Part shown: positions 1-64,000 of the stretch, piece after piece
How positions within the stretch are numbered: position 1 is the first letter of the stretch
How the letters are laid out: the number at the start of each line of letters is the position of its first letter
Assembly (NCBI GenBank): GCA_964434285.1
Contig: CAYSUJ010000003.1
Span: forward strand, 20,992-84,991
DNA length: 64,000 nt
Reading direction: 5' to 3'
Source of the DNA: an uncultured Candidatus Saccharibacteria bacterium
GTDB taxonomy: Bacteria > Patescibacteriota > Minisyncoccia > Phycocordibacterales > UBA2100
Made by a program: the position numbers and the translations under genes
The notes under the pieces: model-generated
The model's database searches: none
Seen by the model: only the letters and a program-made list of their open reading frames with translations
What the model was told of the DNA's origin: nothing

Positions 1-271
1 GCGCCCCCACCCCAATGAAGACAAGGTCGGGGATACGGAATGCAGCATAGTACAGGTCGAGTTCGGGTCCCGCACCAAAAAGGTGCGCAAGAACGCGATC
101 ACGTACAAGAGCAAGAAGAGATGATGCGAGCGAAGAAAGTGCAAGAATATAGGCTGCAGCCTGCAACCCACGAACCTCAGTTGAAAGGTACGAAAGAGCA
201 CGCTCAGCGCCACTGTATGTCATCTCGAGCATTCGCCCGTTTCGAAAAAAACGTAACATACGCGCAGGATT

Positions 272-2677
272 CTACTGCGTTTCGTTAATACCATCAAACG
301 GATCTTTTCCCACCCTTACATTTTCAATGAGCCTAGAGAGCCACTGTTCCGATGGATTGAGCTGAGCAACGCGCTCGAAAGCCCGCGCCGCATCCTCGCT
401 CCGCCCAATCTGATTGTAGGAAAGTCCAAGGACAAACAGTGCATTCGCGTAATCCGGCGACAGTGAGACCGACTGCTCCAAAACACGAACTCCTTCTTGA
501 TATGCTCTTCCAGAATAGAGAATGTAACCTAAATTGAACCAACCTAGCGCGTCATTTGGAACAAGCCTCACCACCTCTGCAGCCGCTTCAACGGCGGGAT
601 CCCCGTTCCCAGACGCCGCTTCAACTTGTGAGAGAAGATAGTATGCAATTGCAAGGTCGGGCTTAAGTGCTATCGCCTCATGAAGATAGGTGCGAGCACT
701 GTCTGCTTCGTTGCGTGCAATTGCAATTTGAGCGAGTCGAACTTTCGGAATTGGATTTGTTGGCTGCGCCTCAAAGGCCCTCGCGTAAGCGTCACTCGCA
801 TTCTCATAGGCACCGTCAACGTTTGCACCGGCAAATTCGCCATATATTTGCGCGAGTGACAGCCAGTTTTGGTATGTATCACCCAGTCGCACCGCAGTGA
901 GACCATGCTCAATAGTGTGCTCTAGTGTTTCTTTGAGCGCGATACGAGCCGAGTCGTCATTAGCCCCACTTTGAATGAGCGTAGCAAGTTGGGCAACGCC
1001 AAGCTCTGCCGCCGCCCGGTGTGCACGATCATTTCTAGGCGAAATGACGAGCGCTTTCTCCATCATGCTTGTGGCGCCAGCGAGATCCCGTGAAGTGTTA
1101 AAAAAGTGCGCTGCGCGATTGACAAAAGTATTGGAGATAATCTCCCGGAGTGCCAAACCAGAAGAAAAAACGACCAAAAAACAAAGTAGGAGAGTTCCAA
1201 TTGCTGTCAACACGGACCGTACTGACTTGACCCCCACAGGAAGAGAGTGGGTCGGTCTATCGCCAACAGAGCAAACTGCTAAAAACGCAAGAAACAGGAA
1301 TGTCACCCCGCTCATCGCGACACTCGGTGTATATACCATATGATAAGCAACTAAATACGATGCAGCGACAAGCGTAATTCCGAATAGCGCATGCATGCGC
1401 ACGAGCGGCTGATTCTCACGCACTAAACGCAAGAAGTTAAATAGAATTAAAAAAATTATACTTGTCCACGCGAGTAACCCAATCGCGCCCACAGCAAATA
1501 TTGACGTCGGGATTACCCCGACACCAGAATTAAAGTCAGTATTCCAAAACGGCGTCAGATTCACTTCTTGCGGCTTGTGAAGACCCCATTCACGAATGAA
1601 TGAGTTTGGTCCGGCACCAAAGAGAAACTCTCGTGGAGCATCAATGGACTGACGTGCAACATCGAGCGTTCCCTGCCAGGAAGGACGAACTTCGATTTGA
1701 TCGATCTGTAACCATGATGGCAGTACGTTATTTACAGATGCATTATAAAAGCCGGCGACACAGAATAATACAGCGCCTATAAACCACGCAGAGGCTCTTC
1801 CAGAAGCAGCAAACCAAGAATCACTATGGATACTGCGCGAATATCTCAGAACGCTCAAACCACCCACAAGAAGGAGCACCGACGTGCCCCAAAATACGTC
1901 CCTGAAGTGGACGATTACGAGAATAAAAAGCGCTAGGACACTTAAAATAGCTAGAGCCCATCGACCCGCCCTTTGGCTTACAATTCCGACCCACAATGTA
2001 CCCGATAGAAAAAGACCTAGACCTGCAATGATGCCCAGGTCGCGCCACGAACCAAAAAGATTTGCCGTTTCTCCTTGAAGCACTCCGCCGAAAGAGAGCC
2101 ACGATGGAAAGATTGCATATGCGATTTGAAATGAAAAAAGTATAAATAGCCCTCCAGCGAACGCCAAGAGCGAGCGAACGATTACCACCCGATGATCGGT
2201 ACAAATCAGCGTTATGAGTAAGAAAATTGCATACCAAATTACTGTAGCAATCAATGTGTCTTGCTCAACACCACTCCCTACTATCGAGGAAACATTCCAC
2301 CCTGAGACACCGGCAGAAATGAAATATGCGAGTGGGAGAAGCCCCACTACCAGGATGAACGGAGTGCTTGGTATACGTATAACGCCCTCCGAAAAACGCG
2401 CGGTAGCCCAAAAAAAAGATGCGGAAATCAAAAATAAGCTTGCGAGAATAAGTTTACTCTGCGCCTGAGTCATCCACGGTACCGGAATTGTAAAAAAAGG
2501 CAGTAGGGCAGAAAAGCCGAGAAGAAGTAGACGTGATACGGTATCGCCCCAATGAGAAAAGCCTCCCACTTCACGGACAGGCGTCGCCTGCGATTGCGAA
2601 ACCGCACTTGGACGTACAGCCTCTTGTCCAGAAACATGCTCAACCATAGTGGTGATGTGCAGAGACCGATCTCCCAT
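272..2677 (-). CDS. O-antigen ligase (Wzy/WaaL)-like polytopic membrane protein with C-terminal TPR repeat domain
   Basis: 801-aa ORF. The N-terminal ~450 aa have 10+ predicted TM helices in a Wzy_C-like arrangement. The C-terminal ~300 aa are TPR-like repeats (A-rich helical repeats with recurring AxxYxxxG/LG patterns). The real start may be an internal Met (MVEHV...). Confidence 0.6.
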   Translation of the reverse strand: MGDRSLHITTMVEHVSGQEAVRPSAVSQSQATPVREVGGFSHWGDTVSRLLLLGFSALLPFFTIPVPWMTQAQSKLILASLFLISASFFWATARFSEGVIRIPSTPFILVVGLLPLAYFISAGVSGWNVSSIVGSGVEQDTLIATVIWYAIFLLITLICTDHRVVIVRSLLAFAGGLFILFSFQIAYAIFPSWLSFGGVLQGETANLFGSWRDLGIIAGLGLFLSGTLWVGIVSQRAGRWALAILSVLALFILVIVHFRDVFWGTSVLLLVGGLSVLRYSRSIHSDSWFAASGRASAWFIGAVLFCVAGFYNASVNNVLPSWLQIDQIEVRPSWQGTLDVARQSIDAPREFLFGAGPNSFIREWGLHKPQEVNLTPFWNTDFNSGVGVIPTSIFAVGAIGLLAWTSIIFLILFNFLRLVRENQPLVRMHALFGITLVAASYLVAYHMVYTPSVAMSGVTFLFLAFLAVCSVGDRPTHSLPVGVKSVRSVLTAIGTLLLCFLVVFSSGLALREIISNTFVNRAAHFFNTSRDLAGATSMMEKALVISPRNDRAHRAAAELGVAQLATLIQSGANDDSARIALKETLEHTIEHGLTAVRLGDTYQNWLSLAQIYGEFAGANVDGAYENASDAYARAFEAQPTNPIPKVRLAQIAIARNEADSARTYLHEAIALKPDLAIAYYLLSQVEAASGNGDPAVEAAAEVVRLVPNDALGWFNLGYILYSGRAYQEGVRVLEQSVSLSPDYANALFVLGLSYNQIGRSEDAARAFERVAQLNPSEQWLSRLIENVRVGKDPFDGINETQ

Positions 2678-2900
2678 GATCCAATGATACCTTATTCTCC
2701 ACCAATATCATCGAAGGCGTGGGGATTCTCACTTCAGCATGCAGAATATGACGATGGAAATATTCCTATTTTTTTCTTATGCTCTACGCCATATCCGCTC
2801 ACTAATCTGGTTTGTTATTTTGGAAGAAGAAAAGCGGCGCTTTTCAGCTTCGCTCGGCGCTGCACTACACTAACCCTGTTCGTTCGATTGGCTTCCTCGG

Positions 2901-2926
2901 AAATGGGAGTGCAAGCACTCCCATTT
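2901..2926 (-). terminator. Hairpin terminator immediately 3' of rnpB
   Basis: On the minus strand, AAAUGGGAGUGC-UUGC-GCACUCCCAUUU gives a perfect 12-bp stem followed by UUUCC. It sits directly after the P1 3' strand of RNase P RNA. Confidence 0.6.
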
Positions 2927-2933
2927 CTCTCTG

Positions 2934-3360
2934 AATCTGCACCGTAAGCCGGATTCTGTCGAGAGCAGCCATGTATCTGGGATGACCGTTACCGATCACC
3001 TCAAGCGGTTCCCCCTCGCGCGGAGCGCGAAAAATTTGCAATATACAATTTGATAAATAAGCTCCAAATGCCAATTTCGAAATTGAGATTTGAAATTTCT
3101 TTGCAAATTGATCTTTGGTACTTGCAAATTCTTTGTGCTCCGCACAAAGATACGACCTTGCACGCAGGTAGGAATTTTGCCGTTGCATCCATGCGTTTCC
3201 GCACAGTTCACCCCGAAGGGGTCGCAGGATCTCTCCTTTGACGTTTCTGTTCGCATCCCTTGGATTACCCAGGCGGGCGTTACCCACTACCGTTTGAACT
3301 GAATCACGCGTGTCCGGACTTTCCTCTAGTCTTTCGACCAGCGGCTGCCTAGTGCAGGAC
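2934..3360 (-). ncRNA. rnpB: RNase P RNA (bacterial type A) with a ~110-nt AT-rich inserted helix
   Basis: The reverse complement contains the universally conserved GAGGAAAGUCCGGAC (5' P4 strand), GGGUAACGCCCGCCUGGG and ACAGAAUCCGGCUUA (3' P4 strand). P1 pairing is CUGCAC/GUGCAG. An AT-rich block at + coordinates ~3025-3160 carries repeated AUUUGCAA motifs inserted into the core. This explains the poor-quality six-frame ORFs across 2865-3392. Confidence 0.85.
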
Positions 3361-3364
3361 TGCA

Positions 3365-3392
3365 GTATTGCATTTTTCCTAATCATTGACAA
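3365..3392 (-). promoter_or_regulatory. Putative sigma70-type promoter of rnpB
   Basis: On the minus strand, TTGTCA (-35), a 17-nt spacer and AATACT (-10) lie about 7 nt upstream of the predicted RNase P RNA 5' end. Found by inspection only. Confidence 0.4.
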
Positions 3393-3441
3393 GGGTATAA
3401 TTTATGATATTATATTTATGTTCAACCGATGGAGGACACAG

Positions 3442-3672
3442 ATGAATGACGCCCATGCTCTTGTCGAGTGGTATTGGGATCCCGCTTGGAAATGCCCAAC
3501 CTGGGACGACCCTGGCGATTCCGATCTCCACTATGCGAAAATCGGCAACAACATCTTCCTCGCGGTATCAGGAGTGAACGGCATGGTCTTTCTATCTCGC
3601 TCGTCTCTTCCTGAAGGCGCATGTCCTCTCAGTTCCTCGTATCTGGAACGGGACACATATCGGATTCGTTGA
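3442..3672 (+). CDS. Hypothetical small protein (76 aa)
   Basis: The ATG is preceded by GGAGGA with a 6-nt spacer. The upstream part of the longer ORF (3310..) overlaps rnpB and is rejected. No recognisable domain; the protein is Trp/Asp-rich. Confidence 0.35.
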   Translation: MNDAHALVEWYWDPAWKCPTWDDPGDSDLHYAKIGNNIFLAVSGVNGMVFLSRSSLPEGACPLSSSYLERDTYRIR

Positions 3673-3777
3673 TTCAATCCGATGTCGGTTATCTGGTCTT
3701 ACGTCGCCACGAACAATAGACGTACAGGGACGGTCGAAAGACGCGCAATCCCCGCCCAAGCAAGTGCTTGGGCATTT

Positions 3778-4068
3778 CTATTTTTCCTCCCCCGAATCCC
3801 CACCTACAACCTTCGCCTGGATCGGACTCACCATTGGCTCATTGGGAAGCCGACCATCAATCACGATATTATTCTTCTTTTCAATCTCCTCCACTTGCGC
3901 TGCAAGCCCGCGCGAGAGTTTCTTCGTGAGATCAAGTGGAAGCGTGAACGCATGTTTCTTTTCACCTGAGGTAAACACAATCTGCAAAAGTCCGTTCACA
4001 ATGCGGGCATGAAATCCCTCAATGAATATCTTATCTCCCCCTTTCGCAAAGTCGTACTGCTGTTCCAT
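3778..4068 (-). CDS. Hypothetical protein (96 aa)
   Basis: ORF trimmed to the Met at MEQQYDFAKGGDK. The longer N-terminal extension is translated through a perfect DNA palindrome and is probably not coding. No confident family assignment. Confidence 0.4.
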   Translation of the reverse strand: MEQQYDFAKGGDKIFIEGFHARIVNGLLQIVFTSGEKKHAFTLPLDLTKKLSRGLAAQVEEIEKKNNIVIDGRLPNEPMVSPIQAKVVGGDSGEEK

Positions 4069-4107
4069 GTAGGGCCATTTTACTCTTCGCCCACAGGATC
4101 GCCAACT

Positions 4108-4131
4108 GGCCAAAACGGCGCCGTTTTGGCC
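4108..4131. repeat. Perfect 24-bp palindrome GGCCAAAACGGC|GCCGUUUUGGCC
   Basis: Read directly from the sequence. Lies in the intergenic region downstream of nrdB (minus strand). Confidence 0.7.
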
Positions 4132-4152
4132 AGTCAAGCCTCAGCGAGCTGG

Positions 4153-4262
4153 CAGCGGGGAGGAAAATGCTTCACGAGGGACCCCGCAGCTGGCGAGGAT
4201 GAGCCTGTTTTTCCGGCAGGAAAAACAGGTCTGCCCGAGAGAAGCATTTTCCTCCCCGCTGC
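4153..4262. repeat. Nested inverted-repeat element: 21-bp perfect outer stem enclosing an 11-bp inner hairpin
   Basis: CAGCGGGGAGGAAAATGCTTC at 4153-4173 is the exact reverse complement of 4242-4262. Inside, CCTGTTTTTCC-GGC-AGGAAAAACAGG forms a second perfect hairpin. It causes the mirrored spurious ORFs 4009..4353(+) and 4172..4366(-). Confidence 0.7.
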
Positions 4263-4275
4263 CACGAGCGCCCCT

Positions 4276-5298
4276 CTAATGTTTGCCCGAATCCACTTCG
4301 TAATTCGTATTCTGCGCCTCGAAAAAGTTTACGAGCTCGAAGACGTCGGTTGAGGTTGTCATCCACTTCGCTGGATTCGTAACATTGTAATGCTTGGGAA
4401 GACCAAGCTCCTCCAAGCGGCGATCAGCGACGTATTGCACGTACTGATTCACATAATCAGCGTTGAGCCCAAGGATGCCGCGTGGAAAGAGGTCTTTGTT
4501 GTACGCATTCTCAAGGTTCACACCTTCAACGATGATGCCCGCGATTTCCTGTGCGAAGTCCGCGCTCACAAGCTCCGCATTTTCCTCAAGAATGTTGTGA
4601 ATGAGGTTGATGCCGAATTTGAGGTGGAGCGATTCATCGCGGAGCACCCAGTTGATCATGGAGCCCACATTGCGAAGCTGATTGCGCTGACGGAAGCTTA
4701 AGACGACCATGAACCCCGAGTAGAACCAAATGCCTTCCATTACGATGTTGTATGCGATGAGGTTGCGAATGAAGTCTTTTTTCCCTTCTGGCGTCTCTAC
4801 GTCAATCTCCTGCTCGGTCATCCGCTTTAAGTATTTGTTGATGTAATCCTCCTTTGCCTTCATTGAAGGAGTCTCTAAGTGGCGCTTGAATGCCTTGTCG
4901 CGATCAATCGGGAAAGTCTCAAGCAAATACTCGAACGCCACGCAGTGGTTTGCCTCTTCCCACATCTGCTTTGCGAGGTACAAGTGACACTCCGGCGATT
5001 TGAGGTAGCGATACACGCCAAGCGCCAAGACGCGGTTCACAATAAGCTCTGCCGGATTAAAGAAGGACATCAGAAATTCCACCGCGTGCCTTTCGTCATC
5101 CGTCATTTTTGACCAGTCGTCGAGATCTTCCTTCAAGGCTATTTCATGAGGAAACCACGTGTTTCGAACTGCTTGGTTATAGAGGTCATACGCCCACTGA
5201 TAGCGAATAGGGTGGATGTTGACATCATCTGGCGAAAATTTTCCGATTAACATACTACATTCTTTAGACTTATAACGTGATACTACTTTTATTGACAC
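4276..5298 (-). CDS. nrdB: Ribonucleoside-diphosphate reductase class I beta (R2) subunit
   Basis: Ferritin-like diiron R2 fold. Alignable to E. coli NrdB through the iron-ligand regions (EANH, ESLH-like motifs) and the C-terminal tail. The ORF-track start at 5298 is GTG and overlaps the nrdA stop. An ATG at 5253 (MLIGKF...) is an equally plausible start. Confidence 0.85.
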   Translation of the reverse strand: MSIKVVSRYKSKECSMLIGKFSPDDVNIHPIRYQWAYDLYNQAVRNTWFPHEIALKEDLDDWSKMTDDERHAVEFLMSFFNPAELIVNRVLALGVYRYLKSPECHLYLAKQMWEEANHCVAFEYLLETFPIDRDKAFKRHLETPSMKAKEDYINKYLKRMTEQEIDVETPEGKKDFIRNLIAYNIVMEGIWFYSGFMVVLSFRQRNQLRNVGSMINWVLRDESLHLKFGINLIHNILEENAELVSADFAQEIAGIIVEGVNLENAYNKDLFPRGILGLNADYVNQYVQYVADRRLEELGLPKHYNVTNPAKWMTTSTDVFELVNFFEAQNTNYEVDSGKH

Positions 5299-8051
5299 GA
5301 ATCACACTGAGCACGCTCGGCAGGGTCCACGGGGCACACAAACGGCTTGTTTGCCTGCACAGTGGGAGCGGCTGAAGCTTGCACTGGCGCAGCTGTTTCC
5401 GCAACTGTCGCGAATCCCATGCGAGGAGAATCGGCATTGACGGGAGACGCATGTGCCGTTACCGGAAGCGCCTGTTGCGCGATCGGCGTCATAGGAAGCG
5501 CCCCCTGGTCAGCAACAGCAGCAAAACCCTGTCTTCCAGTCGGCATAGTACGAGAAGCAGCAGGCTCCACAGGCGCCACTTCAGCGCGGACAGGCGCCAT
5601 TTCTGGAGCCTGCACAGGACTCATCGTAATCGGTGAAGCGACCGGCTCCTCTTTCGTAAACACGGGTTGCGCAACAACATTTGCAAACCCACGCTTTCCG
5701 GTTATTGCCATCTTGTTCACCGAAGTGGTTGACTGCTCTGCGGTGTGTCGCGGCTTCATGTGGAGGTAGTAGGTTGTCTTCAGACCCTGTTTCCACGCGG
5801 TCATATAGACGTTCTTCATCTCATCCATATCGCGATTCTCCAGATAAATATTGCGTGAGAGTGCTTGATCCACCCACTTCTGAGCACGTGCAGCAACCTC
5901 GATGAATGCGTAGGGCGACGTACTGAAAGAGGTCTTGTAGATCTGTTTCAGGTACGACGGTATTTCGGGGATGCCTGAAATGTCGCCCTGATGCTCGACG
6001 ATTTTTTCCTTTACCGAATCCCATAACCCCATGTTCTTGAGGTCTTTCACGAGATTGTGGTTGATGTCCATGTATTTACCGGAAATCTTGTTGCGAGAGA
6101 ATACCTGCGCAAAGCGCGGATCGATGCCGGGTGTTGTTCCCGCCACCAAACCAATGTTGGCATTCGGCGCGACAGCCATGAGTGTTGCATTGCGAATACC
6201 TCCCTTCACCTTCTCGCGAAGTGCATTCCAGTTGAGTTGCTTATTTTTACTCTCTCGTGTCATCCCGGTGGAGATACCGCGATCTTCTTCGAGCGCAGTG
6301 ATGGAGTCGATCGGCACCATGCCTTTCGACCATCGCGAACCTTCAAAGTGCTTGTAAACACCTCGCTCACGCGCAAGATTCGCGCTCTCGTCTATTGCCA
6401 TGTAGCTCACGAACTCGAACACGCGATCTGCGAAGTCAGCTGCATGACCGCTTTCATACGGCATACCAAGCTGCTCGAGAGCGTCCGCAAAACCCATCAC
6501 GCCGAGGCCAACAGCACGGTTCTCTTGATCACCTTTTACCGCCTCCGGGATTGGAAGCGTGTTGATATCGATGAGGTTATCGAGCTGACGGACGGCAAGC
6601 CGAACGCTCTCCTCAAGCTTATGCCAGTTGAGCTGACGGCCTTCAATATGACCCGCGAGGTTGAGTGACGCGAGATTGCACACCGCAACACTGTCTTTGC
6701 TCTGCGGGAGACAAATTTCCGTGCAGAGGTTCGACATATGAATCGTACCGGTATTGTTGTTGAGGGCACGAAGATTGATCGGATCCTTCCAGGTGAGCCA
6801 CGGGTGTGAGGTGGATTGGAGCGAGGTGAGAATGAGATGCCACTGCTCGGTTGCCGGCACCTTCTTCCACATGCGAAGTTCGCCACGCTTTGCCATTTCA
6901 ATGTATTCCGCATAGCGCTTCGCAAACTCTTTGCCGTACAACTCGTTCAAATCCGGCGTTTCTTTCGGGTCGAACATGTACCAATCCTCGCCTGCCTCAA
7001 CACGACGCATGAATTCATCGGAGAGATATACGGCTGTGTTTGCGGTGCGCATGCGCAAGTAGTCATCGCCTGCATTGTGTTTCCAGTCAATGTATTCCGG
7101 AAAATCGTAGTGCCAGTTCTCCATGTAGAAGCAGAGAGCACCCTTTTTCTTACCGCCACGCTGCACGGCGCGAATCGCAGTATCCATAATCTTCGCAAAT
7201 GGCGTCGGACCTGAAGAAACGGTGTTTGATGACTTCAAGGGCGATCCGGCAGCACGCAATTTGGTCACGGAAACGCCGATGCCGCCGGAAGCTTTCGAGA
7301 GCTTAAGGACGTCGGCCACTGATTTCGCGATATGGTCCATATCATCGTGCACTTCGAGAAGAAAGCAGTTTGAGAGTGCAGGACGAGGCGTACCCGCAGC
7401 GAGGTTGGTGGAGCCGCCCGCAACATAGAGATGCTGCGACATGCGGTCGTAGAATTTGAGCGCCATTTCGGTCGGATTCGCCTCGTTATAGGCAAGACCC
7501 ATCGCAATGCGCATGAAAAAGTACTGTGGTGTTTCAGCTGCTTTCTGCTTTGTGTTCTTGAGAGCGTAACGATCAAGGAGCGAGGAGAGGCCGGCGTAGG
7601 TGAAGATCTCGTCGCGTTCAATCTTCAGCGATGCCGCGAGTGTGTTCAGATCATACTTTTCGGCCATGCGAGCATCAAGGAGGCCGCTTGCAATACCCTC
7701 GCGCACATACTCGGGGAAACGTGCACGATACTGCGCCTCAAGCTCATTCGGGCTGTCATGGTATTCGCCAATGACGCGACGATATACGGTTTTCAAGAGC
7801 AATCGGACTGCGACTTTATCGTATTCGATGTCCTCTTTGATGTTTTGTACTGCGGCGTTGATCGTTGCGATATCCATCTCTTCCGTCGTGATGCCATCGT
7901 AAAGTGTGAGCTCGGTCTCACTTGCAATCTGCGTCACCATTGAGATGGGATCCGTAAGCCCTCGGCACGCACGCTCGATCGAGCGATTGATCTTATCCGC
8001 ATTAAACTGCTCCCTCGACCCGTCGTGTTTGGTAATGGTCAGGTTCACCAT
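5289..8051 (-). CDS. nrdA: Ribonucleoside-diphosphate reductase class I alpha (R1) subunit with N-terminal ATP-cone and a long Ala/Pro/Val-rich C-terminal linker ending in a CxxC tail
   Basis: N-terminal ATP-cone (VxKRDG-like KHDGSREQF). Central RNR large-subunit barrel (catalytic NLC/E motifs, CNL). About 170 aa of low-complexity A/P/V-rich sequence then ...CPVDPAERAQCDSCQ, which resembles the redox-shuttle C-terminal cysteine pair of class I R1. Confidence 0.9.
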   Translation of the reverse strand: MVNLTITKHDGSREQFNADKINRSIERACRGLTDPISMVTQIASETELTLYDGITTEEMDIATINAAVQNIKEDIEYDKVAVRLLLKTVYRRVIGEYHDSPNELEAQYRARFPEYVREGIASGLLDARMAEKYDLNTLAASLKIERDEIFTYAGLSSLLDRYALKNTKQKAAETPQYFFMRIAMGLAYNEANPTEMALKFYDRMSQHLYVAGGSTNLAAGTPRPALSNCFLLEVHDDMDHIAKSVADVLKLSKASGGIGVSVTKLRAAGSPLKSSNTVSSGPTPFAKIMDTAIRAVQRGGKKKGALCFYMENWHYDFPEYIDWKHNAGDDYLRMRTANTAVYLSDEFMRRVEAGEDWYMFDPKETPDLNELYGKEFAKRYAEYIEMAKRGELRMWKKVPATEQWHLILTSLQSTSHPWLTWKDPINLRALNNNTGTIHMSNLCTEICLPQSKDSVAVCNLASLNLAGHIEGRQLNWHKLEESVRLAVRQLDNLIDINTLPIPEAVKGDQENRAVGLGVMGFADALEQLGMPYESGHAADFADRVFEFVSYMAIDESANLARERGVYKHFEGSRWSKGMVPIDSITALEEDRGISTGMTRESKNKQLNWNALREKVKGGIRNATLMAVAPNANIGLVAGTTPGIDPRFAQVFSRNKISGKYMDINHNLVKDLKNMGLWDSVKEKIVEHQGDISGIPEIPSYLKQIYKTSFSTSPYAFIEVAARAQKWVDQALSRNIYLENRDMDEMKNVYMTAWKQGLKTTYYLHMKPRHTAEQSTTSVNKMAITGKRGFANVVAQPVFTKEEPVASPITMSPVQAPEMAPVRAEVAPVEPAASRTMPTGRQGFAAVADQGALPMTPIAQQALPVTAHASPVNADSPRMGFATVAETAAPVQASAAPTVQANKPFVCPVDPAERAQCDSCQ

Positions 8052-8265
8052 AATTTTTCTTATGAAAGTTAATAAGTTCCCCGATTACTAACCGCTACCA
8101 CTCTCCTCTTTACGGCGTACGTGAGGGGGCAGAAAACACGCCTGTCGCGCTAAAAGCGACAAGTTTTCTACATACCGGGCGTACGCACGCTCAGTTGACT
8201 CAAAATACCACAGACGTTCTTTCTCACGATTTTTTCCACAGCTGTGGATAACCCAATTCGTGGCT

Positions 8266-8727
8266 TTATTGAGGGAAATTTTCGGGCAGAGTTGCGTAAT
8301 CGCCAATTTTAATGCCGTGTGTTGTTGCGAATCCTGCAGGAACTTCAAGGACATACTGCGCAGGGACGTTCGAGGTAAAGGAGGTCGGATATGTGTCCGG
8401 ACTCACCCCTTTTTCGATGTGCACGACTTCTCCTCGCGCAGAAATCCACAGTATATCGATGGAGAAAAGCATGTCCTTCATCCAGAACGCGTACATGCCC
8501 TCCTCGGGAAAAACAAAAAGCATCCCCTCGTCACTCTTGAGCGAAGGGGTGCCACTCAATCCCTGTGCACGCGCTACAGGTGTCGCCATAATCATGACAC
8601 GAATTGTGCGTCCACCAATACCGACGACGCCGGAAAGGTCACTGGATGACCCTTCCGGCGCAAGACCCCATAGCGTAAGCGCTACAAGCGCAATACAACC
8701 ACCAACAATGCCGACACTCTTCATCAT
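8266..8727 (-). CDS. DUF192 (COG1430) domain protein with N-terminal signal/anchor
   Basis: Motifs GMLFVFPEE...FWMKDM..SIDILWI...YVLEVPAGF...GIKIGD match the DUF192 family. Start trimmed to the ATG (MMKSVG) that overlaps the stop of the upstream DUF1761 gene by 1 nt. The longer ORF to 8871 would overlap that gene by 145 nt. Confidence 0.75.
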   Translation of the reverse strand: MMKSVGIVGGCIALVALTLWGLAPEGSSSDLSGVVGIGGRTIRVMIMATPVARAQGLSGTPSLKSDEGMLFVFPEEGMYAFWMKDMLFSIDILWISARGEVVHIEKGVSPDTYPTSFTSNVPAQYVLEVPAGFATTHGIKIGDYATLPENFPQ

Positions 8728-9137
8728 TACGAGAAGAGTACCAGAATTAAAGCCATGACGATAAACGAAACGAGCCAGTAGCCCGCGGTGATGAAGTAAT
8801 ATTTCAGCGGCTTCATCTCCCACAAAACCGAGCCAAGGAGAACGGGCGCCGTAAAGCCCACCCACGACCAAATACCGAGCTCTATTGCTCCAATCCAGTC
8901 ATAGACGCCCCACGCGATGCCGAAATGATTCATAACCCAGGCAATAACGATCGCCGCAAGAAAACCAATAAATGCCATCGTGGGCATCTTTTTCTTCCCC
9001 TCTTCCATCTTGCTCATATCGAGCCCCGCAGCTTTGGCCCATGAATCCCCGAATACTTTCGGGTTAAACCACGTCATGCCAAGAATGAGATTCGCTACCG
9101 CGGCGAGAAGTATGGGAACAAGTGTAACTTCAAACAT
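8727..9137 (-). CDS. DUF1761 family membrane protein
   Basis: MFEVTLVPILLAAVANLILGMTWFNPKVFGDSW... matches the characteristic DUF1761 N-terminus. Four predicted TM helices. Confidence 0.65.
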   Translation of the reverse strand: MFEVTLVPILLAAVANLILGMTWFNPKVFGDSWAKAAGLDMSKMEEGKKKMPTMAFIGFLAAIVIAWVMNHFGIAWGVYDWIGAIELGIWSWVGFTAPVLLGSVLWEMKPLKYYFITAGYWLVSFIVMALILVLFS

Positions 9138-9252
9138 AGTAAAAAAGCTAGGTGTATAAAATTCCCCGTCTTTCTATGGTACCGAGCCCTCGCCCCTGCG
9201 CCAGAGGGGGCTGTGTGCAACTTCGCTGGAAGGATGGCGATTTGTCATCTCA

Positions 9253-9284
9253 GGCCGCCCTCGGCCTCGCGGCCGAGGGCGGCC
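9253..9284 (-). terminator. GC-rich hairpin downstream of the DUF305 gene
   Basis: GGCCGCCCUCGGCC-UCGC-GGCCGAGGGCGGCC gives a 14-bp perfect stem with a 4-nt loop. It starts 8 nt after the DUF305 stop codon. The U-tract is weak. Confidence 0.45.
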
Positions 9285-9291
9285 CAGCCTT

Positions 9292-9903
9292 CTAGTACCA
9301 ACTCGTGAGCCACCCACGCATCATCTCAATTTCGCGTGCCTGCGAGGAAATGATGTTTTCTGCGAGCTGACGCATCTCATTGCGCCCAGAGTCGCGTATC
9401 ATCTGCGCCATCATGATCGCCATTTCGTGATGTGGAATCATTTGCTGCAAGAATTCGCGGTCGAATGCCTCGCCCGAGAGTTTTTCAAGCGCCGCGGTAT
9501 CGCCCGTCATGCCGCGCATATGCATCCCCATACCCCCCTCAGGCGGCGAGCCGCCGTACCACGCCTTGTACCACGAGCGCATTTCGTCAATTTCTGTCTG
9601 CTGAGCTGCGATAATCGCCTCTGCGAGCGAAAGAATCTCAGGCTTCTTCGATCGATCGAGTGCGAGTTTGGCCATTTCAATCGCTCCTTCGTGATGCGGA
9701 ATCATCTGGATGATGAAGTGCTGATCGGAAGCACCACGCATTTCCCCATCTCGCATCATTCCACCACCCGACATCATGTGCATCCCGCTTCGGGGGGCAC
9801 CGAGGCGGCTTGCCCCCAATGAATATCCGGCAATACCACCAATAAGCACACCAACAAGACCTACCACTAACACATTTGAGAGAACTGAATTTATTTTTTC
9901 CAT
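9292..9903 (-). CDS. DUF305 domain protein (periplasmic metal/copper-associated four-helix protein)
   Basis: Two copies of the MIPHHEGAIEMA / MIPHHEMAIMMA signature (the DUF305 HH motif). N-terminal TM anchor. Gly/Met-rich linker. Confidence 0.8.
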   Translation of the reverse strand: MEKINSVLSNVLVVGLVGVLIGGIAGYSLGASRLGAPRSGMHMMSGGGMMRDGEMRGASDQHFIIQMIPHHEGAIEMAKLALDRSKKPEILSLAEAIIAAQQTEIDEMRSWYKAWYGGSPPEGGMGMHMRGMTGDTAALEKLSGEAFDREFLQQMIPHHEMAIMMAQMIRDSGRNEMRQLAENIISSQAREIEMMRGWLTSWY

Positions 9904-9929
9904 AGTGTTTTCGTTAACCTCAGTAATGG

Positions 9930-10364
9930 TTACGAAAACGCATATGGTTCTTTGCGATTAAGAATGCCGCGCGAGAACAATTCTTGAAAGAGCGTCGGGC
10001 GTGCTGGAATACGCCGCAAGCGCACGCGAGCCCGCTCGTGTGCGACAGGCAGAGGCCACGTGGTAAAAAACATCGCACACACCACCAAGAGCGAGAGGAA
10101 TGAGGCAAACATTGCCTGCCACATCGAAAAGTGCTCGACAATCGTGCTCTCGCAAATTACCGTTTGCGCACCCTGCAAGGGACACCCGACGTGATGTTCT
10201 GGGTGAGACAAAAGCATTGGCAAGCCAAATAACGCAACGAAGAGAAAGGCACCGAAAACCGCCGAAGCAATAATCGATTTCACCTTTACACTATACGCCC
10301 ACCACTCAAAAACGCCACTTGCCATCGTGGCAAGAGAGAGGGCATTGTTTCTTACCCAAGGCAA
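9930..10364 (-). CDS. Hypothetical small membrane protein
   Basis: Three predicted TM helices, HPEHHVGCP...C motif. Sits between the DUF305 gene and the NirK-like gene. No family recognised. Confidence 0.4.
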   Translation of the reverse strand: MPWVRNNALSLATMASGVFEWWAYSVKVKSIIASAVFGAFLFVALFGLPMLLSHPEHHVGCPLQGAQTVICESTIVEHFSMWQAMFASFLSLLVVCAMFFTTWPLPVAHERARVRLRRIPARPTLFQELFSRGILNRKEPYAFS

Positions 10365-10373
10365 TCGGCATGC

Positions 10374-11831
10374 CTAGTGCGTCATCTCATCCACGTACGG
10401 ATTTTCGGACGTTGCTCCGGTACTTGTCGCCGCCGATGTTGATGATGTCAGAGACATTATAAATTTGTCCGCCGGAGCGTAGATGTCCGGACGCGGGTCG
10501 CCTTCGACTTGAATGATGGCCCACGCGCCTTTGTTCATACGAGCGAGCGCATGATCGACAAGCACAAGATTGCCCGGTACTTCGGCTTTGAATTCGACAA
10601 TGGCTGCGCCGCCAGGAAGAACGGCCGTTGTCTGAATGTTTTTGAAGGTACCTCCGCCGATGCCGCCTTCCGGATAGACGGTATCGAATATTTCGCCAAT
10701 CGGATGGAACGAGGAAATGAGACCAACACCACCATTCCCCACGTAGATTCGCGCGGTCTCTCCTGCTTTCATTTTCATGCGCGGTGCACCATCACTCTCT
10801 ATTCGTCCGTTGAATGTGATGTAATTTGGCTCTTCATCCAGAAGCGCATCCCCATCAAAAATCGTGAGACCCTTCTTGCCGATAACACCTTTCGTGTAGA
10901 GCTCGCCTTGCACGACGTAAAATTCTTTATCAACCCGTGGCAGCCCTTCTTTCGGCTCCACGAGAATGAGGCCGTACTGCCCGTGCGAATTGTGCGTGCT
11001 CACATTCGGCGTCGCGCAGTGATAGATATAGAGGCCGGGGTTGAGTGCTTTCCAGGTAAAAACCTTTGTCTCGCCCGGATTTACTTTCGATAACGTAGCA
11101 CCGCCGCCCGGACCCGTGACCGCATGGAGATCAATATTGTGCGGATGCAAGCTCGACGGATGGTTTGTGAGCGATACCTCAACCGTGTCCCCTTCGCGCA
11201 CGCGGAGCATCGGCCCGGGCACTTGTTTATTGAAGGTCCAGTAGTTGAAGTAAATGCCAGGTGCAATTTCCGCTATCACCTCTTGCGCAACGAGTTCGAT
11301 TTTTACGTGTTCGCTCGTCGTGCGGGTAATCGGTGGCGGAACGTCATTCGGATCAGCGCCAATATCAGCGACATGCTCGAAATTTTTGAAGTTCTTGATA
11401 AAAAAGAGAACATTCTTGAACGGCAAATCTGGAAGAGCCCCGCCCGGGTGATACACATGCATGAAGGCAGGCATGGCAAAGTGTGGTGCATACGTCTTAT
11501 CCGCCCACATGTAGAGAATCCCGCCCGCTACGATAACGCCAAGCGTTACCGCGAGGGTTTTCGAGTGCATGCGATAGACGATGCGCAAGATGAAAAATGA
11601 AAAAGCAGCCACCGCAATCGTGATGCCAATCCCTTGCATCATCGAATAGTGGATGAATGGATAAAACGCGATCAGTGTGTCGAATCCAAAATACCAAACC
11701 GCAGCGAAAGCCACTACTGCGCCGAGCACGACAAGCGAAACAAGTGCCGTCAACCAATATACCATGCTACCCGTATCCCCATTTCCCATGTGCCATGTGC
11801 CATGTGCCATGTGCCATGTGCCATGTGCCAT
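10374..11831 (-). CDS. Copper-containing nitrite reductase (NirK)-like two-domain multicopper oxidase with ~120-aa N-terminal polytopic membrane domain
   Basis: HPHNIDLHAVTGPGGGA matches the NirK HNxDFHAATG motif (type-2 Cu His plus catalytic Asp). YIYHCATP matches the YHC type-1/type-2 Cu ligand pair. Two cupredoxin-like halves. The N-terminus has 3-4 TM helices. The first 15 codons are a translated 7-bp tandem repeat, and an alternative start (MVYWLT, ATG at 11765) lies just downstream of it. Confidence 0.7.
   Translation of the reverse strand: MAHGTWHMAHGTWHMGNGDTGSMVYWLTALVSLVVLGAVVAFAAVWYFGFDTLIAFYPFIHYSMMQGIGITIAVAAFSFFILRIVYRMHSKTLAVTLGVIVAGGILYMWADKTYAPHFAMPAFMHVYHPGGALPDLPFKNVLFFIKNFKNFEHVADIGADPNDVPPPITRTTSEHVKIELVAQEVIAEIAPGIYFNYWTFNKQVPGPMLRVREGDTVEVSLTNHPSSLHPHNIDLHAVTGPGGGATLSKVNPGETKVFTWKALNPGLYIYHCATPNVSTHNSHGQYGLILVEPKEGLPRVDKEFYVVQGELYTKGVIGKKGLTIFDGDALLDEEPNYITFNGRIESDGAPRMKMKAGETARIYVGNGGVGLISSFHPIGEIFDTVYPEGGIGGGTFKNIQTTAVLPGGAAIVEFKAEVPGNLVLVDHALARMNKGAWAIIQVEGDPRPDIYAPADKFIMSLTSSTSAATSTGATSENPYVDEMTH
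11786..11831. repeat. Tandem heptanucleotide repeat (CCATGTG)x6.5
   Basis: Six perfect units at 11786-11827 plus a partial unit, read directly from the sequence. It overlaps the annotated 5' end of the NirK-like ORF, where it encodes MAHGTWHMAHGTWHM. Confidence 0.9.
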
Positions 11832-12103
11832 TAATTATATACCCCGAAACATCAACCCACCTTGGACTCAGTGTCGTATAATGTCAAAATGAACCTCCGC
11901 GAATGGTTACTCTATATCACCAATAATGAATCCATTTCTCGTCACGAGACGGAATTCGATATTGCGTTTTTCATCATTAACACCCTCGCGGTATTTGGAG
12001 GAAGCATCTACATTGGATATATCGGCGAGTGGCAATGGATTCCATTCCTCATCATTGAGTACGTCTGGTCAGTTGATACGATTCGTCACAATCGACCGTA
12101 GAG

Positions 12104-12709
12104 TTACGACCACATCGAGAGCAGAGCGTGGATATCAGACGCAAAATACGCAAGCGCGGTATTGAACATCACTGTTCCGATGCCGAGTGGCACTATCACG
12201 CGCCAGAGCGGATAGCGTAAAAGCCCCATCGGAATGGTCACGAGATCGCTGGAGAATGGCACACATGCACCATACAAGAAAAAGACAGCCGGCAATAGCC
12301 TCGGATGGTGTTCCTGCAGAGCCGCCAACCGCGTAAGTGCACGTTCTATTCGTGAAGATACGAGTGCTCGACCGAAATAACCAACGAAATAAGATGTGCA
12401 GTCGCCGAGCGACACTGCAATTGCCGTCGTTAAGCCAAGCGCGAGCGGGTTCAGACCGCCCGCCGCGAGCGCCATAAGCATCATATGGTACGGAATGCCG
12501 CTGAAGGTCGTAATCCCTCCCAAAAAAGCGAGTATAAATATGAAAACGTATGCATTCTCGACACCAATCAAACTTACCACCCGTTCCGCCGAAGAAAAAT
12601 AAAAAAGTGCCGATATCACGACAAGTGTGATGAGTGGCAACACGCCAAGTATCCGAGCGGAATACTTCTGCATAGGTATTAACGCGCCCGAGGCATTCCA
12701 GAATTCCAA
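12104..12709 (-). CDS. Putative DedA/VTT-family membrane protein
   Basis: Five to six TM helices. The YGACVPFSSDLVTIPMGLLRYPLWRVIVPLG segment resembles the DedA/SNARE-associated core. The likely start is an internal Met (MQKYSAR). Weak assignment. Confidence 0.4.
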   Translation of the reverse strand: MEFWNASGALIPMQKYSARILGVLPLITLVVISALFYFSSAERVVSLIGVENAYVFIFILAFLGGITTFSGIPYHMMLMALAAGGLNPLALGLTTAIAVSLGDCTSYFVGYFGRALVSSRIERALTRLAALQEHHPRLLPAVFFLYGACVPFSSDLVTIPMGLLRYPLWRVIVPLGIGTVMFNTALAYFASDIHALLSMWS

Positions 12710-13020
12710 TCGCTGCCCCCGAGGACACGTATCAGTGTGGCCTGTACTGATCCATTACGCTCTCCCCCAAAAACCATGACTCTCTCGCCGACATGCAATT
12801 GCGTGATGTCTCGTTCTCGTGGTCGCACTTCAGTTGTTGACAGGATGTGCACCCGGTGCTCACCATCACGCACATCATGGATAGTGATCGTATCGTCGGC
12901 AACCTGAACAACCTCGCCAAAGTATTGATCACGTTGCCACCGCGCATACATGCTTGCAGACGCTCCAGTAGCAAGCAGAATCACTACAACCATTCCTGCG
13001 ACCCAGTAATAATGTCTCAT
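12679..13020 (-). CDS. Hypothetical membrane-anchored protein (113 aa)
   Basis: One N-terminal TM helix followed by a beta-rich domain. No family recognised. Confidence 0.35.
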   Translation of the reverse strand: MRHYYWVAGMVVVILLATGASASMYARWQRDQYFGEVVQVADDTITIHDVRDGEHRVHILSTTEVRPRERDITQLHVGERVMVFGGERNGSVQATLIRVLGGSDWNSGMPRAR

Positions 13021-13228
13021 GATGTTCTTTTAAAAATTCTATCAGCGGCTGTGCGCCAATACAATGAATACGACACAACCGTACACGCATACGACTTGAG
13101 CGAGTGAAATTGTGTGAGAATCCCCGCAATGCTACTGGGCGCAAAGGTTTGACCAACGCCTCGCTCAAGGAGTATCCAGCCCATGCGCCTTATAATCAGG
13201 CGAAAATCGGCCACCCATGCAATGATGG

Positions 13229-14002
13229 TCACCTCCCGCCCCAGCCACGGCCACCTCCCCAACCCTCTCCGGGACCGCCTCCTCCACCAGTCTCGCGCCC
13301 TGAATTTATGATTCCAGCATATTCTTCCGCAGATACAAACTCGGGTGTATACGTTACTCCGCGTGCAGAGAGTTGCTCGGTAAAAGAGCGAAGGTGGTTG
13401 CGCGATCCACGCGAGAGATTGTCATAGACGAACACGATGTCTTCGTTATCAGTTCTCTCACTGCGCACGTTCAAATCATACAGATCAAGGTCTTCAACTC
13501 GAGCGCCTACGCGCAGCGCACTCTCAATAGACGCTTGCCCCTCGGAAGTCAAATCAGTGAATAATTTTTGAAGAGTCGGATCGACGAAAACACCAATAGT
13601 GTCGTCAGAAACCGGATCCGCTATGTTGTATTTCACAAGGAGCGTACGCACTGCTTCGGTGTGCGTTTGCTCACTCTGTGCAATATTCGAGAAGATGGGC
13701 AGATTCCATTTTTCATAGAGCGTTATGTACACATCGCGCGCAAGCTTCTCCTCTTCACGCATGTAGAGAAGATCTGCCTTCTCTGTTGTATCGATCTCTT
13801 CCGCCGGAAGCGCTGCAATACCGGGACGCGCAGAAAGGTAATCTGAAGGTTCGGGAGTGCCCGTAGCCTCCCGCCATCCCTGCATCCCCGGCCTCTCTGA
13901 CGGAATGGGCATGTCTCCTCCCCGCCAAGAGACTCCCGCAATGCCTCCAGCGAGCGCTGCGATGAGTCCGATAAGTCCCGCCCCGAATAAGCCGATATTC
14001 AT
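13229..14002 (-). CDS. DUF2202 ferritin-like domain protein with Gly-rich C-terminal tail
   Basis: The YMREEEKLARDVY...NIAQSEQTHTEAV...LLVKYNI block matches the DUF2202 / ferritin-like signature. N-terminal TM anchor. C-terminal GGGGGPGEGWGGGRGWGGR. Confidence 0.6.
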   Translation of the reverse strand: MNIGLFGAGLIGLIAALAGGIAGVSWRGGDMPIPSERPGMQGWREATGTPEPSDYLSARPGIAALPAEEIDTTEKADLLYMREEEKLARDVYITLYEKWNLPIFSNIAQSEQTHTEAVRTLLVKYNIADPVSDDTIGVFVDPTLQKLFTDLTSEGQASIESALRVGARVEDLDLYDLNVRSERTDNEDIVFVYDNLSRGSRNHLRSFTEQLSARGVTYTPEFVSAEEYAGIINSGRETGGGGGPGEGWGGGRGWGGR

Positions 14003-14068
14003 ATGAATGGAGGTAATGTGATTAAAGTAGGTGTCGTATTACGTATCGACGAACAGGTTCGGAATCGC

Positions 14069-14413
14069 TTACATCGATGCGCCTTTTCTCTGTCGCCAGC
14101 CTGCAGCATAGAGAAGCCCGACGACACATGATGGTAACGAAATCGCCGCATACCAAGTCCACGGACGATCGAACCCTAGAAGCCACACGTACGCACCCGC
14201 GAATCCAATGAAGACGATCGCACCAATAAGAGGAAAGCGCCATGCGACCACTGTGAACACAAGCAGCGCGAACGAGGGCATAAGGTGGACGAGGAATCCA
14301 ATAATCATCATCCACTCAAGCGGGCCTTCGAAGACATCGAGTGCAAAGGTGGAAATGAATGCAACGAAGGCGAGCGAGAGGATACGTGGTGCCCAATGAA
14401 GAAAGTCGCCCAT
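14069..14413 (-). CDS. Hypothetical small membrane protein (114 aa, 4 TM)
   Basis: Hydrophobic ORF with coding-like composition. No family recognised. Confidence 0.45.
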   Translation of the reverse strand: MGDFLHWAPRILSLAFVAFISTFALDVFEGPLEWMMIIGFLVHLMPSFALLVFTVVAWRFPLIGAIVFIGFAGAYVWLLGFDRPWTWYAAISLPSCVVGLLYAAGWRQRKGASM

Positions 14414-14417
14414 AGCC

Positions 14418-14624
14418 TCACGAGCCCCATCTCACCAACTGTGCCTTTGTTATGTTTTTTCTCTGCGCACGACGCATAGCAGGCGTTGGTTTTGCCGCCT
14501 CGGGAACATTTTTGCGGGGGTGCGCTCGAAAAACATCACCTTTCATGTGATAAATATGACCCCTGATATTTTTGAGAACCGACCGAGCTTTCTTGTCCGT
14601 AATCATGAGATGCCCGTCTTTCAC
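14418..14624 (-). CDS. Small basic hypothetical protein
   Basis: Shares an RKN(I/V)xxAQ(x)RW motif with the adjacent upstream ORF. The two may be paralogues or two halves of a frameshifted gene. Confidence 0.3.
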   Translation of the reverse strand: MKDGHLMITDKKARSVLKNIRGHIYHMKGDVFRAHPRKNVPEAAKPTPAMRRAQRKNITKAQLVRWGS

Positions 14625-14663
14625 ATGTGCATCATCTTTGGAAACAAGCCACGAGACCGTGTC

Positions 14664-14936
14664 CTAGCTGCCGCTCGACCGCTTACCGGCAAGACGCTCT
14701 AAGCCACCTTTCTCTCCAACATCTTGAACCCGGAATGTCACAAAATCGCTTTTGGGACGAACCTCGATCCGATAGAATTTGCCCTTGCCGGTCGTGCCCG
14801 GCCTTTTTCTCCCTCGACCCTGCGGCTGGGCGAGTGCATGCTGTCGGTATGTCATGCTCTTCCATCTCGCCTGTGCTCTGCGGACATTCTTTCTCGCAGC
14901 CGCTCGCTGTTTCTCTGTTGTCATACGAGATCTCAT
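14664..14936 (-). CDS. Small basic hypothetical protein
   Basis: 90 aa, Lys/Arg-rich, AARKNVRRAQARW motif. No confident family. Confidence 0.35.
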   Translation of the reverse strand: MRSRMTTEKQRAAARKNVRRAQARWKSMTYRQHALAQPQGRGRKRPGTTGKGKFYRIEVRPKSDFVTFRVQDVGEKGGLERLAGKRSSGS

Positions 14937-15298
14937 AAATAGTTAATAATTATTTTTTCTGGATTTGCTGCCAAAGCCAGATACCTACAAGGACGAGATC
15001 AACCACGACGATGAGCCAGGTGATGAGTCCCACTCCTCCCCCCCCCATGCCATATCCGTACATCATATATATGTTTGAGAGTGAATAATGCCACGATACA
15101 TAACGATATCTCAGCCCTCCGAAGCAGGACGTGCTTGTGATTCGCGCCTCCTCGGCACCACCCGCACCTTCCGAGGCTTCTTTTTTGGCTTAATACCCCG
15201 ATTCTTAACGACACCCTCGAGCCGAGGTGGATAGGTCAATACCATCTCCTGCCGTACTTCGCGTTTATCTCCTTTTGTCGGACGCTGATTCTTCATAT

Positions 15299-15718
15299 CT
15301 ATTTCTTCGTAACCTCGACCTTAACTGCTTTCTTTTCCTGCCCCTTCACGATCGGCATCGCAACAGTGAGAAAACCGTCAGCATACTCGGCTCTCGCCTC
15401 ATCAGCATCAACAATCTTCGGGAGCGAAATGGTGCGCGAGAACGACCCGCGCCGGATCTCCTTTGAGTAATAGTCCTTTTTATCTGTCTCTGTTTCCTCG
15501 TTACGCTCTCCCGAGACGGTGAGCGTGTCTTTGTCAATGGAAATCTCAAGCTCTTCCGACTTCACTCCGGGAAGCGACATCTTTGCGATCACACTCTTCC
15601 CTTCCTCATACACATCGACCGCGAGATCCCAGCCCAATTTCGGAAACATGGATATATACGGACGATCCTCAAAAAATCGTTCCATATCACTAAAGGGTTC
15701 CCATTTAATAAGTGCCAT
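15299..15718 (-). CDS. Hsp20/alpha-crystallin family small heat-shock protein
   Basis: Alpha-crystallin domain in VDVYEEGKSVIAKMSLPGVKSEELEISIDKDTLTVSGER...YSKEIRRGSFSRTISLP. Start trimmed to MALIKWEPF (ATG at 15718). The upstream extension lacks coding character. Confidence 0.8.
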   Translation of the reverse strand: MALIKWEPFSDMERFFEDRPYISMFPKLGWDLAVDVYEEGKSVIAKMSLPGVKSEELEISIDKDTLTVSGERNEETETDKKDYYSKEIRRGSFSRTISLPKIVDADEARAEYADGFLTVAMPIVKGQEKKAVKVEVTKK

Positions 15719-15931
15719 AGACGACGGTACTAGTTCCTGTAACGTCCGCTCTTCACTTGTGATAACTGCGGCTCGACCTTTTGTGTTTATTGTGCACGAC
15801 ATGAAATAAAAACCTATACATTGCGCACTGCGTATCATGCGGCGTGAAATAATACTGCATTCGCTCGATATTTTAATGCTCACACGACGACAAAAAAGGT
15901 GTCGTTAATGCGCGAGCAGCTCACGAGCATG

Positions 15932-16645
15932 TTAGATGCGTATCCCAGAGCCCCTTTTCTCTCCTGAAATTTCTTCAAGAAGCTGTATGTAGAATAATGC
16001 ACCATTGTGCCGCAGTGGAAAGATTGTGGTGCGAAGTTTAAATACACTTCCGTCCTTACGTTTATCGATAATCTCGTCGGATTGGAACATGGTCCCAGCA
16101 CCGAGGGCTCCCCACATCTTCGTGTAGACTTCCAGCGGCGTCGCGCCACTCTTTATCGTCCACGGTGTCTTGCCGCGCACCTCATCGAGCATGTAGCCGA
16201 ATTGTTTCTCCCATGCCGCGTTTACGTATTCGATTTCGATTTTCTCGTTCGCAATGAGGACGGGTTGCTGGGAGCTGTCGGCAAGAACATAAAAGGGATG
16301 TTTACCCTCCTGGGGTTTCGCTCGCTTACCACGACTCCTTGCACGAATGGCTGAAAGCGCCGGCAAGACTTGTAGCATTGCCTCTTCACGCCTGCGGAAA
16401 TTCGCGAGCAAGCGTTCTGGATTCTCGGCAACCCAATATTTATACCGACGCTGCACATAGAAATTCACGACACCTTCCCGGTGGAGGGTCTCAAGAATTG
16501 ATTGCACGCTCGTGCGGGGCAATTTCGTTTTTGTGGCGATATCAGAGGCGTGGGCTTCTCCCATCGAAAGTGCCGCAAGATAGACTTTTGCTTCACTTGC
16601 ACTATATCCGAGTAGCTCTATCGCTTTCTGTACCTGGGCGATCAT
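15932..16645 (-). CDS. TrmB-type HTH transcriptional regulator fused to a PAS sensor domain
   Basis: The N-terminal LGYSASEAKVYLAALSMGEAHASDIATKTKLPRTSVQSILETLHREGVV matches the TrmB winged helix. The C-terminal ~120 aa are PAS-like. Divergent and adjacent to the Hsp20 gene. Confidence 0.65.
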   Translation of the reverse strand: MIAQVQKAIELLGYSASEAKVYLAALSMGEAHASDIATKTKLPRTSVQSILETLHREGVVNFYVQRRYKYWVAENPERLLANFRRREEAMLQVLPALSAIRARSRGKRAKPQEGKHPFYVLADSSQQPVLIANEKIEIEYVNAAWEKQFGYMLDEVRGKTPWTIKSGATPLEVYTKMWGALGAGTMFQSDEIIDKRKDGSVFKLRTTIFPLRHNGALFYIQLLEEISGEKRGSGIRI

Positions 16646-16690
16646 GAACCCAGTATACGAAGCTGCGCTTTTTCATGCTACTCTTCTTTC

Positions 16691-17167
16691 ATGGATGAAT
16701 ATCCTGCGCGGACTGATGCTCTTGCGTTCCTGAAGCGAAATAAAACCGGCGTTATTGCGACTGCGGGACATGACAACGTGCCACACGCGAGCGCGGTGCA
16801 CTATCACGCTGATGACGATTTTAATGTCTACTTTCTGACATTGCCATCGAGCCGCAAATACAACGCGCTTACCGCCCACCCGCAGGTCGCCTTCACGGTC
16901 ATTCGCGAAGACGTCCCGCAAACCATTCAAATTGAAGGTATGGCGCAGGACATTACGCTGAGTAAGGAAATGCGAGAAAAAAAGGAAAAAGTGATGGAAG
17001 TGCTCAATGCGAATCCGTTTTTCTTTCCACCCATCGCCGAGCTCGATCCTGAGGAAATGGCAGTTATCTGGATAAAGCCAACCTGGATCCGCTGGGCTGA
17101 TTACGCATTCGCCGAACACGGTACCGACCACGTTTTTAGAGAAATACCAGTCGCGGGGCAAGAATGA
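16691..17167 (+). CDS. Pyridoxamine 5'-phosphate oxidase-like FMN-binding split-barrel protein
   Basis: Typical PNPOx-family N-terminus (LAFLKRNKTGVIATAGHDNVPHASAVHYHADDD.NVYFLT). Preferred over the fully overlapping antisense ORF. Confidence 0.65.
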   Translation: MDEYPARTDALAFLKRNKTGVIATAGHDNVPHASAVHYHADDDFNVYFLTLPSSRKYNALTAHPQVAFTVIREDVPQTIQIEGMAQDITLSKEMREKKEKVMEVLNANPFFFPPIAELDPEEMAVIWIKPTWIRWADYAFAEHGTDHVFREIPVAGQE

Positions 17168-17326
17168 AAACGTTCAACTTTACAGAAAAGAGATTTCGCT
17201 TTGCGGGCCTTCAACAGTTAGAACCCCAAAGGCTAGTAAACATAAGGCTATTTTAGAGACTTTTTCGTTGAAGCTCCAACCCGTCCGCAGCAGGGGTGAT
17301 TTTTCTGAAAAGCGACAAATGCGACA

Positions 17327-17674
17327 CTACTCGGCCTTGCCGCCACGAGCCCAACTCTTGATTCGACCGGCCAACTCGTCTCCTCCTTCAGGATGATCAG
17401 CAACGAAATTCTCAGGCAGAACATGCGATTCATCGTCGATGACGATTCCAAAGGTCTGGTTGACGCCGTTGTAGTCAATCCCGAGAGGTGCCGCACCCTC
17501 TCCGTCGTCACAGGCCTCAGTGAACGTCTTGAGCAGGTGCGCGAAGAGATCTTCTTTATCCATGCTGCGAGAGAAGGAATCGAACCTTCGTCCCCCCATT
17601 TCAGGAAACTCTTTCGAGAAAAGTACCCTGAGAGTGGGGTGTCCTACCGTTAGACGATCCCGCAATACCGGCAT
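17327..17674 (-). CDS. Hypothetical acidic protein (115 aa)
   Basis: Longest ORF in the region with reasonable composition. No domain recognised. Confidence 0.3.
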   Translation of the reverse strand: MPVLRDRLTVGHPTLRVLFSKEFPEMGGRRFDSFSRSMDKEDLFAHLLKTFTEACDDGEGAAPLGIDYNGVNQTFGIVIDDESHVLPENFVADHPEGGDELAGRIKSWARGGKAE

Positions 17675-17732
17675 CTTACACTGACATGAGGCGCTCTACC
17701 AATGTCTCGCGCGGCACGGTTCAGCCGCTCGC

Positions 17733-18197
17733 TTGGTGCACCAAGGCATCAAGGATATACTGCCGGCCATGAAAGGGTATCTGAAGGAAGCGGCCTCGTT
17801 CATCTCGGTCTTCTACAGGACTACGGCACTGGGGCCGGTACTCATCGCTGATACGCTTCTCTTCCTCTTATTCGGCCTGTCACTCGTCCCCGGCGTCCCG
17901 CCGTTCATGCAGATCACTATCACCGTCCTCTTCGCGGCAGCCATCATGGTGACCCTCTACCAGATCCTCTTCTTCACGCATAAAGACCCGAACCGTCTCG
18001 CCCTCCAAGAGCAAGTGCATCAGCGCTACCTCGTCGACAAGATATACGGCGACGAAAGCCATGATATGGCGCGAGCAACCCTCGCGGCCGCGATCTTCAA
18101 TCCGAAGCTCTCAATGACCCAGAGCGATGTCATCCCATTGCCCGAAGGGACAGAAAAACAGCCCGATGCGCCAGATGAGCCACCTCAACTTGTATGA
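17733..18197 (+). CDS. Hypothetical membrane protein (154 aa)
   Basis: Two to three TM helices and an acidic C-terminus. It is the last high-GC gene before the GC drop at ~18.19 kb. Confidence 0.45.
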   Translation: MVHQGIKDILPAMKGYLKEAASFISVFYRTTALGPVLIADTLLFLLFGLSLVPGVPPFMQITITVLFAAAIMVTLYQILFFTHKDPNRLALQEQVHQRYLVDKIYGDESHDMARATLAAAIFNPKLSMTQSDVIPLPEGTEKQPDAPDEPPQLV

Positions 18198-18472
18198 AAA
18201 CGTACCTAATCGCAGCAAATACAAATAGTCCTTTTGATCCAGTAAAATTTCACAATTTTATTGTTGGTCTATATCCAAAGCATCTTTCTTCTTGGTGGCA
18301 CTATCTACCGGGTTCAATATTTTTAGTTCAAACAAATTTGCCACTAAATCAGTTAAACAGTTTAGTCTCACAACATATGGGTGGACTTCAATTTCTTATA
18401 ATTGAAGTTAATCCCGATCAGTCACAGGGTTGGCTACCAAAAGAGGCATGGAAATGGCTAGGAAGGGGTTAA
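18194..18472 (+). CDS. Hypothetical protein (92 aa), AT-rich
   Basis: First ORF inside the low-GC region. No family recognised. Confidence 0.4.
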   Translation: MKTYLIAANTNSPFDPVKFHNFIVGLYPKHLSSWWHYLPGSIFLVQTNLPLNQLNSLVSQHMGGLQFLIIEVNPDQSQGWLPKEAWKWLGRG

Positions 18473-18482
18473 AACTAACTTC

Positions 18483-19475
18483 TTAAAAGATTCTGTTTAT
18501 AAATCTTTTTCCGAACGCTTTTAGCTTTGCAAAAAGTGAAGTTTTTACGAACTCTTCTTCGGAAGAGCCAAAAGTCAGGTACGGATTTCGGATTGCATCT
18601 ATCATTTCAAGTCTTTCTTTTGGATTGTCTATTTCCTCATAATGAGCATCGATTTCATCTGCAATACCAGAAAAGTCGCCTACTCGCTTTCCGAGTAAGA
18701 AGTGGAAGTAATCTGAGTCTAGCGCGGGATCAAGAGACAACGGTTCCATGTCTCTTATAAAATCCATCAAAGAAGATTCTTTTGTTTTTAAGAGGAAGAT
18801 GAGAATCTCGATTGCGTTTCTTTCTTCGTCATCGAAAACAATTTCATCATTCCCCCAAAGGATTTTTGCGGCCTTTGAGGTGCTGCCTGAGATTTCATAG
18901 GTATACAGATTCTTTGCTCTCGCAGCATCTTCAATAATGGCGTGGAGTTGCGTGGTTATTTTCTTTACAGTGCGACCCATAAAGCGCTTAACTCTTAAAG
19001 AATTTTCTATCCCGAATATATTTTCCTTAGTATCAATTCCAAGATATTTACGCAGGAAGTGGTGCAGGGCTATCTTATCTTTTGATAGATCTTTAATCGA
19101 TTGCAGGTTAAATCTATCGTAACGATGAGTCTTGTAGAAAACAGAAAGAAGTCCTAGTAGAGCGATAGATGCACCGCCTGGATTAATGGGCACTCTTGCC
19201 TTTATCCTATTCAGAAGCTCTAAATGGTTATGCGTAAGAAGAGATTTTTCAAAGGCATTCACGTCAGTTTGTGCGTCGAACTCCAGAAGAATCACCGCTA
19301 CCTTAAGTAGCCTCTCAAGACCGATGGAAAGAGTGTAGAGGACTGGAAATACCTCTGTTTCCAGGCTTAAAGTCTTCATGTCATGAAGATTCTTCAAGCC
19401 GTCATATATGAAATTACAGGCAATTTCATGCTCGGTACCAAGCTGGAAATTCTGCCAGAATTGCTCGGGATTCAT
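18483..19475 (-). CDS. Hypothetical alpha-helical protein, possible Abi/HEPN-like abortive-infection protein
   Basis: 330-aa cytoplasmic helical protein in an AT-rich island context. It contains R-x(4-6)-H-like spacing (RYDRF...HH). The assignment is speculative. Confidence 0.35.
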   Translation of the reverse strand: MNPEQFWQNFQLGTEHEIACNFIYDGLKNLHDMKTLSLETEVFPVLYTLSIGLERLLKVAVILLEFDAQTDVNAFEKSLLTHNHLELLNRIKARVPINPGGASIALLGLLSVFYKTHRYDRFNLQSIKDLSKDKIALHHFLRKYLGIDTKENIFGIENSLRVKRFMGRTVKKITTQLHAIIEDAARAKNLYTYEISGSTSKAAKILWGNDEIVFDDEERNAIEILIFLLKTKESSLMDFIRDMEPLSLDPALDSDYFHFLLGKRVGDFSGIADEIDAHYEEIDNPKERLEMIDAIRNPYLTFGSSEEEFVKTSLFAKLKAFGKRFINRIF

Positions 19476-19542
19476 GGAAGATTAGTAAACACCTAAGGAC
19501 CTGGGGGTGCAATGATGTCCTTAGCAGCTATACAATACTTGA

Positions 19543-19728
19543 ATGACTGATGTGGAACTGATGACAATCAAGGAAGTTGCCGCGATGCTTAAGATATCTG
19601 AGCCCTCCGTTCGTCGCCTACAGCAGGAAAGACATGTCCCCTTCCTTAAGATTCGAGGAGCTATCCGCTTTGAGAAAACTGATATCTTGAATTATCTGAA
19701 AAAGGTTCGGATCGAATCTATCCGGTAA
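19543..19728 (+). CDS. Excisionase/MerR-type helix-turn-helix DNA-binding protein
   Basis: TIKEVAAMLKISEPSVRRLQQERHVPFLKIRGAIRFEKTDILNYL matches the HTH_17 excisionase-family DNA-binding domain. Confidence 0.7.
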   Translation: MTDVELMTIKEVAAMLKISEPSVRRLQQERHVPFLKIRGAIRFEKTDILNYLKKVRIESIR

Positions 19729-19821
19729 CCACTATTGGCCTTGTCGGTCTTTCCTGTACCGCTCTTCACTAGTAAAGCTCTGCTGTTGGCAGAGTTGCCC
19801 AAGAACGACAAAGCCCCAGGA

Positions 19822-20232
19822 TTATCTTAGACGATATCCATGGCTTTGGCGTATACCCGTTTTCGTCAAAATTACACGGACCGCTAGATAACAAAGCGGG
19901 TAGAGAATAATCGCACATGCGAGCTCAAAATATTTACTGAGAAATGCCTCTGGTCCGTTTATCAGTCCGACCAAAAATAAGATGCCGAAATAAAGATAGT
20001 GGTAGAGAAGACTGCCCAATGGTCCCCATCGACCAGTTAGAATGTATAACAAAATAACGAACAACAAGAGGCCGATTAGTATCCCTAGAATTTGGAATGG
20101 ATATGCGACAAGGATAGACATTCCGGCTTCCCACAGCTGGCGATATGCACCTTCAAGCGCCCTGTCGTACATGGCAGGAATTCCAGAAATCATTTCTGTA
20201 ACCATCTCGACTGGCGTAGAAGTAGAAGTCAT
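19822..20232 (-). CDS. Hypothetical membrane protein (136 aa, 4 TM)
   Basis: Hydrophobic ORF. The stop overlaps the start of the upstream gene, which is typical of operon organisation. Confidence 0.45.
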   Translation of the reverse strand: MTSTSTPVEMVTEMISGIPAMYDRALEGAYRQLWEAGMSILVAYPFQILGILIGLLLFVILLYILTGRWGPLGSLLYHYLYFGILFLVGLINGPEAFLSKYFELACAIILYPLCYLAVRVILTKTGIRQSHGYRLR

Positions 20233-21290
20233 TTTCCGAGAATTAATTTGACCAAATCTTCTTCTTTTTCATAAGCACGAAATCGTCCCTCAAGCATCCC
20301 GAGTCGATAGTGTACTCCCTCGCTCATAAGCCGCCAATTGGTGCCTATTAGCGTCTTATTTATGAGTCTTTTCAGATCATGACTACTTGCTCGCTCTTCC
20401 CTGTCTGAAGCGATGTCATGAACAGTAAACGGCACAACGACATCACGACCAATCTCGGGATCTTTGAACTGGAGCTTGATATATTTGGCAGCCTCCATAG
20501 CGGGAGCCAATAATTGTTCTAGCTCGATGATTTTCAGTCTTCGTATATTCGCCACCTGGTCGTACAGCTCTTTGTTATTATCTTTCTCCTTCTGTTTTTC
20601 GAGAACCTCATTGATACTCCGCAGCGTCTGCATCCATCCCACATACCTCTGCCCTTCCGCCTCATCGCAGAACCGCGCACGATCCTTCTCGAAATCAGGA
20701 TCTATTTTTGGCTTATCAGCAATCCGTTCGATTTCGCTCACTTCCCTGTTTCCGCACTTAGGACAGGTAGAAATTGTGACAAACTTTTTCTTGGTAGTCT
20801 TGTCTTCCTGCTTGAAAGACGTCCTGCACTTCGGACACTTGGAGCTGTTGTATTTCCATTCTTCGCTGTTGTCATAGAAGGCGCGGCGCGGGATGTGATT
20901 CAGTGTGCAGTCGTACATGAACATGACCCGATGCGGCTTATCTAAATTCGTCTCCATATGCTTATGTGTGACGAACATCTCTCTGCCACAGGTAAGGCAG
21001 TTGATGCCCTTAGGAGCCTTTGCCGATTCGAAGAACTGGTCTTTTTCTTCGTCATCACGCATCCATTGAGTAATGGTTTTTTCCTTCTTTGAATACAGCT
21101 CCCCTGCCAAGAACCATACATGGAGTCGGCTAAAGGCACCGACCATGCGTTCCTTATCTTTCTTCGTAAGCTTCTTTTTCTCGTGCTTCTGAATGTCTTC
21201 TCCCGAGATCGCTTTTTCCGCCCAGCGACACCGTTCGATCGTCATGCGATCATAGCGATCTACATATTCCTGACGGGGCTTAAGATGCAT
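20229..21290 (-). CDS. Hypothetical protein with multiple zinc-ribbon motifs
   Basis: CLTCGREM, KCPKCRTSF and CPKCGNREVSE CxxC pairs. Lys/Glu-rich. No enzymatic domain recognised. Confidence 0.45.
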   Translation of the reverse strand: MHLKPRQEYVDRYDRMTIERCRWAEKAISGEDIQKHEKKKLTKKDKERMVGAFSRLHVWFLAGELYSKKEKTITQWMRDDEEKDQFFESAKAPKGINCLTCGREMFVTHKHMETNLDKPHRVMFMYDCTLNHIPRRAFYDNSEEWKYNSSKCPKCRTSFKQEDKTTKKKFVTISTCPKCGNREVSEIERIADKPKIDPDFEKDRARFCDEAEGQRYVGWMQTLRSINEVLEKQKEKDNNKELYDQVANIRRLKIIELEQLLAPAMEAAKYIKLQFKDPEIGRDVVVPFTVHDIASDREERASSHDLKRLINKTLIGTNWRLMSEGVHYRLGMLEGRFRAYEKEEDLVKLILGK

Positions 21291-21300
21291 AGGACGCTAT

Positions 21301-22002
21301 TTATTCATCCATGAGCTTTTTAGCTTTTTTGCGTAGCGCCTCAAGCTCTGCAAACTCCTCTTTATGGTGTTTAAGCTGAGCATTCATTAACCACGGGAAG
21401 GTGGTCTTATGAAGATAATCATGCGAGATTTGAAACACACCCACAGCGGATTCCTTCTGTAGCTGTACGAATTTCTCTCCTTTTGAGTAATAGCCTGATT
21501 CTTTATCTAATTGATCAATAAAAATCACAAATTTCGTAACAAATTCCTCGTCAACCATTCGACTCTCAAGTCCCAATGGCGGTAGTTCATCATGACAATA
21601 GATATTCCTGAGACATTCTATAAAACCCACTAAAGGATCCTCAAGAAACTCATCCTTAATCTTCTTAGCATACTCGCCATTTAATGCAGCTTCGTCGGAC
21701 CCATATAATTTCCGAATCATTTTTCTACAATGATCTTTATATGCGACTGCACTGCAGAGAAAATTTACAAAACATCTGGAAGCTTCAATCATTACTTTCT
21801 CTTTCTCCGTTTCCTTACCTTTTGGGAAAAAAGGAATAGCTTTCGTTATCTTTTCAAGATAACCGTAATTTATCACCATTATTTTGAAACTATTCTCCAG
21901 CCTATACGCATGGAGATCGAGTTGATATCCACGAGAACTTTCAATTTCATCAATCACTTTTTTAAATTCCTCAAAATTCTTCATATTATGAATCACTCCC
22001 AT
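21301..22002 (-). CDS. Hypothetical protein (233 aa)
   Basis: AT-rich helical ORF. No family recognised. Confidence 0.4.
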   Translation of the reverse strand: MGVIHNMKNFEEFKKVIDEIESSRGYQLDLHAYRLENSFKIMVINYGYLEKITKAIPFFPKGKETEKEKVMIEASRCFVNFLCSAVAYKDHCRKMIRKLYGSDEAALNGEYAKKIKDEFLEDPLVGFIECLRNIYCHDELPPLGLESRMVDEEFVTKFVIFIDQLDKESGYYSKGEKFVQLQKESAVGVFQISHDYLHKTTFPWLMNAQLKHHKEEFAELEALRKKAKKLMDE

Positions 22003-22410
22003 ATTCGCACTACCTAAAATAAGTACAAGGAACCATTTGCACCTCTTGCACCTTTCTCACATCGTGGTGTTATACACACCCCCCTCTTGAAAAACGCTGT
22101 GCTTAAGCGAGGATAGAGAGGCACATTGAAAGACCATTAAGATCTTCCTCTGGTTCTTCTCGGGATACGTAGCCGAGGGCGAAAGCCGAAATACACAGAA
22201 TCGAAAGGGTGATCGAAATGGATTTACAGAGAAAACTGATGCGTTGAGCTCGAGGGCGAAAGCCATAGGAGCGATATCCATCCAAGGGCTGTAGATCTGA
22301 AGTTGTAATTCCCCACGGGGTTTAACAGCTTTGGATTTGCGGCTCTTTTTTATTGAGCCGCCAATCCCCTTGGTGTCTTTCTCGTTGCGATAGCAATTAG
22401 AACGAATGAT

Positions 22411-23730
22411 ATGGAAAAGCTCATTTGGCATACCCAACAGCGGAAAGTAAACGAATTACTCCCCTTCAAGCAGAATCCTCGCAAGATGTCAGAAAGACAG
22501 ATTGCCGACCTTACCAAGTCTCTCAAGAAATACGGCCTCGTGGAGATCCCTGCTATCGATACGGATAACCGAATCCTAGCGGGTCATCAGCGACTCGCTG
22601 TCATGCAGCTCCTTGGTCGCGGCGATGAGATGATCGACTGCCGCATTCCTAACCGAAAGCTGACAGAGGAGGAATTTAAACAGTACCTCATCATTTCCAA
22701 TAAGGTGCATGGCGACTGGGATGAGGACATTCTTGCTGAGTACTTCGATATGGACCTTCTTCTTGATTCCGGATTCGATACCGAAGAATTGAGTGATGTT
22801 TTCTCAGAAGCCCTCGAAACAGAAGATGACAAATTCGATATCGAAAAAGAGTTAAAGAAGATTGAAGGGCCGAAGTCCAATTCTGGAGAACTGTATCAGC
22901 TTGGTCAGCATCGCCTTTACTGCGGAGACTCAACCAATCCCGAATCAGTCCTGAAAGTGGTCGGGGACGCGAAGATCGACATGGTGTATTGCGATCCTGT
23001 GTACAACATTAATCTTAGCTACAAGACAGGGATCGGCGGCACAAAAAACTATGGCGGGTCTGCCAAAGATGTTCGCTCCCCCGAGGAATACGAAACATTC
23101 TTGCACAAGACTATTGAGAACGCACTCGCTGTAGCCAAGCAAGATGTGCATGTCTTCTACTACTGCGATCAGACGTATGTCCCACTCATCGCTAAGCTCT
23201 ATGCCACGTTGGGCATCCGATTCATGCGCACCTGTATCTGGCTCAAGGGAGTGGCCAATCCAGTGCCGCAGGTCGCCTTCTCAAAGGTATATGAGCCCTG
23301 CGTATACGGCGTGCGCGGAAAGCCCTACCTCTCCCCTCACCACACCAACTATGACGAGGTGCTGAACAAGGAGATAGGGACTGGTGGTCAGATGATCGAG
23401 AATTTCCTCGACATGATCGATGTCTGGGCAGTGCAACGGCTCTCAGGCAGCGAGTATGAACACCCTACCGAGAAGCCGGTGACCCTCCATGACAAGCCGA
23501 TACGCCGCTGCACGAAGATCGGAGACAACATCCTTTCTCTCTTCGGCGGAAGCGGTGGTGAGCTGTTAGCAGCCCATCAACTCAACCGGAAGTGCTTTAT
23601 GGTCGAAATGGACCCTGTCTTCGTGGATCTCATTATCAGGCGCTACGAGGCATTTACCGGTGAGAAAGCGAAGCGTATCAGTGTACGAAATACGGACCGG
23701 AAATCGTTGAAAAGATTTGTCAGGAGTTGA
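22411..23730 (+). CDS. ParB-like nuclease N-terminal domain fused to a beta-class N6-adenine/N4-cytosine DNA methyltransferase
   Basis: N-terminal ParB/Srx fold (PAIDTDNRILAGHQRLAV). MTase motif IV DPVY (VYCDPVYNI) precedes motif I FGGSGGE near the C-terminus, which is the N6_N4_Mtase arrangement. No cognate restriction endonuclease gene is nearby. Confidence 0.75.
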   Translation: MEKLIWHTQQRKVNELLPFKQNPRKMSERQIADLTKSLKKYGLVEIPAIDTDNRILAGHQRLAVMQLLGRGDEMIDCRIPNRKLTEEEFKQYLIISNKVHGDWDEDILAEYFDMDLLLDSGFDTEELSDVFSEALETEDDKFDIEKELKKIEGPKSNSGELYQLGQHRLYCGDSTNPESVLKVVGDAKIDMVYCDPVYNINLSYKTGIGGTKNYGGSAKDVRSPEEYETFLHKTIENALAVAKQDVHVFYYCDQTYVPLIAKLYATLGIRFMRTCIWLKGVANPVPQVAFSKVYEPCVYGVRGKPYLSPHHTNYDEVLNKEIGTGGQMIENFLDMIDVWAVQRLSGSEYEHPTEKPVTLHDKPIRRCTKIGDNILSLFGGSGGELLAAHQLNRKCFMVEMDPVFVDLIIRRYEAFTGEKAKRISVRNTDRKSLKRFVRS

Positions 23731-24272
23731 ACAAGAATCCGAATATTAGCTACGTCTGCCGGAAAGTCGGTATCGACAAGAGCACATTCTACCGATGGCA
23801 GTCCAAATACGATACGTTCTTTCGCCGCATCTTGAGCGCGGAGATGTGGGGTCGGGAAAACATCAACGACGTGGCGGAAAGCGTCATCCTAAAAGCGGTT
23901 CACGCGGGTGATATGAAAGGTTCACAATACTGGCTCAGCCATAATCATCCGCGATACGTCGCTCTTGAACGAATCCCGTACCTCGCAAGCCTTAATAAAA
24001 GCCTGATTGAAGAGTTAAGTGCTCCGATCTCCAAAACATCCAAGTTCGAGCCGCTCTTCGAGTATTATTTCATCTGCGAAGAAGTGCAGAGGGATAAAGA
24101 AGCACGAAAGATGGTGGAGCCGCTCGTTAAGGTTGCCTGCGACGGCGACGAGGAACTTTACGAACTATTTTTTGCCTCGTATGCTGAGTGGAAAGCAGAA
24201 AAGATACGGATAATTAAGGAATATATCGATGCGGGGATTAGGCCGCCTCGCCCCAAACGTCGTAGAAGGTAA
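23727..24272 (+). CDS. Hypothetical protein (181 aa)
   Basis: Translationally coupled (ATGA overlap) to the methyltransferase gene. The N-terminal segment has a possible HTH. No confident family. Confidence 0.4.
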   Translation: MNKNPNISYVCRKVGIDKSTFYRWQSKYDTFFRRILSAEMWGRENINDVAESVILKAVHAGDMKGSQYWLSHNHPRYVALERIPYLASLNKSLIEELSAPISKTSKFEPLFEYYFICEEVQRDKEARKMVEPLVKVACDGDEELYELFFASYAEWKAEKIRIIKEYIDAGIRPPRPKRRRR

Positions 24273-24284
24273 TCAAGAAACTCC

Positions 24285-24743
24285 TTAGTTTTGGAACGAG
24301 GTCAGAATACCATTCTCGAAGTAGAGGTAGTTCGAGTAACCGTATACCCATTGCTCACGCTTTCCGCGGGAGGTGACGGTGGTATTTATGTCGTCCGGCT
24401 TTCCCCACGAGGCTAGTGCCTGTGCCTGATCCATGCCCAGTTTAACTTTCTTCTCTGCGATTATCTCGCAGGTTTCCTTATCCCAGCCGGGATGAGCTGT
24501 ACAGATTTGTCCTGCCTTGGATGCTTCCCATTCTTTTTGTTCTTCAGCCAATCTGGCCTGCTTTCGTTCTTCTAGTCTCTTCTCCGCTGCGACCATTTCA
24601 GGCGTTAGCTCGGCGCGGTATTGAGCTTCTGTATTGGTGCTCACTGTATCCTCCGCGAGAGAACCGGCTACACCAAGACCTATGAACGTTAAGAGTGCGA
24701 GAACGATGATGGTAGAGGTTTTCCATCCTATCGGTTTGCTCAT
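24285..24743 (-). CDS. Hypothetical secreted/anchored protein (152 aa)
   Basis: N-terminal signal/anchor (TSTIIVLALLTFIGLGVAGSLA) followed by a coiled-coil-like region. Confidence 0.4.
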   Translation of the reverse strand: MSKPIGWKTSTIIVLALLTFIGLGVAGSLAEDTVSTNTEAQYRAELTPEMVAAEKRLEERKQARLAEEQKEWEASKAGQICTAHPGWDKETCEIIAEKKVKLGMDQAQALASWGKPDDINTTVTSRGKREQWVYGYSNYLYFENGILTSFQN

Positions 24744-25128
24744 ACGATTTTCTCCTTATTGGATAAATCGATGGCGGCTTTGAGACACACAAAGCCCGCC
24801 ACCAGGAGGGCCGAAGCCCCTACTAGGGTTTCCCCTAATAACGCGATGAACGCCCTGAATGACGGGTTGTCTATGTTCATCGCGATTCCTACGACCATGC
24901 CACCGTTGCCGATAGTTTAGGTCGTCGCCCTCTCGGGCCAATATTGGGTATGTAAAGAGCATAATAGCCCCGACTCGGCTATTGGCCAAGACCCTAGCAG
25001 ACCCCAGGTGTTTGCGAATAGGCTTCCACTACCACACGACGATTCAATGGCTTTGCGAAGTTAAACCACCCACCCGATGATTGGGGTAAGTATGATGGTC
25101 TTACAAATGGCTTTTTTCACAAACAGTC

Positions 25129-25731
25129 CTACTTACGCGCGTCAATTATCGTCCGCACGTACTCTTTTAGCTGTTCCTGAGAAACTTCTGGCCATTTTTT
25201 GAGCTTGTTTTCCGTAAGAGAGTTCACGCAAATGACCAAAGACGGCACATCAGGATTCGGCGTCTCGAAAATCATGGTTGCAGTATTCGGTTTGAGTGCA
25301 ATTGCGTCGTGGAATACTCCCGCTTTCATTTTGTATGCTGATCCGACTGAATGGGTTATATCTTCACGCGTTGTAAGTGAGCATCTCATTCTTGTCATCT
25401 CAAGCGTAGAACTGTCTCCATGATTTTTCACTTCCCAGATTTTATAGTCCCCGTCCGGATCCAACGTCACATCATAGCGGCGTTCAAAGCCCTCTCCACA
25501 TAGGATATGGCTGGTGAAGTCAAAAGAGTGGTTGTGAATTCTGTCGGGCGCACCAAGTTCATCGACATTCATTGCCTCGGGCCAAAAGCGCAAACGAATT
25601 TTTCGAGGCCCTCCCTGGTCAACCTTTGCATGGATGAATCCGAGAGGGTGCATGTGCCCCTCGATTGACAACTTACTCTCGTAAATATCAGAGAGAATCT
25701 GATCTAATTCACTGTCAGATAGATATTCCAT
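25129..25731 (-). CDS. Hypothetical cupin-like protein
   Basis: IHNHSFDFTSHILCGEG resembles a cupin metal-binding His cluster. It is the last gene of the co-directional operon. Confidence 0.35.
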   Translation of the reverse strand: MEYLSDSELDQILSDIYESKLSIEGHMHPLGFIHAKVDQGGPRKIRLRFWPEAMNVDELGAPDRIHNHSFDFTSHILCGEGFERRYDVTLDPDGDYKIWEVKNHGDSSTLEMTRMRCSLTTREDITHSVGSAYKMKAGVFHDAIALKPNTATMIFETPNPDVPSLVICVNSLTENKLKKWPEVSQEQLKEYVRTIIDARK

Positions 25732-25803
25732 AAAACATCGCTACGCTAATTGGCGGGATAATACAACTCTCATGCTAAATTTCCAAATTCGTTATCCAGT
25801 ACT

Positions 25804-26451
25804 TTATTTCACTTCCCCGAGATGTGCGTGGTCATTCCAACCGAGCACATACCATCCTGAATCGTGAAGTCCAAACGACAAATCATATTGAATAAGCGTA
25901 ATGCCAGTATTGTGAGGAACGAACGTCCGTCTTATGTGATCGTATGCTTCTGGGGTTATTTTGTCTCCAAAAATAACCAACGCGAGCACCATTTTCAGGA
26001 ATTCTCCGTGGGTTACCACTAGAATATTCTGCTCCTTTCGTCCCGAGAGAAAGGCCATTGCCTCTTCGGCTCTCTGTTTGAGTTGGAAGTAATCTTCTTC
26101 ATCGGAATGCCGCTTGTGTGGGTCTGCAAACGTATCTTTAACAATACGCATAATAGACTTAACCTCGGCATCTTCCCTGTTTCTGCCACGCACTACCGAC
26201 GGACGCTTAATTTCCTCAAACAAAGGATTTTCGGTAACTGTATGCCCAGTACGTTCGGCGATAATGCGTGCAGTTTGTGCGGCGCGCGTCATTGAACTTG
26301 CAAATACCACGTCAACCGGGATACTTTCGAAACGCTTGGCCATGAATTGAGCCTGTTTGACACCTTTTTCAGATAATTCGACTACTGGGAGCTGGTATTC
26401 ACCGGCCTCATTGCCGTTCGTGGAGCCATGGCGAACAAAATAGATATTCAT
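25804..26451 (-). CDS. Histidine phosphatase (phosphoglycerate-mutase-like) family protein
   Basis: N-terminal catalytic IYFVRHGSTNGN (RHG motif), with a TH/GE pattern in the C-terminal half. Confidence 0.7.
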   Translation of the reverse strand: MNIYFVRHGSTNGNEAGEYQLPVVELSEKGVKQAQFMAKRFESIPVDVVFASSMTRAAQTARIIAERTGHTVTENPLFEEIKRPSVVRGRNREDAEVKSIMRIVKDTFADPHKRHSDEEDYFQLKQRAEEAMAFLSGRKEQNILVVTHGEFLKMVLALVIFGDKITPEAYDHIRRTFVPHNTGITLIQYDLSFGLHDSGWYVLGWNDHAHLGEVK

Positions 26452-26461
26452 AGCGGTAATT

Positions 26462-27214
26462 TTAAGCTATATCCGGCAAATTGCCGACCTTTTTTATAAC
26501 AGTTTCTAAACTCGCGAGGAGCGATTCTTCCGAGGGATCAATCGTAAGATCGGGCTTCGATGGTACTTCATACGGCATATCCTCGCCGATTTTGCCACCT
26601 TTGATATAAATCCAAAATGGGTTAATGAGTTCTGTGATTTTATCCCGCGTCGATTGAAAAGGAGCTATAACTGATACAACGACGTTGAATCCTTGGGCAT
26701 TCAGCATTTTCGCCAACCGAGCGACGCGCATATTATGTTCGTCGCGATCTTCTTTGCTGAACCCTAGATCAGTTGAGATCGATGCTCGCAACTCGTCTCC
26801 ATCGAGTACTACAGCATTCATCCTTTCCTTCAAGAGGTATGCAATCGAAGTTTTGCCAGCCCCAACATTACCAGTGAGCCAAATGATTCCCTTTTTGCTG
26901 TTTCTGATTTTCGTTGCCGAGATTTCTTCAACCTGTTTCTCCAGACGGATGCGTCTGATACCCCATCCAACATCACGCCCATAGCACACCTCTTTGATAT
27001 CTGGTATTGCGATGATCTCGACGTTCTCGTTATCCTCGTACACTTTTCTTATTCGTGCCATTCGTTCTTCGACCGTGTACGGATTACCCTCCGAAAAAGG
27101 AGTATCCCTCACTGCAATGACAACTTTCCCGCCCTCGTCGAGTACGACCTGTATGAGGGCTTTATGTCCGTCGTGAAATGGTTGCCACCTGCCGATGAAT
27201 AGTGATTTGCTCAT
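26462..27214 (-). CDS. Bifunctional TagD-like HxGH cytidylyltransferase / APS-kinase-like P-loop kinase fusion
   Basis: The N-terminal domain has FIGRWQPFHDGH (HxGH) and ISATKIR (ISxTxIR), the nucleotidyltransferase signature of the glycerol-3-P cytidylyltransferase/NMNAT family. The C-terminal domain has GNVGAGKTS (P-loop) and LDGDxLR...DLGFSKEDRDEHNMR, the adenylylsulfate-kinase family signature. Start trimmed to MSKSLFIG (ATG at 27214) to remove the overlap with the MAT gene. Confidence 0.65.
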   Translation of the reverse strand: MSKSLFIGRWQPFHDGHKALIQVVLDEGGKVVIAVRDTPFSEGNPYTVEERMARIRKVYEDNENVEIIAIPDIKEVCYGRDVGWGIRRIRLEKQVEEISATKIRNSKKGIIWLTGNVGAGKTSIAYLLKERMNAVVLDGDELRASISTDLGFSKEDRDEHNMRVARLAKMLNAQGFNVVVSVIAPFQSTRDKITELINPFWIYIKGGKIGEDMPYEVPSKPDLTIDPSEESLLASLETVIKKVGNLPDIA

Positions 27215-27218
27215 AGAT

Positions 27219-28454
27219 TTACGCCAAATCGTATTTGCCCAATAGTATCTGGTCGGTTGTTCCTGATACATTGCTCACAATCTTAGATACGATGTCGTTT
27301 GTAAGCTGCGGATCTAGCGGCTTACTCGAATTTACAATCACAGACCACGGAGTATCTATCGGCTTATCGGACTGGCTAACTATAAAGACTTCACACGGTA
27401 TTCCCATTTCTTTCCATATCTGCTGGGCGATGTCCCATGCCATTGCTGAATACAGTTTTCCTGCATGATACTGCGGATTCTTTCCGCTTAAGCCCTCGAT
27501 ACTAAAGGGTCTTCGAGACGAAATAACGCCGCCTAAGCGATTTCCACGCGCCACCTGTCCTTCGTCGCCGGATTCAATACAAGACCCCGTGTACAGAAGA
27601 TAGAAAAGATCGTCCCGCTGACCATCTGCCGTATTCAGGGTGAAGTTGATATTAAGGGGTTCGTATTTGTCGCAAATCTTGCGAATGAACGATCTTATTT
27701 CTTCTAGGTTCACTTTATATTCTTTCGGCGAAGCAACTTCGGTCGATATCTGTGGCACACAAAGCGTCAAATCAACATCCTGTCCCCGCCTGACGGCCAT
27801 AATTTTTATGTCATAACCAAGCCATGAATAGGTTTTCCTGGTCTCATCAGCATTCAATGTCTGCTCAACTTCAAGCACTAATCGCTCAAGAGGCGTGTAA
27901 GGTGCCCAACCACAACCAACAGCGGTGTCGTTCGCGACAGGGCGCGTATATTCGGGTAAATCGGTCAACTTGCCAGGACGAAAGCGTGAGTATGCGGAAG
28001 AACGAGCGGTATTACTGTCCGCCGGTTGTAGCCCTCGGGTTGTATTTGAGGTAATTTCGACCATCAGCCGACAGTTGGTAAGAAAGTCAAAATTTCTTAA
28101 TTCCCTTTCCAAAAAGTCAGATGCGGCACCCACAAGCGCGTCGCGATAGAGTATCTTTTCCTCCCCAACTTGAGGCGTAACTCGCCCATTGATAAGTAAC
28201 CGCACTGGGGATACGAAATTACCGCCACCAAAGCGGACATCGCATTTCCCGCCCATCAACGAGAGCTTGTCGAACTGATGTCTCAAAATTGTTCCAAACT
28301 TATCCCTACAAATCTGGGCATAGGTACGAGACAAGAGTTCCGCCAGCCGATCCGCCAGAGTGTCAGGGTGTCCACGCCCTTTGCGTTCAACAATCTCAAA
28401 ATCAGACATCGAGAGATCCTCTAAATTGGTTACGAGATTCAGGTTAAGGGACAT
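27219..28454 (-). CDS. Archaeal-type methionine adenosyltransferase (SAM synthetase, PF01941 family)
   Basis: Alignable throughout to M. jannaschii MAT: [18 protein letters not shown] vs [50 protein letters not shown] vs [57 protein letters not shown] vs [41 protein letters not shown]...[20 protein letters not shown] vs GDDGSVGRGNRVNGLI...MSMEAASGKNPVNHVGKIYN. Confidence 0.85.
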   Translation of the reverse strand: [411 protein letters not shown]

Positions 28455-28466
28455 AGAAATTTGTTA

Positions 28467-28976
28467 TTAGCTAAATACATCCTTTGCAATGAGTTTTTGC
28501 CATTTCTCCTCATTCCAGTCACGCCAGCCCTGTATAACCTCATCTTTGAGCACATCCGGCACGATTTCAGGCGGACTTCCGAACGAGTTAGGAAATGTAT
28601 CATTGATGTGTTGATCCTGTAAAACAGGCCACTTTGTGAAGCCGCCCATGACGGGAGAACGTAGGCCAAATACAACCCTTTTGATACGTAACTCCTGAGT
28701 GGCAAAGGCACACATGGGGCAAGGCTCAACCGAGGAATAGAGAGTCGATTCCGCCAGCTCATCCGGAGTAAGAGCCTTTTGTGCATCCAAAAGGGCTAGC
28801 ATTTCTGCATGACGGTATACCTCGCTCTTATCAAGAGCTTCGTTGTGTCGCTCGCTAATGACTTTGCCCTTAAAAACCACCAGGGCACCAAAGGGGAAAT
28901 CCTTACTTCGAGAACCGAGGGCGGCAACTCGGATACATTGGCGCATATACATGGCATCGTCGTTCCTGTCCTGCAT
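28467..28976 (-). CDS. CMP/dCMP-type (cytidine deaminase fold) zinc deaminase
   Basis: The HAEMLAL (H-A-E) and PCPMCA (PCxxC) zinc-binding motifs of the CDA superfamily. The size and architecture resemble TadA/guanine-deaminase-like nucleoside/base deaminases. Confidence 0.7.
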   Translation of the reverse strand: MQDRNDDAMYMRQCIRVAALGSRSKDFPFGALVVFKGKVISERHNEALDKSEVYRHAEMLALLDAQKALTPDELAESTLYSSVEPCPMCAFATQELRIKRVVFGLRSPVMGGFTKWPVLQDQHINDTFPNSFGSPPEIVPDVLKDEVIQGWRDWNEEKWQKLIAKDVFS

Positions 28977-28996
28977 AGCCCCCTTTTAGCAGAAGT

Positions 28997-30049
28997 TCAG
29001 CCTTTTATCAAAGTCCGCCTTAGCTTTCCCCTTTCAGATTCAACAAATTTCTCTGCATATGCATGATTTTCTTCACTAATCTGCCTGCGTTTTTTCTCGC
29101 TGTCAGGCTCGAAGCTTCGGTTTTTTTGCGGATCTTTTGAGTATGTCTTTGTACGCTCCAACATTCCTTGGACTTCAGGGTTGGTCAGAGATAAGTTCCA
29201 CGCTGAATCGAGTATTGCGGGAAGTTCACTGGTAATCTGCAAGTAGTCCACAAAAAGCGCGTTCTGGTCATCATGTGCGAGTGCCTTTTTACAAAAAGTA
29301 CCGAGGAGACGGCATGCATACTCGCCATCGGTCAGAGATTCGGTTTCCGATTCACTCAGCCCAAGTATCGGAGCAAAGAACGACACATGAGTATGGCGGC
29401 TACGCATCCAGCCCGGTGGATCCCGCAAGACGGATTCGAGTACTTCTGCTCCATTACGATGAGTGAACATCCATCGAACACTTGGATACAAACTCAATAT
29501 CTCATCAATGAATAGAATATTCCAACTACGAAACTTTACGAATACACGCTCGCAGTGATCGGGCTTGCAGGCATAAATCGCACTGAGAGCCGCCTTAAGG
29601 AGTTGTTGCTTCGTTAAACCGCCAGGCAATTTCAGCGCAGGGTTCAATATCGCAAGTGCAATAGTTGGTTCTGACACAACATAAAATCGATCCACCGTTG
29701 CCAGCATCTGCATTGCAAGTGTGGATCCACAACGAGACATGTGGAAAATAAAGTGTGTCCCTTGTTCGTTAATATTCCTATCTTGAAAGTCGCGCGCAAA
29801 CACGTCAACTGGGACAAGTTCAATTCGCGGATCGTTCATATCGTAATGTAGCGGACGAACCAATACATTTTGCTCCTCTCCGATGAGCTTATTTACATCC
29901 GCCACACGAAACTGACCAGCAAGAGAATCGAGAAAGAACGGGTCTGTCAGGTTGATCTTCGGTACTTTTGCAAGAACAACATGACATTCCCCATTGGCGA
30001 TGTGTAAATCGATAGGGAGTGATACGGTCTTGTTTGACTTTTCGTCCAT
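28997..30049 (-). CDS. Sulfotransferase family protein (PAPS-dependent)
   Basis: FIFHMSRCGSTLAMQML matches the 5'-PSB loop of Sulfotransfer_3-type enzymes. A downstream 3'-PB-like region is present. It is co-operonic with the APS-kinase-like domain. Confidence 0.55.
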   Translation of the reverse strand: MDEKSNKTVSLPIDLHIANGECHVVLAKVPKINLTDPFFLDSLAGQFRVADVNKLIGEEQNVLVRPLHYDMNDPRIELVPVDVFARDFQDRNINEQGTHFIFHMSRCGSTLAMQMLATVDRFYVVSEPTIALAILNPALKLPGGLTKQQLLKAALSAIYACKPDHCERVFVKFRSWNILFIDEILSLYPSVRWMFTHRNGAEVLESVLRDPPGWMRSRHTHVSFFAPILGLSESETESLTDGEYACRLLGTFCKKALAHDDQNALFVDYLQITSELPAILDSAWNLSLTNPEVQGMLERTKTYSKDPQKNRSFEPDSEKKRRQISEENHAYAEKFVESERGKLRRTLIKG

Positions 30050-30055
30050 ATAGCA

Positions 30056-31078
30056 TCACGTTTGGTGCCCCAAAAGTTGTTTGAGGATATGGTCTGATAT
30101 ATTCGGCAAGGTAATGCGGTCGGAGATTCCGAGCGCCGCGGCAACACCATTGATCGCACGTACGAAGTTTATGCTTCGTATCAAATCCCCGCGTTGACGC
30201 TTGTCGAATACGCCACGCGGTTGGCGCACAAGATATTCTTGTGCCTCTTTGTAGATTGGCTGAGTAGGCACCGGCATCGCATCAATGAGTTTGTAACTCC
30301 ACGAACCATTTTCCTTAAAGAAAATCACATTATCCTCCCCAGCAAGCGCGAGAATCTGCCCCTCATTCTTGGCGTACGATATTGCCTTTTGAACGAAATC
30401 TATAAGGGCATCTTTGAGACCAGAATCAGTGTGCGCACGCTCAGTAAGGTGCGTGAGGAACCTCCCAGACGAAAGGTCTTGGAATTCCAAAAACTCCTTC
30501 TCGTCCACCTGCCGCCCCTCAAGTAAGTCATGCGTCATTTTGAGATAAACCGCTTCGTCTTGCGAAGAGTTTTCAGGATAATTACCGAAAGAAAAAGCCA
30601 GACGTCCTGGATATTCGGCTTCTTCACTAAACTTTTGGACAGCGACGTGCGTCCATACACTTCGGACTTTTCGTGCCTCTTCGGGCAACTTTCTACCAAT
30701 GTAATCGTCGCGGAATAATTCCTCCAATATCTCGGCCGAGATGGGAACCTGCATCAAATAACGCCTTTCTTGCAAAGCATGATCCGATCCGAAATGCCTC
30801 CAAAGATTTCGCGCTTCTGCGTTTTTGCGCCACACATCCCCGGCCGAATACACTTCGGCGTACGCCCGCATACTGTCTTCATCCGTAATACCCTTTGTGT
30901 AGCATTCATACAAAATGTCTTTGATTTTTCTCCAAGAGGCCTTAACGACCAATTCGGGATGCTTAGGAACGCGATACACTAAGTGATCTCCACCTCGCTT
31001 ATAGAACTCGGGCTTGAAGCGCGAAATAATATCGGCATCCTCCGGCAATTTATCAAATACTCCCTTGTCCAAATTCAT
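30056..31078 (-). CDS. Hypothetical protein, possible atypical kinase-like fold
   Basis: No clear motifs except a Gly-rich GGDHLVYRV near the N-terminus and scattered conserved Asp. The kinase assignment is speculative. Confidence 0.35.
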   Translation of the reverse strand: MNLDKGVFDKLPEDADIISRFKPEFYKRGGDHLVYRVPKHPELVVKASWRKIKDILYECYTKGITDEDSMRAYAEVYSAGDVWRKNAEARNLWRHFGSDHALQERRYLMQVPISAEILEELFRDDYIGRKLPEEARKVRSVWTHVAVQKFSEEAEYPGRLAFSFGNYPENSSQDEAVYLKMTHDLLEGRQVDEKEFLEFQDLSSGRFLTHLTERAHTDSGLKDALIDFVQKAISYAKNEGQILALAGEDNVIFFKENGSWSYKLIDAMPVPTQPIYKEAQEYLVRQPRGVFDKRQRGDLIRSINFVRAINGVAAALGISDRITLPNISDHILKQLLGHQT

Positions 31079-32067
31079 ACTTTTTGAAAGTAACTTTTAA
31101 CGACTTTATCTCCGGCGTGCAAAAGCTCTTCTCGGGAAACGATGTCCAAAACCGTAAATTTATCGTCACGCGGACGAACCCGTCCAAGTACAGAAACTAT
31201 TTGATCGGCCGTTGTATTTTCCTGAATGTACTCGTGCATATCCACGTCTTTTTTAAGATACTCAACAATAGTATCAGTTATTGCATTCCCGTATCCCGCC
31301 TGCACCTGCAGTTGCTGTGTTACGAGAATCCCAAATAACAAGCCCATGCCATGCGGACACGCCTTTTCGCTCTCAATGTAGGAAGAAATGATGTGTTCTG
31401 ACCCACTAACCAATCTTCCGCTTCCCTGCAGTCTTGTAAGACTACCGGATTCAAGCAAACAATCGAGTAATTCCTTGAGTGCTTCTCGGGTGAACGGCTG
31501 GGAGAGTAAATCCAGAGATCTTTGAGCCAGCTTTTGTGCGCGACCACGCAAGGCAGAATCAAATACCTCACGGTGACGCTCGACAGCAATATCACAGTCT
31601 ACTTGAGCCGTGGCAGTTGCCGCCACCTCAACGATACCGAATTTATTTAGAATGTACGCCTGTTCCAACAAGTCAAAGTCAACAACGATTTCACTGGCAA
31701 CAACAGAATTGGAACTGAGCTTGCCGTGTTCAGAATCGAAAAAACTATTCCGGTGAGTTGCAAAAGAATTTGTAGACAGCGCGGACGGAATAAAACAAAA
31801 CGTACTATTCGTTTTGTGGCAGATATATTTAACAACATCAACAACTGTTCCAGCACCTATGGCGACTATCCGTGCATTTTTCTGCTTAAAATCACGAAGA
31901 AAAGTATCAAGGTCATGACGGTCGGCCCTCGCAACTTCTAAAACATTAAAGCGGGTTTTAGCTAGATGCTTTGTGTAATCGTTGACGATATAGAGATCGA
32001 AGTCCTGTTGCGAGAGATAATCTGCCACCCCACGAAAGGTCACTTTTGGGTCTGGTAGGGATAGCAT
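31075..32067 (-). CDS. DHQ-synthase-like / Fe-ADH superfamily enzyme (sugar-phosphate cyclase or glycerol-1-phosphate dehydrogenase-like)
   Basis: RIVAIGAGTVVDVVKYI is the Gly-rich NAD-binding turn. The domain order and the SGSEHIISSYIE metal-site-like region are typical of the DHQS/G1PDH/glycerol dehydrogenase superfamily. Start trimmed to MLSLPDP (ATG at 32067). Confidence 0.55.
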   Translation of the reverse strand: MLSLPDPKVTFRGVADYLSQQDFDLYIVNDYTKHLAKTRFNVLEVARADRHDLDTFLRDFKQKNARIVAIGAGTVVDVVKYICHKTNSTFCFIPSALSTNSFATHRNSFFDSEHGKLSSNSVVASEIVVDFDLLEQAYILNKFGIVEVAATATAQVDCDIAVERHREVFDSALRGRAQKLAQRSLDLLSQPFTREALKELLDCLLESGSLTRLQGSGRLVSGSEHIISSYIESEKACPHGMGLLFGILVTQQLQVQAGYGNAITDTIVEYLKKDVDMHEYIQENTTADQIVSVLGRVRPRDDKFTVLDIVSREELLHAGDKVVKSYFQKV

Positions 32068-32210
32068 ATTGTCTCCTATTTTCCGCTGTCTTCGGTGGCA
32101 TACTAACAAAAATGATGAGGAAATAAAGGCTTTTAGGCTACTAAGTTACCAACACCTAAGGTTTCCGAGGCGTCCTTGACTCCCTAAGGGGTCAGCGTCA
32201 TTCATGGGAT

Positions 32211-33536
32211 ATGGAAACTACAACAAGAGCCACAGGGATTATCGGCAAGCAGGTCGTCCAAGAAGCGGTCAAAGTAAGGTACTGCTTGTATGCGAGAAAG
32301 AGCACCGAGTCGGAGGAGCGGCAAGTGCTCTCGATAGATTCGCAAATCAAAGAGATGCTTCAACTGGCGGAGCGAGAAGGCCTTGAGATCGTTGCCATGA
32401 AGCGTGAATCGCACTCCGCAAAAGAGACGGGTCAGCGGCCAGTCTTCAATGAGATTGTTAATGAAATAAAGGCTGGCAAATACAACGGCATTCTCACATG
32501 GGCGCCGGATCGTATCAGCAGAAATGCGGGCGATCTTGGTAAGGTTGTGGACTTGATGGATTCCGGTGGTTTACAGGAAATTCGGACATACAGTCAAAGT
32601 TTTCGGAATAATCCGAACGAAAAGTTTCTGCTGATGATTCTCGGGTCGCAGGCGAAGCTCGAAAATGATAACCGAGGCATGAACGTGAAGCGCGGTCTGC
32701 GAACGCGCGTTGAAATGGGTCTATGGCCGACAACTCCGCCGACCGGATATTTGACACAGAAAATGATGGACAAGAAATGTCAGGTCGTTATCGATCCTGA
32801 GCGTGCGCCCATCGTCAAAAAGATGTTCGAGAAAGTGGCGTACGAAAAGTGGTCGGGTCGGCGTGTGTACCACTGGCTCCGATTCGAGCTGAACTTCCAT
32901 ACGACGGGCAACAAGCCGCTCGCCTGCGGCAACGTGTACCGTACGTTGACTAACCATTTCTATTACGGTGTCTTCGAGTTCCCGAAGAAGAGCGGAAACT
33001 GGTACAACGGCAAGCACGAGCCGATCATCAGCAAGGAATTGTTCGACGAAGTGCAGAAACAGTTGAAGCGTGACAGCATTGTGCGTCAAAGTCGTGAATT
33101 CGCGTTCACGAAGCTCATAACGTGCGGCCTGTGCGGATCAACCTTCAGCGCGGAGGAGAAGTACAAACAGCTCAAAGACGGCACGGTCGCAAAGTATATC
33201 TACTACGGCTGTGGTCGTGCCAAGGATTTACACTGCAAGAATACGTACCTACGCGAGGAAGAGTTGATCGAGCAGATCATAAAAGCATTTGATCAGGTAG
33301 ATTTTAACGAACTAGGGATTCAGCATAAGTTCGAGGAAGAGCTGCGCCGATTCAACAAGTTCCAACGCGGTGTACTTGGCTTCTCTGGCTCAAAAACGAC
33401 ACACGAGGAGGTAGATTTACGTACTTACGCGAAATACACCTTGAAGGAAGGTACAGGTGCCGAAAAGCGCGAGTTAATGGGATGCTTCAAATCGAGGATC
33501 AAGATTACTAAAGGAATAGTGACTATCGAGCAATAG
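32211..33536 (+). CDS. Large serine recombinase (resolvase/invertase N-terminal catalytic domain plus recombinase domain plus zinc ribbon)
   Basis: YCLYARKSTESEERQVLSIDSQ carries the catalytic Ser in an RxS(T) context. Resolvase fold, then a Recombinase domain and a C-terminal Cys cluster CGLCGSTF...YYGCGRAKDLHCKN. Confidence 0.85.
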   Translation: METTTRATGIIGKQVVQEAVKVRYCLYARKSTESEERQVLSIDSQIKEMLQLAEREGLEIVAMKRESHSAKETGQRPVFNEIVNEIKAGKYNGILTWAPDRISRNAGDLGKVVDLMDSGGLQEIRTYSQSFRNNPNEKFLLMILGSQAKLENDNRGMNVKRGLRTRVEMGLWPTTPPTGYLTQKMMDKKCQVVIDPERAPIVKKMFEKVAYEKWSGRRVYHWLRFELNFHTTGNKPLACGNVYRTLTNHFYYGVFEFPKKSGNWYNGKHEPIISKELFDEVQKQLKRDSIVRQSREFAFTKLITCGLCGSTFSAEEKYKQLKDGTVAKYIYYGCGRAKDLHCKNTYLREEELIEQIIKAFDQVDFNELGIQHKFEEELRRFNKFQRGVLGFSGSKTTHEEVDLRTYAKYTLKEGTGAEKRELMGCFKSRIKITKGIVTIEQ

Positions 33537-33555
33537 TAATCGTGCTCGTATTTCT

Positions 33556-36500
33556 TCACCCCTCTTCCTGTAGTGGCAGATCTGAAACAAAAAGTTTAAT
33601 TGCTGCCGCTTTGTTCTTGAATACAAATTGTACTTTCTCGTAGATGTTTATGAGCACTCTACGACGCAGATATCCCTCCTTGTCTGCATACTCCCTCAAC
33701 CAAGCTGGATCTTGAGAGATGAGCTTGGCTCGGGCGGCATCGTCTTTATTCAGATCAGTAACTTTCAATTCAAATATTTCCTCCCTGTGAGTCTTATCCT
33801 GTGTGTCATTGGTTGGTGCGTACTGTACTAGCTCGCCCAGCTCCTTGAGCGAGGTAACCACGAGAAAGTTTTTGACATCTGCGTCATTAGTAAATACGCG
33901 GAAAATCGGTACGTATTTTTCTCCTATTTTGAAATAACCATCGCACCAGCGGTCCTCGTCAAACGAGGACTTTGGACGATTTCGATGATCCCATCGAGGA
34001 ATAAACGCCTCCGACCTTCGTATCCCTCCGTCATACTCGAACATGTGGTCGAGCGACTCGATGACGATGAGATTTTCGTCATCCAACGTCAAAATTGCTC
34101 TTTCAACTGCGGGGACGATATCATTCTTTGGAATAGTCTCTTTGGTTTCTAGGCCCTCAAGGATGTCACGGAAAATAATCTGACTCTCCGAGCTTGCCAT
34201 GCCATTGCCATAATTTTCGCCCCATCCGGCGTAGTGGACATGCCAATTTTTTATAAATGCGGCCTTCTCATCCAACTGGTTGTAGCCATACGCTTTAACC
34301 TCTGCATTAGCGGTGTCAGTGCGATCAACATACGTACCCGCTCTCGTGATGATGCTTCGGATTACGCTTCCATCATGAAAAGCATCGAGAAAAGATTTTT
34401 TGAATTCAGCCAGCTTCTCGGGGTCTATGTCCGTCCGTTTGACACGCTCCTCCTCGTCTTTTTCCTGTGCGTCTTTTGCTTTGGTCAGTAATGTTTTTAG
34501 TATGCCTGTCTTGGAAAGTGCAACTGTATCCAAAATAAATTCCCAATTTGTTGGCGAAGTTTCGATATCGGTAAGTAGTTTCCACAAAGCGCCATCGCGC
34601 TGCTCTGCAAGGAACGCCAAATCACGATTGTGAGGCAGCTCAATCGTATCCACATTGTCTGATGTGACCCCTCTTAAGAGAGTGAGGGCATTCACTGCGT
34701 AGAGCCGGTCGAGCTTACTATTGAAATCTATAGTATGAACTTCACCGTCCGGTATGAGTTCCCAATTATCCCAATTCCAAAATCGCTCAACATCGAAATC
34801 TCGAGCCGAAGAATAAAGAGTGGTGAGCTCTTTTATTTCATGCGGCAGATAATTTTTAATATCATTGTAATAAGCTCTAAGCTCCGTATCGTTCTGATGG
34901 AGGCGCACCATCTCAAAAATCCAAGTCGCCATGCCAAACACTAACTGCTGCTTGCGGCGCTGAATTTTCTCGGTGGCGTCCTGTCGAGCCTTCTGCAGAT
35001 CTAGCTTTTCTTGCAATATCTTTTTCTCCTCATCAGTCCGCGCAGACTCAAGGTCGTATTCGCTATAACGCGAGAATTCTTGGTCGCGTATCAAGTGACG
35101 GTAGAGAGTATTTAATTGGGACAAAAATTCTTTAAAACTATCCCTATCGCGCTTGTCGAAGGCGGTTTTGATGAGGTCCTGAAAAGTCTGGAAAACGGGT
35201 ATCGAGAAGTCAGCATACTCCGTCAATTTCTTTGCGTCGCCAATCTTGCGAGTCAACTGATTTTCTATGTAGTAGTCAGTAATTTCCTTCAGATGCCTCC
35301 ACGACCTGTCGATCATGAACTCTCGTAATGAAGGTGCGAGGCCTTCTGTTGTAGTTGCGAGCCAATACACTCGTGACGGAAACCGCACAAACACTTGATA
35401 CAGGTACTGATCCCCATACTTGATAGCGCGGGTAGCAATGGCCATCGGCAGATAAATGACGGTCGAGATAATTTCTCGATCGCGACTTTCTACAGCCTTC
35501 TCGACAATGTCTTGGATACTGTCTTCAAGCCACCCTATATTGAGCTGGCCACCAAAAAGATTCCCGCGTTCCTGCTTGGCCTGATCGTAACTGAAACCGC
35601 CGCCACAACGCGTGATCATCTCAAGGAAGGACTCGGAAAGACTTAGGTACGTTTTTCTGAGATCATCGATCTTGCCGAGCTTTTTCTCTACGATAGCGGT
35701 AATGAATTGATCCTTGAGTCCCGCCAACTCCAGATTGACCTCCTCTGAAAAATTATCCTCTTTGCCAATGATGAAAGCCTCTTGTGCCAGTTTTTGCAAT
35801 TTCTTAAGCACACCTTTGTCGGTGACACTGCGTTTCTCCACGGCGAGCAATATCATGTTGCCCGATTCGTCCCTATCTTTGAATTCAACGCGATCGGCAT
35901 ACTTTTTGACGAGGAATTGCCGGACCGTAGTGTAATTTCTGGTCGCCGACGAGGATGGAGTTGAGGCTGGGTCACCCGCTGAGAGCGTTGGCGGGCGCGG
36001 CTTGTCTTTATAAAAACTGAAGCCATTTTTATTCGCCTCACTCTCAGCGAGCTTGGCAAACTCGTCCAGTTTGTCGAGTCGTATATCCTTGACGACACCC
36101 GCTGTATCCGCAGAAAACGCATGGTGAGTCTCTTCCTCGTCACTCATCAAAAACGGATTATACGTAAGCTCGATTTTGTTCTCGCCCAACCTCTGTATAA
36201 GAAGATTGTCGGCGTAGCGTTCATTCATTCCCAAGTCGATGCTTTGCTCAATACGATCTTTGAGGAGACGCATCCGCTTTTCATAAAACAGTACCTTGCT
36301 GAGCAAGATGTTCACGAGTCGCCATAGAGAAATTATTGTAAAAATTCCCACCAAAAAAACCAGCACTGCACTCCATGCATTTACATCGAACCAAATGAAA
36401 TTCAGAAATACGAGGATTTCTCCTACAGTGAGCGGAAATAGCATGCTCTCGCGTAAGTACACCCGTGCGCGATCTTTCGTCTCGTCGTCTCTAACGCTTT

Positions 36501-36972
36501 CGGCGACAAAAATAATCAGTGCAAAAATTATCGCTCCCACACCGGCTAAGACGGCAATGAGATTCTGGTAATGATTGCTTTCTTTGAAATCAAGAGCGCC
36601 GAGCGACAGCCCGAAATGAGGCCACCACGAGTCCGGAGTGTGAGAAAGGCCGGAGAGTACAAGTATTGGTACAAGCACAGTAATCAAAGACTTCCACGAT
36701 GGGGTGTAGATTTGTTCAATCCAGCGCGTGAAAAAAGATTTGGGCGAGGTCTTACACGAGCGCTCTATTTCTTGCCTGACCAGGACGGATAGGAGATTTG
36801 TATTACTGCCTCTCTGCGTGTGCCAAAATGACCAGACGGCAAGAGCGGCTACTGTAAGCGCCAAGACAAGCCAAAGATGGTTAGGACTGCTTAGGAAAAC
36901 GCAAAAGCTGGCGGCGGCCGCAATAATCAAGAAGGGCGTGAGCCAGATTTTGTTACAGAAATAACATTTCAT
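33556..36972 (-). CDS. Large hypothetical membrane-anchored protein (1138 aa)
   Basis: The N-terminal ~230 aa have 5-6 TM helices. They are followed by ~900 aa of soluble, partly coiled-coil sequence with no recognisable Walker, nuclease or other catalytic motif. Confidence 0.6.
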   Translation of the reverse strand: MKCYFCNKIWLTPFLIIAAAASFCVFLSSPNHLWLVLALTVAALAVWSFWHTQRGSNTNLLSVLVRQEIERSCKTSPKSFFTRWIEQIYTPSWKSLITVLVPILVLSGLSHTPDSWWPHFGLSLGALDFKESNHYQNLIAVLAGVGAIIFALIIFVAESVRDDETKDRARVYLRESMLFPLTVGEILVFLNFIWFDVNAWSAVLVFLVGIFTIISLWRLVNILLSKVLFYEKRMRLLKDRIEQSIDLGMNERYADNLLIQRLGENKIELTYNPFLMSDEEETHHAFSADTAGVVKDIRLDKLDEFAKLAESEANKNGFSFYKDKPRPPTLSAGDPASTPSSSATRNYTTVRQFLVKKYADRVEFKDRDESGNMILLAVEKRSVTDKGVLKKLQKLAQEAFIIGKEDNFSEEVNLELAGLKDQFITAIVEKKLGKIDDLRKTYLSLSESFLEMITRCGGGFSYDQAKQERGNLFGGQLNIGWLEDSIQDIVEKAVESRDREIISTVIYLPMAIATRAIKYGDQYLYQVFVRFPSRVYWLATTTEGLAPSLREFMIDRSWRHLKEITDYYIENQLTRKIGDAKKLTEYADFSIPVFQTFQDLIKTAFDKRDRDSFKEFLSQLNTLYRHLIRDQEFSRYSEYDLESARTDEEKKILQEKLDLQKARQDATEKIQRRKQQLVFGMATWIFEMVRLHQNDTELRAYYNDIKNYLPHEIKELTTLYSSARDFDVERFWNWDNWELIPDGEVHTIDFNSKLDRLYAVNALTLLRGVTSDNVDTIELPHNRDLAFLAEQRDGALWKLLTDIETSPTNWEFILDTVALSKTGILKTLLTKAKDAQEKDEEERVKRTDIDPEKLAEFKKSFLDAFHDGSVIRSIITRAGTYVDRTDTANAEVKAYGYNQLDEKAAFIKNWHVHYAGWGENYGNGMASSESQIIFRDILEGLETKETIPKNDIVPAVERAILTLDDENLIVIESLDHMFEYDGGIRRSEAFIPRWDHRNRPKSSFDEDRWCDGYFKIGEKYVPIFRVFTNDADVKNFLVVTSLKELGELVQYAPTNDTQDKTHREEIFELKVTDLNKDDAARAKLISQDPAWLREYADKEGYLRRRVLINIYEKVQFVFKNKAAAIKLFVSDLPLQEEG

Positions 36973-37134
36973 GGGCTCAGATATTACTCCTCAGATCGTC
37001 CATAATTACTTCATATTACGCTTTTCCTATCGAGGAGCCAGTTTCCCAAAAACACCTAATTTACCCTCGCTGCAGGGCATCAACAGCGCATCGGAAGGGT
37101 ATGCGTCGGCATACCTCCGATAAAAAATACTTCG

Positions 37135-37221
37135 GGCGGAGGGTGAGAGATTCGAACTCTCGGTGGGTTACCCCACGCTCGCTTTCCAAGCGAGTGCACT
37201 AGACCACTATGCGAACCCTCC
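37135..37221 (-). tRNA. tRNA-Ser(GGA)
   Basis: Manual fold of the reverse complement. Acceptor GGAGGGU/ACCCUCC, U8, 3-bp D-stem with a GG-containing D-loop, anticodon stem CUCGC/GCGAG with loop UUGGAAA (anticodon GGA). Long variable arm GUGGGGUAACCCAC, T-arm GAGAG-UUCGAAU-CUCUC, discriminator G. CCA is not fully encoded (CCC). Confidence 0.85.
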
Positions 37222-37283
37222 CGACAAATTGCCTGGATAGTATAGGCTGAATGAGGCGCATTTTCCAATGGTGTGTTTCAACG

Positions 37284-37832
37284 TCATTCGTTTTCCGTAG
37301 GTTTATCTGCTCGTCGCATGCGCCTCTCGTTCTGGCGTTCGTGCCAGCGACGTCGCCGACTTTGAAGTGACTCCCTGAGGGCACTTTTACGCGCGCGCAT
37401 TTTCTGTTGTTCTTTGATAAACTCAGCCCGAAATCTTGCCTCCAATACCGCCGCCTTCTTGGACGCCTTCCAACCAAAATAACTTAACACCCCATCTACA
37501 GCGACGACCACGACGCACGCATAAACGAGCACACCCATTTCGAAGCGTGGAGCGAGCAAAAACGTTGGTATAAAACTTATCATCCCCACGACTACATCAA
37601 GTGTACGGTTCCAACGCGTTTCTTCGATTTCTGCAATGACCTCGAACATTTCGTACGCAACAAAGAGCAAAAACGCGATGATACATGCGGCAGCAGGTTC
37701 GAACCGAAATAAATAGAGTGCGAAACCCACGCTCATGCCCGAAAGAAAATGAGGAACGCTCCAGAGGTCGAGATACTTCCCTTCTCGCCAGATATCGGTT
37801 CGAACGAATCGGCCATCCCGGGTGAAATACAT
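37284..37832 (-). CDS. Hypothetical membrane protein with basic C-terminal tail
   Basis: Four TM helices followed by an Arg/Lys/Glu-rich tail. No family recognised. Confidence 0.45.
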   Translation of the reverse strand: MYFTRDGRFVRTDIWREGKYLDLWSVPHFLSGMSVGFALYLFRFEPAAACIIAFLLFVAYEMFEVIAEIEETRWNRTLDVVVGMISFIPTFLLAPRFEMGVLVYACVVVVAVDGVLSYFGWKASKKAAVLEARFRAEFIKEQQKMRARKSALRESLQSRRRRWHERQNERRMRRADKPTENE

Positions 37833-37834
37833 AA

Positions 37835-38728
37835 TTACACCCTCATTTGTGAAAGTGCGCTAATGCGTTCCTCGACGGGTGGGTGTGTCGCGAAAAGCTT
37901 TGCGACGAAGCGTCCCATGTCGTGTGCACCAAAGGGGTTTGAAATGAAGAGGTGCGCAGTTGCGTGGTTCGCACGCTGCATAGGTGCCTCGTATGAAGAG
38001 ATCTTCGCGAGTGCGGAGGCGAGTGCGTCCGGATAGCGAGTGAGAAGCGCACCCGAGGCGTCTGCTAGGAATTCCCGCCTACGAGAAATGGCGAGCTGAA
38101 TGAGCTGTGCGGCTATAGGCGCGAGGAGAATCCCCACGAATCCGACGACCATCACGATGGCGTTCGCACGACCGTCCCTGTTCCCTCCTCCATAAAACGA
38201 AACACGGAGGAAGAGATCTGCTAACATCGCGATAAAACCGGCAAGCACGACCGCAACCGTCATCACGAGGATGTCCCTGTTCCCGATATGCGCGAGCTCG
38301 TGCGCGATGACGCCCTCGAGTTCACTTCTGTCGAGTCTCTCGAGAAGGCCGGTTGTTACCGCGACGACGGAGTGCTTCGGATTCCTCCCTGTAGCAAAGG
38401 CGTTTGGCGCTGGGTCATTCACGATATAGACGCGAGGCTTCGGAAGGCCTGCGGTGATTGCGAGATTCTCCACAATACGATGTAATTCACGATATGTATT
38501 TACATCAGCCTCCACCGCACCTGTCGAGGAAAGGGCTACTTTGTCGGAAAACCAATAGGCGGACACATTCATAAAGAGCGAGAACGCGACAGCGACCCAG
38601 AGGATGCCGGGCTCACGCAGATACCACGCGGTCACATAGCCGATAGCTATGACGAGCACGAAAAAGCCCGTCATGAGGAGCCACGTGCGGCGTATATTAG
38701 CGGCCTGGTGAGTATACAGACTAGCCAT
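37835..38728 (-). CDS. htpX: Zinc metalloprotease HtpX (peptidase M48)
   Basis: HELAHIGNRD is the HExxH zinc site. The M48/HtpX TM topology is present, with a distal Glu in the EFxAD-like region. Confidence 0.8.
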   Translation of the reverse strand: MASLYTHQAANIRRTWLLMTGFFVLVIAIGYVTAWYLREPGILWVAVAFSLFMNVSAYWFSDKVALSSTGAVEADVNTYRELHRIVENLAITAGLPKPRVYIVNDPAPNAFATGRNPKHSVVAVTTGLLERLDRSELEGVIAHELAHIGNRDILVMTVAVVLAGFIAMLADLFLRVSFYGGGNRDGRANAIVMVVGFVGILLAPIAAQLIQLAISRRREFLADASGALLTRYPDALASALAKISSYEAPMQRANHATAHLFISNPFGAHDMGRFVAKLFATHPPVEERISALSQMRV

Positions 38729-38775
38729 AAGTAGGGTATGGGGTTCAGGGTATAGCGTGTAGGAGTAAATGCAAG

Positions 38776-39087
38776 CTAGCGCTTGATGTCGAGAGAAGCG
38801 ATAAGCTTATTGAGAACACGCATGACCTCAGAGAGTTTTTCTTCACTCGCCGAGATGTGAGCGGTATCCACATACGATAAATCCCTCAGAAGTACGAAAT
38901 ACGTCTCTAGTTCCGCCCCGGAACCATAAGCAATGCGAAGAAATTGGACGTATTCAGCCCGATGTCCGCGAGAATATCCTTCCGCAATATTCGCTGGTAT
39001 GGAAACTGATGCGCGACGCATCTGACTCGTGAGCCCGAACATTTCTGCCTTCGGGAATTTCTCCGTGAGGTGATAGACATCTTTCAC
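38776..39087 (-). CDS. Four-helix-bundle protein (family commonly encoded in 23S rRNA intervening sequences)
   Basis: The MRRASVSIPANIAEGYSRGHRAEYVQFLRIAYGSGAELETY block matches the TIGR02436 four-helix-bundle family. Confidence 0.75.
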   Translation of the reverse strand: MKDVYHLTEKFPKAEMFGLTSQMRRASVSIPANIAEGYSRGHRAEYVQFLRIAYGSGAELETYFVLLRDLSYVDTAHISASEEKLSEVMRVLNKLIASLDIKR

Positions 39088-39170
39088 TAATCTAATACCC
39101 TTCTGCCATACAATGAGGTCCCGATACGATTACATGGTATTCCTATACCCTAAACCTTATTGACTACACC

Positions 39171-39731
39171 CTAAAAGGACACCTTGACCGGTTCTTTCGC
39201 AGCCTGTTCGTTCTCGGCGAGCGTGAAGAAATCGCTCGGCTTGAAGCCGAATGCGGAGCCGATGACGTTCGAAGGAAACTGCTCGAGAGCGTTTTTCAAC
39301 TCCTGCACGACAGAGTTATAGAAACGGCGCGCTGCTTGTAGTTTGTTTTCAGTATCAGAAAGCTCGCGCTGAAGCTCGAGGAAGTTGGTGTTTGCCTTGA
39401 GATCTGGATAGCTTTCGGAAACGGCAAAAAGCGATTTGAGCGCGCCAGAGAGCATGTTCTCTGCCGCTGAATGTTCTTCGACGGTTCCCGCATTCATCGC
39501 ACGCGTGCGCATCTCCGTCACCTTCGCGAGCGTGTCTTTCTCGTGCGTCGCATAGCCCTTCACTGTTTCCACGATATTTGGAATGAGGTCGTAGCGACGT
39601 TTGAGCTGGACATCAATGTCCGCCCAGGCTTCCTGCACACGATTAGTAAGCGCAACCAGACGGTTGTAGCCGAGGATCGCCCAAACGATGGCCGCGGCAA
39701 CGACGCCCAAAATGATGTAAAGAGTAGTCAT
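39171..39731 (-). CDS. LemA family protein
   Basis: N-terminal TM helix and the characteristic YNRLVALTNRVQEAWADIDVQLKRRYDLIPNIVETVKGYATHEKDTL. Confidence 0.8.
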   Translation of the reverse strand: MTTLYIILGVVAAAIVWAILGYNRLVALTNRVQEAWADIDVQLKRRYDLIPNIVETVKGYATHEKDTLAKVTEMRTRAMNAGTVEEHSAAENMLSGALKSLFAVSESYPDLKANTNFLELQRELSDTENKLQAARRFYNSVVQELKNALEQFPSNVIGSAFGFKPSDFFTLAENEQAAKEPVKVSF

Positions 39732-39759
39732 GCGATCATGCTAGCACACCCGCCCCTTG

Positions 39760-42657
39760 TTACAACCCGCCCGGCGGGGTGGTACAGCCTGCCGGATTCG
39801 GTTCCGCTTCACAGAGACACTGTATAAACGAGTTCATAGATTGATGCGGATCACAGGTTCGGATGTCGACGGGTTTTATGCCCGAATCACCACCATTCGC
39901 TACTTCATTGCCAGTCGCTCTCATTGCTGTTGATGCACGTCCCGAATTTGAAAAGAGTGGAGGAGTGGTTGAGGCACTTCCCTCGACAAGCACCTCAGCC
40001 TCATTCAAAAATTTGTCTGCCCCTCCCTGAATATTACAAATGACCCCAAAACGGGTAGTCTCGAAAAGTGCCGCAGATGTAATTTCACCGCTCACGCCAC
40101 GTGAAATCACGTTCAGAGTAGAATCAACGATCGCACATGATTCAGCTCCGATACTTGACCATGCAATCTTCGTTACTCCTCCCGAGCTGAGCAGAGAAGG
40201 ATTTGCCGTGACGGTAGCCGTTGCGACCACTGCTCCCGAACTCTGTAGCGCCGAGGATGCTGGGTTATTGGAGTTCTCTGACATGAACAGCGTCGACAGG
40301 CTCTGAATGAGCGTGCGTATAAAGCCAATACCCATCTGTGCAAAGCCTTGATTGCCGGAAGAAAGAATAGTACCTGGTGAGCCGTCCGAGGAGCGACTCG
40401 GCAGAGGAGAACCGTTGCCACTGGCCGGCACCATTGATGTTGTTTGGGGCGGTGGCGTTGGGGAAACTGGAGGAGTCGTTATCTCCGGCGACATGGGGGC
40501 GCGCGGACGTTCAAGTGTTAGCTCTGTCTGTACGGTTGGAATTTGCGTTTCCGGTGGAACACCAGACCCAAACGTATACCAGAGTACACTGCGAACAACC
40601 TCGACCGCTTCAGCAAATACGCCTGGGGTACTGCTTGTCACGGTCACACCCGACGGCGAGATAACCGCCGGCGGATTCGGGGACGTTTCAAATACGGTAT
40701 CACTACCGTTTCGTTTAAGCACATTGTCGCCGAGCCGGTTTGCAACTTCTCGAACTCGTTCTACGACCGATGAAGCCACTGAGCTCAAGCCAGAGAGCAA
40801 GTTGCTCGACGGCAGCGGCTGCCGAATCGTTGCTCCACCGTGTATCCACGTGCTTGGCGCAAGTACATCAATAATGTGCCCGGGTCCGAAAGTAAACGGT
40901 GTGTCGACGACGCGCACCAGCGGTTGATTTTGTGACGAAATATCGGGAGGTACCATGGTCCCGGCAAACATACCAATTCTTGCACGCGCTTCTAACTCCC
41001 CGAGAGCTGCGAGGCGGGCCTCGGCCACATCGACGGCCCGCTGCTCAGGAGAAAAGCTTATTAATCGATCCACCATCTCCATTAAGCCGAGTGACGAAGT
41101 TAAATAGGCACGCTCCCGTTCTTGCCGCGCAATCGCGAGATCCTCTTGTAATAACACACGCACCACCTGAACCTCTTCAGATCCGGGGGCGAGACGCCCA
41201 CCCTCAAGCCCAGCAAACGCTGCTTCAATCGCAAGTGTGCGCGCACGGGCATATGCGTTCAATGGCGTATACCCCGCTTGAAGCGAATCATTATATGTCG
41301 AAACGATTCCCGGACTCCATGAATCGGGTATGTGCAGAGGTACGGCATTTCCCGCATTGAGTGCGCTCGAAAACCGGTACACATCAGAGAGAGGTTCGGC
41401 TGGAAGCCGCCAGTACGGATCAAGTTGATCAAGAATACCACCCTCCGACCCAACTGGTTCGCCGCGACGATCTTCAACATTAGTCGAACTTCGATTTGTA
41501 TTATCTTGCAGGGTAAATGAGGGTATTCCACCATTTCCTATCTCGCCTCGATACAGCTGAGATAATTCATCAAGTTCACCCTGAATGGGTTCTCGCTGAA
41601 TGCTGCTATAAACTTCGCGAATTTTCTCTGGATCGGCTGGTTCCAGCGAACCGTCCGGTTGTTGAACGTAGAAGCGCCACTCCCCATTTTCATTGCGCAC
41701 TACAATTGGTTTTCCATCTATCAGCGCCGTACGCGGTGCAGAGAGCCGAGGCGCTTCACGCACACGCCTCTCGCCGGGTTGCAATGATGCAGAAACCGCT
41801 GTGGGGGTCGGATTGCCTACAGAAGAAGCTGCACCATCGTTGGACCCCACAAGTAGGTTGCCAACAAGCCCGGAAAGCATATTCGAAAGCAGGGATGTGA
41901 ACAGATTCTGCGAAAATGAACCAGGCGTACTGCCCCTATTGGTGAGCGGCGATTGGAACGTTGAACCTGGGTACGCCCACAAGCCGTGACCCACTGTGGA
42001 GTTCGTCGGGGCGCCCGGTGTTGATCCCGTGCCAGGCGACACACTACCGACCGACGTTGGTGTAAACGTTGTTCCACCACCTGCACCTGGTATCGCGTGA
42101 GGTACAGGTGTTATCGTTTGGTTTTGTTCAACAACGACTGGCGGCAGCATGCTCGGAGCTGCGGGATCAGTAGCTCCTCCGGAACTTGCAGCGGGTGTCG
42201 ACACTGGCACACTCGGTGAAATGAGAGGATTGCCGCCAGAAGGCAATGGACCACTCGTACCTTCTCCACCACTAGCTGAGCTACCAGTGCCACTCGTCGC
42301 ATCAACCGATGTTCCTACATTAGGAATTGCTGAGACCCCAGATTGCGTAGGTTGATCTGGCAGCCCTTCAAGGGACTTACCATCACAACCCGTTTTGGCA
42401 ACACAAATACCCTTTTGACAGTAAGAAATGGCGACGCCATTTTCTACCCCCTCACATCCCTCGGTAGTTCGCAAACACTCGCCCCCTTCCGGTATCGGAT
42501 TATACAAATTATTTATCCCTATGCCTGCCTGGCAACGCCTATTCGCAACTTGCTGCGGACTGAAATTGTTAAGCGGCTCAGCAAATACGGCACCTGGCAA
42601 AAGTGCCAACATGGAGAATAAAACGAATCGAGCCATTCCAATAATTATACGAGACAC
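39760..42657 (-). CDS. Large secreted low-complexity (Gly/Ser/Thr/Pro-rich) cell-surface protein
   Basis: Signal peptide. N-terminal Cys-rich module (eight Cys in ~70 aa). About 250 aa of S/G/T/P low complexity, a structured middle region, and a Cys-containing C-terminus (CDPHQSMNSFIQCLCEAEPNPAGC). Confidence 0.6.
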   Translation of the reverse strand: MSRIIIGMARFVLFSMLALLPGAVFAEPLNNFSPQQVANRRCQAGIGINNLYNPIPEGGECLRTTEGCEGVENGVAISYCQKGICVAKTGCDGKSLEGLPDQPTQSGVSAIPNVGTSVDATSGTGSSASGGEGTSGPLPSGGNPLISPSVPVSTPAASSGGATDPAAPSMLPPVVVEQNQTITPVPHAIPGAGGGTTFTPTSVGSVSPGTGSTPGAPTNSTVGHGLWAYPGSTFQSPLTNRGSTPGSFSQNLFTSLLSNMLSGLVGNLLVGSNDGAASSVGNPTPTAVSASLQPGERRVREAPRLSAPRTALIDGKPIVVRNENGEWRFYVQQPDGSLEPADPEKIREVYSSIQREPIQGELDELSQLYRGEIGNGGIPSFTLQDNTNRSSTNVEDRRGEPVGSEGGILDQLDPYWRLPAEPLSDVYRFSSALNAGNAVPLHIPDSWSPGIVSTYNDSLQAGYTPLNAYARARTLAIEAAFAGLEGGRLAPGSEEVQVVRVLLQEDLAIARQERERAYLTSSLGLMEMVDRLISFSPEQRAVDVAEARLAALGELEARARIGMFAGTMVPPDISSQNQPLVRVVDTPFTFGPGHIIDVLAPSTWIHGGATIRQPLPSSNLLSGLSSVASSVVERVREVANRLGDNVLKRNGSDTVFETSPNPPAVISPSGVTVTSSTPGVFAEAVEVVRSVLWYTFGSGVPPETQIPTVQTELTLERPRAPMSPEITTPPVSPTPPPQTTSMVPASGNGSPLPSRSSDGSPGTILSSGNQGFAQMGIGFIRTLIQSLSTLFMSENSNNPASSALQSSGAVVATATVTANPSLLSSGGVTKIAWSSIGAESCAIVDSTLNVISRGVSGEITSAALFETTRFGVICNIQGGADKFLNEAEVLVEGSASTTPPLFSNSGRASTAMRATGNEVANGGDSGIKPVDIRTCDPHQSMNSFIQCLCEAEPNPAGCTTPPGGL

Positions 42658-42716
42658 AGCCGCCCTCTCGGCGGCTGTGTCGATGATTGTGTTGAGAACG
42701 CGAATCTCCGTGACCT

Positions 42717-44369
42717 TTACATGTCATCCATGCCCATCCCACCTCCGCCCATGGCGGGTGCTTCCTTCTTTTCCTCAGGCTCATCTGCAACTGCGGCTTC
42801 TGTTGTAAGAAGCACGGCTGCAGCAGACGCTGCGTTTGCAACGCCAGAGCGCGTGACCTTCACAGGATCAATAATGCCCGCCTCGAAGAGGTCAATAATT
42901 GCAGCCTCTTCATTCTCACTCGCAGCGTCGAATCCAAACGCTCCGCCTTTCTTTACGATCTCTTGCAATAGGACCGGGCCATCCTCCCTGCCGCAGTTTT
43001 TTGCGATTTGGAGAAACGGTGCTGAGAGCGCGGCGACGAGGATGCGATACCCTATCGTGTATTCATCGTGTGTTTTTGGATCAACCTTCTTGCCAAGCTT
43101 TTCACCCACCTTAGCGAGCGCGGCACCACCACCGGGAACCACCCCTTCTGCGATGGCGGCCTTCGTGGCGTTCACGGCATCCTCAATCTTATCCTTCAGA
43201 TATTTCATTTCAGTTTCCGTCGCGGCACCAACCCTGATAACCGCAACGCCGCCGGAGAGCTTTGCCACACGCTCATCGAGTTTCTCGCGGTCAAATTTTG
43301 AATCGGTGTTTTCAGCTTGCTTGCGGAGTTGAGAGACGCGCGCCTCAATGTCGGCCTTCTTACCCTTGCCGCCAACAATGACTGTTGAATCCTTCGTGGC
43401 AACAATGCGCTGCGCCTTCCCTAACATGCTCACGTCTGCGTTTTCGAGCTTAATGCCCAAATCTTCGGAAACAACCTGCGCGCCGACCGTAATTGCGATA
43501 TCCTGAAGCATCTCTTTCTTACGATCGCCATAACCAGGAGCCTTCACGGCAAGGACGTTAAATGCTCCGCGAAGCTTGTTCACCACGAATGTTGCGAGCG
43601 CTTCGCCGTCAACATCATCGGCAACAATGACAAGGTCTTTCTTGCCACTCTGTGCGAGCTTCTCCAAGAGCGGAAGAATTTCCTTGATGGTTGAGATCTT
43701 TTTGTCTGTCAATAACACGGGCACGTCTTTTGCAACCGCCTCCATGCGCTCTGCGTTCGAAATCATGTACGGCGATACGTACCCTTTATCAAACTCGAGT
43801 CCCTCCACGTAGTCGGTCTCAATACCAATCGACTGCGATTCTTCGACTGTCACGACACCGTCCTTGCCAACCTTTTCGACAACGTCAGCGATCTTTTCGC
43901 CGAGTTCTGTATTTTCTGCAGAAATGGATGCGACATACTGGATGTCTTTCTTCCCCTTCACCTCTCGCGCCATTTTCTTGAGTTCTGCAACAGCGTCATT
44001 CGCCGCAGCTTCAATACCGCGACGGATCATCATCGCATTCGCACCCATCGCCGTCCGCTTCAATCCCTCGTGAACTAAGGCCTGGGTGAGAACGACCGCC
44101 GTCGTGGTTCCATCACCCGCCTTGTCATTGGTTTTCGTCGCCACCTCCTTCACGATGCCTGCGCCCATGTTTTCAAACTTATCCTTCAATGTGATTTCTT
44201 TTGCGATAGAAACGCCATCGTTCGTGATGGTTGGACCTCCCCAGGATCGATCGATGGCCACATTTCTACCACGCGGCCCAAGCGTGACGCGAACGGCCCC
44301 AGCAACAACATCAACGCCACGCTTCAGGGCGTTGCGGACATCAGAATCGAAAATAACCATTTTTGCCAT
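42717..44369 (-). CDS. groL: Chaperonin GroEL
   Basis: Full-length Cpn60. Motifs AAVEEGIVPGGG-like (VVPGGGAAL) and the C-terminal GGM repeat tail (GGGGMGMDDM). Confidence 0.95.
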   Translation of the reverse strand: MAKMVIFDSDVRNALKRGVDVVAGAVRVTLGPRGRNVAIDRSWGGPTITNDGVSIAKEITLKDKFENMGAGIVKEVATKTNDKAGDGTTTAVVLTQALVHEGLKRTAMGANAMMIRRGIEAAANDAVAELKKMAREVKGKKDIQYVASISAENTELGEKIADVVEKVGKDGVVTVEESQSIGIETDYVEGLEFDKGYVSPYMISNAERMEAVAKDVPVLLTDKKISTIKEILPLLEKLAQSGKKDLVIVADDVDGEALATFVVNKLRGAFNVLAVKAPGYGDRKKEMLQDIAITVGAQVVSEDLGIKLENADVSMLGKAQRIVATKDSTVIVGGKGKKADIEARVSQLRKQAENTDSKFDREKLDERVAKLSGGVAVIRVGAATETEMKYLKDKIEDAVNATKAAIAEGVVPGGGAALAKVGEKLGKKVDPKTHDEYTIGYRILVAALSAPFLQIAKNCGREDGPVLLQEIVKKGGAFGFDAASENEEAAIIDLFEAGIIDPVKVTRSGVANAASAAAVLLTTEAAVADEPEEKKEAPAMGGGGMGMDDM

Positions 44370-44433
44370 AGATTTGACTTTCTTAGTTGATATTTTTTAC
44401 TTTTTCAAGTCTGACTTGTACAAGTACAACACA

Positions 44434-44754
44434 TTAATTGATGACAGCAAGGATGTCTGACTCATGGATGAGGAAGTATTCAGCATCATCGCCTTCGAAT
44501 TTCACCTCATTGTCCCATCCGGCATTGAAGTAGACTTTCATGTTCTTTTTGACCGCCATGGGGATCACTTCGTTGTCGTCACCCACCTTCCCCGGACCGA
44601 CGGCGATAATCACGCCGCGCTTTGATTTTTCTTTCTGCGCCGTTTCAGGAATGTAGATTCCGCCCGGAGACTTAGTTGCCTCCTTATCTGCCCGCTTCAC
44701 CAAGACACGATCATGAAGCGGCTGAACCGATTGTACACCTGCATCTTTACTCAT
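44434..44754 (-). CDS. groS: Co-chaperonin GroES
   Basis: Cpn10 with the mobile loop (SPGGIYIPETAQEK) and a roof hairpin. It lies immediately upstream of groL. Confidence 0.9.
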   Translation of the reverse strand: MSKDAGVQSVQPLHDRVLVKRADKEATKSPGGIYIPETAQKEKSKRGVIIAVGPGKVGDDNEVIPMAVKKNMKVYFNAGWDNEVKFEGDDAEYFLIHESDILAVIN

Positions 44755-44776
44755 AGGAAAGAGTTATTAGTACTAA

Positions 44777-44806
44777 AAGCGGTCGCATTATACGTGATGA
44801 CGAAAC
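44777..44806 (-). promoter_or_regulatory. Putative sigma70 promoter of groES-groEL
   Basis: On the minus strand, TTGACG (-35), an 18-nt spacer and TATAAT (-10) lie about 25-55 nt upstream of the groES start. No CIRCE inverted repeat is evident. Confidence 0.45.
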
Positions 44807-44882
44807 CACACGTCAACGCCATTCTTGACACGGATTTTCTCCGTGGTATTATGTCTTCACGATTCTCTTTCCCTCTGATAGT

Positions 44883-45122
44883 ATGTCCCCCATGGAACTT
44901 TCGGCCCTCCTGCCGTACGTGCAGATAGCCCTCTCAGTCCTCCTCATGGTTGCAATACTCTTGCAGCGCACGGGAGCGTCACTTGGAGGAGCATTTGGAG
45001 CTGACAACTTCAGCACCGGTTTTCATACGCGCAGGGGTTTTGAGAAAGTCCTCTTCAACACCACGATCGTACTTGGTATACTGTTTGCACTCTCAGCGCT
45101 CGCGCACCTCTTTATCGGTTAA
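44883..45122 (+). CDS. secG: Preprotein translocase subunit SecG
   Basis: 79 aa with two TM helices and the LLQxxGxxLGGAFG motif between them. Confidence 0.55.
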   Translation: MSPMELSALLPYVQIALSVLLMVAILLQRTGASLGGAFGADNFSTGFHTRRGFEKVLFNTTIVLGILFALSALAHLFIG

Positions 45123-45172
45123 ACAGGCTGTAAGGCCTTTCGCGCGAGGCGGGTTATCTCGTCTCATACTCC

Positions 45173-46876
45173 ATGCTTGGCTCGCTTTCACTCTTTCGAC
45201 GCATCAACGATGTGCTTCGCACATTCTCACCCTTTGAGCGCCTGATGCTATACATACTATCGGTTGCACTTGCTGTTTCAGTAGGCTGGATTTTCGTTGC
45301 GCTCAGTGCGGCATTTGGCTCAGACGTACCTGCACGCGGCGGCGCATTTGTCGAGGGCGCGGTGGGTACTGCACGCTTCGTGAACCCACTTCTTGCAACC
45401 TCTCAATCAGATCAAGACCTTACAGCGCTCGTTTATTCAGGACTTGTGCGGTACATCGACGGATCCTTTCAACCAGATATTGCGGAGAGTTTCAGCATTT
45501 CAGAAGACGGTACGGAATATACGTTTCGTCTCAGAGAAGGGGCAACGTTCCACGATGGCGAACCTGTAACCGCAGAAGATGTGGTCTTCACAGTCTCTCG
45601 TGCAAAAGATCCTGCAGTGAAGAGTTCACGACGCGCTAATTGGGAAGGGGTGGAAGTACATGCCGATGACAATCGAACGGTGCGATTTACACTGCCAAAT
45701 GCGTACGCCCCGTTTATTGGAAATACTACGCTCGGCATTCTGCCCCAGCATTTGTGGGAAAATGTTCCATCGGATGAGTTCTCATTCGCCTCTCTCAACA
45801 CAAAGCCAATCGGAAGCGGCCCATACTATGTCGAAGATGTTTCGCTCGATCAGACTGGCGCTCCGACAGAGTATGTCCTTGAATCATTCGACGACTTTGC
45901 CCTTGGCAAAGCGCATGTGCGCGGCATCACGTATAGACTCTATGCTGATGATAAAGCTCTTCACGAGGCATTTACCACTGGTGAAATAGATAGTTTCCTA
46001 TCGCTCGCCCCTAAGGCGCTCCCCAGCGAAATAACAGATGAGGCACGCCTAGTGGAACTTTCTCTTGCGCGCGTTTTCGCAATATTTTTCAATCAGAACC
46101 ACGCTCCCGTTCTCGTAAATACCGCTGCACGACAAGCACTTGCTTCGAGTATCGATCGAGAAGCACTCGTTCAGCGCGTTCTCGGAGGATATGGACAAGT
46201 ACTCTCATCCCCAATTCCACCTGACACACTATCCATCGACAACAGTTCATCTTCTTCGATCTCGGGTGCGTCAATCTTGGAGAGCGACGGCTGGAAACAA
46301 GGGACTTCAAGCACATCACCCGATACTACTGCCTGGCAGCGCGGAAATTTAACACTCGCTTTCTCCCTCGCGACGGCAGATACGCCTGAACTCGTTGAGA
46401 CTGCTCAAATCATCGTCGATGCATGGCGCACGCTCGGGGTCGATGTCAAGCTCGAAACGTATCCTCTTTCCGAATTTAATCAGACAGTCTTGCGACCACG
46501 AGCATACGATGCGATTCTTTTTGGTGAAGTACTCACACGCCCCCTCGACCTCTTTGCATTCTGGCACTCATCGCAACGCAATGATCCCGGTCTGAACCTT
46601 GCACTCTACGCGAATGCATCCGCTGACAAAATCTTGACGGACGCTCGCGCAGAAGCCGATCAGGAGGCGCGCCGTGCACTCTATCAGTCATTTGTCGCGA
46701 CAGTGGAAGAAGACGTACCTGCCGTATTTCTATACGCACCAAACGCCGCATATATAGCACCCGCACACATAAACGGTCCCAGGCGCATGAGCGTGACAGT
46801 CCCCGCCGAACGCTTCCTATCCGTACACACTTGGTATCGCGATACGGAACATGTCTGGGATTTTTTCACGCAGTAA
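45173..46876 (+). CDS. ABC transporter substrate-binding protein, family 5 (peptide/nickel/oligosaccharide)
   Basis: SBP_bac_5 core (LVRYIDGSFQPDIAESFSISEDGTEYTFRLREGATFHDGEPVTAEDVVFT). N-terminal TM anchor instead of a lipobox. Confidence 0.8.
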   Translation: MLGSLSLFRRINDVLRTFSPFERLMLYILSVALAVSVGWIFVALSAAFGSDVPARGGAFVEGAVGTARFVNPLLATSQSDQDLTALVYSGLVRYIDGSFQPDIAESFSISEDGTEYTFRLREGATFHDGEPVTAEDVVFTVSRAKDPAVKSSRRANWEGVEVHADDNRTVRFTLPNAYAPFIGNTTLGILPQHLWENVPSDEFSFASLNTKPIGSGPYYVEDVSLDQTGAPTEYVLESFDDFALGKAHVRGITYRLYADDKALHEAFTTGEIDSFLSLAPKALPSEITDEARLVELSLARVFAIFFNQNHAPVLVNTAARQALASSIDREALVQRVLGGYGQVLSSPIPPDTLSIDNSSSSSISGASILESDGWKQGTSSTSPDTTAWQRGNLTLAFSLATADTPELVETAQIIVDAWRTLGVDVKLETYPLSEFNQTVLRPRAYDAILFGEVLTRPLDLFAFWHSSQRNDPGLNLALYANASADKILTDARAEADQEARRALYQSFVATVEEDVPAVFLYAPNAAYIAPAHINGPRRMSVTVPAERFLSVHTWYRDTEHVWDFFTQ

Positions 46877-46914
46877 TTAATTACTAATTTAGTAACTAAC
46901 AATCAGAAAGATTT

Positions 46915-48774
46915 ATGTTCAGTACAGGAAATTCCGGCCCTCGAGGCGGAGCACCTCGTAGGGGGCCTCATCCACACGGCGCACGCCGCCCTCGCCCACA
47001 TGGTCCTCACCATGCGCGCCCACGTGGTCCACGCCGCGGCAGTGTTCGCGTCGAGCACTCGTCTGCCCCACCCCGTCGCGATACCGCGCAGGTGCCACCC
47101 ATCAGCGAGAACACCGTGCGCATCGTTCCTCTAGGAGGTGTAGAAGAAATCGGCCGCAACATGACGGCAGTGGAAGTCGGCGATGACATTTACGTCCTCG
47201 ACGCAGGCTTCCAATTCAAGGAGGATGACACGCCGGGCATTGACTACATATTGCCAAACACGGGCTACTTGGAGCAGAACCGACACAAAGTGCGCGGTCT
47301 CCTTATCTCGCACGGCCACTTGGATCACATCGGCGGCATTCCCTACATCCTCGACCGCATCGGCAACCCCATGATCTACACACGCCGCCTAACGGGCATG
47401 ATGATCAAGAAGCGCCAGGAAGAGTTTGTAGGAAGCTCACCAATCCAAATTCGAGAAGTTGAAAAAGGCGAAACACTTAAATTAGGAAGCCACACGATAC
47501 GCTTCTTCGGTGTCACCCACACCGTGCCTGATTCCATGGGAATTATCATTGAGACCGCGTGGGGTGATGTTGTCTTCACGGGCGACATTAAGCTCAATCA
47601 CAAAGACGGCACACCTTCGGAGGAAGAGCAGCGCGAGTTCGGCATCTTCACAGAACGAAAAGTGCTCGCCCTTCTTATGGACTCAACAAACGTATGGCAG
47701 CCAGGGTTCTCGATTCCCGAATCAAACGTGTACGCAACCCTAGAGCGCATCATCACAGAAACGAATGGTCGCCTCATCATCGCCATGTTTGCTTCTCACC
47801 TCGAGCGCCTCATTCGCGTCATGCAGTTCGCTGAAGAAAACGCCAAAAAGGTGGTTATAGACGGTCGCTCCATGCGCACCAACATCGAAATCGCGCGCGA
47901 GCTTGGTCTCATCAAATACAAAGATGATACCGTCATCCAGGTGGAAGATATTGATCGCTTCCCTCCGGAGAAAGTGGTCATTCTCGCAACCGGCGCTCAG
48001 GGCGATGAATTTGCCTCGCTCGCACGCATTGGTAACAAATCACACAAGTATCTTCGCTTAAAGCCTACTGACACCATCGTGCTCTCGTCGTCGGTTATTC
48101 CCGGCAACGAACGCGCCGTGCAGAAACTCAAAGACAATCTTTCTCGTCAGGGGGCTCGCATTATTACGTACCACGCATCCGACGTGCACGCCTCAGGCCA
48201 TGGCAACCGTGAAGAAGCCGTGTGGATACACAAGCAGGTCCGCCCGAAGTTCTTCGTGCCCGTGCACGGCTACCACTATATGCTCCGCGTCCATGGAGAC
48301 GTCGCAGAGGAGTTGGGCATGCCCCGCTCGAACATCGTCATCCCTGACAACAGCGCCGTCATTGAGATAACGAACGGAGAGAAAATTGGTGTCCTTCCTG
48401 TAAGGGCGCCCCATGAACTTCGGGTTGTGGAGGGACACACCGTCTCCGAACTTTCCGATGTCTTGATGCGAGATCGCAAGGCACTCGGACAAGAAGGTTT
48501 CTGTGTCGTCGTCGCGACCGTGGATCGTCGCACGGGAAAACTGCACAAATCTCCTGACATCATCTCGCGAGGGTTCGTCTATCTTCGTGACAACAAAGAC
48601 CTCATGGATCAGACGCGACTTATCGTGCGCAAGAGCGTTGAAACAGCGATGCGCAATCCTCGTGCTGCCGATCTCGACCAGGCACGCGACGATCTCGCTG
48701 AAGACGTCGCACGCTTCCTGCTCTTGAAGACACAAAAGCGCCCGATCGTGATACCGGTGATTGTGAGTATATAG
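46915..48774 (+). CDS. rnj: Ribonuclease J with Arg/Pro/His-rich N-terminal extension
   Basis: Metallo-beta-lactamase HxHxDH (ISHGHLDHIGG), beta-CASP and the C-terminal RNase J domain. The first ~75 aa are low complexity (PRGGAPRRGPHPHGARRPRPHGPHHARPRGPRRG). Confidence 0.85.
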   Translation: MFSTGNSGPRGGAPRRGPHPHGARRPRPHGPHHARPRGPRRGSVRVEHSSAPPRRDTAQVPPISENTVRIVPLGGVEEIGRNMTAVEVGDDIYVLDAGFQFKEDDTPGIDYILPNTGYLEQNRHKVRGLLISHGHLDHIGGIPYILDRIGNPMIYTRRLTGMMIKKRQEEFVGSSPIQIREVEKGETLKLGSHTIRFFGVTHTVPDSMGIIIETAWGDVVFTGDIKLNHKDGTPSEEEQREFGIFTERKVLALLMDSTNVWQPGFSIPESNVYATLERIITETNGRLIIAMFASHLERLIRVMQFAEENAKKVVIDGRSMRTNIEIARELGLIKYKDDTVIQVEDIDRFPPEKVVILATGAQGDEFASLARIGNKSHKYLRLKPTDTIVLSSSVIPGNERAVQKLKDNLSRQGARIITYHASDVHASGHGNREEAVWIHKQVRPKFFVPVHGYHYMLRVHGDVAEELGMPRSNIVIPDNSAVIEITNGEKIGVLPVRAPHELRVVEGHTVSELSDVLMRDRKALGQEGFCVVVATVDRRTGKLHKSPDIISRGFVYLRDNKDLMDQTRLIVRKSVETAMRNPRAADLDQARDDLAEDVARFLLLKTQKRPIVIPVIVSI

Positions 48775-48977
48775 AGAAAGGCCTGGATTGCTCCAGGCCT
48801 TTTGCATTCTCCTCATGCGACCATGACGACAAAGAATAGTAGCGCAAGCCAAAGCGTTGCAAGCAAGAAGCCAACATGTGCAGCTTCTTGTCGGATATCC
48901 GGGTCATCGTCGCTGCGAGTGAGCAGGAAGAATAGTCGCTGAAAATAGCGCATGTCATTCTCCTTTCCTCTCTGAGA

Positions 48978-49850
48978 CTAGCGAGAATCGCCCGATCCTG
49001 CAAGCTCCCACCGCGAGCCCTTTCGTACGATCATACCCTCACGCTTGAGTGCTGCAAGCACACTGATGCCCGTAGATGCATGAACACCCTTTAAGAGGAT
49101 CGACGTCCGTAATGATCCCGTAAGAAGCGCACGCACAATCTTTCCGCGAATTTGACGCGAGGAACCTTCAAAGCGCGATTGGCGCACGTGATGCGCACTG
49201 CGCCGAGACGGATTAGAGGTCTGTTTTTTCAGATATGACCCGTAGTCCATGAGAGCTGCATACCATTCGCGGGGACTCTCTGCGCGCGCAATAGCCTTTT
49301 GTAACATTGGCATCAATGTCGTATCTGATACATTCGTCGATCGTGGTAAAAAATGATAGATAAGTGCCGCACGAATATTGGTCTCGACGATGATGTCTGG
49401 TCTGTTAAATGCAAAAACCCTGACTGCGCCCGCTGTGTACGCACCAACACCGGGAAGTGCACGAAGAGCGATCGCGTCCTTCGGGACTCTGCCGCCGTGC
49501 TTCTGCATGATCACCTTCGCGCACTCGCGAAGCATCTTAGCGCGGCGATTGTACCCAAGTCCGCTCCACTCTTGTAAAACTTCAGCAAGTGAAGATTCTG
49601 TGAGCCTCCTCACCGTCGGGAATCTTTTCATCCAACGCTTGAAATACGGTATAACTCTGTCTACCTGAGTTTGCTGTAGCATAATCTCAGAAACGAGAAT
49701 CGCGTACGGATCGTGCGTGCGCCGCCACGGAAGATCATGGCGGCCGTTTTCTTTCCAGTATTCCCAGACTTCTTTTTGAAAGTTTTGGATTTTGAATTGC
49801 ACTTTAGCTTTTTGACTTTTACCTTTTGATTTAGAGCTCATATATAACAT
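48978..49850 (-). CDS. MutY-like HhH-GPD DNA glycosylase lacking the 4Fe-4S cysteine cluster, with C-terminal winged-helix-like extension
   Basis: The MutY N-terminal signature ([45 protein letters not shown]...[13 protein letters not shown]...[12 protein letters not shown]) is present. There are no Cys in the region where the FCL motif should be. Confidence 0.7.
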   Translation of the reverse strand: [290 protein letters not shown]

Positions 49851-50523
49851 CCTTTCTCTCCACCACCACCTTCCAGTTTTCTCGCTTCGCGTGTCGATAG
49901 AGCTTCATGTTTGGGTTAAAACAGATTGGTTCTTCCACTAGTTCTAGAAATGGAATGTCGCTCTCTGTATCCCCCACGCCAATTGACCCCATAAGCGTCA
50001 AAAGCTCTTTTTCAACAGCACGGTGGACGATTGCCGCTTTATTAAAAATGAGATGTTCGTCAACAATGTTCCCCGTAAACGCGTCCTCTGCTCCCGTCTC
50101 ATAGATGGTTCCGTACACTTTATCGAAGCCGAGACCGGGACAAAACTTATCTAAAATGGTCTTCGGCGAGTGTGATATCGCAAGCAGAAAGAAACCTTCG
50201 CCCTTTAATTTTTTTAGCAAATCGCGTGTGTACCGATAGACTCTTTTGGAATGCTCGTCAACGACATGTCCGGCAGCATCGGCAAGTATGTGATATTTCA
50301 TTCCTTTGAGATGTTTCAAAAACGCATGTACCACCGCCTGAATGTACTCTTCATACCCCCCTTCCCGATTGAGCCAGCGCTCATGTTCGATCTCAAACTC
50401 ATCGCGCACGTCTTCCGAAAAGGCTCCCACAAAAATGAGTCGATCAACGATCTCGATCAGGAGTGAGGAACGAAAGATGGTTCCGTCCACGTCAAAAATA
50501 GCAACGCGCCCCCTGTCTTGCAT
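49831..50523 (-). CDS. HAD-superfamily hydrolase
   Basis: Motif I AIFDVDGTI at the N-terminus plus downstream S/T and K, D-D motifs of the HAD phosphatase fold. Confidence 0.7.
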   Translation of the reverse strand: MQDRGRVAIFDVDGTIFRSSLLIEIVDRLIFVGAFSEDVRDEFEIEHERWLNREGGYEEYIQAVVHAFLKHLKGMKYHILADAAGHVVDEHSKRVYRYTRDLLKKLKGEGFFLLAISHSPKTILDKFCPGLGFDKVYGTIYETGAEDAFTGNIVDEHLIFNKAAIVHRAVEKELLTLMGSIGVGDTESDIPFLELVEEPICFNPNMKLYRHAKRENWKVVVERKDVIYEL

Positions 50524-50946
50524 GCCCCTATACTACACATTTGTTCTGTTATTGCGAAGTTAATGAAAATCATGCAGTATGGGTCAGGAACAACCATATC
50601 GATGGAGTGTCAAATGAGGGATCTTTGCATCTACCTGCCAAACGGGAAAGAAATCACTCCCCGGATTCTCTTGGAAGAGTACCCGAAATGGTTCGATCCC
50701 GAGATGGTCCAGGCCATGGCCTCTTCGTTGCCAGAAGAATGGGCCACGTGGGGTCTAACTAGTGGGGACTGGCGCGCATACGATCAGTGGGCGAGTCGGT
50801 ACGCAACACTACTCGGCGAATCGAAGGAGTGGTGCTACATGTTGGGACTCGTTGGCACTGCCAGAAAGCAAAATCTCGTAATGGAGGCTTTGCTCGCCCG
50901 GTTCATAAATATGCCAGGAGCGGCACAAGCAATATTCGAAGCATGA
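50518..50946 (+). CDS. Hypothetical protein (142 aa)
   Basis: Trp-rich ORF. The start is uncertain because several in-frame Met are available. No family recognised. Confidence 0.35.
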   Translation: MHAPILHICSVIAKLMKIMQYGSGTTISMECQMRDLCIYLPNGKEITPRILLEEYPKWFDPEMVQAMASSLPEEWATWGLTSGDWRAYDQWASRYATLLGESKEWCYMLGLVGTARKQNLVMEALLARFINMPGAAQAIFEA

Positions 50947-50954
50947 ACGCGGTC

Positions 50955-51602
50955 TCATGCCCGTGGCCAGCGGCTCCCAGCCGCTGGCCACAATTTTGTA
51001 AGTGGGTGCGCATCGCACGCATGCTTCCGCGCCGTGCATACATACCGGCCATACAGTACGAGCCCATTATTGACGTATTTCCAATCTTTTTGGGGAATCA
51101 GTGCCTCAAGATCGTGAGAAATTTTTTTGAGATCACTATGTTTCGAAAGGTCAAACTTGCGCGCGAATCGTTTTACATGAGTATCCGTAGGTATCCCCTC
51201 CCAAATGTCGTAGAGTTCGCCCAAAATGACGTGTGCGGTTTTGTAGCCGACTCCTGGTAGTTTCTGGAGCTCCGCCGCAACGCGCGGCACTGTGCCGCCA
51301 AAATCGTCTGCAACGATTTTGGCGGTCATACGAATGTGACGCGCTTTGTTCCTGAAGAAAGGAATTGCAGCAAGCTCGCGCTCAAAAGTCGCGGGATGCG
51401 CCTGTGCAAAGTCCGCAGCATTTTTGTACTTCTTAAAGAGTGTTGCGGTGAGTTTGTTTACCGCCTTATCCGTGCATTGCGCCGACAACACCACCGCAAC
51501 AAGAAATTGAAACGGGGTGTGATAAACCAACTCACTCTTGGGTAAGGGGTACAAGCGCTTTAATCGCGCAACGATAGTTCTCGCTCGCTGCCGCTTGTCC
51601 AT
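50955..51602 (-). CDS. nth: Endonuclease III (Nth) family DNA glycosylase/AP lyase
   Basis: HhH-GPD core with LPGVGYKTAHV and catalytic Lys/Asp positions. The C-terminal Fe-S motif is degenerate (only CTARKHAC). Confidence 0.8.
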   Translation of the reverse strand: MDKRQRARTIVARLKRLYPLPKSELVYHTPFQFLVAVVLSAQCTDKAVNKLTATLFKKYKNAADFAQAHPATFERELAAIPFFRNKARHIRMTAKIVADDFGGTVPRVAAELQKLPGVGYKTAHVILGELYDIWEGIPTDTHVKRFARKFDLSKHSDLKKISHDLEALIPQKDWKYVNNGLVLYGRYVCTARKHACDAHPLTKLWPAAGSRWPRA

Positions 51603-51607
51603 GACAC

Positions 51608-52081
51608 TTACTGAATCACTATCGGTAGCGATACCGACGCCGCATTCTCAGGAAGACCCGAAGGATTGTCATTGCGCAAGATGAGCGTTGCAAAACCAGA
51701 ATAGTTTGGAACAGTAACGACGAACGCAAAGGGAACAAATTCAGGTGTCATCCACTCACCACTCGCAGTGACAGGACCCTGTGCAAGTATCTTCCCTGCA
51801 CTATCGACGACTTCGTATGGAAAATTTGCCTCAAAATACCAGCCGCCTCGTGCCGCTCCCCGGACATTGAATGTCGAAGAAACCTCTGCCCCCGGAAGAG
51901 GTGTGTCCACACGAATCGTATCGGCAGTAGCATTTTCGTACGTCGCGCGCACCTCAGGTTCGGGCTCCGGTATAGAATCGCGAGGTATTGGTGTCGGCTC
52001 AGGCATCACGAATCCACCCATATACCACACCCCAAGACCAAATGAGAGAATTGCGACTACAAGGACAACGAGATATCTCAT
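51608..52081 (-). CDS. Gmad2/GerMN-like immunoglobulin-fold secreted protein
   Basis: TM anchor then a beta-rich domain resembling the Gmad2 Ig-like domain. Start trimmed to MRYLVVL (ATG at 52081), which overlaps the upstream gene stop by 4 nt. Confidence 0.45.
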   Translation of the reverse strand: MRYLVVLVVAILSFGLGVWYMGGFVMPEPTPIPRDSIPEPEPEVRATYENATADTIRVDTPLPGAEVSSTFNVRGAARGGWYFEANFPYEVVDSAGKILAQGPVTASGEWMTPEFVPFAFVVTVPNYSGFATLILRNDNPSGLPENAASVSLPIVIQ

Positions 52082-52509
52082 TGCTGCAGTGTACCCCGAA
52101 GGCGCCTCTCCACAAGCGATGCAATAAAGACACTGAGCGGAAGAAGGACCGCCATCTGTACAAGGGGTGAAAGCCCTAATGGACCAATCATCGGCATAGC
52201 TTCGGTGTACGCCCACCTTCCGAGAGCCATGGCTTTGTATTCGACGAAAAGAGCAATTGCGAGACCCATGAAGGCGAGACCGACATATGCCTGAGCGCGT
52301 GGACGAATGAACCACGTGAGGCAACCAGTAAAGAATGATACGAAAAGTACTGCGCCGAGAGTGTAGGCGACATCCCCAAGTGTCGCGAAAAGATACACAG
52401 GAAATATTCCCTCCATCGCCTCATACCCCGTGTAAAGGACGATGTGAGAGCGTTCCCACAGAAAATGGAGGAGAAACGCAATAAACGAAAGTGTCGCGTA
52501 AACACGCAT
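52078..52509 (-). CDS. Hypothetical membrane protein (143 aa, 4 TM)
   Basis: Hydrophobic ORF, operonic with flanking genes. No family recognised. Confidence 0.45.
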   Translation of the reverse strand: MRVYATLSFIAFLLHFLWERSHIVLYTGYEAMEGIFPVYLFATLGDVAYTLGAVLFVSFFTGCLTWFIRPRAQAYVGLAFMGLAIALFVEYKAMALGRWAYTEAMPMIGPLGLSPLVQMAVLLPLSVFIASLVERRLRGTLQQ

Positions 52510-52512
52510 ACA

Positions 52513-53484
52513 CTAGAGTGACGCGAGCACTTTCGCGAGTTTCTCCGGGCTATGTCTGATGAGCGAGCGCTGCAACGCGTCTCCCTTGGTTTTTTCTGAT
52601 ACGCCATCGGCAAGCACATCGGCGCCAATGAACACTCGCGGACTTGAAAATGCCGCCTCATCAAAGCTCAGTGGCTCACCTTCATCGGCATATTTCTTGA
52701 CGAGCGCCGCAGGAGGAGCCTTAGTATTATAGACAACAGTGTCGAAAATCCCTTCTTTGCCAATGATGTCTTCGAGCACGCGAACATAGTCAGCGACAGT
52801 GAAGTCGTCAGCGTGACCATGGCGATTCATCAAATTTGCAATGTACACCTTGCGCGCCTTGGATTTTATAAATGCCTCAGAAAATCCTTCAACCAAAAAG
52901 TTAGGAACAAGTGACGTGTAAATGTCGCCGGGCCCGACTATGATCAGATCTGCTTCTTTCAAAGCCTTGAGGGCCTTTGGGTGCATGGTCGCCTTCGGTT
53001 TAAGGAACATCTTTTTTATCCCGAATTTCGAAACAAGCTGGTATTCACCGAGCGCATCTTCACCTTCAATAATTTTCCCGTTATTGAGCTCGGTCATGAG
53101 CTTTGCATGATCCAGGGTCACAGGAATGACCTTGCCCTTTATGTTAAGAATGGTGCCGGTGACATCGAGTGCCTTGTCAATTGAGCCAGTGATTTTTTCG
53201 AGTGTGGAAATAAAAAGATTACCGAAACTATGTCCGTCGAGCCCCCCGTTTTCATACCGATGACTAAAGAGTTCACGCATCAAGGTCCCACTCTCGCCGA
53301 GCGCGATGAGCGATTGGCGCAAATCCCCCGGTGGAAGTACCCCCATTTCATCGCGAAGGCGGCCTGTCGAGCCACCATCGTCGAACATGGTGACAATTGC
53401 GGAGAGCTCGACCGGGTAGCGCTTGAGTCCGAGTAGCACTCCAAATCGCCCCGTCCCGCCCCCGATCGTGACTATTTTCTTCAT
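52513..53484 (-). CDS. yvcK: YvcK/CofD-family (UPF0052) gluconeogenesis factor
   Basis: N-terminal IVTIGGGTG nucleotide-binding signature and the overall UPF0052 fold. Confidence 0.8.
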   Translation of the reverse strand: MKKIVTIGGGTGRFGVLLGLKRYPVELSAIVTMFDDGGSTGRLRDEMGVLPPGDLRQSLIALGESGTLMRELFSHRYENGGLDGHSFGNLFISTLEKITGSIDKALDVTGTILNIKGKVIPVTLDHAKLMTELNNGKIIEGEDALGEYQLVSKFGIKKMFLKPKATMHPKALKALKEADLIIVGPGDIYTSLVPNFLVEGFSEAFIKSKARKVYIANLMNRHGHADDFTVADYVRVLEDIIGKEGIFDTVVYNTKAPPAALVKKYADEGEPLSFDEAAFSSPRVFIGADVLADGVSEKTKGDALQRSLIRHSPEKLAKVLASL

Positions 53485-53559
53485 CTAGTCACTATACCTG
53501 TGCATAACCCCTCGCGCCACCCTTGCGCCTTTCCCACCCCTTGCTATGCTCTTCGGTAC

Positions 53560-53665
53560 ACCCCCAATACATCAAGAGCGCGATTAGAGTTCTGGCTCAG
53601 AGTCGCCCCCAACCCCGAAACTCGGAAGGTGGGAAACCAGTCCTTCGGGAAGATGCACTATTTAG
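53560..53665 (+). promoter_or_regulatory. Structured metK leader, possibly a SAM-I-like riboswitch with SD-sequestering hairpin
   Basis: AUCAAGAG (SAM-I J1/2-like) at 53571-53578, a CCAACC/GGUG segment, and AAGAUG ~75 nt downstream that could close P1. Immediately before the start codon, UCUCCC-GUAU-GGGGGA pairs the GGGGGA Shine-Dalgarno. I could not verify the full consensus by eye. Confidence 0.35.
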
Positions 53666-53697
53666 ATGTCTCCCGTATGGGGGATAATTTTTTTATC

Positions 53698-54750
53698 ATG
53701 CTGCACTTATTGAAAACTTACACGACAGAAAGCGTCACGAGCGGTCACCCCGATAAGGTGTGCGACCAAATATCAGATGCGATTCTCGATGCCTGCCTTG
53801 AACAAGACCCACGCTCGCGCGTCGCGGTGGAAACGTTTGGTTCGCACGGCACACTCATGATCGGCGGCGAAGTGACGACGAACGCAAAAGTGGACATGGC
53901 AAAGATTGCCGAGAATGTCTACAAATCAATTGGCTACACACAAAAATTGAAGATCTTGAATACGGTCGCGAAACAATCAAACGACATTGCACAAGGTGTC
54001 GACACCGGTGGCGCTGGCGATCAAGGCATCATGTATGGCTATGCGACAAACGAGACGAAGGAGATGCTTCCACTCGGCGTCGTGCTATCGCACGCACTCG
54101 CCCGTCGCCTTGAAAAGCTTCGCCGTGACAAGACCTGCCCTTGGATAAAGCCTGACGGCAAGACACAGGTAACGATTAAAGATGGCAAGGTTGTGACCGC
54201 GCTTTGCTCAACACAGCACGCAAAGAACATCTCCCAAGCTGATATTCGCAAAGATCTAACCAAACACCTCTTTAAGCCAGTGCTTGGTGATTTGAAAGGA
54301 ATCGAAATCCTCGTAAACCCAACGGGCAAGTTCGAAATCGGTGGATTCGAAGCAGACGCGGGGCTCACCGGCCGCAAGATCATGGTTGATACGTATGGCG
54401 GTCTTATGCCGCACGGTGGTGGTGCGTTTTCAGGCAAAGACGCGACGAAGGTTGATCGTTCTGCAGCCTACATGTGCCGCTTTGTCGCCAAAAATCTCGT
54501 CGCAAATGGCTGTGGTAAAAAGGTGCTCGTAACGGTCGCGTATGCCATTGGTCGTGTCGAGCCCGTTATGGTTGAGGCATTCAACGAAAAAGGAAAAGAC
54601 CTCTCAAAAATCGTGCACAAGCACTTCGACTTTCGCCCGAAAGCGATCATCGAGCGACTCGAACTGCGCACGCCTATCTTCCGCGAAACTGCCGCGTACG
54701 GCCACTTCGGAGTCGAGGGGCGACCATGGGAAAAGGTGGAGAAATTGTAA
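53698..54750 (+). CDS. metK: Methionine adenosyltransferase, bacterial type
   Basis: The ESVTSGHPDKVCDQISDAILD N-terminal signature. GAGDQG, central and C-terminal MetK domains are present. Start set at the ATG preceded by GGGGGA. Confidence 0.9.
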   Translation: MLHLLKTYTTESVTSGHPDKVCDQISDAILDACLEQDPRSRVAVETFGSHGTLMIGGEVTTNAKVDMAKIAENVYKSIGYTQKLKILNTVAKQSNDIAQGVDTGGAGDQGIMYGYATNETKEMLPLGVVLSHALARRLEKLRRDKTCPWIKPDGKTQVTIKDGKVVTALCSTQHAKNISQADIRKDLTKHLFKPVLGDLKGIEILVNPTGKFEIGGFEADAGLTGRKIMVDTYGGLMPHGGGAFSGKDATKVDRSAAYMCRFVAKNLVANGCGKKVLVTVAYAIGRVEPVMVEAFNEKGKDLSKIVHKHFDFRPKAIIERLELRTPIFRETAAYGHFGVEGRPWEKVEKL

Positions 54751-54819
54751 GGAATCTATCGCACAGCTTTCGCGTATTTAAAAATTGCCCCGCGCTTCCC
54801 AGCGCGGGGCATCAAGTCG

Positions 54820-55617
54820 TCAGAGCCATGTCTCATATCGGCCAACGTGCTCAAGAAGTTCGTCATCCGAGAACGTACGAGCTCGCATCTCAATCCATCC
54901 ACACGCATCGTTTGCGGGGCATGTTGGATCAACAATTCGTTTGCGAACATATGCGTCATGCACTCGACCATTTTGGTCTAGACGAGAGTACTGAATCGCC
55001 GCACCGTTCCTGATACCACTTCCTTCCATATGCGATCCCATCGCATCGTTCAGATCTTCCGGCCCCCATTCTTCGTGAAGATACCGGATAGCGTGCATCA
55101 ATTCACCATGCGTCACGCACACAACATCATCATCTTGATGATCCCTCCGAAGAGTGGCAAGAAAATCATGCCCACGAATAAGGGTATCTTGCATTGATTC
55201 GCCGCCGACCGGTCGCCACAAAAGGGCATCGATATGGCGGCGCTCAAACGCGTCAGCGTATTTCTGCACCTGTTCGTCGCGGCTGAGATGCGATAGCTCA
55301 CCCCAGCTACGCTCTCCAAGACGCATATCCCGTTTCCAACGGATCCCGAGACTCATATGTCCCGCCGTCTCCATCGAGCGTGCATACGGAGACACATAAC
55401 CGAACAACGGCCGACGGGCACACTCATTCTTGCGCCATTCCGTATACCAGCTTCCTGTCGTGCGAGCTTGATCTTTTCCACGAGGCGTGAGACGGCGCTT
55501 CCATGTCGCAACTTTCAACATTTCCGCACCCCCGGGCTCATGACCATTATTCATGGCATTGAAAAGAACATTTTCTTCGGACTCACCGTGGCGAATCCAC
55601 GTTGATGTGATAGGCAT
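54820..55617 (-). CDS. Histidine phosphatase (phosphoglycerate-mutase-like) family protein
   Basis: N-terminal WIRHGESEEN (RHGE catalytic motif). Start trimmed to MPITST (ATG at 55617). Confidence 0.65.
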   Translation of the reverse strand: MPITSTWIRHGESEENVLFNAMNNGHEPGGAEMLKVATWKRRLTPRGKDQARTTGSWYTEWRKNECARRPLFGYVSPYARSMETAGHMSLGIRWKRDMRLGERSWGELSHLSRDEQVQKYADAFERRHIDALLWRPVGGESMQDTLIRGHDFLATLRRDHQDDDVVCVTHGELMHAIRYLHEEWGPEDLNDAMGSHMEGSGIRNGAAIQYSRLDQNGRVHDAYVRKRIVDPTCPANDACGWIEMRARTFSDDELLEHVGRYETWL

Positions 55618-55672
55618 CGAACATTCTCCTTCTCTATACACCGAACACACTCTACCTTTTCAAGTACGGGAG

Positions 55673-56038
55673 TCAAACAAACTGCGGACGACTCGACGCC
55701 AGAAGTGCAAGGGCGAAAGTTGCCATCGTGAGCCCAAAATCACGGACGCCGATTGCGGTTGCGCCGATTTCTATCGTGATCACAAGGAGGTGAAGCGCGA
55801 GGGCGAGAGCAACCCAGCGTGTCCAGATGTTGAGCGCAAGCAAGGCACCTGCAACAACTTCAAAGAGGCCGTTTGCGAGCACGATCATCGCGGGTGGCAG
55901 ATGGAGAGTGTTCACCGCCCATTCGGGAACCCATGCAACCCAATTGATGCCGTCGAGGAGCTGCGAAAAACCGAACCAAAGAAACATTACCGCAAGACCG
56001 AGACGAAGAATTGTTATGCCCAATTGTTCACTCTGCAT
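55673..56038 (-). CDS. DoxX family membrane protein
   Basis: Four TM helices with the DoxX N-terminal signature (ILRLGLAVMFLWFGFSQL). Confidence 0.6.
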   Translation of the reverse strand: MQSEQLGITILRLGLAVMFLWFGFSQLLDGINWVAWVPEWAVNTLHLPPAMIVLANGLFEVVAGALLALNIWTRWVALALALHLLVITIEIGATAIGVRDFGLTMATFALALLASSRPQFV

Positions 56039-56040
56039 AG

Positions 56041-56553
56041 CTATTGCGCAAGAACCCCTATCTTGAATCCAAAGAGAATTTTCTCTTTGGATGCATCACC
56101 GCCGTGCTTGCGATTGAATTTTGCCGAGCCATCCGCGCCACAGAGACCAAGTATCGCCTGCTCACCGCCAGGATGTTTCGGGATCCATGACGTGAGATCG
56201 TACACGCTCCCATTGATGCTGGACCAGCAGCTTGCGCGATTGTTGTGACTCGCTACGGTTGCCGATGCGATACCACTCGATGCGGCGGGTGCCCCGGCGG
56301 CGCCGCTCGCTCCTGCGGGAGTCGGGACCGGCGCGTCATCATCTTCATCTTCAAATTCTTCCTTGTCATCATCATTCGTCGTGGGAGCATTTGAGTTTTG
56401 CGATGGCGCCGACATATCGATCACCTCGGTATTTATTCCTGTATCTAAGTTTATAGACCGCGGTGATTCGGTCGCGTTTTTCTGCAACAAAACGAACCCG
56501 CCTACACCGAGCACTAACACCACACCCACAAGTATTGAAATAATACTATTCAT
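56041..56553 (-). CDS. Membrane-anchored cytochrome b5-like heme-binding domain protein
   Basis: The C-terminal domain carries the cyt-b5 signature (CWSSINGSVYDLTSWIPKHPGG...H). N-terminal TM anchor and an acidic linker. Confidence 0.65.
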   Translation of the reverse strand: MNSIISILVGVVLVLGVGGFVLLQKNATESPRSINLDTGINTEVIDMSAPSQNSNAPTTNDDDKEEFEDEDDDAPVPTPAGASGAAGAPAASSGIASATVASHNNRASCWSSINGSVYDLTSWIPKHPGGEQAILGLCGADGSAKFNRKHGGDASKEKILFGFKIGVLAQ

Positions 56554-56572
56554 ATTCTTTGACTATACCACA

Positions 56573-57148
56573 TCAGTACACCGAGCGACCAAGAAGTGCA
56601 AGCCCAACAATTCCGATGAAGTTCATACAAAAAGAGATACCGATAAATACACGCATATTTATTCGTGAGAGACCCATGAGTGCGAGGCCAAATTCATCCG
56701 GAAGGGGTGAGGCAATGAGGAGGGCACCAACGAGCGGAAGAAGCCAGTGAAGAAACGGGTGTCGGAAGAATTTTCTCAACCGCCGGCGCTGCGACTCCCT
56801 CAAAAAAAGAGTTTTTTGTTCATTCACTGCTTCCCGTACGAATAAAAATAAAAAAAGATCCCCTATAACGGCACCGGCCGCGCCAAAGAGCGCAATGAGA
56901 TACACGTTAAATGTCTGAGTGATCTCAAGAAATACGACTGTTGCGGGCACCACCGAGAGCAGTGACGTAAAAAACACACCCGCGATAAAACTTGCTGGTA
57001 GCGCATGCAGCAGAGAATCTGAGACCCAGGAATGTATCGCACCAGTGATCAGAAGTTCATACGCAACATAAAAAGAGATGGCGACAAGGAATGTCGTACG
57101 TGCACGTCGCAAACGGGCTCGATGTTCCTCTGCTGTGACACGACTCAT
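56573..57148 (-). CDS. Hypothetical membrane protein (6 TM)
   Basis: Start trimmed to MSRVTAEE (ATG at 57148), overlapping the uppP stop by 4 nt. No family recognised. Confidence 0.45.
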   Translation of the reverse strand: MSRVTAEEHRARLRRARTTFLVAISFYVAYELLITGAIHSWVSDSLLHALPASFIAGVFFTSLLSVVPATVVFLEITQTFNVYLIALFGAAGAVIGDLFLFLFVREAVNEQKTLFLRESQRRRLRKFFRHPFLHWLLPLVGALLIASPLPDEFGLALMGLSRINMRVFIGISFCMNFIGIVGLALLGRSVY

Positions 57149-57921
57149 AGCGTAAAGAAGAATATAAGAGCAGCGAGAACAATGCGATACCACCCGAACC
57201 ACTCAAATGAGTGAGTGCTCACAAAGTGAATGAGGGCTCTCGCACTCACGTATGCGGCGCAAAATGCTGCAGCGAATCCGAGGAGAAGAAGGTGCCACTC
57301 TGAAAACGCAAAAGAAGAACCGGTGCGAAGAAGATCATATCCGGTGGCGGCAAGCATAGTGGGTATCGCAAGCAAAAAAGAAAAACGCGCTATCTCAACG
57401 CGTGAAAGCCCGAGCGCGAGTCCGCCGAGAATGGTCGCGCCGGCACGCGAGACACCTGGCACGACCGCAAGCGATTGCGCACAGCCTATAAGCACCGCCC
57501 TCCCAAGAGACATATTTGACGCCTCAATCCCCCGCTCTAAAATTAATCCTCTCTTCCGCGCTTGCTCGAAGACAATGAGAACAACCCCTCCTAGAAGAAG
57601 CGCCCACGCGATGATGGTGAGACTCTCAAGAAACACCTCCTTGATGAGTGAGTAGAGCGAAAAACCGACGATTGCCGCGGGAACGAACGCGAGGAGGACG
57701 CGAAGCATCAAGGCATGGTCGGTGACGAGGGTCTTTCGATAGAGCACGAGCAGGCTCGCAATTGCGCCGAGCTGTATCGCAATAATAAAGCTCGTCAAGA
57801 AAGTGTTCGTGGGCACCTCAAGCAAACGCGCGCCGATTACCAAGTGCGCAGTGGATGAGATCGGCAAAAATTCAGTAAAACCTTCAAGTAAGCCGAGGAT
57901 GAGTGCGTGGAAGGGACTCAT
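57145..57921 (-). CDS. uppP: Undecaprenyl-diphosphate phosphatase
   Basis: BacA/UppP signature (GLLEGFTEFLPISSTAHL, then GxSRSG: VSRAGAT). Eight TM helices. Confidence 0.85.
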   Translation of the reverse strand: MSPFHALILGLLEGFTEFLPISSTAHLVIGARLLEVPTNTFLTSFIIAIQLGAIASLLVLYRKTLVTDHALMLRVLLAFVPAAIVGFSLYSLIKEVFLESLTIIAWALLLGGVVLIVFEQARKRGLILERGIEASNMSLGRAVLIGCAQSLAVVPGVSRAGATILGGLALGLSRVEIARFSFLLAIPTMLAATGYDLLRTGSSFAFSEWHLLLLGFAAAFCAAYVSARALIHFVSTHSFEWFGWYRIVLAALIFFFTL

Positions 57922-58007
57922 GGTGGGTATTGTACCTTTTTAATTATACCCATACACCCTCGAGACGCGAGACAAAAACGTGCCAACTACGAGGCATGGG
58001 ATTTCAG

Positions 58008-58138
58008 AGAAAACGGCAAAAAGGTGTTAGGTGCAAGGCGCGAGGAAAGGGACCAGCGAGCCGTACTTGCAGTACGGTGAGCGGGGCCCTGGGGCCCCGC
58101 AACGCAGCAGATGACACCTTTTTGCCGTTTTCTCACCA
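58008..58138. repeat. Structured intergenic element: 21-bp perfect inverted repeats enclosing two GC-rich hairpins
   Basis: GAGAAAACGGCAAAAAGGTGT at 58008-58028 is the exact reverse complement of 58117-58138. Inside are CCGUAC(U)-UGC-AGUACGG and CGGGGCC-CUG-GGCCCCG hairpins. It produces the mirrored spurious ORFs on both strands. Confidence 0.7.
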
Positions 58139-58522
58139 GAAGCCGAAGCCTTTGCCGGCAAGGTATGCCCCCATAACAACCGCAAGCATACCGCCCGACG
58201 TGTACCACGCAGGGGTATTAAACTGTCTGACGAGTTTCGTGATTCTTGTGTAAGGAGCCGTGAGGTAAAAGACTGCCTCTACTACAATCCATGCGCCAAT
58301 GAGCGTAATCACACCACGCCAGTCAGGAGTCCAAATCCAGTGCGTAAGAACGAGAGAAAGACCCGCGATGAGCTGACAGACTCCCACAATCATGAGGAGC
58401 GCTCTATCCTTTAACACATCCATAATGATGTGCATGTACGACTTCTGGCGCATCATGATGATGCCGCCTGCGATCAAGAAGTACAAACCGAATAATTTTG
58501 CCAAAAATATGGAGAGTTCCAT
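58133..58522 (-). CDS. Hypothetical membrane protein (129 aa, 4 TM)
   Basis: Hydrophobic ORF. No family recognised. Confidence 0.45.
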   Translation of the reverse strand: MELSIFLAKLFGLYFLIAGGIIMMRQKSYMHIIMDVLKDRALLMIVGVCQLIAGLSLVLTHWIWTPDWRGVITLIGAWIVVEAVFYLTAPYTRITKLVRQFNTPAWYTSGGMLAVVMGAYLAGKGFGFW

Positions 58523-58607
58523 GGTGCGTGGTGTTCCCTAAATAATGAGCACATTGTAGCGCTCTTTCAGACGGAACAAGCACGAAATCTGTTGTTGCGT
58601 GGATAAC

Positions 58608-59165
58608 CTACCTCCCCGCCTGCCACGCTCCAATCGCGTCTATAGGATACAAAAGCTGAATAATATTGAGCGCAAGCGCATCACGAATGAAATAAAGCGC
58701 GACAAGCTCAAGAGCGATCACGAGAATGAGCGAAAGCCACGTTGGCCATTTCCAGGCACAGAAAAACCCCGCAATCATCGCGATTACGTCCCCCACCGAA
58801 TTCACGACGCTGTCACCGACGTACCCCTGCGCAAGCGCTTGCTCCCTGTAGCGGTTGATGATCATGTCGGTATTTTCAAACAGCTCCCATCCGATCTCAA
58901 TTCCGATTGCAAGAAAGAGTCGAACCGGCACCGAAAGGCGTGGGAATACAATGCGGAGAAGCGCATAAAAGATCACGCCATGGATCACGTGCGAGAGCGT
59001 GTACCAGTCGGTGAGATGCTGCGAATTCCCATCGGAGAGCACGACACCGTGCCAGAGCTTTACGTAGCCCCCCTCATACATTAACGGCTGGCCCATGAAC
59101 GAGAGGATTGCGGCGTGTGCCATCAAGAAACCGAGAACGACCGCAATAATCGAGAGGAGTCGCAT
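58608..59165 (-). CDS. Membrane protein, possibly DUF2585 family
   Basis: The HLTDWYTLSHVIHGVIFY motif and 5-6 TM helices resemble DUF2585 (recalled from memory). Start trimmed to MRLLSII (ATG at 59165). Confidence 0.35.
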   Translation of the reverse strand: MRLLSIIAVVLGFLMAHAAILSFMGQPLMYEGGYVKLWHGVVLSDGNSQHLTDWYTLSHVIHGVIFYALLRIVFPRLSVPVRLFLAIGIEIGWELFENTDMIINRYREQALAQGYVGDSVVNSVGDVIAMIAGFFCAWKWPTWLSLILVIALELVALYFIRDALALNIIQLLYPIDAIGAWQAGR

Positions 59166-59166
59166 A

Positions 59167-60231
59167 TTAACCAAAAGTGAACGTGAATGCTTGTAACCCC
59201 GAACCACGAACGCGGAGTTCGAGTGTATGTTCTTCCCCCTTCGGATTCCTCACGAGGTGATAGAGGTCTTCGCTCCGAATCCGGACGATGCCGTCAGCGC
59301 TTACGTCGGCACCACGCATGGAGCCTATACGGACACCATCATGCCACACTTCGACCTCAGTATCGCTTTCTGCGCTCGCCACCATGAAGACATCTTTCGC
59401 GTGATAGCGGAAGATGATGCGCGCACCGTCCGAGATGGATTCGGCATATTCAGGCTGAATGTTCCAAGAGCCAGCGAGATACAGAGCGTTCGCAAAAGGA
59501 GTTTGCGGAGCCTCCAATGTTTGTACTCCGGACACCAGCCGCTTTCCTTCTGCAAAGCGTTCGTTGCGATCAGATCCGAAGTAGATCTCCGGACTCTGCG
59601 CGAAGCGCTCCGCCTCGGGCATAGACTCTGCCGCGAGCGCACCGCCCTCCGGCGCTTGTAACCCTAGTTTTTCTGCGCGCTCCACGAGCGCCTCGCGAAT
59701 CTTTTTTTCCGTCTCATCATAGGCACCCTCGCCGATGTGGTCGTAGATGATGTTGCCGTCAATGTCGATGAGATATTTACGCGGCCAATAGTTGTTGCCG
59801 TAGGCGCGCCACGTCGCATAGTCATTGTCGAGAACGACCGGAAATTCAATGCCGTGCTTTTTGAGTGCCTCGCGCACGTTGTCGATATCTTTCTCAAAAG
59901 CAAATTCCGGCGTGTGGATGCCGACAATCTCAAGACCATCGTTGCGGTATTTCTCATACCACGCATTCAGATAGGGGAACGTGCGAATGCAGTTGATACA
60001 GGAGTAAGTGACAAAGTCTATAAGAATGACTTTTTTTCCTATCAATTCCCCAAGCGTGAATGGTTCAGCATTCAGAAAACCAGCCGGCCGCGCAATCTCC
60101 GCGTAACGCTTCTCAGAAAAACCAAATGTGGGTTCCGCACTTGGCACCGTGTCATTCTGAAAAATCACCGCAGACGAGGCGAGAATGCCGACCCCGATAA
60201 TGCCGCCGACGAGAACGATGGGATTTTTCAT
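59167..60231 (-). CDS. TlpA/ResA-like thiol-disulfide oxidoreductase (redoxin) with C-terminal extra domain
   Basis: Thioredoxin fold with CINC active site (FVTYSCINCIRTFPYL). N-terminal anchor. A C-terminal ~150-aa domain of unknown function. Confidence 0.75.
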   Translation of the reverse strand: MKNPIVLVGGIIGVGILASSAVIFQNDTVPSAEPTFGFSEKRYAEIARPAGFLNAEPFTLGELIGKKVILIDFVTYSCINCIRTFPYLNAWYEKYRNDGLEIVGIHTPEFAFEKDIDNVREALKKHGIEFPVVLDNDYATWRAYGNNYWPRKYLIDIDGNIIYDHIGEGAYDETEKKIREALVERAEKLGLQAPEGGALAAESMPEAERFAQSPEIYFGSDRNERFAEGKRLVSGVQTLEAPQTPFANALYLAGSWNIQPEYAESISDGARIIFRYHAKDVFMVASAESDTEVEVWHDGVRIGSMRGADVSADGIVRIRSEDLYHLVRNPKGEEHTLELRVRGSGLQAFTFTFG

Positions 60232-60953
60232 ATAACTCTTTCGAGGATGCCCTGTTCAAATTTCACGACATCGACGAAGCCGCTCTCGAGGAGCCAGACT
60301 TCAAACTGCTTCTCATAACCGGTCACAATGAGAAGCCCGAGCACGATGAAGAGTACCCCGATACTTCGTTTGAGCCATCCCCGCGAATCCGCAATGCCCG
60401 TCAGGCGATCAGCGAATCGCTGCCCGAAAAGCGCGATGAGGAGCAGTATCAATGAGAGTCCCGCAGCGTAGGCGACGAGATACAGCGTGCCGAGCGCAAA
60501 ACTCGCGGGTAAGACCGATGCGAGAATGACGAAGTAGGTCGGCGAACACGACGAAAACACAGGACCAAGCGCTGCACCGATGAGAACATCTCCCCAGAAA
60601 CTCTTCTTCTGGTAGCCGGCCCCGACGAGTTTGTTGGAATCACGAGAAAAACGATTCACTCCCGGGATGCTCTCCCAAAGCCCTGTAAACATCAGTACTA
60701 ATCCGAAGAGTATGAGGATGCCACCAGAGAGTCCTGTCCAGAACGATTGCGGCACCATGATGAACGCGGTCGAGAACTTGAGGAGGAACGTGAAGAGGAT
60801 GATCGAGAGCGCGAGCGAGCCGACCACGATGTAGGGCGTTGCACGGCTCCTTCCTGTCGCTGAGGAACCGAGCACGACAGGAAGCAGTGGGAGGATGCAC
60901 GGCGCGAGCACCGTGAGCATTCCCGCAATGAACGAGACGGCAAGGAGCGTCAT
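60228..60953 (-). CDS. ccdA: Cytochrome c-type biogenesis / disulfide-relay membrane protein CcdA (DsbD transmembrane domain family)
   Basis: Six TM helices with conserved Cys in TM1 (LAPCILPLLP) and TM4 (FSSCSP). Translationally coupled with the redoxin gene. Confidence 0.8.
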   Translation of the reverse strand: MTLLAVSFIAGMLTVLAPCILPLLPVVLGSSATGRSRATPYIVVGSLALSIILFTFLLKFSTAFIMVPQSFWTGLSGGILILFGLVLMFTGLWESIPGVNRFSRDSNKLVGAGYQKKSFWGDVLIGAALGPVFSSCSPTYFVILASVLPASFALGTLYLVAYAAGLSLILLLIALFGQRFADRLTGIADSRGWLKRSIGVLFIVLGLLIVTGYEKQFEVWLLESGFVDVVKFEQGILERVI

Positions 60954-61072
60954 CCCGTTAGAAATAGGACGCGGACACCAAACGGCGACCGTACCCTAAG
61001 ACGTTATTGTGAGTAAGTACGACCATGGCTTGTGAAGAGTCTGCGTCCGCGATTTCTAACGGGATCATGTGC

Positions 61073-61672
61073 TTATTGTACCTTGCTCACAAGATCACTG
61101 AGCGCAAGTCCCCCGCTCCACTTGGTGATCAAATTACCTTGTGCATCCACCTGCACAAGCGTGTGCTGGTAAGTGACGCCGTATTTCTGCTTGAGCGCGG
61201 TTTCAGTGTCATAATTCACGTCAAGAATCGTAAGTCCTGCGGGAATCTTCGACATGTTTGCCTTAATATCGCTATCGAGTGCCTTACACGTTGGGCACCA
61301 TGAGGCGCGGAAGAAGAGAACTACGTCTCCTTCATTTGCTTTTGCGAGCTTCGATGCGGCATATGATTCGTATGAACCTTTCTGCATCATTGCGCCCTCG
61401 TCTTTCATCATGACGTCGTCTTTCTTTTCCATCATCGCGCCCTCGTCCTTCATCATTGCGTCCTTTTCCATCATTGCATCGTCTTTTTGCATTGCATCTT
61501 TTTCCATCATGGCGTCACTCTTCTCCGTCATTGCACTATCCTTTTCCATCATAGCTTCGTCCTTCATCATCGAATCGCCGCTTTGATTTGTAACGAACAC
61601 GCCACCCACAATGAGCGCAAGCACGACTACTCCTCCGATAATCCAATTCATCATATGGTTAGTGATATACAC
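61073..61672 (-). CDS. Thioredoxin-family protein with N-terminal Met-rich (AMMEKD) repeat region
   Basis: C-terminal thioredoxin fold with WCPTC. N-terminal TM anchor. Then about 8 imperfect repeats of (D/E)AMMEKD encoded by imperfect ~18-21-nt DNA tandem repeats. Confidence 0.75.
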   Translation of the reverse strand: MYITNHMMNWIIGGVVVLALIVGGVFVTNQSGDSMMKDEAMMEKDSAMTEKSDAMMEKDAMQKDDAMMEKDAMMKDEGAMMEKKDDVMMKDEGAMMQKGSYESYAASKLAKANEGDVVLFFRASWCPTCKALDSDIKANMSKIPAGLTILDVNYDTETALKQKYGVTYQHTLVQVDAQGNLITKWSGGLALSDLVSKVQ

Positions 61673-61738
61673 TCGTAATAGACGCAGTGTACATACCCTG
61701 TTTAAGATGTAAAGTAGACTTTACATCCGAACTGTGGA

Positions 61739-62098
61739 TTAAAAATGTGAGTCGCCGTAGAAGCGTGCCGCGAGTTTTGCGCCGATCATAACGATAAGCG
61801 TGAGTGGGACCCAGGGATCTATAGCGTGGCCCATGCCCTGCGCGAGAAGTGCGAGAGTAAGAATCCCAACACCTGAGAGATACGCAGCACGCCCGGCGTG
61901 CGCGCGTAACTGTACTTCTCGCTCATCCCCTGTGCCCTCCCGAATAATGAACGCGACCCATGCGATAAGAAGCACTGCGGCAATCGTAAGCGCCGCCATC
62001 TGTACCACGCTCGGCATCCAATACATGAAGGGATCTACGAGCGTGAAGAGCACGAGCGCGAGTAAGGCCAGAATGACGAATGAAAGCATGTTGTTCAT
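61739..62098 (-). CDS. Membrane protein (DUF2178-like partner of XRE regulators)
   Basis: Four TM helices. Translationally coupled immediately downstream of an XRE-family HTH gene, a conserved two-gene arrangement. Confidence 0.45.
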   Translation of the reverse strand: MNNMLSFVILALLALVLFTLVDPFMYWMPSVVQMAALTIAAVLLIAWVAFIIREGTGDEREVQLRAHAGRAAYLSGVGILTLALLAQGMGHAIDPWVPLTLIVMIGAKLAARFYGDSHF

Positions 62099-62292
62099 AG
62101 TGAAAAAATATCTTCAACCGGCACCTTAAAGATGCGTGCTAATTTCAAAGCAAGCAAGACCGAGGGTGTGTAATTCCCCTTTTCGATCGCGATGACGGTC
62201 TGTCGCGAGACGCCCGCTTTCTCCGCAAGCTCCTCTTGAGTGAGCGCGCGATTCGTGCGGAGTTTCTGGACAGTGTTAGTGACGGCCTCCAT
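62095..62292 (-). CDS. XRE-family helix-turn-helix transcriptional regulator
   Basis: LRTNRALTQEELAEKAGVSRQTVIAIEKGNYTPSVLLALKLARIFKVPVEDIF is a canonical Cro/C1-type HTH. Confidence 0.85.
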   Translation of the reverse strand: MEAVTNTVQKLRTNRALTQEELAEKAGVSRQTVIAIEKGNYTPSVLLALKLARIFKVPVEDIFSL

Positions 62293-62330
62293 GTACGCGC
62301 ACTTTACGCTCTATCAGAGCGATGTCAACT

Positions 62331-63587
62331 CTACTTTACCTCACCAAGAGCCCTGAGAGCGACGACATATGCCGCGTCCCTGAGTGTCGTTTGAAGACTC
62401 ACCGATTTTTCCCACACCTTCTCCGCAGCAGCTTCCATCTTCTCCTTCAACTTCGCGAGAACCTCATCTTTCCCCCACTTCTCTCCCCGAAGGTTCTGCT
62501 CCCATTCGAAATATGAAACCGCAACACCGCCTGCATTTGCGAGAATGTCGGGGATCACCACCACATTTTTTTCTTTTAGAATCTCGTCGGCCTCGAGAGT
62601 CGTCGGACCATTCGCAAGCTCGAGCACTACCTTCGCCTGCACTGTATGCGCATTTTCCTTTGTGATCGCATTTTCAAGTGCAGCGGGGACGAGGATATCG
62701 ACCGGTAGCGCGAGAATTTCATCGTTGGAAATATCTTTTCCAGCAAACCCGGAAAGCGTTCCTTTTTCTTTTTTATATTTCTCCGCTGCAGCCACGTCGA
62801 CACCTTCGGGTGCATACATGCCGCCTTTTGAATCAGAAAGTGCGACAATCTTGAAACCACGAGCTACGGCATAGTGCGCGAAATAGACGCCAACATTCCC
62901 AAAACCCTGAATTGAAACCGTTACCTCACTTTCCTTTTCCGCAAGGCGACGCCTTGTTCCAGAATATGGCTCTGAATCAAGCTTTTTAAGAACGGCCTCG
63001 AGCGCGTAGCCACCGCCGTATCCCGTCGCTTCGGTTCGACCCTCTGACCCCCCATGCTCTATCGGTTTTCCCGTGACGACTGCAGGTGAATGTTCGCCAA
63101 CATGCTTCGAATACTCATCCGCGATCCAATGCATCATTTGTGCAGTGGAGCCGACATCAGGCGCGGGCACGTCTTTCTCGGGGCCAATCACGTGCGCGAG
63201 TTCTCGCGCGAAGTTGCGCGTGAGGCGCTCAAGTTCGCCAGGCGAAAGTTCTTTTGGATTCACTTCGATACCTCCTTTTCCCCCGCCAAAAGGCACGCCG
63301 ATAACCGCATTTTTTATCGTCATCCAGAACGCGAGCGCTTTCGCTTCGTCGAGATCCACCTGCGGATGGAATCGTAAGCCCCCTTTGTAGGGACCGCGGA
63401 TGTTGTTGTGCTGAACCCGATAGCCGCGAAAAGTCTTCGTCTCCCCCGAATCCATGACAACGGGAACATTCACTTCAACCACGTTATCAGGTTGTTTGAG
63501 TCGATGATGAAGGTCGGGATGTGTGTCGGTTAATTCGAGTGTCTTTTGTAATTGAGCCAAGGCACGTTGCCAGGGGTTGTTTTGCAT
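62331..63587 (-). CDS. gdhA: Glutamate dehydrogenase (Glu/Leu/Phe/Val dehydrogenase family)
   Basis: Catalytic Lys in the GGGKGG signature (GVPFGGGKGGIEVNP) and a C-terminal NAD(P)-binding Rossmann domain. Confidence 0.9.
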   Translation of the reverse strand: MQNNPWQRALAQLQKTLELTDTHPDLHHRLKQPDNVVEVNVPVVMDSGETKTFRGYRVQHNNIRGPYKGGLRFHPQVDLDEAKALAFWMTIKNAVIGVPFGGGKGGIEVNPKELSPGELERLTRNFARELAHVIGPEKDVPAPDVGSTAQMMHWIADEYSKHVGEHSPAVVTGKPIEHGGSEGRTEATGYGGGYALEAVLKKLDSEPYSGTRRRLAEKESEVTVSIQGFGNVGVYFAHYAVARGFKIVALSDSKGGMYAPEGVDVAAAEKYKKEKGTLSGFAGKDISNDEILALPVDILVPAALENAITKENAHTVQAKVVLELANGPTTLEADEILKEKNVVVIPDILANAGGVAVSYFEWEQNLRGEKWGKDEVLAKLKEKMEAAAEKVWEKSVSLQTTLRDAAYVVALRALGEVK

Positions 63588-63596
63588 CTGAAAATT

Positions 63597-64000
63597 CTAC
63601 TCTTCTTTGGGAATTATGCGAAACACCCGATCATCATTCGCTGCAGGAGAACCGCGGCCGTCGCGGTTTGAGGTGGTGAAGTAGATGAGGCCGTCGGGAC
63701 CTTCCGTGACTTCACGAATGCGGCCGTACTCACCGTCGTAGAGTTTTTCCCGCCCTAAGACAACGTCTGGATTGTCTGGATCAATCTGCACGCGCCATAA
63801 GCCTTCGCCGCGCAGCGCGCCGAAGAATATGTTGCCCTTAAATTGCGGGAAGACAGTGCCCGAATACACGAGTGCCGAGCCGGGGGCCTCTGCGGGAGTG
63901 TAGAGCGCTATCGGTGCAATGGTGCCCTCTGCGGTTTTCTCATGCGAGACGAGCGGCCAGCCATAGTTCCCACTCTTCACGATGCGGTTAATTTCATCGC
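63597..64000 (-). CDS. PQQ-dependent soluble aldose sugar dehydrogenase (SGDH beta-propeller), C-terminal fragment
   Basis: YGWPLVSHEK...GTVFPQFKGNIFFGALRGEGLWRV...GRIREVTEGPDGLIYFTTSNRDGRG matches the C-terminal blades of the soluble glucose/sorbosone dehydrogenase family. The 5' part lies beyond the window end. Confidence 0.6.
   Translation of the reverse strand, partial: DEINRIVKSGNYGWPLVSHEKTAEGTIAPIALYTPAEAPGSALVYSGTVFPQFKGNIFFGALRGEGLWRVQIDPDNPDVVLGREKLYDGEYGRIREVTEGPDGLIYFTTSNRDGRGSPAANDDRVFRIIPKEE

Follow-up and report, generated by a model that had tools for sequence, protein, structure and literature searches.

A perfect heptanucleotide array at the 5' end of a nirK-type gene of a Patescibacteria bacterium: a possible slippage switch

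The question raised by this locus is what a short, perfect tandem repeat does at the extreme 5' end of a gene for a putative copper nitrite reductase: whether it may switch expression of the enzyme, add a peptide to it, bind a regulator, or have almost no effect. The window (the whole stretch of DNA analysed, 64 kb in length) came from a metagenome assembly, in which the copy number of the array may be a consensus or a collapsed value. The array and the gene are located as follows:

11786-11831, minus strand: heptanucleotide array, (ATGGCAC)x6 + ATGG on the coding strand and (CCATGTG)x6.6 on the plus strand (Tandem Repeats Finder and sequence)
10374-11831, minus strand: nirK-type gene (longest ORF), with a three-helix N-terminal membrane anchor and a two-cupredoxin nitrite reductase domain

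The heptanucleotide repeat reported in a sequence-only reading of the window proved to be real. Tandem Repeats Finder returned it at 11786-11831 with a period of 7 and 100% matches (6.6 copies, 46 nt, no indels, score 92), and it was by far the strongest of the short-unit repeats in the window. The chance of a perfect 46-nt array of period 7 was approximately 4^-39 per position by our own arithmetic, and in 64 kb such an array does not occur by chance. An ATG is present in every unit, and there are zero stop codons across the array in all three frames. The palindrome CATG is also present within the unit.

The gene itself is, as judged from its sequence, a membrane-anchored copper nitrite reductase (NirK-type). 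Cu-oxidase_3 (PF07732) and Cu-oxidase_2 (PF07731) were matched in Pfam, the nitrite reductase domain occupied approximately residues 159-451 (nt 10479-11357), and the two cupredoxin domains were homologous to solved structures (PDB 2zoo, 1kbv and 5tb7, E ~1e-99 to 1e-101 over residues 159-451). Homologues in Paceibacteria and Nomurabacteria carry the name copper-containing nitrite reductase. The canonical type-1 copper set, His-Cys-His-Met, was incomplete: the Cys and the next His aligned with those of 2zoo and 5tb7, but the axial Met (NGMYG) was replaced with respect to these structures by Gln (HGQYG), a substitution common to all close homologues.

Four ATGs are in frame with nirK (11831, 11810, 11789 and 11765), and the candidate starts lie differently with respect to the array. 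The longest ORF (11831 to 10374, 485 aa, N-terminus MAHGTWHMAHGTWHMGNGDTGSMVYWLT) starts in unit 1, and for this ORF the repeat is inside the coding sequence, as had been described. The description does not hold for the deposited ORF, whose start is downstream of the array: the NCBI protein P0001 is 100% identical, 463 aa long, and begins with MVYWLT at ATG 11765. The in-frame ATG that the sequence-only reading listed as an alternative is, then, the deposited start codon. A third candidate, 11789, was indicated by the closest relative. The codons concerned are:

11829-11831, minus strand: unit 1 ATG, giving the 485-aa product in the nirK frame, at 2 nt from the -10 box
11822-11824, minus strand: ATG of unit 2, in frame +1 in the assembled allele, with a 24-codon ORF to TGA 11752-11750
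11787-11789, minus strand: probable ancestral start, the ATG of the partial unit that ends the array (471-aa product, MGNGDTGS...)
11763-11765, minus strand: ATG of the deposited annotation (MVYWLT..., 463 aa, P0001)
11767-11769, minus strand: TAG, stop of the frame +2 short ORFs from repeat ATGs 11817 and 11796
11750-11752, minus strand: TGA, stop of the frame +1 short ORFs from repeat ATGs 11824, 11803 and 11782

ATG 11789 is probably the ancestral start codon, since the N-tail of the closest relative (P0121) aligned without gaps with NGDTGSMVYW, and since the YMWADKTY motif, counted from this ATG, fell at residue 93 (P0121, 94; median of 63 homologues, 91).

The minus strand reads TATAAT-TA-(ATGGCAC)x6-ATGG-GAAATGGGG, the array starting 2 nt past a perfect -10 box; it would be a leader only with a start at 11789 or 11765. 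Two promoter elements lie beside it:

11834-11839, minus strand: predicted -10 box of nirK, a perfect TATAAT (hexamer scan and -10 spacing in the window)
11877-11882, plus strand: perfect TATAAT of a divergent promoter, 6 nt before ATG 11889 of a 70-aa ORF (11889-12101)

Perfect TATAAT hexamers numbered only 17 on the two strands of the 64 kb window, and two of them diverge in the 57-nt spacer at this locus. The spacer holds two back-to-back promoters, since the divergent hexamer faces the 70-aa ORF, forming with ATG 11889 a textbook leaderless arrangement. A scan of 11600-12100 for sigma-70 -35/-10 pairs returned no pair, and the promoter was called from the -10 box alone. Hexamers resembling a -10 box were present 5-9 nt before the start ATG in 11 of the 62 genes of the window, vs. 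1.35% of all ATGs, with a distance peak at 6-8 nt before start codons, and Shine-Dalgarno motifs were largely absent from these genes. The leaderless layout was also found in 23 of 48 nirK relatives, including the close ones L121, L122 and L124, at exactly 6 nt.

The spacing in front of the window nirK departs from the usual 6-8 nt, the first repeat ATG being 2 nt and the second 9 nt from the -10 box. From this spacing, the mRNA is predicted to start within unit 1 or unit 2, with the unit 2 ATG as its 5'-most AUG, and would have a leader of 2-3 nt, not being strictly leaderless. The ATG of unit 1 is probably too near the -10 box for inclusion on the transcript of that promoter. For a start at 11765, copy number had been expected to alter promoter/UTR spacing; leader length and frame would indeed change, but the -35/-10 spacing would not, the -10 box being upstream of the array.

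The position of ATG 11831 bears on a possible role of the repeat in the protein. Read from this codon, the array would encode an N-terminal extension, (MAHGTWH)2MGNGDTGS, which might be a His/Met/Trp-rich metal-binding or regulatory tail of NirK changing in three-unit steps. The frame is open from 11831 and is closed directly upstream by an in-frame TAA (11837-11835) inside the -10 box. A 5-codon mini-ORF with AAGGTGGG upstream stops 3 nt short of ATG 11831 and could allow translational coupling into it, and YMWADKTY would fall at residue 107, the maximum among the homologues. The His at position 3 (M-A-H) resembles the amino-terminal Cu/Ni-binding motif. We consider such a tail improbable: ATG 11831 is probably off the transcript, a 7-nt unit is an improbable route to a peptide repeat, and nothing similar was present at the N-termini of the 63 homologues. 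Moreover, the three helices, the positive loop between helices 2 and 3 (RIVYRMHSK) and the outward-facing enzyme domain predict a cytoplasmic N-tail, away from the copper sites. An ATCUN-like tag would thus have its M-A-H in a peptide that is not conserved and in the wrong predicted compartment, and the His/Trp/Met-rich metal tag suggested in the sequence-only reading was not retained.

The effect of copy number on the reading frame was followed in simulated alleles (n = 2-10). In-frame status cycled with a period of 3 in copy number and the other two frames stopped early, the out-of-frame readings yielding peptides of 9-31 codons; early termination of this kind is characteristic of contingency loci. 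The claim that gain or loss of a unit shifts the frame stood in this respect, but such changes never remove an in-frame ATG, since an ATG occurs in each unit and the array is open in all frames; what they alter is which of the ATGs, in order from the 5' end, lies in frame. An in-frame ATG was retained by any allele with at least 3 units, and rescuing in-frame starts, which a contingency locus should lack, are provided by every third unit and by ATGs 11789 and 11765. With an ATG in each unit and no stops in the array, a frameshift would therefore silence nirK only if the ribosome were committed to the 5'-most AUG.

In the explanation that we tentatively prefer, without being convinced of it, the array, prone to slippage and placed where the nirK transcript begins, would set the frame of the 5'-proximal AUG. 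Such a switch, of a type documented in pathogens, is plausible at nirK. In a Patescibacteria (CPR) bacterium with frequent leaderless mRNAs, transcription would begin 7-8 nt past TATAAT 11839-11834, inside unit 1, and the first AUG of the mRNA would be that of unit 2 at every copy number, because each unit has an ATG at equal phase. Gain or loss of one 7-nt unit would change the frame of this AUG with respect to the nirK body. One of every three alleles would be ON, giving a full-length, N-terminally extended NirK (n = 4, 7 and 10 with a unit 2 start; n = 3, 6 and 9 with a unit 1 start). The other two classes would give the 9-31-codon peptides, ending 1 nt before or 13 nt after ATG 11765, and would leave at most low-level re-initiation. 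The TAG at 11769-11767 is 1 nt before ATG 11765, and re-initiation at this ATG after termination is possible, through a putative coupling. Expression of the membrane-anchored nitrite reductase would then alternate between high and low, or possibly among three levels, in a stochastic, heritable and reversible manner. In this switch, we infer where transcription starts, that the first AUG is used, that the array is mutable, and a fitness benefit, if any.

Several properties of the array bear on a slippage switch. As in contingency loci, the repeat is perfect, its unit length is not divisible by 3 and its copies number at least ~5. Perfect repeats without diverged units are a sign of recent or ongoing slippage, and the 6.6 perfect copies without decay count for the switch. 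The period-3 cycling of the frame with early stops in the other two, the perfect TATAAT at the edge of the array, the scarcity of Shine-Dalgarno motifs in window genes, the leaderless layout in these genes and in nirK relatives, and the lineage-specific gain and neuO precedent described below count for it as well; the atypical -10 spacing counts against it. Conversely, the in-frame ATGs 11789 and 11765 could allow internal initiation at any copy number, blunting it. With unit 2 as the first AUG, the assembled allele (n = 6) belongs to the OFF class, which is possible, yet unexpected for the consensus of a population; nirK, moreover, is no classical contingency gene. The array was also the sole repeat of this type in the 64 kb window, which counts against a wider set of phase-variable genes. 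A more specific proposal, which we regard as unlikely, is that a start-codon-bearing repeat adapted to leaderless translation forms a heritable three-state switch of nirK (full-length protein, re-initiation-coupled expression and off) in a CPR/Patescibacteria episymbiont. The 5'-terminal AUG would be kept at a fixed distance from the -10 box whatever the copy number, and the frame would rotate.

Variation in copy number, within populations or between strains, would be the decisive property of a switch. No other allele of this gene turned up in protein clusters, Logan/JGI/NCBI contigs, GTDB genomes or JGI metagenomes, and exact-protein look-ups of the 485-aa and 463-aa forms gave no record of further alleles. 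The only other member of the 90% cluster was P0121, with a different N-terminus. Scans of GTDB genomes and JGI metagenomes returned no nirK above 85% identity and no contig joining the repeat to nirK, and a protein search with the 131-aa N-terminal region gave one irrelevant match (P0001 itself being missed). The 63 related nirK genes were surrounded by 271.6 kb of sequence in which no comparable repeat was present; for this reason the array is, at the level of sequence, a lineage-specific gain at a functionally sensitive spot. The neighbours of nirK were not conserved across the 63 related loci (one VTT-domain match only), so synteny is silent on the correct assembly of the repeat junction.

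A recent gain of this kind might also be neutral. Slippage would have duplicated the 7-nt segment with the ancestral start codon ATG 11789, leaving a recently expanded, unselected 5'-leader repeat whose copy number has almost no effect, and NirK would be translated from 11789 or 11765 by internal initiation. This is possible, although we rather doubt it. The deposited start (11765) and the start favoured by the closest relative (11789) agree with it, as do the lack of the repeat in all relatives and its solitary occurrence in the window. However, it would place six upstream AUGs, in three frames, in a leader that begins at the mRNA 5' end, and these are unlikely to be translationally silent because Shine-Dalgarno sites are few and leaderless genes frequent in this organism. 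In addition, no Shine-Dalgarno-like motif precedes ATG 11789 or ATG 11765, and the array has moved the start codon to ~44 nt from the -10 box, 6 nt being normal in relatives.

The slippage switch was also compared with known systems. In neuO of E. coli K1, the O-acetyltransferase gene of the CUS-3 prophage, (AAGACTC)n lies in the 5' coding region, the gene is ON if n is divisible by 3, and 3-53 copies were found among strains, the variation being shown experimentally (PMC13001214). The nirK array would be analogous in that a 7-nt unit is repeated at the very beginning of the ORF, where slippage would shift the frame and give the full-length protein in one copy-number class of three. It differs in having an ATG per unit and abutting the -10 box, whereas the neuO start is fixed upstream of the repeat; in being known from one allele, vs. 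the experimental variation of neuO; and in belonging to a respiratory/detoxifying copper enzyme of an environmental CPR bacterium instead of to a pathogen's surface-modification gene.

Repeats in the 5' coding region also drive translational phase variation in Haemophilus influenzae lic1, (CAAT)n, and Neisseria opa, (CTCTT)n, and in lic1 alternative ATGs in different frames make expression graded, not binary. These systems have units of 4-5 nt with the ATGs outside the repeat, in contrast to a 7-nt unit with the ATG inside, and they occur in pathogens whose mRNAs are Shine-Dalgarno-led and whose genomes contain many loci of this type. The hmw1A and hmw2A genes of H. influenzae have 7-bp promoter repeats. 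If the true start were 11789 or 11765, the nirK array would resemble these and other promoter or leader repeats (hmw/nadA type) as a 7-bp leader repeat whose length could tune expression; unlike them, it carries AUGs and is open in all frames, so that its effects would be translational (upstream ORFs), and it is not between the -35 and -10 boxes. In marine Beggiatoaceae, intergenic TAACTGA heptanucleotide direct repeats with one shared unit are reported at 169 sites per genome, and a post-transcriptional network was proposed (PMC4679880). The likeness lies in directly repeated heptamers that precede genes of environmental bacteria, and the difference in a single locus in 64 kb, absent from relatives. 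Literature searches on phase variation by repeats, or on translation of leaderless mRNAs, in Patescibacteria gave nothing relevant.

To our knowledge, repeat-driven phase variation has been documented almost only in host-associated pathogens, in surface or restriction-modification genes. The three-state switch proposed above would, if real, be the first report of repeat-based phase variation in CPR/Patescibacteria and the first for a nitrogen-cycle enzyme, and a working nirK switch in an ultra-small, host-dependent environmental bacterium would extend slippage bet-hedging to CPR energy/detoxification metabolism. The presence of nirK in metagenome-assembled genomes would then over-state active nitrite reduction, and the combination of an ATG in every unit with an adjoining leaderless promoter would give such switches, in organisms without Shine-Dalgarno initiation, a design rule that is simple and testable. 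If neutral, the array is an ordinary microsatellite and chiefly a warning on start-codon annotation.

Arrays of (ATGGCAC)n were found elsewhere in 17 unrelated genomes and ~40 metagenome contigs, mostly at non-coding positions. In viral contigs, (ATGGCAC)n gave 2 hits vs. 0, 1 and 2 for three shuffled control heptamers, and its status as a special widespread element was rejected, the repeat being no commoner than the shuffled heptamers. Such arrays arise spontaneously, given their presence in many unrelated genomes and, in viral contigs, a frequency like that of shuffled controls, and this favours a neutral leader repeat at nirK. In other assemblies, such arrays were often at contig ends or gaps (L034, L039 and L044), from which it follows that assemblers struggle with them.

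This last observation would fit an assembly artefact, which we consider very improbable together with the proposal that the array serves one of the two divergent promoters by binding a protein or by spacing, e.g. as iterated operator half-sites recognized by a nitrite-, NO- or copper-responsive regulator. Upstream of the divergent 70-aa gene, the array occupies the interval 58-103 nt from the start, and the palindrome in its unit would suit an operator. But no regulator gene was among the adjacent genes, the 7-bp period is out of step with the helical repeat, and the RNA fold of the 5' region at the array was ordinary and not significant (z = -1.4). As to an artefact, the array is deep inside a contig of a reported 127 kb, and its 46 nt are below the typical read length. 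Some of the genomes and contigs with (ATGGCAC)n elsewhere seem to be eukaryotic, with telomere-like repeats close by.

The heptanucleotide array at 11786-11831 had a period of 7, 6.6 copies and 100% matches (Tandem Repeats Finder, score 92) and was the single outstanding short-unit repeat of the 64 kb window; a perfect period-7 array of 46 nt cannot be a chance product in 64 kb. On the minus strand the region read GGGG-TATAAT-TA-(ATGGCAC)x6-ATGG-GAAATGGGGATACGGGTAGC-ATG-GTATATTGG. The longest nirK ORF (11831 to 10374, 485 aa, N-terminus MAHGTWHMAHGTWHMGNGDTGSMVYWLT) began within this perfect array, so the sequence-only reading had correctly reported a heptanucleotide repeat at the 5' end of a NirK-like gene. 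Its placement of the repeat inside the annotated ORF was right for the longest ORF, but as deposited (P0001, a 100% identical 463-aa NCBI protein from a 127-kb contig, beginning MVYWLT, ATG 11765) the gene starts downstream of the repeat.

The sole other member of the 90% cluster of P0001 (P0121, JGI; N-terminus MEPEGAKGSARSLVILIT) had an N-tail which aligned gap-free to NGDTGSMVYWLT. The conserved YMWADKTY motif fell at residue 85, 93, 100 or 107 under the four candidate starts; ATG 11789, in the last partial repeat unit, placed it at residue 93 (vs. 94 in P0121; median 91, range 61-107 across 63 homologues). Because of this alignment and spacing, our best guess for the ancestral start is ATG 11789, and on this reading the array would amount to a 7-nt segment, start codon included, present in six additional copies.

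Start codons and stops of the three frames (frame map)
11831, 11810, 11789, 11765 (-): ATGs in frame with nirK
11824, 11803, 11782 (-): frame +1 ATGs, reading to TGA 11752-11750
11817, 11796 (-): frame +2 ATGs, reading to TAG 11769-11767, 1 nt before ATG 11765
11837-11835 (-): upstream in-frame stop TAA, closing the nirK frame directly 5' of the array

Every unit carried an ATG and the array had no stop codon in any frame, so that an in-frame ATG was kept in any allele with at least three units (n ≥ 3). One unit more or less altered solely which ATG, counted from the 5' end, was in frame with nirK: unit 1 at n = 3, 6, 9 and unit 2 at n = 4, 7, 10. The sequence-only reading had missed this point; a simple frameshift by itself would not turn the gene OFF. 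A five-codon mini-ORF (11835-11852, minus strand; ATG 11852, MFRGI, stop TAA 11837-11835), with AAGGTGGG upstream, terminated inside the -10 hexamer, leaving 3 nt to the ATG of the first unit.

The Shine-Dalgarno motif was missing from most window genes, and -10-like hexamers (at least 5 of the 6 positions of TATAAT, A2 and T6 required) were concentrated 6-8 nt before the first ATG (10 of 66 genes); 11 of 62 genes had one within 5-9 nt of the start, vs. 1.35% of all window ATGs. Judged from sequence, this pile-up is the signature of leaderless mRNAs, and together with the rarity of Shine-Dalgarno motifs it suggests a heavy reliance of the organism on them. No description of such a reliance in Patescibacteria was found in the literature. 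A divergent 70-aa ORF (ATG 11889) was preceded by a perfect TATAAT at a spacing of exactly 6 nt, and the nirK side of the 57-nt spacer shared with it held a second one (11839-11834), among only 17 in the window on both strands. Leaderless nirK is probably the norm in the clade, since a -10-like hexamer preceded the start by 5-9 nt at 23 of 48 related loci; three of four close relatives fetched individually carried TACAAT (one) or TAGAAT (two), always with 6 nt to the start. From the nirK -10 box the distance was 2 nt to ATG 11831 and 9 nt to ATG 11824. Bacterial transcription usually starts 7-8 nt after the -10 hexamer, a rule that predicts a nirK start at 11827-11826, within unit 1; the first AUG of the predicted transcript would be that of unit 2.

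The array thus occupies a functionally sensitive position, promoter-proximal and start-codon-bearing at the nirK 5' end. In the most likely mechanism, ribosomes would engage the AUG nearest the 5' end, much as on mRNAs with no leader or almost none. The promoter distance of this AUG would be constant for every copy number, and each unit gained or lost would rotate its frame relative to nirK. In one copy-number class out of three, NirK would be made at full length and carry a short cytoplasmic tail encoded by the repeat; the other two classes would yield peptides of 9-31 codons (allele simulation), one terminating 1 nt before ATG 11765, a position from which re-initiation is conceivable, and the other 13 nt past it. 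At n = 6, the assembled copy number, use of the unit 2 AUG would leave the gene OFF and use of the unit 1 AUG would turn it ON. The logic is that of Escherichia coli K1 neuO, whose heptanucleotide repeat in the 5' coding region is ON at n divisible by 3, varies from 3 to 53 copies among strains and yields measurable n-1 and n+1 subpopulations (PMC13001214). The nirK array adds to this by providing the start codons. Phase variation, a reading made more specific by recognition of the leaderless context, is tentative but mechanistically reasonable. The in-frame ATGs that could rescue expression depart from the textbook pattern, and the array is best regarded as a putative addition to the known repeat-mediated translational switches.

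No comparable repeat was detected in 63 related nirK loci (271.6 kb, Tandem Repeats Finder), so the array is apparently a private, recent gain, which fits both a newly arisen switch and a neutral microsatellite. It is possible, though on balance doubtful, that it is a neutral leader microsatellite, with NirK translated from 11789 or 11765, and mainly confuses start-codon annotation: the deposited annotation begins downstream of it, the locus is single and relatives lack it, but the six AUGs that precede these starts, at the 5' end of the mRNA, should influence initiation in a Shine-Dalgarno-poor, leaderless-rich organism. Copy-number polymorphism is the defining property of a contingency locus; no second allele was found by exact-protein look-ups, cluster listing, GTDB genome scan, JGI metagenome scan or N-terminal protein search. 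Synteny around nirK was not conserved in relatives and so cannot vouch for the assembly at the repeat junction. An operator array or assembly artefact has little support. The leader RNA fold was unremarkable (z = -1.4).

A peptide pattern search (MAHGTWHM) returned (ATGGCAC)n arrays in 17 unrelated genomes, including Komagataeibacter, Streptomyces, Paraburkholderia (15 copies), Acidovorax and a Hadarchaeota MAG, and in about 40 metagenome contigs. These arrays (loci L031-L047 and L081-L120) had 5-30 copies and were mostly intergenic, often beside other heptamer arrays (for example at L082, at L042 and at three loci of one NPL-UPA2 MAG) and frequently at contig ends. One was a second, independent case at a gene start:

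L034:1440-1501: (ATGGCAC)n, 8.9 copies, Pseudomonadota MAG, overlapping the 5' end of a 555-aa subtilase ORF (1452-3119)

The subtilase N-terminus was MAHGTWHMAHGTWHMAQIALLLFALFSS; the array lay directly before a signal-peptide-like segment and adjoined a scaffold gap. Four tandem (ATGGCAC) units occurred twice in viral contigs, and three shuffled control heptamers 0, 1 and 2 times; as this frequency matched the controls, with no special enrichment, the heptamer was rejected as a shared element.

The nirK product had Pfam Cu-oxidase_3 and Cu-oxidase_2 domains, three hydrophobic helices at residues roughly 23-110, and a match of residues 159-451 to solved copper nitrite reductases (2zoo, AniA 1kbv, 5tb7; E about 1e-100), an architecture common to thousands of homologues; those named were copper-containing nitrite reductases of Paceibacteria, Nomurabacteria and other Patescibacteria. 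Going by these nirK relatives, the host of the gene is probably a CPR/Patescibacteria bacterium. A genuine metal-binding N-terminal tail, the role proposed for the repeat peptide, is unlikely: MAHGTWH occurred in none of the 63 homologue N-termini, ATG 11831 is too near the -10 box, and a cytoplasmic placement is predicted from the number of helices (three), the positive charge of the helix 2-3 loop (RIVYRMHSK) and a catalytic domain that faces outward. The axial type-1 copper Met of AniA/2zoo (NGMYG) was Gln in NirK (HGQYG, residues about 275-290) and in all close homologues; NirK and these homologues also had in common a conserved Met/His-rich linker, HFAMPAFMHVYHPGG, directly after the third membrane helix (residues about 112-126). 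The neighbours at 8727-14413 (DUF1761, DUF305, an unannotated 144-aa membrane protein, a VTT/DedA-domain protein and a ferritin-like DUF2202) may form a metal-handling neighbourhood; it was not conserved beside nirK in relatives.

Other features of the window
2933-3357 (-): bacterial class A RNase P RNA, 105.4 bits, barely over the 100-bit threshold
17565-17664 (-): Rfam tRNA match over 100 nt, 49 bits, not reported by ARAGORN; possibly a tRNA with an intron or unusual in some other way
24807-24923 (-): LOOT RNA (RF03000), 61.5 bits
61073-61654 (-): membrane-anchored thioredoxin-like protein, WCPTC motif

Met-rich repeats (MMEKD / MMKDEGA), imperfect and matching 18/21-nt tandem repeats in the DNA (61385-61564, minus strand), made up the N-terminal half of the thioredoxin-like protein, for which a role in Cu(I) binding, or as a methionine-rich redox protein, is possible.

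Follow-up and report, generated by a model that had tools for sequence, protein, structure and literature searches.

Large Serine Recombinases and tRNA-Adjacent Islands

Large serine recombinases (LSRs) are site-specific enzymes built from three domains, namely a resolvase catalytic domain, a recombinase domain, and a zinc ribbon, as in the LSRs of phiC31, Bxb1, A118, and TP901-1, CcrA/B of SCCmec, and XisF. Characterized LSRs target mostly protein-coding genes or intergenic sites. In the 64,000-nucleotide stretch of DNA analyzed here (the window), an island beside a tRNA-Ser(GGA) gene encodes an LSR that has all three domains and shares the Y-x-R-x-S-T catalytic motif of known LSR integrases, intact as YARKST. 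As in known LSR elements, the gene lies at the element end beside att, and long flanking direct repeats are absent. At 441 aa, the protein is short for an LSR, and its best NCBIfam matches, to CcrB and XisF, score so far under the equivalog cut-offs (116 vs. 900 bits for CcrB) that it belongs to none of the named families. Unlike the usual LSR targets, the sites of its clade are tRNA 3′ ends, with class-level specificity for tRNA-Ser whatever the anticodon.

Two other kinds of elements invite comparison. Like the P4-like and CP4-57-like tyrosine-integrase islands, this one adjoins a tRNA 3′ end, has an atypical composition and accessory cargo, and occupies a recurrent hotspot; unlike them, it has neither a tyrosine integrase nor a tRNA 3′ duplication, and the tRNA appears untouched, with the arm starting just after it. 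Like PICI-type satellites and grounded prophages, it is about 19 kb long and cargo-rich, carries an integrase and a TerS-like helix-turn-helix (HTH) protein, and is devoid of capsid, portal, tail, and TerL genes. However, no replication/primase module, repressor pair, or packaging-redirecting gene was identified in the island, and, since relatives carry TerL, its loss looks like decay or cargo replacement rather than satellite design.

Working on 125 groundwater Patescibacteria MAGs, Gios et al. 2025 (PMC12455944) predicted genomic islands and prophages by the hundreds, and the window island is of the same general kind. Searched for recombinases, integrases, or tRNA targets, their text mentions none, and it describes neither the link between LSR, tRNA-Ser, and a TATCGG arm nor the ParB-MTase/TerS/TerL/LSR backbone reported below. 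The MAG series of that study (nzgw465) also yielded L024, one of the related loci used here for synteny.

The window island belongs to a large, previously uncharted family of phage-like Patescibacteria elements. The kind of element is ordinary; the family itself is of interest. In our reading, to which we assign a probability of about 0.7, the interval from 18.19 to 37.13 kb is part of a ~28-kb insertion and represents a decayed, cargo-laden member of this family of integrative elements.

Composition and Limits of the Insertion

The host is an ultra-small Paceibacteria/Kaiserbacteria-like CPR (Patescibacteria) bacterium. In 1-kb windows, its backbone GC is 0.50–0.55 (0.51–0.54 beyond 37 kb), whereas the island has values of 0.40–0.46 at 18–22 kb, 0.50–0.52 at 23–25 kb, and 0.44–0.50 at 25–37 kb. 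The tetranucleotide distance to the backbone, expressed as z-scores against backbone windows, is 8–11 at 18–23 kb and 2–4.6 at 23–37 kb, with −1.6 to +3.3 at 9–18 kb and no more than 2 past 37 kb. In 100-bp windows, GC drops from 0.52–0.60 (17.7–18.2 kb) to 0.32–0.39 (18.2–18.8 kb). Composition thus shifts within 100 bp at ~18.19 kb, where the stop codon of a GC-rich 154-aa membrane gene (17733–18197) overlaps the ATG of an AT-rich 92-aa ORF (ATGA), and regains backbone values at the tRNA-Ser 3′ end. Both the abrupt left edge and the division of GC into two compartments, proposed in an earlier note on this DNA together with the return past the tRNA, are therefore real.

Gene order in related genomes (loci labeled L and a number) sets wider limits. 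Relatives display the order M48, tRNA-Ser, a 136-aa membrane gene, DUF192, and ribonucleotide reductase (RNR); the M48–tRNA-Ser linkage is kept in most of 80 related loci, and the membrane gene follows the tRNA by 59–108 nt. In the window, synteny resumes only at 9.14 kb, with a membrane protein that tblastn finds at 65% identity in L024 (108 nt after tRNA-Ser) and 59% in L016 (59 nt after). The distance from the tRNA to DUF192 is about 28 kb, vs. 0.13–6.4 kb in 30 loci. By this comparison, the lineage-specific insertion measures about 28 kb, starting at 37.13 kb and reaching back to about 9.14 kb, and the 18.19–37.13 kb interval is its compositionally foreign, tRNA-proximal part.

Composition and the relatives' synteny together confirm what the earlier note had observed, a lower-GC island ending at tRNA-Ser(GGA), and support its interpretation in part, namely that of a horizontally acquired integrative island flush with the tRNA 3′ end. 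GC and tetranucleotides are non-uniform, and relatives show the empty-site arrangement of tRNA-Ser, 136-aa gene, DUF192, and RNR in place of the island genes; a strain-level empty-site allele was not found among them, the closest sharing only about 80% protein identity. The proposed left edge at 18190 holds as a limit of foreign composition. Because the insertion reaches about 9.14 kb relative to relatives, however, 18.19 kb is a compositional junction and not demonstrably an end.

The intervening 9 kb lends itself to an account compatible with ours, in which successive insertions after tRNA-Ser built up the 9.14–37.13 kb region, an older, ameliorated copper/stress island being followed by a younger LSR element, so that 18.19 kb would be an internal junction and not a true chromosome boundary. 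We give this slightly less than an even chance. The backbone resumes only at 9137 when compared with L024 and L016, and the genes in between (DUF305, multicopper oxidase, VTT, DUF2202, Hsp20, TrmB-PAS, PNPOx, a tRNA-like gene, and the 154-aa membrane protein) are without homologues across the 80 loci, save one match each for the multicopper oxidase (in L074) and for PNPOx (in L009). Along the same lines, copper and metal genes (P-type ATPase, multicopper oxidase, CsoR, DsbA, and DUF305) recur as cargo beside close LSR homologues, the regions downstream of tRNA-Ser vary in length among relatives, as given above, and many of their MAG contigs stop at the M48-linked tRNA-Ser. On the other hand, the GC and tetranucleotides of 9–18 kb are indistinguishable from backbone, no recombinase or att relic was found there, and LSR integration destroys attB, making tandem accretion not straightforward.

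Table 1. Features of the tRNA-Ser insertion and its borders, in window coordinates.
Feature	Coordinates	Strand	Evidence or remark
Conserved 136-aa membrane protein	8727..9137	-	tblastn; syntenic backbone resumes here, then DUF192, RNR
Accessory region of backbone-like GC	9138..18189		Pfam; not at the same site in relatives
Compositional left junction	18190..18200		Sequence; 100-bp GC windows
AT-rich five-ORF module	18194..22002		92 aa (+), 330 aa (-), 136-aa membrane (-), 353-aa Zn-ribbon (-), 233 aa (-)
ParB-N fused to N6/N4 DNA methyltransferase	22411..23730	+	PF01555 2.7e-24; phrog_498 3e-88; phrog_620; PADLOC MTase_II
TerS-like HTH protein, 181 aa	23727..24272	+	HTH_28, HTH_Tnp_1, HTH_Tnp_1_2
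Secreted or membrane-anchored protein, 152 aa	24285..24743	-	phrog_11546 (unknown function), 1.6e-14
LOOT RNA (Rfam RF03000)	24807..24923	-	61.5 bits vs. gathering score 46.4; full-length match
Eight-gene cargo operon	25129..32109	-	Pfam, NCBIfam, PDB sequence search
Operon: 200-aa unknown	25129-25731	-	
Operon: histidine phosphatase	25804-26451	-	
Operon: nucleotidyltransferase-like + APS-kinase-like fusion	26462-27271	-	
Operon: archaeal-type methionine adenosyltransferase (SAM synthetase)	27219-28454	-	
Operon: TadA/CDA-type deaminase	28467-28976	-	
Operon: sulfotransferase family, 350 aa	28997-30049	-	Homologues carry PF13469
Operon: kinase-like, 340 aa	30056-31078	-	
Operon: Fe-ADH_2/glycerol-1-P-dehydrogenase-like	31075-32109	-	
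Conserved LSR 5′ flank, about 67 bp	32142..32210	+	blastn vs. L087, L088
Large serine recombinase, 441 aa	32211..33536	+	PF00239 7e-20, PF07508 5e-15, PF13408 7e-10; convergent with tRNA
1138-aa protein, N-terminal multi-pass membrane region	33556..36972	-	Cargo in LSR-att/tRNA slot
Conserved element end, candidate LSR att half-site	37076..37134	-	Shared with L087, L088
tRNA-Ser(GGA)	37135..37221	-	ARAGORN; Rfam RF00005, 56 bits; integration target

Backbone Genes and Cargo

The family backbone is composed of a ParB-N/DNA-methyltransferase, a TerS-like HTH protein, TerL, and the LSR, whose gene is always aimed at a tRNA gene. The ParB-N/methyltransferase was correctly read in the earlier note, as Pfam and the PHROG ParB and methyltransferase families attest; it has no restriction-enzyme partner, and about 35 related loci have a homologue of it on the upstream side of the LSR. 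The adjacent gene does encode an HTH protein, but one that hardly looks like the excisionase it had been taken for: it is homologous to TerS-like HTH_Tnp_1_2 proteins preceding TerL in related elements, and more than 25 LSR loci have such a homologue between the methyltransferase and TerL. The ORF read as Abi-like is unsupported, since no island ORF had an Abi match in Pfam, PHROGs, or PADLOC and the methyltransferase alone gave a defence match. No TerL remnant or phage structural gene was detected in the window.

LOOT RNA travels with the LSR/terminase elements of Patescibacteria. Of 10 other LSR-element loci that were scanned, 6 contain it above the gathering threshold, and nhmmer detects it in L089 and L190. 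Rfam entry RF03000 classes it only as an sRNA gene, and the main text of the discovery paper does not appear to associate it with LSR/terminase elements.

Sub-clusters of the eight-gene operon recur in L208 and L209, and its predicted enzymes probably make PAPS and SAM and phosphorylate or sulfate a small, possibly nucleoside-like, metabolite; the family of the 340-aa kinase-like protein has invariant K46, N250, and D266 residues and weak matches to YrbL (PK-like). The 1138-aa protein has no match in Pfam, NCBIfam, PHROGs, PADLOC, or PDB, and a 30%-identical homologue adjoins the LSR in L191. This variable LSR-att slot accommodates a RelA_SpoT protein in L087 and DUF4238 with a 295-aa protein in L088. 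In the AT-rich module, only the 233-aa ORF has a significant family match (phrog_12680) in Pfam, PHROGs, or PADLOC.

The uneven GC had led to the suggestion of two acquisitions, the AT-rich module (18.19 to about 22.4 kb) arriving separately from the LSR element (about 22.4–37.13 kb). The two parts do differ in GC (0.40–0.46 vs. 0.44–0.52) and in the z-scores given above, yet we regard separate arrivals as unlikely. Homologues of the 353-aa protein of the AT-rich module (20229–21290), with 33–42% identity, reside inside the LSR elements L103/L211, L120, and L173; in related elements such as L120, unknown genes in divergent orientation likewise immediately precede ParB-MTase; and no recombinase, transposase, or repeat marks the 22.0–22.4 kb junction. 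Two acquisitions are not required, because ParB-MTase, HTH, and LSR straddle the GC change as one backbone in dozens of elements and because this AT-rich gene has homologues inside related elements; mosaic cargo within a single family of elements accounts for the uneven GC just as well.

The tRNA-Ser Junction

The 3′ end of tRNA-Ser(GGA) points into the island and abuts it. On the tRNA strand, the element end is CGAAGTATTTTTTATCGGAGGTATGC-CGAC-GCATACCCTTCCGATGCG, which includes the family-wide TATCGG motif and holds a 2×13–15 nt palindrome at 37090–37121. This end has a hairpin fold of −20 kcal/mol (z = −2.05), matches L087 at 88% over 66 nt, and is also common to L088; DNA homology to these two loci covers nothing beyond the LSR with the 67 bp before it and the tRNA with the 37–60 bp that follow it. 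The palindrome is present only in LSR loci, and TATCG[GA] occurs within 30 nt of the tRNA end at 40 of 46 LSR-linked tRNA-Ser sites vs. 2 of 65 LSR-free sites, the LSR-family end motif beginning a few nucleotides after the tRNA. At the junction the palindrome is complete, whereas a simple attL/attR hybrid would predict otherwise.

Assembly coverage differs between the two edges. Independent Logan contigs from two runs (L003 and L004) span the left junction, whereas the source sample's unitig contigs break off inside the tRNA from either side, overlapping by 30 nt at 37136–37165, and so the right join is without independent spanning. This break, and the ends of several relatives' MAG contigs at tRNA-Ser, would fit an artefact in which a low-GC segment from another Patescibacteria genome or phage was joined via the tRNA-Ser 3′ end. 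We consider this very improbable given the spanned left junction, outer flanks (M48, tRNA-Ser; 136-aa gene, DUF192, RNR) ordered as in relatives, which a chimera would not restore, and the independent assembly of the LSR-tRNA-Ser(GGA)-M48 arrangement in five other loci (L131, L142, L145, L160, and L163). At the right join, too, the conserved gene order on either flank speaks against a chimera.

The tRNA-targeting geometry proposed earlier stands insofar as the tRNA 3′ end faces the island. Its classic form, with a duplicated 3′ end, does not: a direct repeat of the tRNA-Ser 3′ segment is absent anywhere in the window (up to 3 mismatches; local alignment), and an LSR motif is found instead. The best partial match, 25999–26017 (17/19 nt), is part of a coding gene and no outlier. 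A classical tyrosine-integrase island in the tRNA 3′ half, bounded by a direct repeat at its far end, is largely refuted, for, although the tRNA adjoins the island and some relatives, L015 (32 nt) and L080 (19 nt), have partial repeats of the tRNA-Ser 3′ part beyond the tRNA, neither that repeat nor, in 9–37 kb, a tyrosine recombinase was found.

For a decayed LSR element, integration can be rationalized as follows. The LSR would recombine attP with an attB made of the extreme 3′ end of the tRNA-Ser gene and the following bases, where the acceptor end ...CTCCGCC(A) is common to all tRNA-Ser isoacceptors. A crossover at or just past the tRNA terminus would therefore leave the tRNA intact and not duplicated, and the element side of the junction retains the conserved arm, TTTAGTATCGG and the palindrome. 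Cargo occupies two slots, TerS/TerL-to-LSR and LSR-to-att. In the window copy, the first slot has lost TerL and contains the LOOT RNA and the eight-gene operon, and the second contains the 1138-aa membrane protein. With neither TerL nor structural genes, the element cannot package itself, but, its LSR being intact, it could still excise and re-integrate. As the window holds neither a second att-like site or half-site nor a tRNA-derived repeat, we infer the crossover point and the far end of the LSR element, the latter at 18.19 kb.

Distribution and Conservation of the LSR

The earlier identification of a large serine recombinase is upheld by its three Pfam domains, and the protein serves as the island's integrase. 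All 8000 LSR candidates scored gave E ≤ 1e-20, and the 120 best listed are 74–93% identical to the window LSR. Close homologues, defined by at least 65% identity to it, are convergent with a tRNA in 46 loci, and the tRNA is tRNA-Ser in 45 of these, with anticodons gga, tga, gct, cga, and act. Where the arrangement is minimal, 114–149 bp separate the LSR stop codon from the tRNA; at seven close LSR loci, the 7 kb or more downstream hold no tRNA. The blastn homology to L087/L088 begins at 32142/32144 and ends at the LSR stop codon, and the conserved 5′ flank is probably the LSR promoter or 5′ leader.

The LSR is 67–88% identical where flanking host proteins are only 39–70%. For instance, L088, whose LSR lies at a tRNA-Ser(GGA) beside GroEL, shares 88% identity with the window in the LSR, 63% in GroEL, and 57% in RNase J. 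Were the LSR a domesticated, vertically inherited host gene in a variable region, the segment would not be mobile. That the family is extremely common and conserved in Patescibacteria, with a ccrB-like recombinase reported as highly expressed in Paceibacteria (PMC9938205), would suit such a gene, but we find the idea scarcely credible, as the LSR surpasses GroEL, RNase J, M48, and LemA in identity in each of the pairs tested, and the distribution among close hosts is patchy, the sequence available for the closest hosts' loci having shown no LSR. The LSR is found at different tRNA-Ser isoacceptor loci and sometimes in non-tRNA contexts, and related LSRs are linked to terminase genes and present in IMG/VR contigs. 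For more distant LSRs, the tRNA is tRNA-Asp, Glu, Gln, Asn, or Trp.

Composition and Extent of the Island

The island, i.e., the low-GC interval between 18.19 and 37.13 kb that adjoins tRNA-Ser(GGA), is a decayed new member of the ParB-MTase/TerS/TerL/LSR element family of Patescibacteria, which is defined in the present analysis. Its composition changes sharply, as the earlier note had described. In 1-kb windows, GC is 0.50–0.55 in the flanks, 0.40–0.46 at 18–22 kb, 0.50–0.52 at 23–25 kb, and 0.44–0.50 at 25–37 kb; in 100-bp windows, it falls from 0.52–0.60 to 0.32–0.39 exactly at 18.2 kb. The tetranucleotide z-score relative to the backbone is 8–11 at 18–23 kb and 2–4.6 at 23–37 kb, and the composition signal lies well outside the scatter among backbone windows. 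Tetranucleotide usage is backbone-like on both sides of the low-GC island, including 9–18 kb. At the 18.19-kb junction, the stop codon of the gene at 17733–18197 and the start codon of an AT-rich 92-aa ORF overlap in ATGA.

Comparison with relatives places the edge elsewhere. The only canonical tRNA in the window is tRNA-Ser(GGA), with its 3' end toward lower coordinates (ARAGORN, in agreement with Rfam). The adjoining M48 peptidase led to 80 loci from MAGs of Paceibacteria/Kaiserbacteria-type Patescibacteria (best identity 82%), most of which keep the linkage of LemA, M48, and tRNA-Ser(GGA). In relatives, the genes on the 3' side of the tRNA encode, in order, a 136-aa membrane protein, DUF192, and, in some, ribonucleotide reductase or a TPR protein; the start of the 136-aa gene lies 108 nt from the tRNA in locus L024 and 59 nt in L016. 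The tRNA-to-DUF192 distance is 0.13–6.4 kb in 30 relatives versus ~28 kb in the window, the biggest insertion observed at this site, and the M48/tRNA-Ser site is thus an insertion hotspot. Several MAG contigs end at the tRNA-Ser of this site. Measured against relatives, the insertion extends to ~9.14 kb and not 18.19 kb, taking in 9 kb of accessory genes with backbone composition. The interval is atypical in composition and missing from the orthologous site of relatives, the classical signs of a genomic island; the ~19-kb integrative island proposed earlier (18190–37221) is genuine in outline, and its 18.19-kb edge is a compositional junction within an insertion that measures ~28 kb against relatives.

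Exact-protein look-ups of the flanking genes found no strain-level empty-site allele and gave only same-locus fragments (two runs, one study), which bridge the 18.19-kb junction and break within the tRNA. A variant allele at 18461 in L004, a Logan contig of the same source sample, was rejected as an artefact, its divergent tail being an Illumina adapter (AGATCGGAAGAGC); the contig end (L004 2723–2736) carries the adapter sequence AGATCGGAAGAGCGTC, which mimics a variant at this window position.

Features of the window, with LOOT RNA matches in other loci (L-numbers) carrying a large serine recombinase (LSR)
Feature	Position	Strand	Remarks
Ribonucleotide reductase	4276–8051		backbone
DUF192	8266–8871		backbone
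136-aa membrane protein	8727–9137		counterpart of the relatives' gene next to the tRNA
Accessory region	9.14–18.19 kb		9 kb, backbone composition; DUF305, multicopper oxidase, VTT, DUF2202, Hsp20, TrmB-PAS, PNPOx
Second tRNA-like gene	17565–17664	-	Rfam tRNA 49 bits; missed by default ARAGORN; outside the low-GC interval
Two-helix membrane protein	17733–18197		154 aa, GC-rich
Five ORFs	18.19–22.0 kb		of unknown function
ParB-N/N6-N4 DNA methyltransferase (MTase)	22411–23730	+	same strand as LSR
HTH protein	23727–24272	+	181 aa; same strand as LSR
152-aa protein			between HTH protein and operon
LOOT RNA (RF03000)	24807–24923	-	61.5 bits, gathering threshold 46.4; model positions 1–121 of 121
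Operon, eight genes	25129–32109	-	(1) Fe-ADH_2/glycerol-1-phosphate-dehydrogenase-like; (2) 340 aa; (3) 350-aa sulfotransferase-like; (4) TadA/CDA-type deaminase; (5) archaeal-type methionine adenosyltransferase (MAT); (6) short nucleotidyltransferase-like + APS-kinase-like fusion; (7) histidine phosphatase; (8) 200 aa
LSR	32211–33536	+	441 aa; YARKST motif intact
Membrane protein	33556–36972		1138 aa, no known domain
TATCGG arm	37076–37134		directly after the tRNA
tRNA-Ser(GGA)	37135–37221	-
LOOT RNA, L099	6287–6408
LOOT RNA, L101	5348–5469
LOOT RNA, L110	4850–4979
LOOT RNA, L163	3751–3869
LOOT RNA, L121	5232–5345
LOOT RNA, L132	3187–3316

The Large Serine Recombinase

The LSR has a catalytic domain with the nucleophile serine (PF00239, 7.3e-20, residues 26–170; motif YARKSTESEERQ in the translation), followed C-terminally by a recombinase domain (PF07508, 5.1e-15) and a zinc beta-ribbon (PF13408, 7.2e-10); no recombination directionality factor is recognisable for it. 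It differs from CcrA, CcrB, and CcrC of SCC-type cassettes, scoring below the NCBIfam equivalog cut-offs for CcrB (116 bits against 900), CcrC (64 against 900), and CcrA (53 against 700). All 8000 scored candidate homologues have E ≤ 1e-20; the best 120 of the 8000 share 74–93% identity with the LSR of the window, and wherever a source is named it belongs to the Patescibacteria.

At every locus where host markers are comparable, the LSR exceeds host proteins in conservation. For instance, L088 is 88% identical to the window in LSR, 63% in GroEL, 57% in RNase J, and 44% in SBP, and at six other loci the LSR is 67–77% identical versus 48–62% for M48. No LSR was found in the available sequence at the loci of the closest hosts. 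At the DNA level, the window matches the loci with the closest LSRs in two stretches only, the LSR with the ~67 bp ahead of it and the tRNA with 37–60 bp downstream, and the cargo on either side of the LSR is not alike. The excess of LSR over host-marker identity, the patchy distribution among hosts, and the confined DNA homology together indicate a mosaic element that has spread horizontally, and recently.

tRNA-Ser Targeting and the Junction Arm

Targets were surveyed in 33 IMG/VR and 80 metagenome loci. A convergent tRNA lies 0.11–6.7 kb past the LSR stop in 46 of the LSR homologues with at least 65% identity, and in all but one this is a tRNA-Ser (45/46; anticodons gga, tga, gct, cga, or ‘act’), while seven have no downstream tRNA despite at least 7 kb of available sequence. 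More distant homologues adjoin tRNA-Asp, Glu, Gln, Asn, or Trp. An LSR also occupies the M48/tRNA-Ser(GGA) site in L131, L142, L145, L160, and L163, and in L088 it lies at a tRNA-Ser(GGA) beside GroEL. The shortest layout leaves 114–149 bp between LSR stop and tRNA; longer gaps hold one or two variable genes, e.g., the 1138-aa protein in the window, a RelA_SpoT protein in L087, and DUF4238 plus a 295-aa protein in L088. Near LSR elements, ARAGORN also calls tRNA-Ser genes with an ACT anticodon in several Patescibacteria loci (L146, L153, L156, L175, L177, and L096); this anticodon is unusual in bacteria.

Directly after the tRNA terminus (...CTCCGCC) comes an arm with the rough family consensus GACAATTTAGTATCGG, which in the window reads CGAAGTATTTTTTATCGGAGGTATGC-CGAC-GCATACCCTTCCGATGCG. 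The motif TATCG[GA] lies no more than 30 nt from the tRNA end at 40 of 46 LSR-linked tRNA-Ser genes versus 2 of 65 LSR-free M48-linked sites; the arm is therefore element-derived. The window's subtype includes a palindrome at 37090–37121 with 13–15 nt per arm, which is limited to the window, L087, and L088, with related forms in L015, L021, and L111. In L111, the same site stands without a tRNA and is preceded by an imperfect mimic of the tRNA 3' end; it may represent an attP. A reading of the junction hairpin as a covarying RNA was set aside; the region past TATCGG splits into several subtypes.

Because the acceptor 3' strand is common to all tRNA-Ser isoacceptors, attB would consist of the tRNA terminus and its trailer, with crossover at or just beyond the terminus; such a crossover would leave the tRNA intact and produce no tRNA-derived direct repeat. 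The window holds one conserved arm only, next to the tRNA: neither a second att-like site nor a second copy of the palindrome or of a half-site was found anywhere in it, and none of the candidate left junctions (8.9, 17.2–17.7, 18.19, 19.4–19.8, 22.0–22.4, 24.7, and 32.1 kb) shows similarity to the tRNA-proximal site. A weak ATCGnAG likeness at 18205–18222, seen by eye only and expected in ~3% of cases by chance, is not claimed.

Classical tRNA islands pair a tyrosine integrase with a repeat of the tRNA 3' end, and the window differs in both respects. No ORF between 9 and 37 kb matches the phage-integrase family. The direct repeat of the tRNA-Ser 3' segment considered in the earlier note is absent from the window by pattern search, at up to 3 mismatches over 43, 23, 16, or 15 nt, and by local alignment. 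Two candidates were discarded: a 17/19 match at 25999–26017, which lies inside the histidine-phosphatase gene and is no outlier among local-alignment scores, and a decayed tRNA 3' copy at ~9244–9275 in a MAFFT alignment with L024 (Smith–Waterman 23.5; shuffle mean 19.7 ± 3.2, maximum 32.5). The tRNA-targeting geometry described earlier stands as regards integration at tRNA-Ser, but the mechanism is LSR-based and without tRNA duplication.

Exact 17–32-nt repeats of the tRNA-Ser 3' end do occur 80–150 nt past the full tRNA in L015 (11537–11760), L080 (10950–11201), and L096 (16065–16316), and in L015 the LSR-type TATCGG arm comes after the repeat. This suggests secondary events at the same hotspot, e.g., another integrase type or tandem relics. 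Separately, the tRNA-Ser of many LSR-free relatives has behind it first a terminator-like hairpin and next, in inverted orientation, a copy of the genome's own tRNA T-arm/acceptor 3' strand (e.g., GGGTGAGGGATTCGAACC), found ~50–70 nt after tRNA-Ser(GGA) in ten of them (L009, L013, L027, L037, L050, L052, L054, L061, L070, and L083). This copy co-varies with each genome's tRNA and is not present in the window; trailer pairing, an attB feature, and an inversion relic are possibilities.

Element Backbone

Genes were annotated with Pfam, NCBIfam, PHROGs, and PADLOC. The window shows two of the arrangements that mark the element family: an LSR convergent with the tRNA, with the TATCGG arm directly after it, and, upstream of the LSR and co-oriented with it, a ParB-N/MTase gene followed by a TerS-like HTH gene. 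In ~35 related loci, ParB-MTase (often with a second MTase) and the HTH protein are followed by TerL directly upstream of the LSR; TerL, a Terminase_6N/6C protein (phrog_38 at 1.5e-75), is present in 32 related loci. Given this position between ParB-MTase and TerL, the 181-aa HTH protein, earlier taken for an excisionase, is best read as small-terminase-like. Searches of the window by tblastn with four family TerL proteins found neither TerL nor a remnant (best E = 0.6), and its position is taken by the 152-aa ORF, the LOOT RNA, and the operon; the window copy is a TerL-less derivative of the family. The Abi-like ORF of the earlier note could not be recovered: no ORF resembles an Abi protein in any of the four resources, and PADLOC gives only the methyltransferase and a weak deaminase match.

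Uneven GC had suggested a mosaic of two acquisitions. Homologues of the 353-aa Zn-ribbon gene from the AT-rich module occur within LSR elements (L103/L211, L120, and L173), and a homologue of the 1138-aa protein adjoins the LSR in L191; all recognisable pieces between 20.2 and 37.13 kb thus belong to the gene pool of the ParB-MTase/TerS/TerL/LSR family. This common pool makes two unrelated acquisitions less likely, although the element may still have been assembled as a mosaic. Of the marks of a PICI-like phage satellite, the window has an integrase and a TerS-like HTH protein; no replication module was found. An intact prophage can be dismissed, as the window has no TerL, portal, capsid, or tail gene and PHROGs detects no phage structural gene in the island.

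The family also carries RNA. LOOT scores above the gathering threshold in 6 of 10 other LSR loci scanned, and nhmmer adds L089 and L190; in each case it is encoded opposite to the LSR and close to the ParB-MTase/terminase genes. This orphan sRNA motif is a recurrent component of LSR/terminase elements. The main text of the paper that reported LOOT contains no discussion of it.

Cargo Operon

The operon MAT (PF01941) scores 302 bits in Pfam, above the cut-off of 27, and 312.8 against its best NCBIfam equivalog, under the cut-off of 481; it is a divergent member of the archaeal-type family, with predicted activity, and 440 homologues of it lie at E ≤ 1e-10. PF13469 (Sulfotransfer_3) is present in many homologues of the 350-aa protein. 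Lys46, Asn250, and Asp266 are invariant across the 340-aa family, which also shows weak matches to YrbL (protein-kinase-like), and in the operon's 269-aa fusion protein the P-loop half aligns with APS kinases and ~60 N-terminal residues with NMN adenylyltransferases. PDB sequence and profile searches with the 350-, 340-, and 1138-aa proteins yielded no meaningful match; those to PPR are repeat artefacts. From these assignments, we infer a self-contained module that would supply PAPS and SAM and both phosphorylate and sulfate a small, possibly nucleoside-like substrate.

MAT, histidine phosphatase, deaminase, and the 350-aa protein occur together in L208 (Patescibacteria, 10001–13444), and MAT with the 350- and 340-aa proteins, among restriction-type and SMODS genes, in L209 (an Allosphingosinicella MAG, 10001–13293). 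The cluster of divergent archaeal-type MAT, Sulfotransfer_3 protein, and kinase-like 340-aa protein is thus found in more than one phylum.

Copper/metal homeostasis genes (P-type ATPase, multicopper oxidase, CsoR-like repressor, DsbA, and DUF305) recur beside the closest LSR homologues (L087 5906–9237; L088 253–8857; L089 11711–19750; window 9292–11831). The window's DUF305 and multicopper oxidase sit in the backbone-GC part of the insertion.

A Possible Patescibacteria-Wide Mobile System

A single island is by itself a fairly ordinary feature, and the interest lies at the family level, in tRNA-Ser class targeting by a serine recombinase, LSR conservation above GroEL, two cargo slots, and a LOOT passenger. 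CPR/Patescibacteria combine tiny genomes with a very limited metabolism. By what routes they acquire accessory functions is, to our knowledge, little understood, and most are without genetic tools. We put at about 40% the probability of a Patescibacteria-wide mobile system in which an LSR clade has class-level specificity for the shared tRNA-Ser acceptor 3' end, with sister clades for tRNA-Asp/Glu/Gln/Asn/Trp. Without disrupting or duplicating the tRNA, it would move a ParB-MTase/terminase backbone, LOOT RNA, and two exchangeable cargo slots among distantly related ultra-small bacteria, bringing metabolic modules (SAM/PAPS/sulfotransferase here, copper resistance elsewhere) and defence modules.

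If this reading is true, one LSR family, more conserved than GroEL from the same genomes and placing 10–30 kb of cargo beside tRNA-Ser throughout the phylum, would open a major route for gene flow. Such a family would also offer a ready site-specific integration tool for Patescibacteria, with a predictable and universally present attB. The orphan LOOT RNA would gain a genomic home and be a functional part of the family, e.g., in packaging or regulation, and attention would be drawn to a conserved cluster (archaeal-type SAM synthetase, sulfotransferase, and kinase-like protein) present in more than one phylum. Our literature search found no paper on a tRNA-Ser-targeting LSR in Patescibacteria, and the element family has apparently not been described. 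Genomic islands in Patescibacteria have been reported in general terms (PMC12455944), and ccrB-like recombinases are reported to be expressed in Patescibacteria lineages, one Paceibacteria among them (PMC9938205).

Other Features of the Locus

A 103-aa ORF at 38776–39087 (minus strand), between LemA and the M48 peptidase, is listed as PF05635 (23S_rRNA_IVP) on a matching contig and is conserved in just 7 of the 80 related loci.

The second tRNA-like gene has no copy in 84 other loci besides L003 and L004, both contigs of the same sample. Its acceptor stem is normal, its D-arm is Glu-like, and a T-arm is present, but the anticodon loop holds a 29–31-nt insertion that folds as a stable extension helix; an insert this short is unusual in a bacterial tRNA. 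Were it spliced at the canonical 37/38 position, the anticodon would be CUC (Glu); with its intron option, ARAGORN calls CUA, known as a suppressor or ‘Pyl’ anticodon.

Follow-up and report, generated by a model that had tools for sequence, protein, structure and literature searches.

A recurrent bacterial gene cassette that pairs a variant archaeal-type methionine adenosyltransferase with a PAPS-type sulfotransferase

What might a bacterium make with a second, archaeal-type methionine adenosyltransferase (MAT) encoded beside a sulfotransferase? The question is raised by a 64,000-nucleotide stretch of DNA from an uncultured Candidatus Saccharibacteria bacterium (CAYSUJ010000003.1:20992-84991; hereafter the window), in which a first-pass annotation described an eight-gene co-directional operon as a candidate undescribed system. 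The operon is borne out as eight tightly packed minus-strand genes at 25129-32067, within one low-GC, recombinase-bearing block, and all eight ORFs were found at the coordinates given below.

31075..32067, minus strand: g1, Fe-ADH_2 / glycerol-1-phosphate-dehydrogenase-like protein, 330 aa; accessory
30056..31078, minus strand: g2, 340 aa, fold distantly resembling that of protein kinases; accessory, in most cases together with g7
28997..30049, minus strand: g3, PAPS-type sulfotransferase resembling TPST and extended at its N terminus by ~95 aa; core gene
28467..28976, minus strand: g4, CDA-fold zinc deaminase, 169 aa; accessory
27219..28454, minus strand: g5, archaeal-type MAT of a distinct 'RHQFDK' clade; core gene
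26462..27214, minus strand: g6, fusion of an NMNAT-like HxGH nucleotidyltransferase and an APS-kinase domain; accessory, PAPS supply
25804..26451, minus strand: g7, histidine phosphatase, 215 aa; accessory
25129..25731, minus strand: g8, 200-aa protein with an invariant His-rich pattern; accessory
25067..25092, minus strand: terminator-like hairpin of 9 pairs, 36 nt past the g8 stop codon; consensus match only
32068..32210, no strand: divergent intergenic region between g1 and a serine recombinase, 143 nt; presumed promoter region from its position only

From g1 to g8, a 4-nt overlap (g1/g2) is followed by gaps of 6, 20, 12, 4, 10 and 72 nt; overlaps or spacings of 3-25 nt, as first described, account for six of these junctions and not for the last, between g7 and g8. 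An upstream ATG at 27271 is an alternative start for g6, which would then overlap g5. The hairpin at 25092-25067 is the top-listed terminator-like site of the region and is likely the 3′ end of the predicted transcript, and no sigma-70-like site was found in 32068-32210 between g1 and the recombinase. The recombinase (32211-33536) is divergent from the operon, and GC content is 0.42-0.49 over 18-37 kb, compared with 0.50-0.54 in the flanks. The bacterial-type metK previously reported elsewhere in the window is indeed present at 53500-54750.

Members of all eight families are found again, variously combined, in approximately 38 non-redundant loci from Patescibacteria (CPR) genomes and metagenomes; the cassette is common in this group, and distant versions were found in higher-G+C contigs. 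Because dozens of independent loci keep these families in a conserved order, their association is more than a chance juxtaposition. A search of GTDB genomes with g3 identified 13 CPR loci, in 12 of which g5 adjoins g3, the contig of the thirteenth stopping just past g4. In metagenomes, every g5 homologue of at least 56% identity has g3 beside it, and g3 lies nearby in 37 of 40 loci that carry the RHQFDK signature and in none of 49 without it. The invariant core order is g3 followed directly by g5 where g4 is absent, with an overlap of 4 nt, and g4, which is found in 18 of the 38 loci, lies between them in each case; the two core genes are predicted to be often translationally coupled.

The other genes are more variable. 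The phosphatase gene g7 is found in 17 of the 38 loci, and nearly every complete locus contains g7, an unrelated protein termed X166, or both. Five further cassettes encode g8 homologues (28-51% identity), and three of these cassettes (L020, L115 and L117) have g2 and g7 as well. Fusions of X166 to g3 (P0249), of a canonical APS kinase to g1 (L102) and of a nucleotidyltransferase to APS kinase (g6 itself) tie the accessory genes to the core; the presence of the g7-g2 pair also in places without g3 and g5 counts against the pathway preferred below. Of the versions found, that in the window is the fullest example of a modular cassette, probably biosynthetic, that is carried on islands. The eight-gene unit originally proposed thus stands in so far as its families recur together, but only the sulfotransferase and the MAT are fixed, and the other six genes come and go.

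The g3 protein has a sulfotransferase fold of the Sulfotransfer_3/TPST-like type, in which 'SRCGST' (residues 105-110) forms the 5′-phosphosulfate-binding loop and R198...S206 the R-x7-S motif for the 3′-phosphate, and both elements are invariant in 49 relatives. Its score against PF13469 (21.7 bits) does not reach the gathering score of 27; many of its relatives (40-68% identity) do carry this domain. The closest folds are protein-tyrosine sulfotransferases, and in 39 of 65 loci more distant relatives of g3 are encoded next to Phage Tail Collar proteins, both of which point to protein acceptors. It is conceivable, but in our judgment unlikely, that g3 acts as a protein (tyrosine) or cell-surface sulfotransferase that sulfates a surface protein, pilin or glycan, perhaps also methylated, with the remaining genes supplying and recycling PAPS and SAM in a cofactor-poor CPR cell. 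However, no candidate substrate protein or precursor peptide is conserved beside the core in the 38 loci, and the deaminase gene so often placed between g3 and g5 is left unexplained, as is the fact that the MAT, despite a normal metK, forms a clade of its own in which the substrate site differs. The g3 protein also shares only 14% identity with human TPST1 and TPST2 (5WRI, 3AP3) and, unlike them, is cytoplasmic and bacterial and has an extra N-terminal domain of approximately 95 residues; its acceptor need not be a protein.

The g5 protein matches PF01941 (AdoMet_Synthase) over its full length (302 bits, E 7e-90) and the solved enzymes TkMAT (4L4Q), PfMAT (6S81), MjMAT (7P82) and SsMAT (4HPV) with E-values of ~1e-60 to 1e-71, being ~43% identical to PfMAT over the aligned region, but its best score against the NCBIfam MAT models NF003362-66 (312.8 bits) does not reach the cut-off of 481. 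The residues His29, D215, D297 and Y285, which correspond to the catalytic His33, the ribose-binding Asp201 and Asp283 and the adenine-stacking Tyr271 of TkMAT, are kept in at least 95% of 90 sequences, and the ANDT motif and the triphosphate-binding residues of archaeal MATs are likewise conserved. In contrast to the solved archaeal enzymes, g5 has a gating loop longer by ~14 residues and comes from bacteria that possess a bacterial MetK as well. Only two positions, Arg58 and Gln60, separate the 39 sulfotransferase-linked MATs, in which they are invariant, from 51 other archaeal-type MATs, in which they are His (98%) and Asn (100%), respectively. These positions align with His62 and Asn64 of TkMAT, which bind the methionine carboxylate (PMC3853416).

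From this comparison, the g5 clade may well represent a neofunctionalised adenosyltransferase with a predicted alteration of the substrate (carboxylate) site; the earlier description of g5 as a dedicated SAM supply does not account for a separate clade that is the obligate partner of the sulfotransferase. Two observations favor a more conservative view. In bacterial MATs the methionine carboxylate is held by Gln and Lys (PMC3853416), so that Arg58 and Gln60 may simply hold methionine by different means, and the signature may then denote a clade, not a new substrate. In addition, one cassette (L108) holds a methyltransferase-like gene without a Pfam match and a SET-domain gene (PF00856, 64 bits), which fit ordinary SAM as the product of g5; the cluster-mate of the former gene in another locus (L021) falls under the Methyltransf_24 cut-off.

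A source of PAPS is suggested by g6, which contains PF01467 (CTP_transf_like, 39 bits) and PF01583 (APS_kinase, 91 bits). The first-pass annotation had left open whether the kinase domain retains APS-binding residues; its P-loop, LDGD and GF/DR/HN motifs, including the Arg, Phe and Asn contacts to APS, align with those of the solved proteins 8a8h and 5cb6, although its lid segment is ~25 residues shorter than in 8a8h and its score against the APS kinase model TIGR00455 (94.7 bits) does not reach the cut-off of 138.7. In its combination of an HxGH nucleotidyltransferase with a P-loop kinase that phosphorylates an adenosine 3′-OH, g6 resembles bifunctional PAPS synthase and CoA synthase (PPAT-DPCK), but differs from both in that the transferase half is a compact, NMNAT-like PF01467 domain of only ~105 residues (approximately residues 1-105) and the kinase half is without most of the lid. 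There is no ATP-sulfurylase domain (PF01747) in g6; a true PF01747-PF01583 protein fills the equivalent place in locus L101, where a PUA_2/ATP-sulfurylase/APS-kinase protein lies directly upstream of g1-g7-g2-g3-g4-g5. APS kinase occurs in three architectures; relatives have the kinase half by itself, joined to g1 or, in one locus (L101), joined to a canonical ATP sulfurylase. For this reason the recurrent function is taken to be PAPS supply, and the NMP/CDP activation of a scaffold once proposed for g6 loses its basis, its nucleotidyltransferase half being dispensable in relatives. A point against the PAPS-based scheme preferred below is that minimal X166-g3-g5 cassettes encode no PAPS synthesis.

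ATP sulfurylase, APS kinase and MAT are enzymes of primary metabolism, and the cassette could be a cluster of sulfate-activation and SAM-synthesis genes brought together for co-regulation. We consider this very improbable. Every gene scores under its NCBIfam equivalog cut-off, so that none is the housekeeping orthologue, and a bacterial metK is already present in the window. The distribution is patchy and island-like, with cassettes in variable, non-syntenic positions of otherwise similar genomes; moreover, assimilatory sulfate reduction does not call for a sulfotransferase, and the gene families that recur across the 38 loci include no PAPS/APS reductase.

The domain assignments of the accessory genes made at first reading hold, as they do for seven of the eight genes, except that the 'cupin' proposed for g8 is without tool support: this protein has no match in Pfam, NCBIfam or the PDB, and its distinguishing feature is the set H28, H34, H66-N-H68 and H141 (H..HxH..H), invariant in six homologues. 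The g1 protein matches PF13685 (Fe-ADH_2, 50 bits) and scores 59 bits against the G1PDH model NF002022 (cut-off 413). It keeps the GxGxxxD NAD motif ('GAGTVVD', aligned with 'GGGKAID' of 3ce9) and both His ligands, but in 13 of 13 family members the metal-ligand Asp of the S-N/V-D-G motif of G1PDH/GldA is replaced by Asn ('STNSF' versus 'SNDGF', 'SVDGF' and 'SNDGI' in the compared enzymes). With this Asp absent and g1 fused to APS kinase in relatives, the cyclitol or polyol scaffold suggested previously is unsupported. The deaminase g4 (PF00383, dCMP_cyt_deam_1, 72 bits) has the zinc motifs 'RHAEM' and 'EPCPMC' and reaches 69.8 bits against the TadA equivalog (cut-off 150); among solved proteins it is closest to TadA, deoxycytidine deaminase and guanosine deaminase, the latter two scoring nearly as high. 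The g7 protein matches PF00300 (His_Phos_1, 106 bits) and lies under every NCBIfam equivalog cut-off.

The reading we prefer, held tentatively and somewhat short of even confidence, is that the cassette encodes a recurrent, mobile small-molecule pathway in which PAPS-dependent sulfation is coupled to a specialised adenosyl transfer. In such a pathway, g6 would make PAPS, the APS-kinase step being assigned by homology, and its NMNAT-like half might, more speculatively, form APS or another adenylylated donor. The g3 enzyme, with its conserved PAPS-binding residues, would then use PAPS to sulfate a small acceptor at a hydroxyl or amine. Next, g5 would transfer the adenosyl group of ATP to a thioether, which may be methionine but, as Arg58 and Gln60 suggest, is more likely an analogue with an altered carboxylate end, and its conserved catalytic residues would yield a SAM-type sulfonium compound. 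A phosphate would be removed by g7, or by X166 in relatives, most simply the 3′-phosphate of the by-product PAP; a PAP phosphatase has no known precedent in the family of g7, which counts against this step. Finally, the base deaminase g4, the kinase-fold protein g2, the NAD-type dehydrogenase fold of g1 and the three-His protein g8 may modify either the acceptor or what is made from it. The compound that results is most likely either an adenosyl-sulfonium (SAM-like) or a nucleoside metabolite, sulfated in each case, and may serve as an antimetabolite, cofactor or signal.

The genomic setting raises a further alternative, that of a defence or counter-defence module whose product, a modified nucleotide or an analogue of SAM, would poison methyltransferases or the replication of phages, or which maintains SAM when a phage destroys it, perhaps together with an adjacent UvrD-like helicase. 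The window has the context of an island (serine recombinase, orphan DNA methylase, low GC and flanking tRNAs); elsewhere, cassettes adjoin tRNA genes, a Type ISP restriction enzyme with a Schlafen-like gene, and toxin-antitoxin genes, 7 non-redundant loci have a UvrD-like helicase immediately beside the cassette, and on the contig of a distant cassette the large neighbouring ORFs resemble conjugation genes, as judged by eye from their first residues. On the other hand, most loci, and the window too, have no such helicase, some copies lie among housekeeping genes, and the core has no nuclease, sensor or effector domain. PADLOC-DB 2.0 gave no system-level match, only weak partial ones (dCTPase on g4, 1e-5; VakA on g6, 1e-3); the remaining six genes and the uncharacterised flanking ones drew no match, and no match to the cassette was found in IMG/VR. 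The anti-phage or nucleic-acid-modification role suggested at first reading thus finds neither support nor contradiction, and we rate a defence module as quite improbable.

The small-molecule pathway that we favor has partial parallels. The rhizobial NodPQ-NodH and Xanthomonas RaxPQ-RaxST/RaxX systems are cassettes of PAPS supply and sulfotransferase in which ATP sulfurylase and/or APS kinase is encoded beside a PAPS-dependent sulfotransferase, and the fold and PAPS motifs of g3 are presumably those of RaxST-type enzymes. To our knowledge, neither system includes an adenosyltransferase partner, a CDA deaminase, or a G1PDH-like or kinase-fold protein, and the window cassette, unlike them, is without precursor peptide or glycan genes.

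Homologues of the archaeal-type MAT were also found in nucleoside-type clusters on plasmids, namely the thuringiensin cluster of Bacillus thuringiensis (pCT127), a Streptomyces plasmid and pPCS148 of Ca. Megaera, the last of which encodes, in addition, a His phosphatase, a NUDIX protein and a 3′(2′),5′-bisphosphate nucleotidase. Thuringiensin (beta-exotoxin) from pCT127 is an adenine-nucleoside analogue (PMC4147579), and these clusters provide a precedent for such MAT homologues in nucleoside-type clusters. Unlike g5, their MATs retain HHN, the canonical motif, and none has g3 nearby, their partners being glycosyltransferases, Gfo/Idh/MocA oxidoreductases, TIM-barrel isomerases and an NRPS.

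No matching defence system, annotated pathway or description of such a cassette in the literature was found, in keeping with the initial view of an undescribed system. A more far-reaching proposal, which we regard as doubtful, is that the RHQFDK clade and its obligate TPST-like partner, the latter in a still bolder version using a 3′-phosphorylated adenosyl donor other than PAPS, would make a new sulfated SAM analogue, acting as a cofactor, donor or antimetabolite, that is widespread in CPR bacteria and whose genes have been moved by mobile elements to other phyla.

The eight ORFs of the operon, designated g1 to g8 in order of transcription, are arranged head to tail on the minus strand of the window, with a 4-nt overlap at the first junction followed by spacers of 6, 20, 12, 4, 10 and 72 nt. 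Pfam and NCBIfam searches assigned g1 to Fe-ADH_2 (G1PDH-like), g4 to the CDA-fold deaminases, g5 to the archaeal-type AdoMet synthetases (methionine adenosyltransferase, MAT; PF01941, 302 bits), g6 to a CTP_transf_like and APS_kinase fusion, and g7 to His_Phos_1, in agreement with the first-pass annotation; the remaining genes encode a kinase-fold protein (g2), a TPST-like, PAPS-type sulfotransferase (g3) and a 200-aa multi-His protein (g8). The gene set and layout described in that annotation were also upheld, except that the g7–g8 spacer, at 72 nt, is longer than had been stated and that the naming of g8 as a cupin was not backed by any Pfam match. An identical gene string is carried by the Logan contig L001, which is independent of the window, and the bacterial-type MAT gene (metK) that the host had been said to possess besides g5 is present. 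A 143-nt divergent region upstream of the operon is shared with a large serine recombinase gene. These features are located as follows:

25129-32067, minus strand: the eight-gene operon
25092-25067, minus strand: terminator-like hairpin 3′ of g8, the top-listed one in the region
32211-33536, plus strand: serine recombinase with Resolvase, Recombinase and Zn_ribbon_recom domains
53500-54750: bacterial-type metK

The distribution of the cassette was determined by two surveys. When a g3 profile was run against GTDB genomes, one for each species, 13 loci were identified in Patescibacteria (CPR), namely in Zambryskibacteria, Paceibacterota, Saccharibacteria, Taylorbacteria and Parcubacteria; g5 adjoins g3 or g3-g4 in 12 of them, and in the other one (L018) the contig stops just past g4. 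In a search of metagenomes with a g5 profile, every g5 of at least 56% identity has g3 beside it, and the canonical archaeal MATs, at 33–40% identity, occur without a g3 neighbor. These reciprocal surveys settle g3 and g5 as a two-gene core, and in loci lacking g4 the two genes overlap by 4 nt. The gene neighborhood recurs in changing combinations in a total of 38 non-redundant loci; the finding is real and conserved.

Frequencies of gene families among the 38 non-redundant loci
g3: 36/38 loci
g5: 34/38 loci
g4: 18/38 loci
X166 (166-aa family, absent from the window): 18/38 loci
g7: 17/38 loci
APS kinase / g1: 14/38 loci
g2: 11/38 loci
UvrD-like helicase: 7/38 loci
g8: 6/38 loci

Close relatives of g5 and g6 (87–93% protein identity) are found in Zambryskibacteria, Paceibacterota and Hainich groundwater contigs, in operons of the order g1-g3-g4-g5-g6-g7, which is that of the window minus g2 and g8. 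Only 31 close relatives of g2 were detected among 5.8 billion proteins; all those with an organism name belong to CPR lineages or unclassified bacteria, and they are surrounded by the subsets g1-g7-g2 or g7-g2-g3-g5, or occur as g7-g2 alone. More distant cassettes lie on high-GC contigs (52–63% GC) in the order g3-like, g5-like, HprK-related P-loop protein, g8-like, TPR protein and APS kinase; large neighboring ORFs on one such contig are putative conjugation genes, as judged from their first residues only. The cassette of L108 contains a SET-domain gene with a clear Pfam match and a methyltransferase-like gene with no Pfam match, whose cluster-mate in L021 falls below the Methyltransf_24 cut-off. 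Across the recovered CPR loci, which are labeled as several candidate phyla, g5 identity ranges from 55 to 90%. Recent horizontal transfer was rejected as the source of the 90% protein identity of g5 and g6, since the DNA is only ~72% identical; constraint, not recency, explains the similarity. CPR genomes are very small and encode few biosynthetic pathways; nevertheless, many retain the cassette, under strong purifying selection.

The changes that set g5 apart were sought among 90 non-redundant archaeal-type MATs anchored on g5 (39 sulfotransferase-linked and 51 others). A position was scored as discriminating when the two groups differed there and conservation reached 90% or more among the linked enzymes and 80% or more among the rest. 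Exactly two such positions were identified: position 58, which is Arg in 100% of the linked enzymes vs. His in 98% of the others, and position 60, which is Gln in 100% vs. Asn in 100%. All 90 sequences have in common the catalytic His, the aspartates that bind ribose, the Tyr that stacks on adenine and the motifs for triphosphate binding. When the Thermococcus kodakarensis enzyme (TkMAT; 4L4Q) is aligned, the two positions correspond to His62 and Asn64, the residues that bind the carboxylate of methionine in archaeal MATs (PMC3853416). The same carboxylate is held by Gln and Lys in bacterial MATs (PMC3853416); hence, the Arg/Gln pair could still bind methionine. As read from the alignment, the g5 clade is one of constrained divergence in the predicted substrate pocket; a substrate other than methionine could be accepted, and the divergence by itself fits methionine too. 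With Arg58/Gln60 in the motif RHQFDK taken as the signature, g3 is nearby in 37 of 40 signature-positive loci vs. none of 49 signature-negative loci. Of the three signature-positive loci without g3, one begins at the end of its contig. A g5 gene with the signature and no g3 neighbor is found in the following locus:

L120, 729-2066: context of a signature-positive g5

Upstream of this g5 lie a 445-aa ORF, putatively reverse-transcriptase-like by its first residues (it may encode the protein of a group II intron), and an ORF of 227 aa that begins with a HAD-like motif; this cassette may be disrupted. A MAT paralogue that is locked to a sulfotransferase and has its constrained changes only in the substrate pocket would represent a clean case of neofunctionalization.

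The partner sulfotransferase retains the 5′-phosphosulfate loop SRCGST and the 3′-phosphate motif R198-x7-S206, together with an invariant Glu and Lys at positions that we take to be equivalent to the TPST catalytic residues. For g6, in which the nature of the kinase-like domain had been left to be checked, the kinase half aligns with solved APS kinases and keeps the P-loop, the LDGD motif and the APS-contacting Arg, Phe and Asn, with a lid ~25 residues shorter; a CoA-synthase-like role was rejected because this half is clearly of the APS-kinase type. Across loci, the APS kinase occurs fused to an NMNAT-like transferase as in the window, as a stand-alone protein, or in canonical, full-length form fused either to g1 (L102) or to PUA_2/ATP-sulfurylase (L101), the latter protein being encoded immediately upstream of g1-g7-g2-g3-g4-g5. 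The occurrence of these three forms indicates that the recurrent function is PAPS supply and that the transferase half is optional. A g7 phosphatase and/or X166 is present in nearly every complete locus, and the simplest role for a phosphatase in the cassette would be removal of the by-product PAP. X166 is the commonest accessory of the cassette, is often duplicated and in one protein (P0249) is fused to g3. It has no match in Pfam, NCBIfam or PDB, carries the motifs LGxDxGNVII and DDRLEVL and, by motif spacing, is a putative minimal HAD-type phosphatase. Examples are as follows:

L013, 5565-6059: X166
L021, 3182-3700 and 4661-5161: X166, two copies
P0249, residues 1-165: X166 domain

Among the accessory genes, g1 retains the NAD motif and two His ligands, but the metal-binding Asp of G1PDH/GldA is replaced by Asn in all 13 members, which, together with the APS kinase fusion, argues against a plain glycerol-1-phosphate dehydrogenase. 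Synthesis of G1P/CDP-glycerol by g1 and the transferase half of g6 was rejected on account of the missing Asp and because most g1-bearing loci lack the transferase half. The g4 protein, similar to TadA, guanosine and deoxycytidine deaminases, lies between g3 and g5 wherever present, a position that hints at a pathway intermediate carrying a nucleobase; it is not a housekeeping TadA, as it scores below the TadA cut-off and is missing from half of the cassettes. That the operon as a whole serves plain housekeeping is very improbable, since such scores fall below threshold, a metK is present in addition and the distribution is patchy and non-syntenic. In otherwise similar operons (L101–L103 vs. 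L099/L100), the place between g7 and g3 is taken by either g2 or X166. These two families, unannotated in the libraries searched, gain a concrete genomic context; a BFVD search with g2 returned only weak kinase-fold matches. No match to g8 was found in Pfam, NCBIfam or PDB, a search of the 5.8-billion-protein index returned only g8 itself, and Pfam gave no cupin match for six g8 homologues. These share invariant His28, His34, His66-x-His68 and His141, a pattern that would be compatible with a metal site but falls short of identifying a cupin. A methionine-salvage module (kinase, phosphatase and cupin) was rejected because too many steps are missing and no family matches.

Cassettes that combine PAPS supply with a sulfotransferase are well known, as in NodPQ-NodH and RaxPQ-RaxST; to our knowledge, none has an adenosyltransferase partner. 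The literature was searched for the gene combination, for archaeal-type MATs in Patescibacteria and for sulfotransferases or MATs in defense systems; nothing relevant was retrieved, and no description of the cassette was found there. Archaeal-type MAT homologues do occur in bacterial plasmid clusters, namely the thuringiensin cluster of B. thuringiensis pCT127, a Streptomyces plasmid and Ca. Megaera pPCS148, the last of which also encodes a His phosphatase, a NUDIX protein and a 3′(2′),5′-bisphosphate nucleotidase. Unlike g5 of the window, these MATs retain the canonical motif and have no g3. The thuringiensin homologue is located as follows:

L180 (B. thuringiensis pCT127), 12004-13245: archaeal-type MAT homologue (PF01941, 255 bits)

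After it comes the gene for a P-loop protein that shows weak similarity to the HprK-related one encoded behind the g5-like genes of the high-GC cassettes. Thuringiensin is a nucleoside analogue (PMC4147579); the MAT homologue may join adenosine C5′ to glucose, and a review assigns the adenosine–glucose joining step to “Thu1” (PMC4147579). The plasmid clusters show that the MAT fold has been recruited for specialized metabolism.

Distant g3-family sulfotransferases (L029–L095), often paired, occur in Acidobacteriota, Verrucomicrobiota, Myxococcota and others, and sulfate adenylyltransferase/APS kinase genes lie beside them in six of 65 loci. Small Phage Tail Collar (PF07484) proteins adjoin these relatives in 39 of the 65 (e.g., L082, 16076-16597), which, with the TPST-like fold of g3, would favor sulfation of proteins or surface polymers, the other genes providing cofactors; this explanation is considered unlikely.

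The operon resides in a block of lower GC content from ~17.6 to 37.1 kb in the window, bounded by a tRNA-like gene and a tRNA-Ser gene and containing an orphan-type DNA methylase in addition to the recombinase:

17565-17664, minus strand: tRNA match (Rfam, 49 bits, 100 nt), left edge
22411-23730, plus strand: DNA methylase (N6_N4_Mtase; PADLOC Type II MTase model, 199 bits, full length)
23727-24272: HTH/transposase-like protein, next gene after the methylase with a 4-nt overlap
24807-24923, minus strand: LOOT RNA (Rfam, RF03000)
33556-36972, minus strand: 1138-aa protein with a hydrophobic N-terminus, directly after the recombinase
37135-37221: tRNA-Ser(GGA), right edge

No att-type direct repeats were found between the two edges; therefore, the boundaries of the island are only presumptive. 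The left tRNA match, not called by ARAGORN, has an insert of ~29 nt after the anticodon region and may be an intron-containing or disrupted tRNA. No restriction partner of the methylase is evident among the scanned flanking ORFs, and the 1138-aa protein has no match in Pfam or PADLOC. At ≥90% identity, the recombinase falls in a cluster with 63 members; these come from Kaiserbacteria, Minisyncoccota and other Patescibacteria, except for one fragment labeled Obscuribacterales, suggesting that the recombinase is part of a widely shared mobile element. The LOOT RNA (61.5 bits) lies between the terminator-like hairpin of the operon and a 152-aa gene (24285-24743); being 3′ of the hairpin and 5′ of a different gene, it was rejected as an operon riboswitch. 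A second match (70.7 bits) is found in another locus:

L005, 841-963, plus strand: LOOT RNA (Rfam, RF03000)

It lies where a mobile-element-like block (DnaB_C, DUF5681, HEPN) begins, and another g7-g2-g3-g5 cassette is found 8 kb downstream; LOOT RNA may belong to mobile elements of the CPR. PIF1-like helicase genes lie on both sides of the cassette in L097, and a UvrD-like helicase gene abuts it, with varying side and orientation, in seven non-redundant loci (L013, L096, L101, L102, L103, L115 and L117), for example:

L102, 8671-10473, minus strand: UvrD-like helicase, ~600 aa

The island context and the helicase, restriction and toxin–antitoxin neighbors of the cassettes would be in keeping with a defense or counter-defense module, an anti-phage role having been allowed for in the first-pass annotation. 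PADLOC detected no system among all eight proteins and the flanking unknowns, IMG/VR scans with g5 and g2 profiles revealed no relatives, and the operon is not placed as a known defense system; such a role is judged quite improbable.

The earlier interpretation of the operon as a scaffold-activation set needs to be re-centered on the sulfotransferase–MAT pair and its PAPS supply. We tentatively propose a small-molecule pathway that couples PAPS-dependent sulfation to specialized adenosyl transfer. In this pathway, g6 and g3 would carry out the sulfation, with PAP cleared by the phosphatase, g5 would perform the adenosyl transfer, and g4, g2, g1 and g8 would contribute tailoring steps, yielding a sulfated SAM-like or nucleoside compound. 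Together, g5 and g3 could provide a new pair of adenosyltransferase and sulfotransferase for the synthesis of SAM analogues. The cassette possibly points to a novel metabolite, either derived from SAM or a sulfated nucleoside, and such a compound could matter in the dealings of these episymbionts with hosts, phages or mobile elements.
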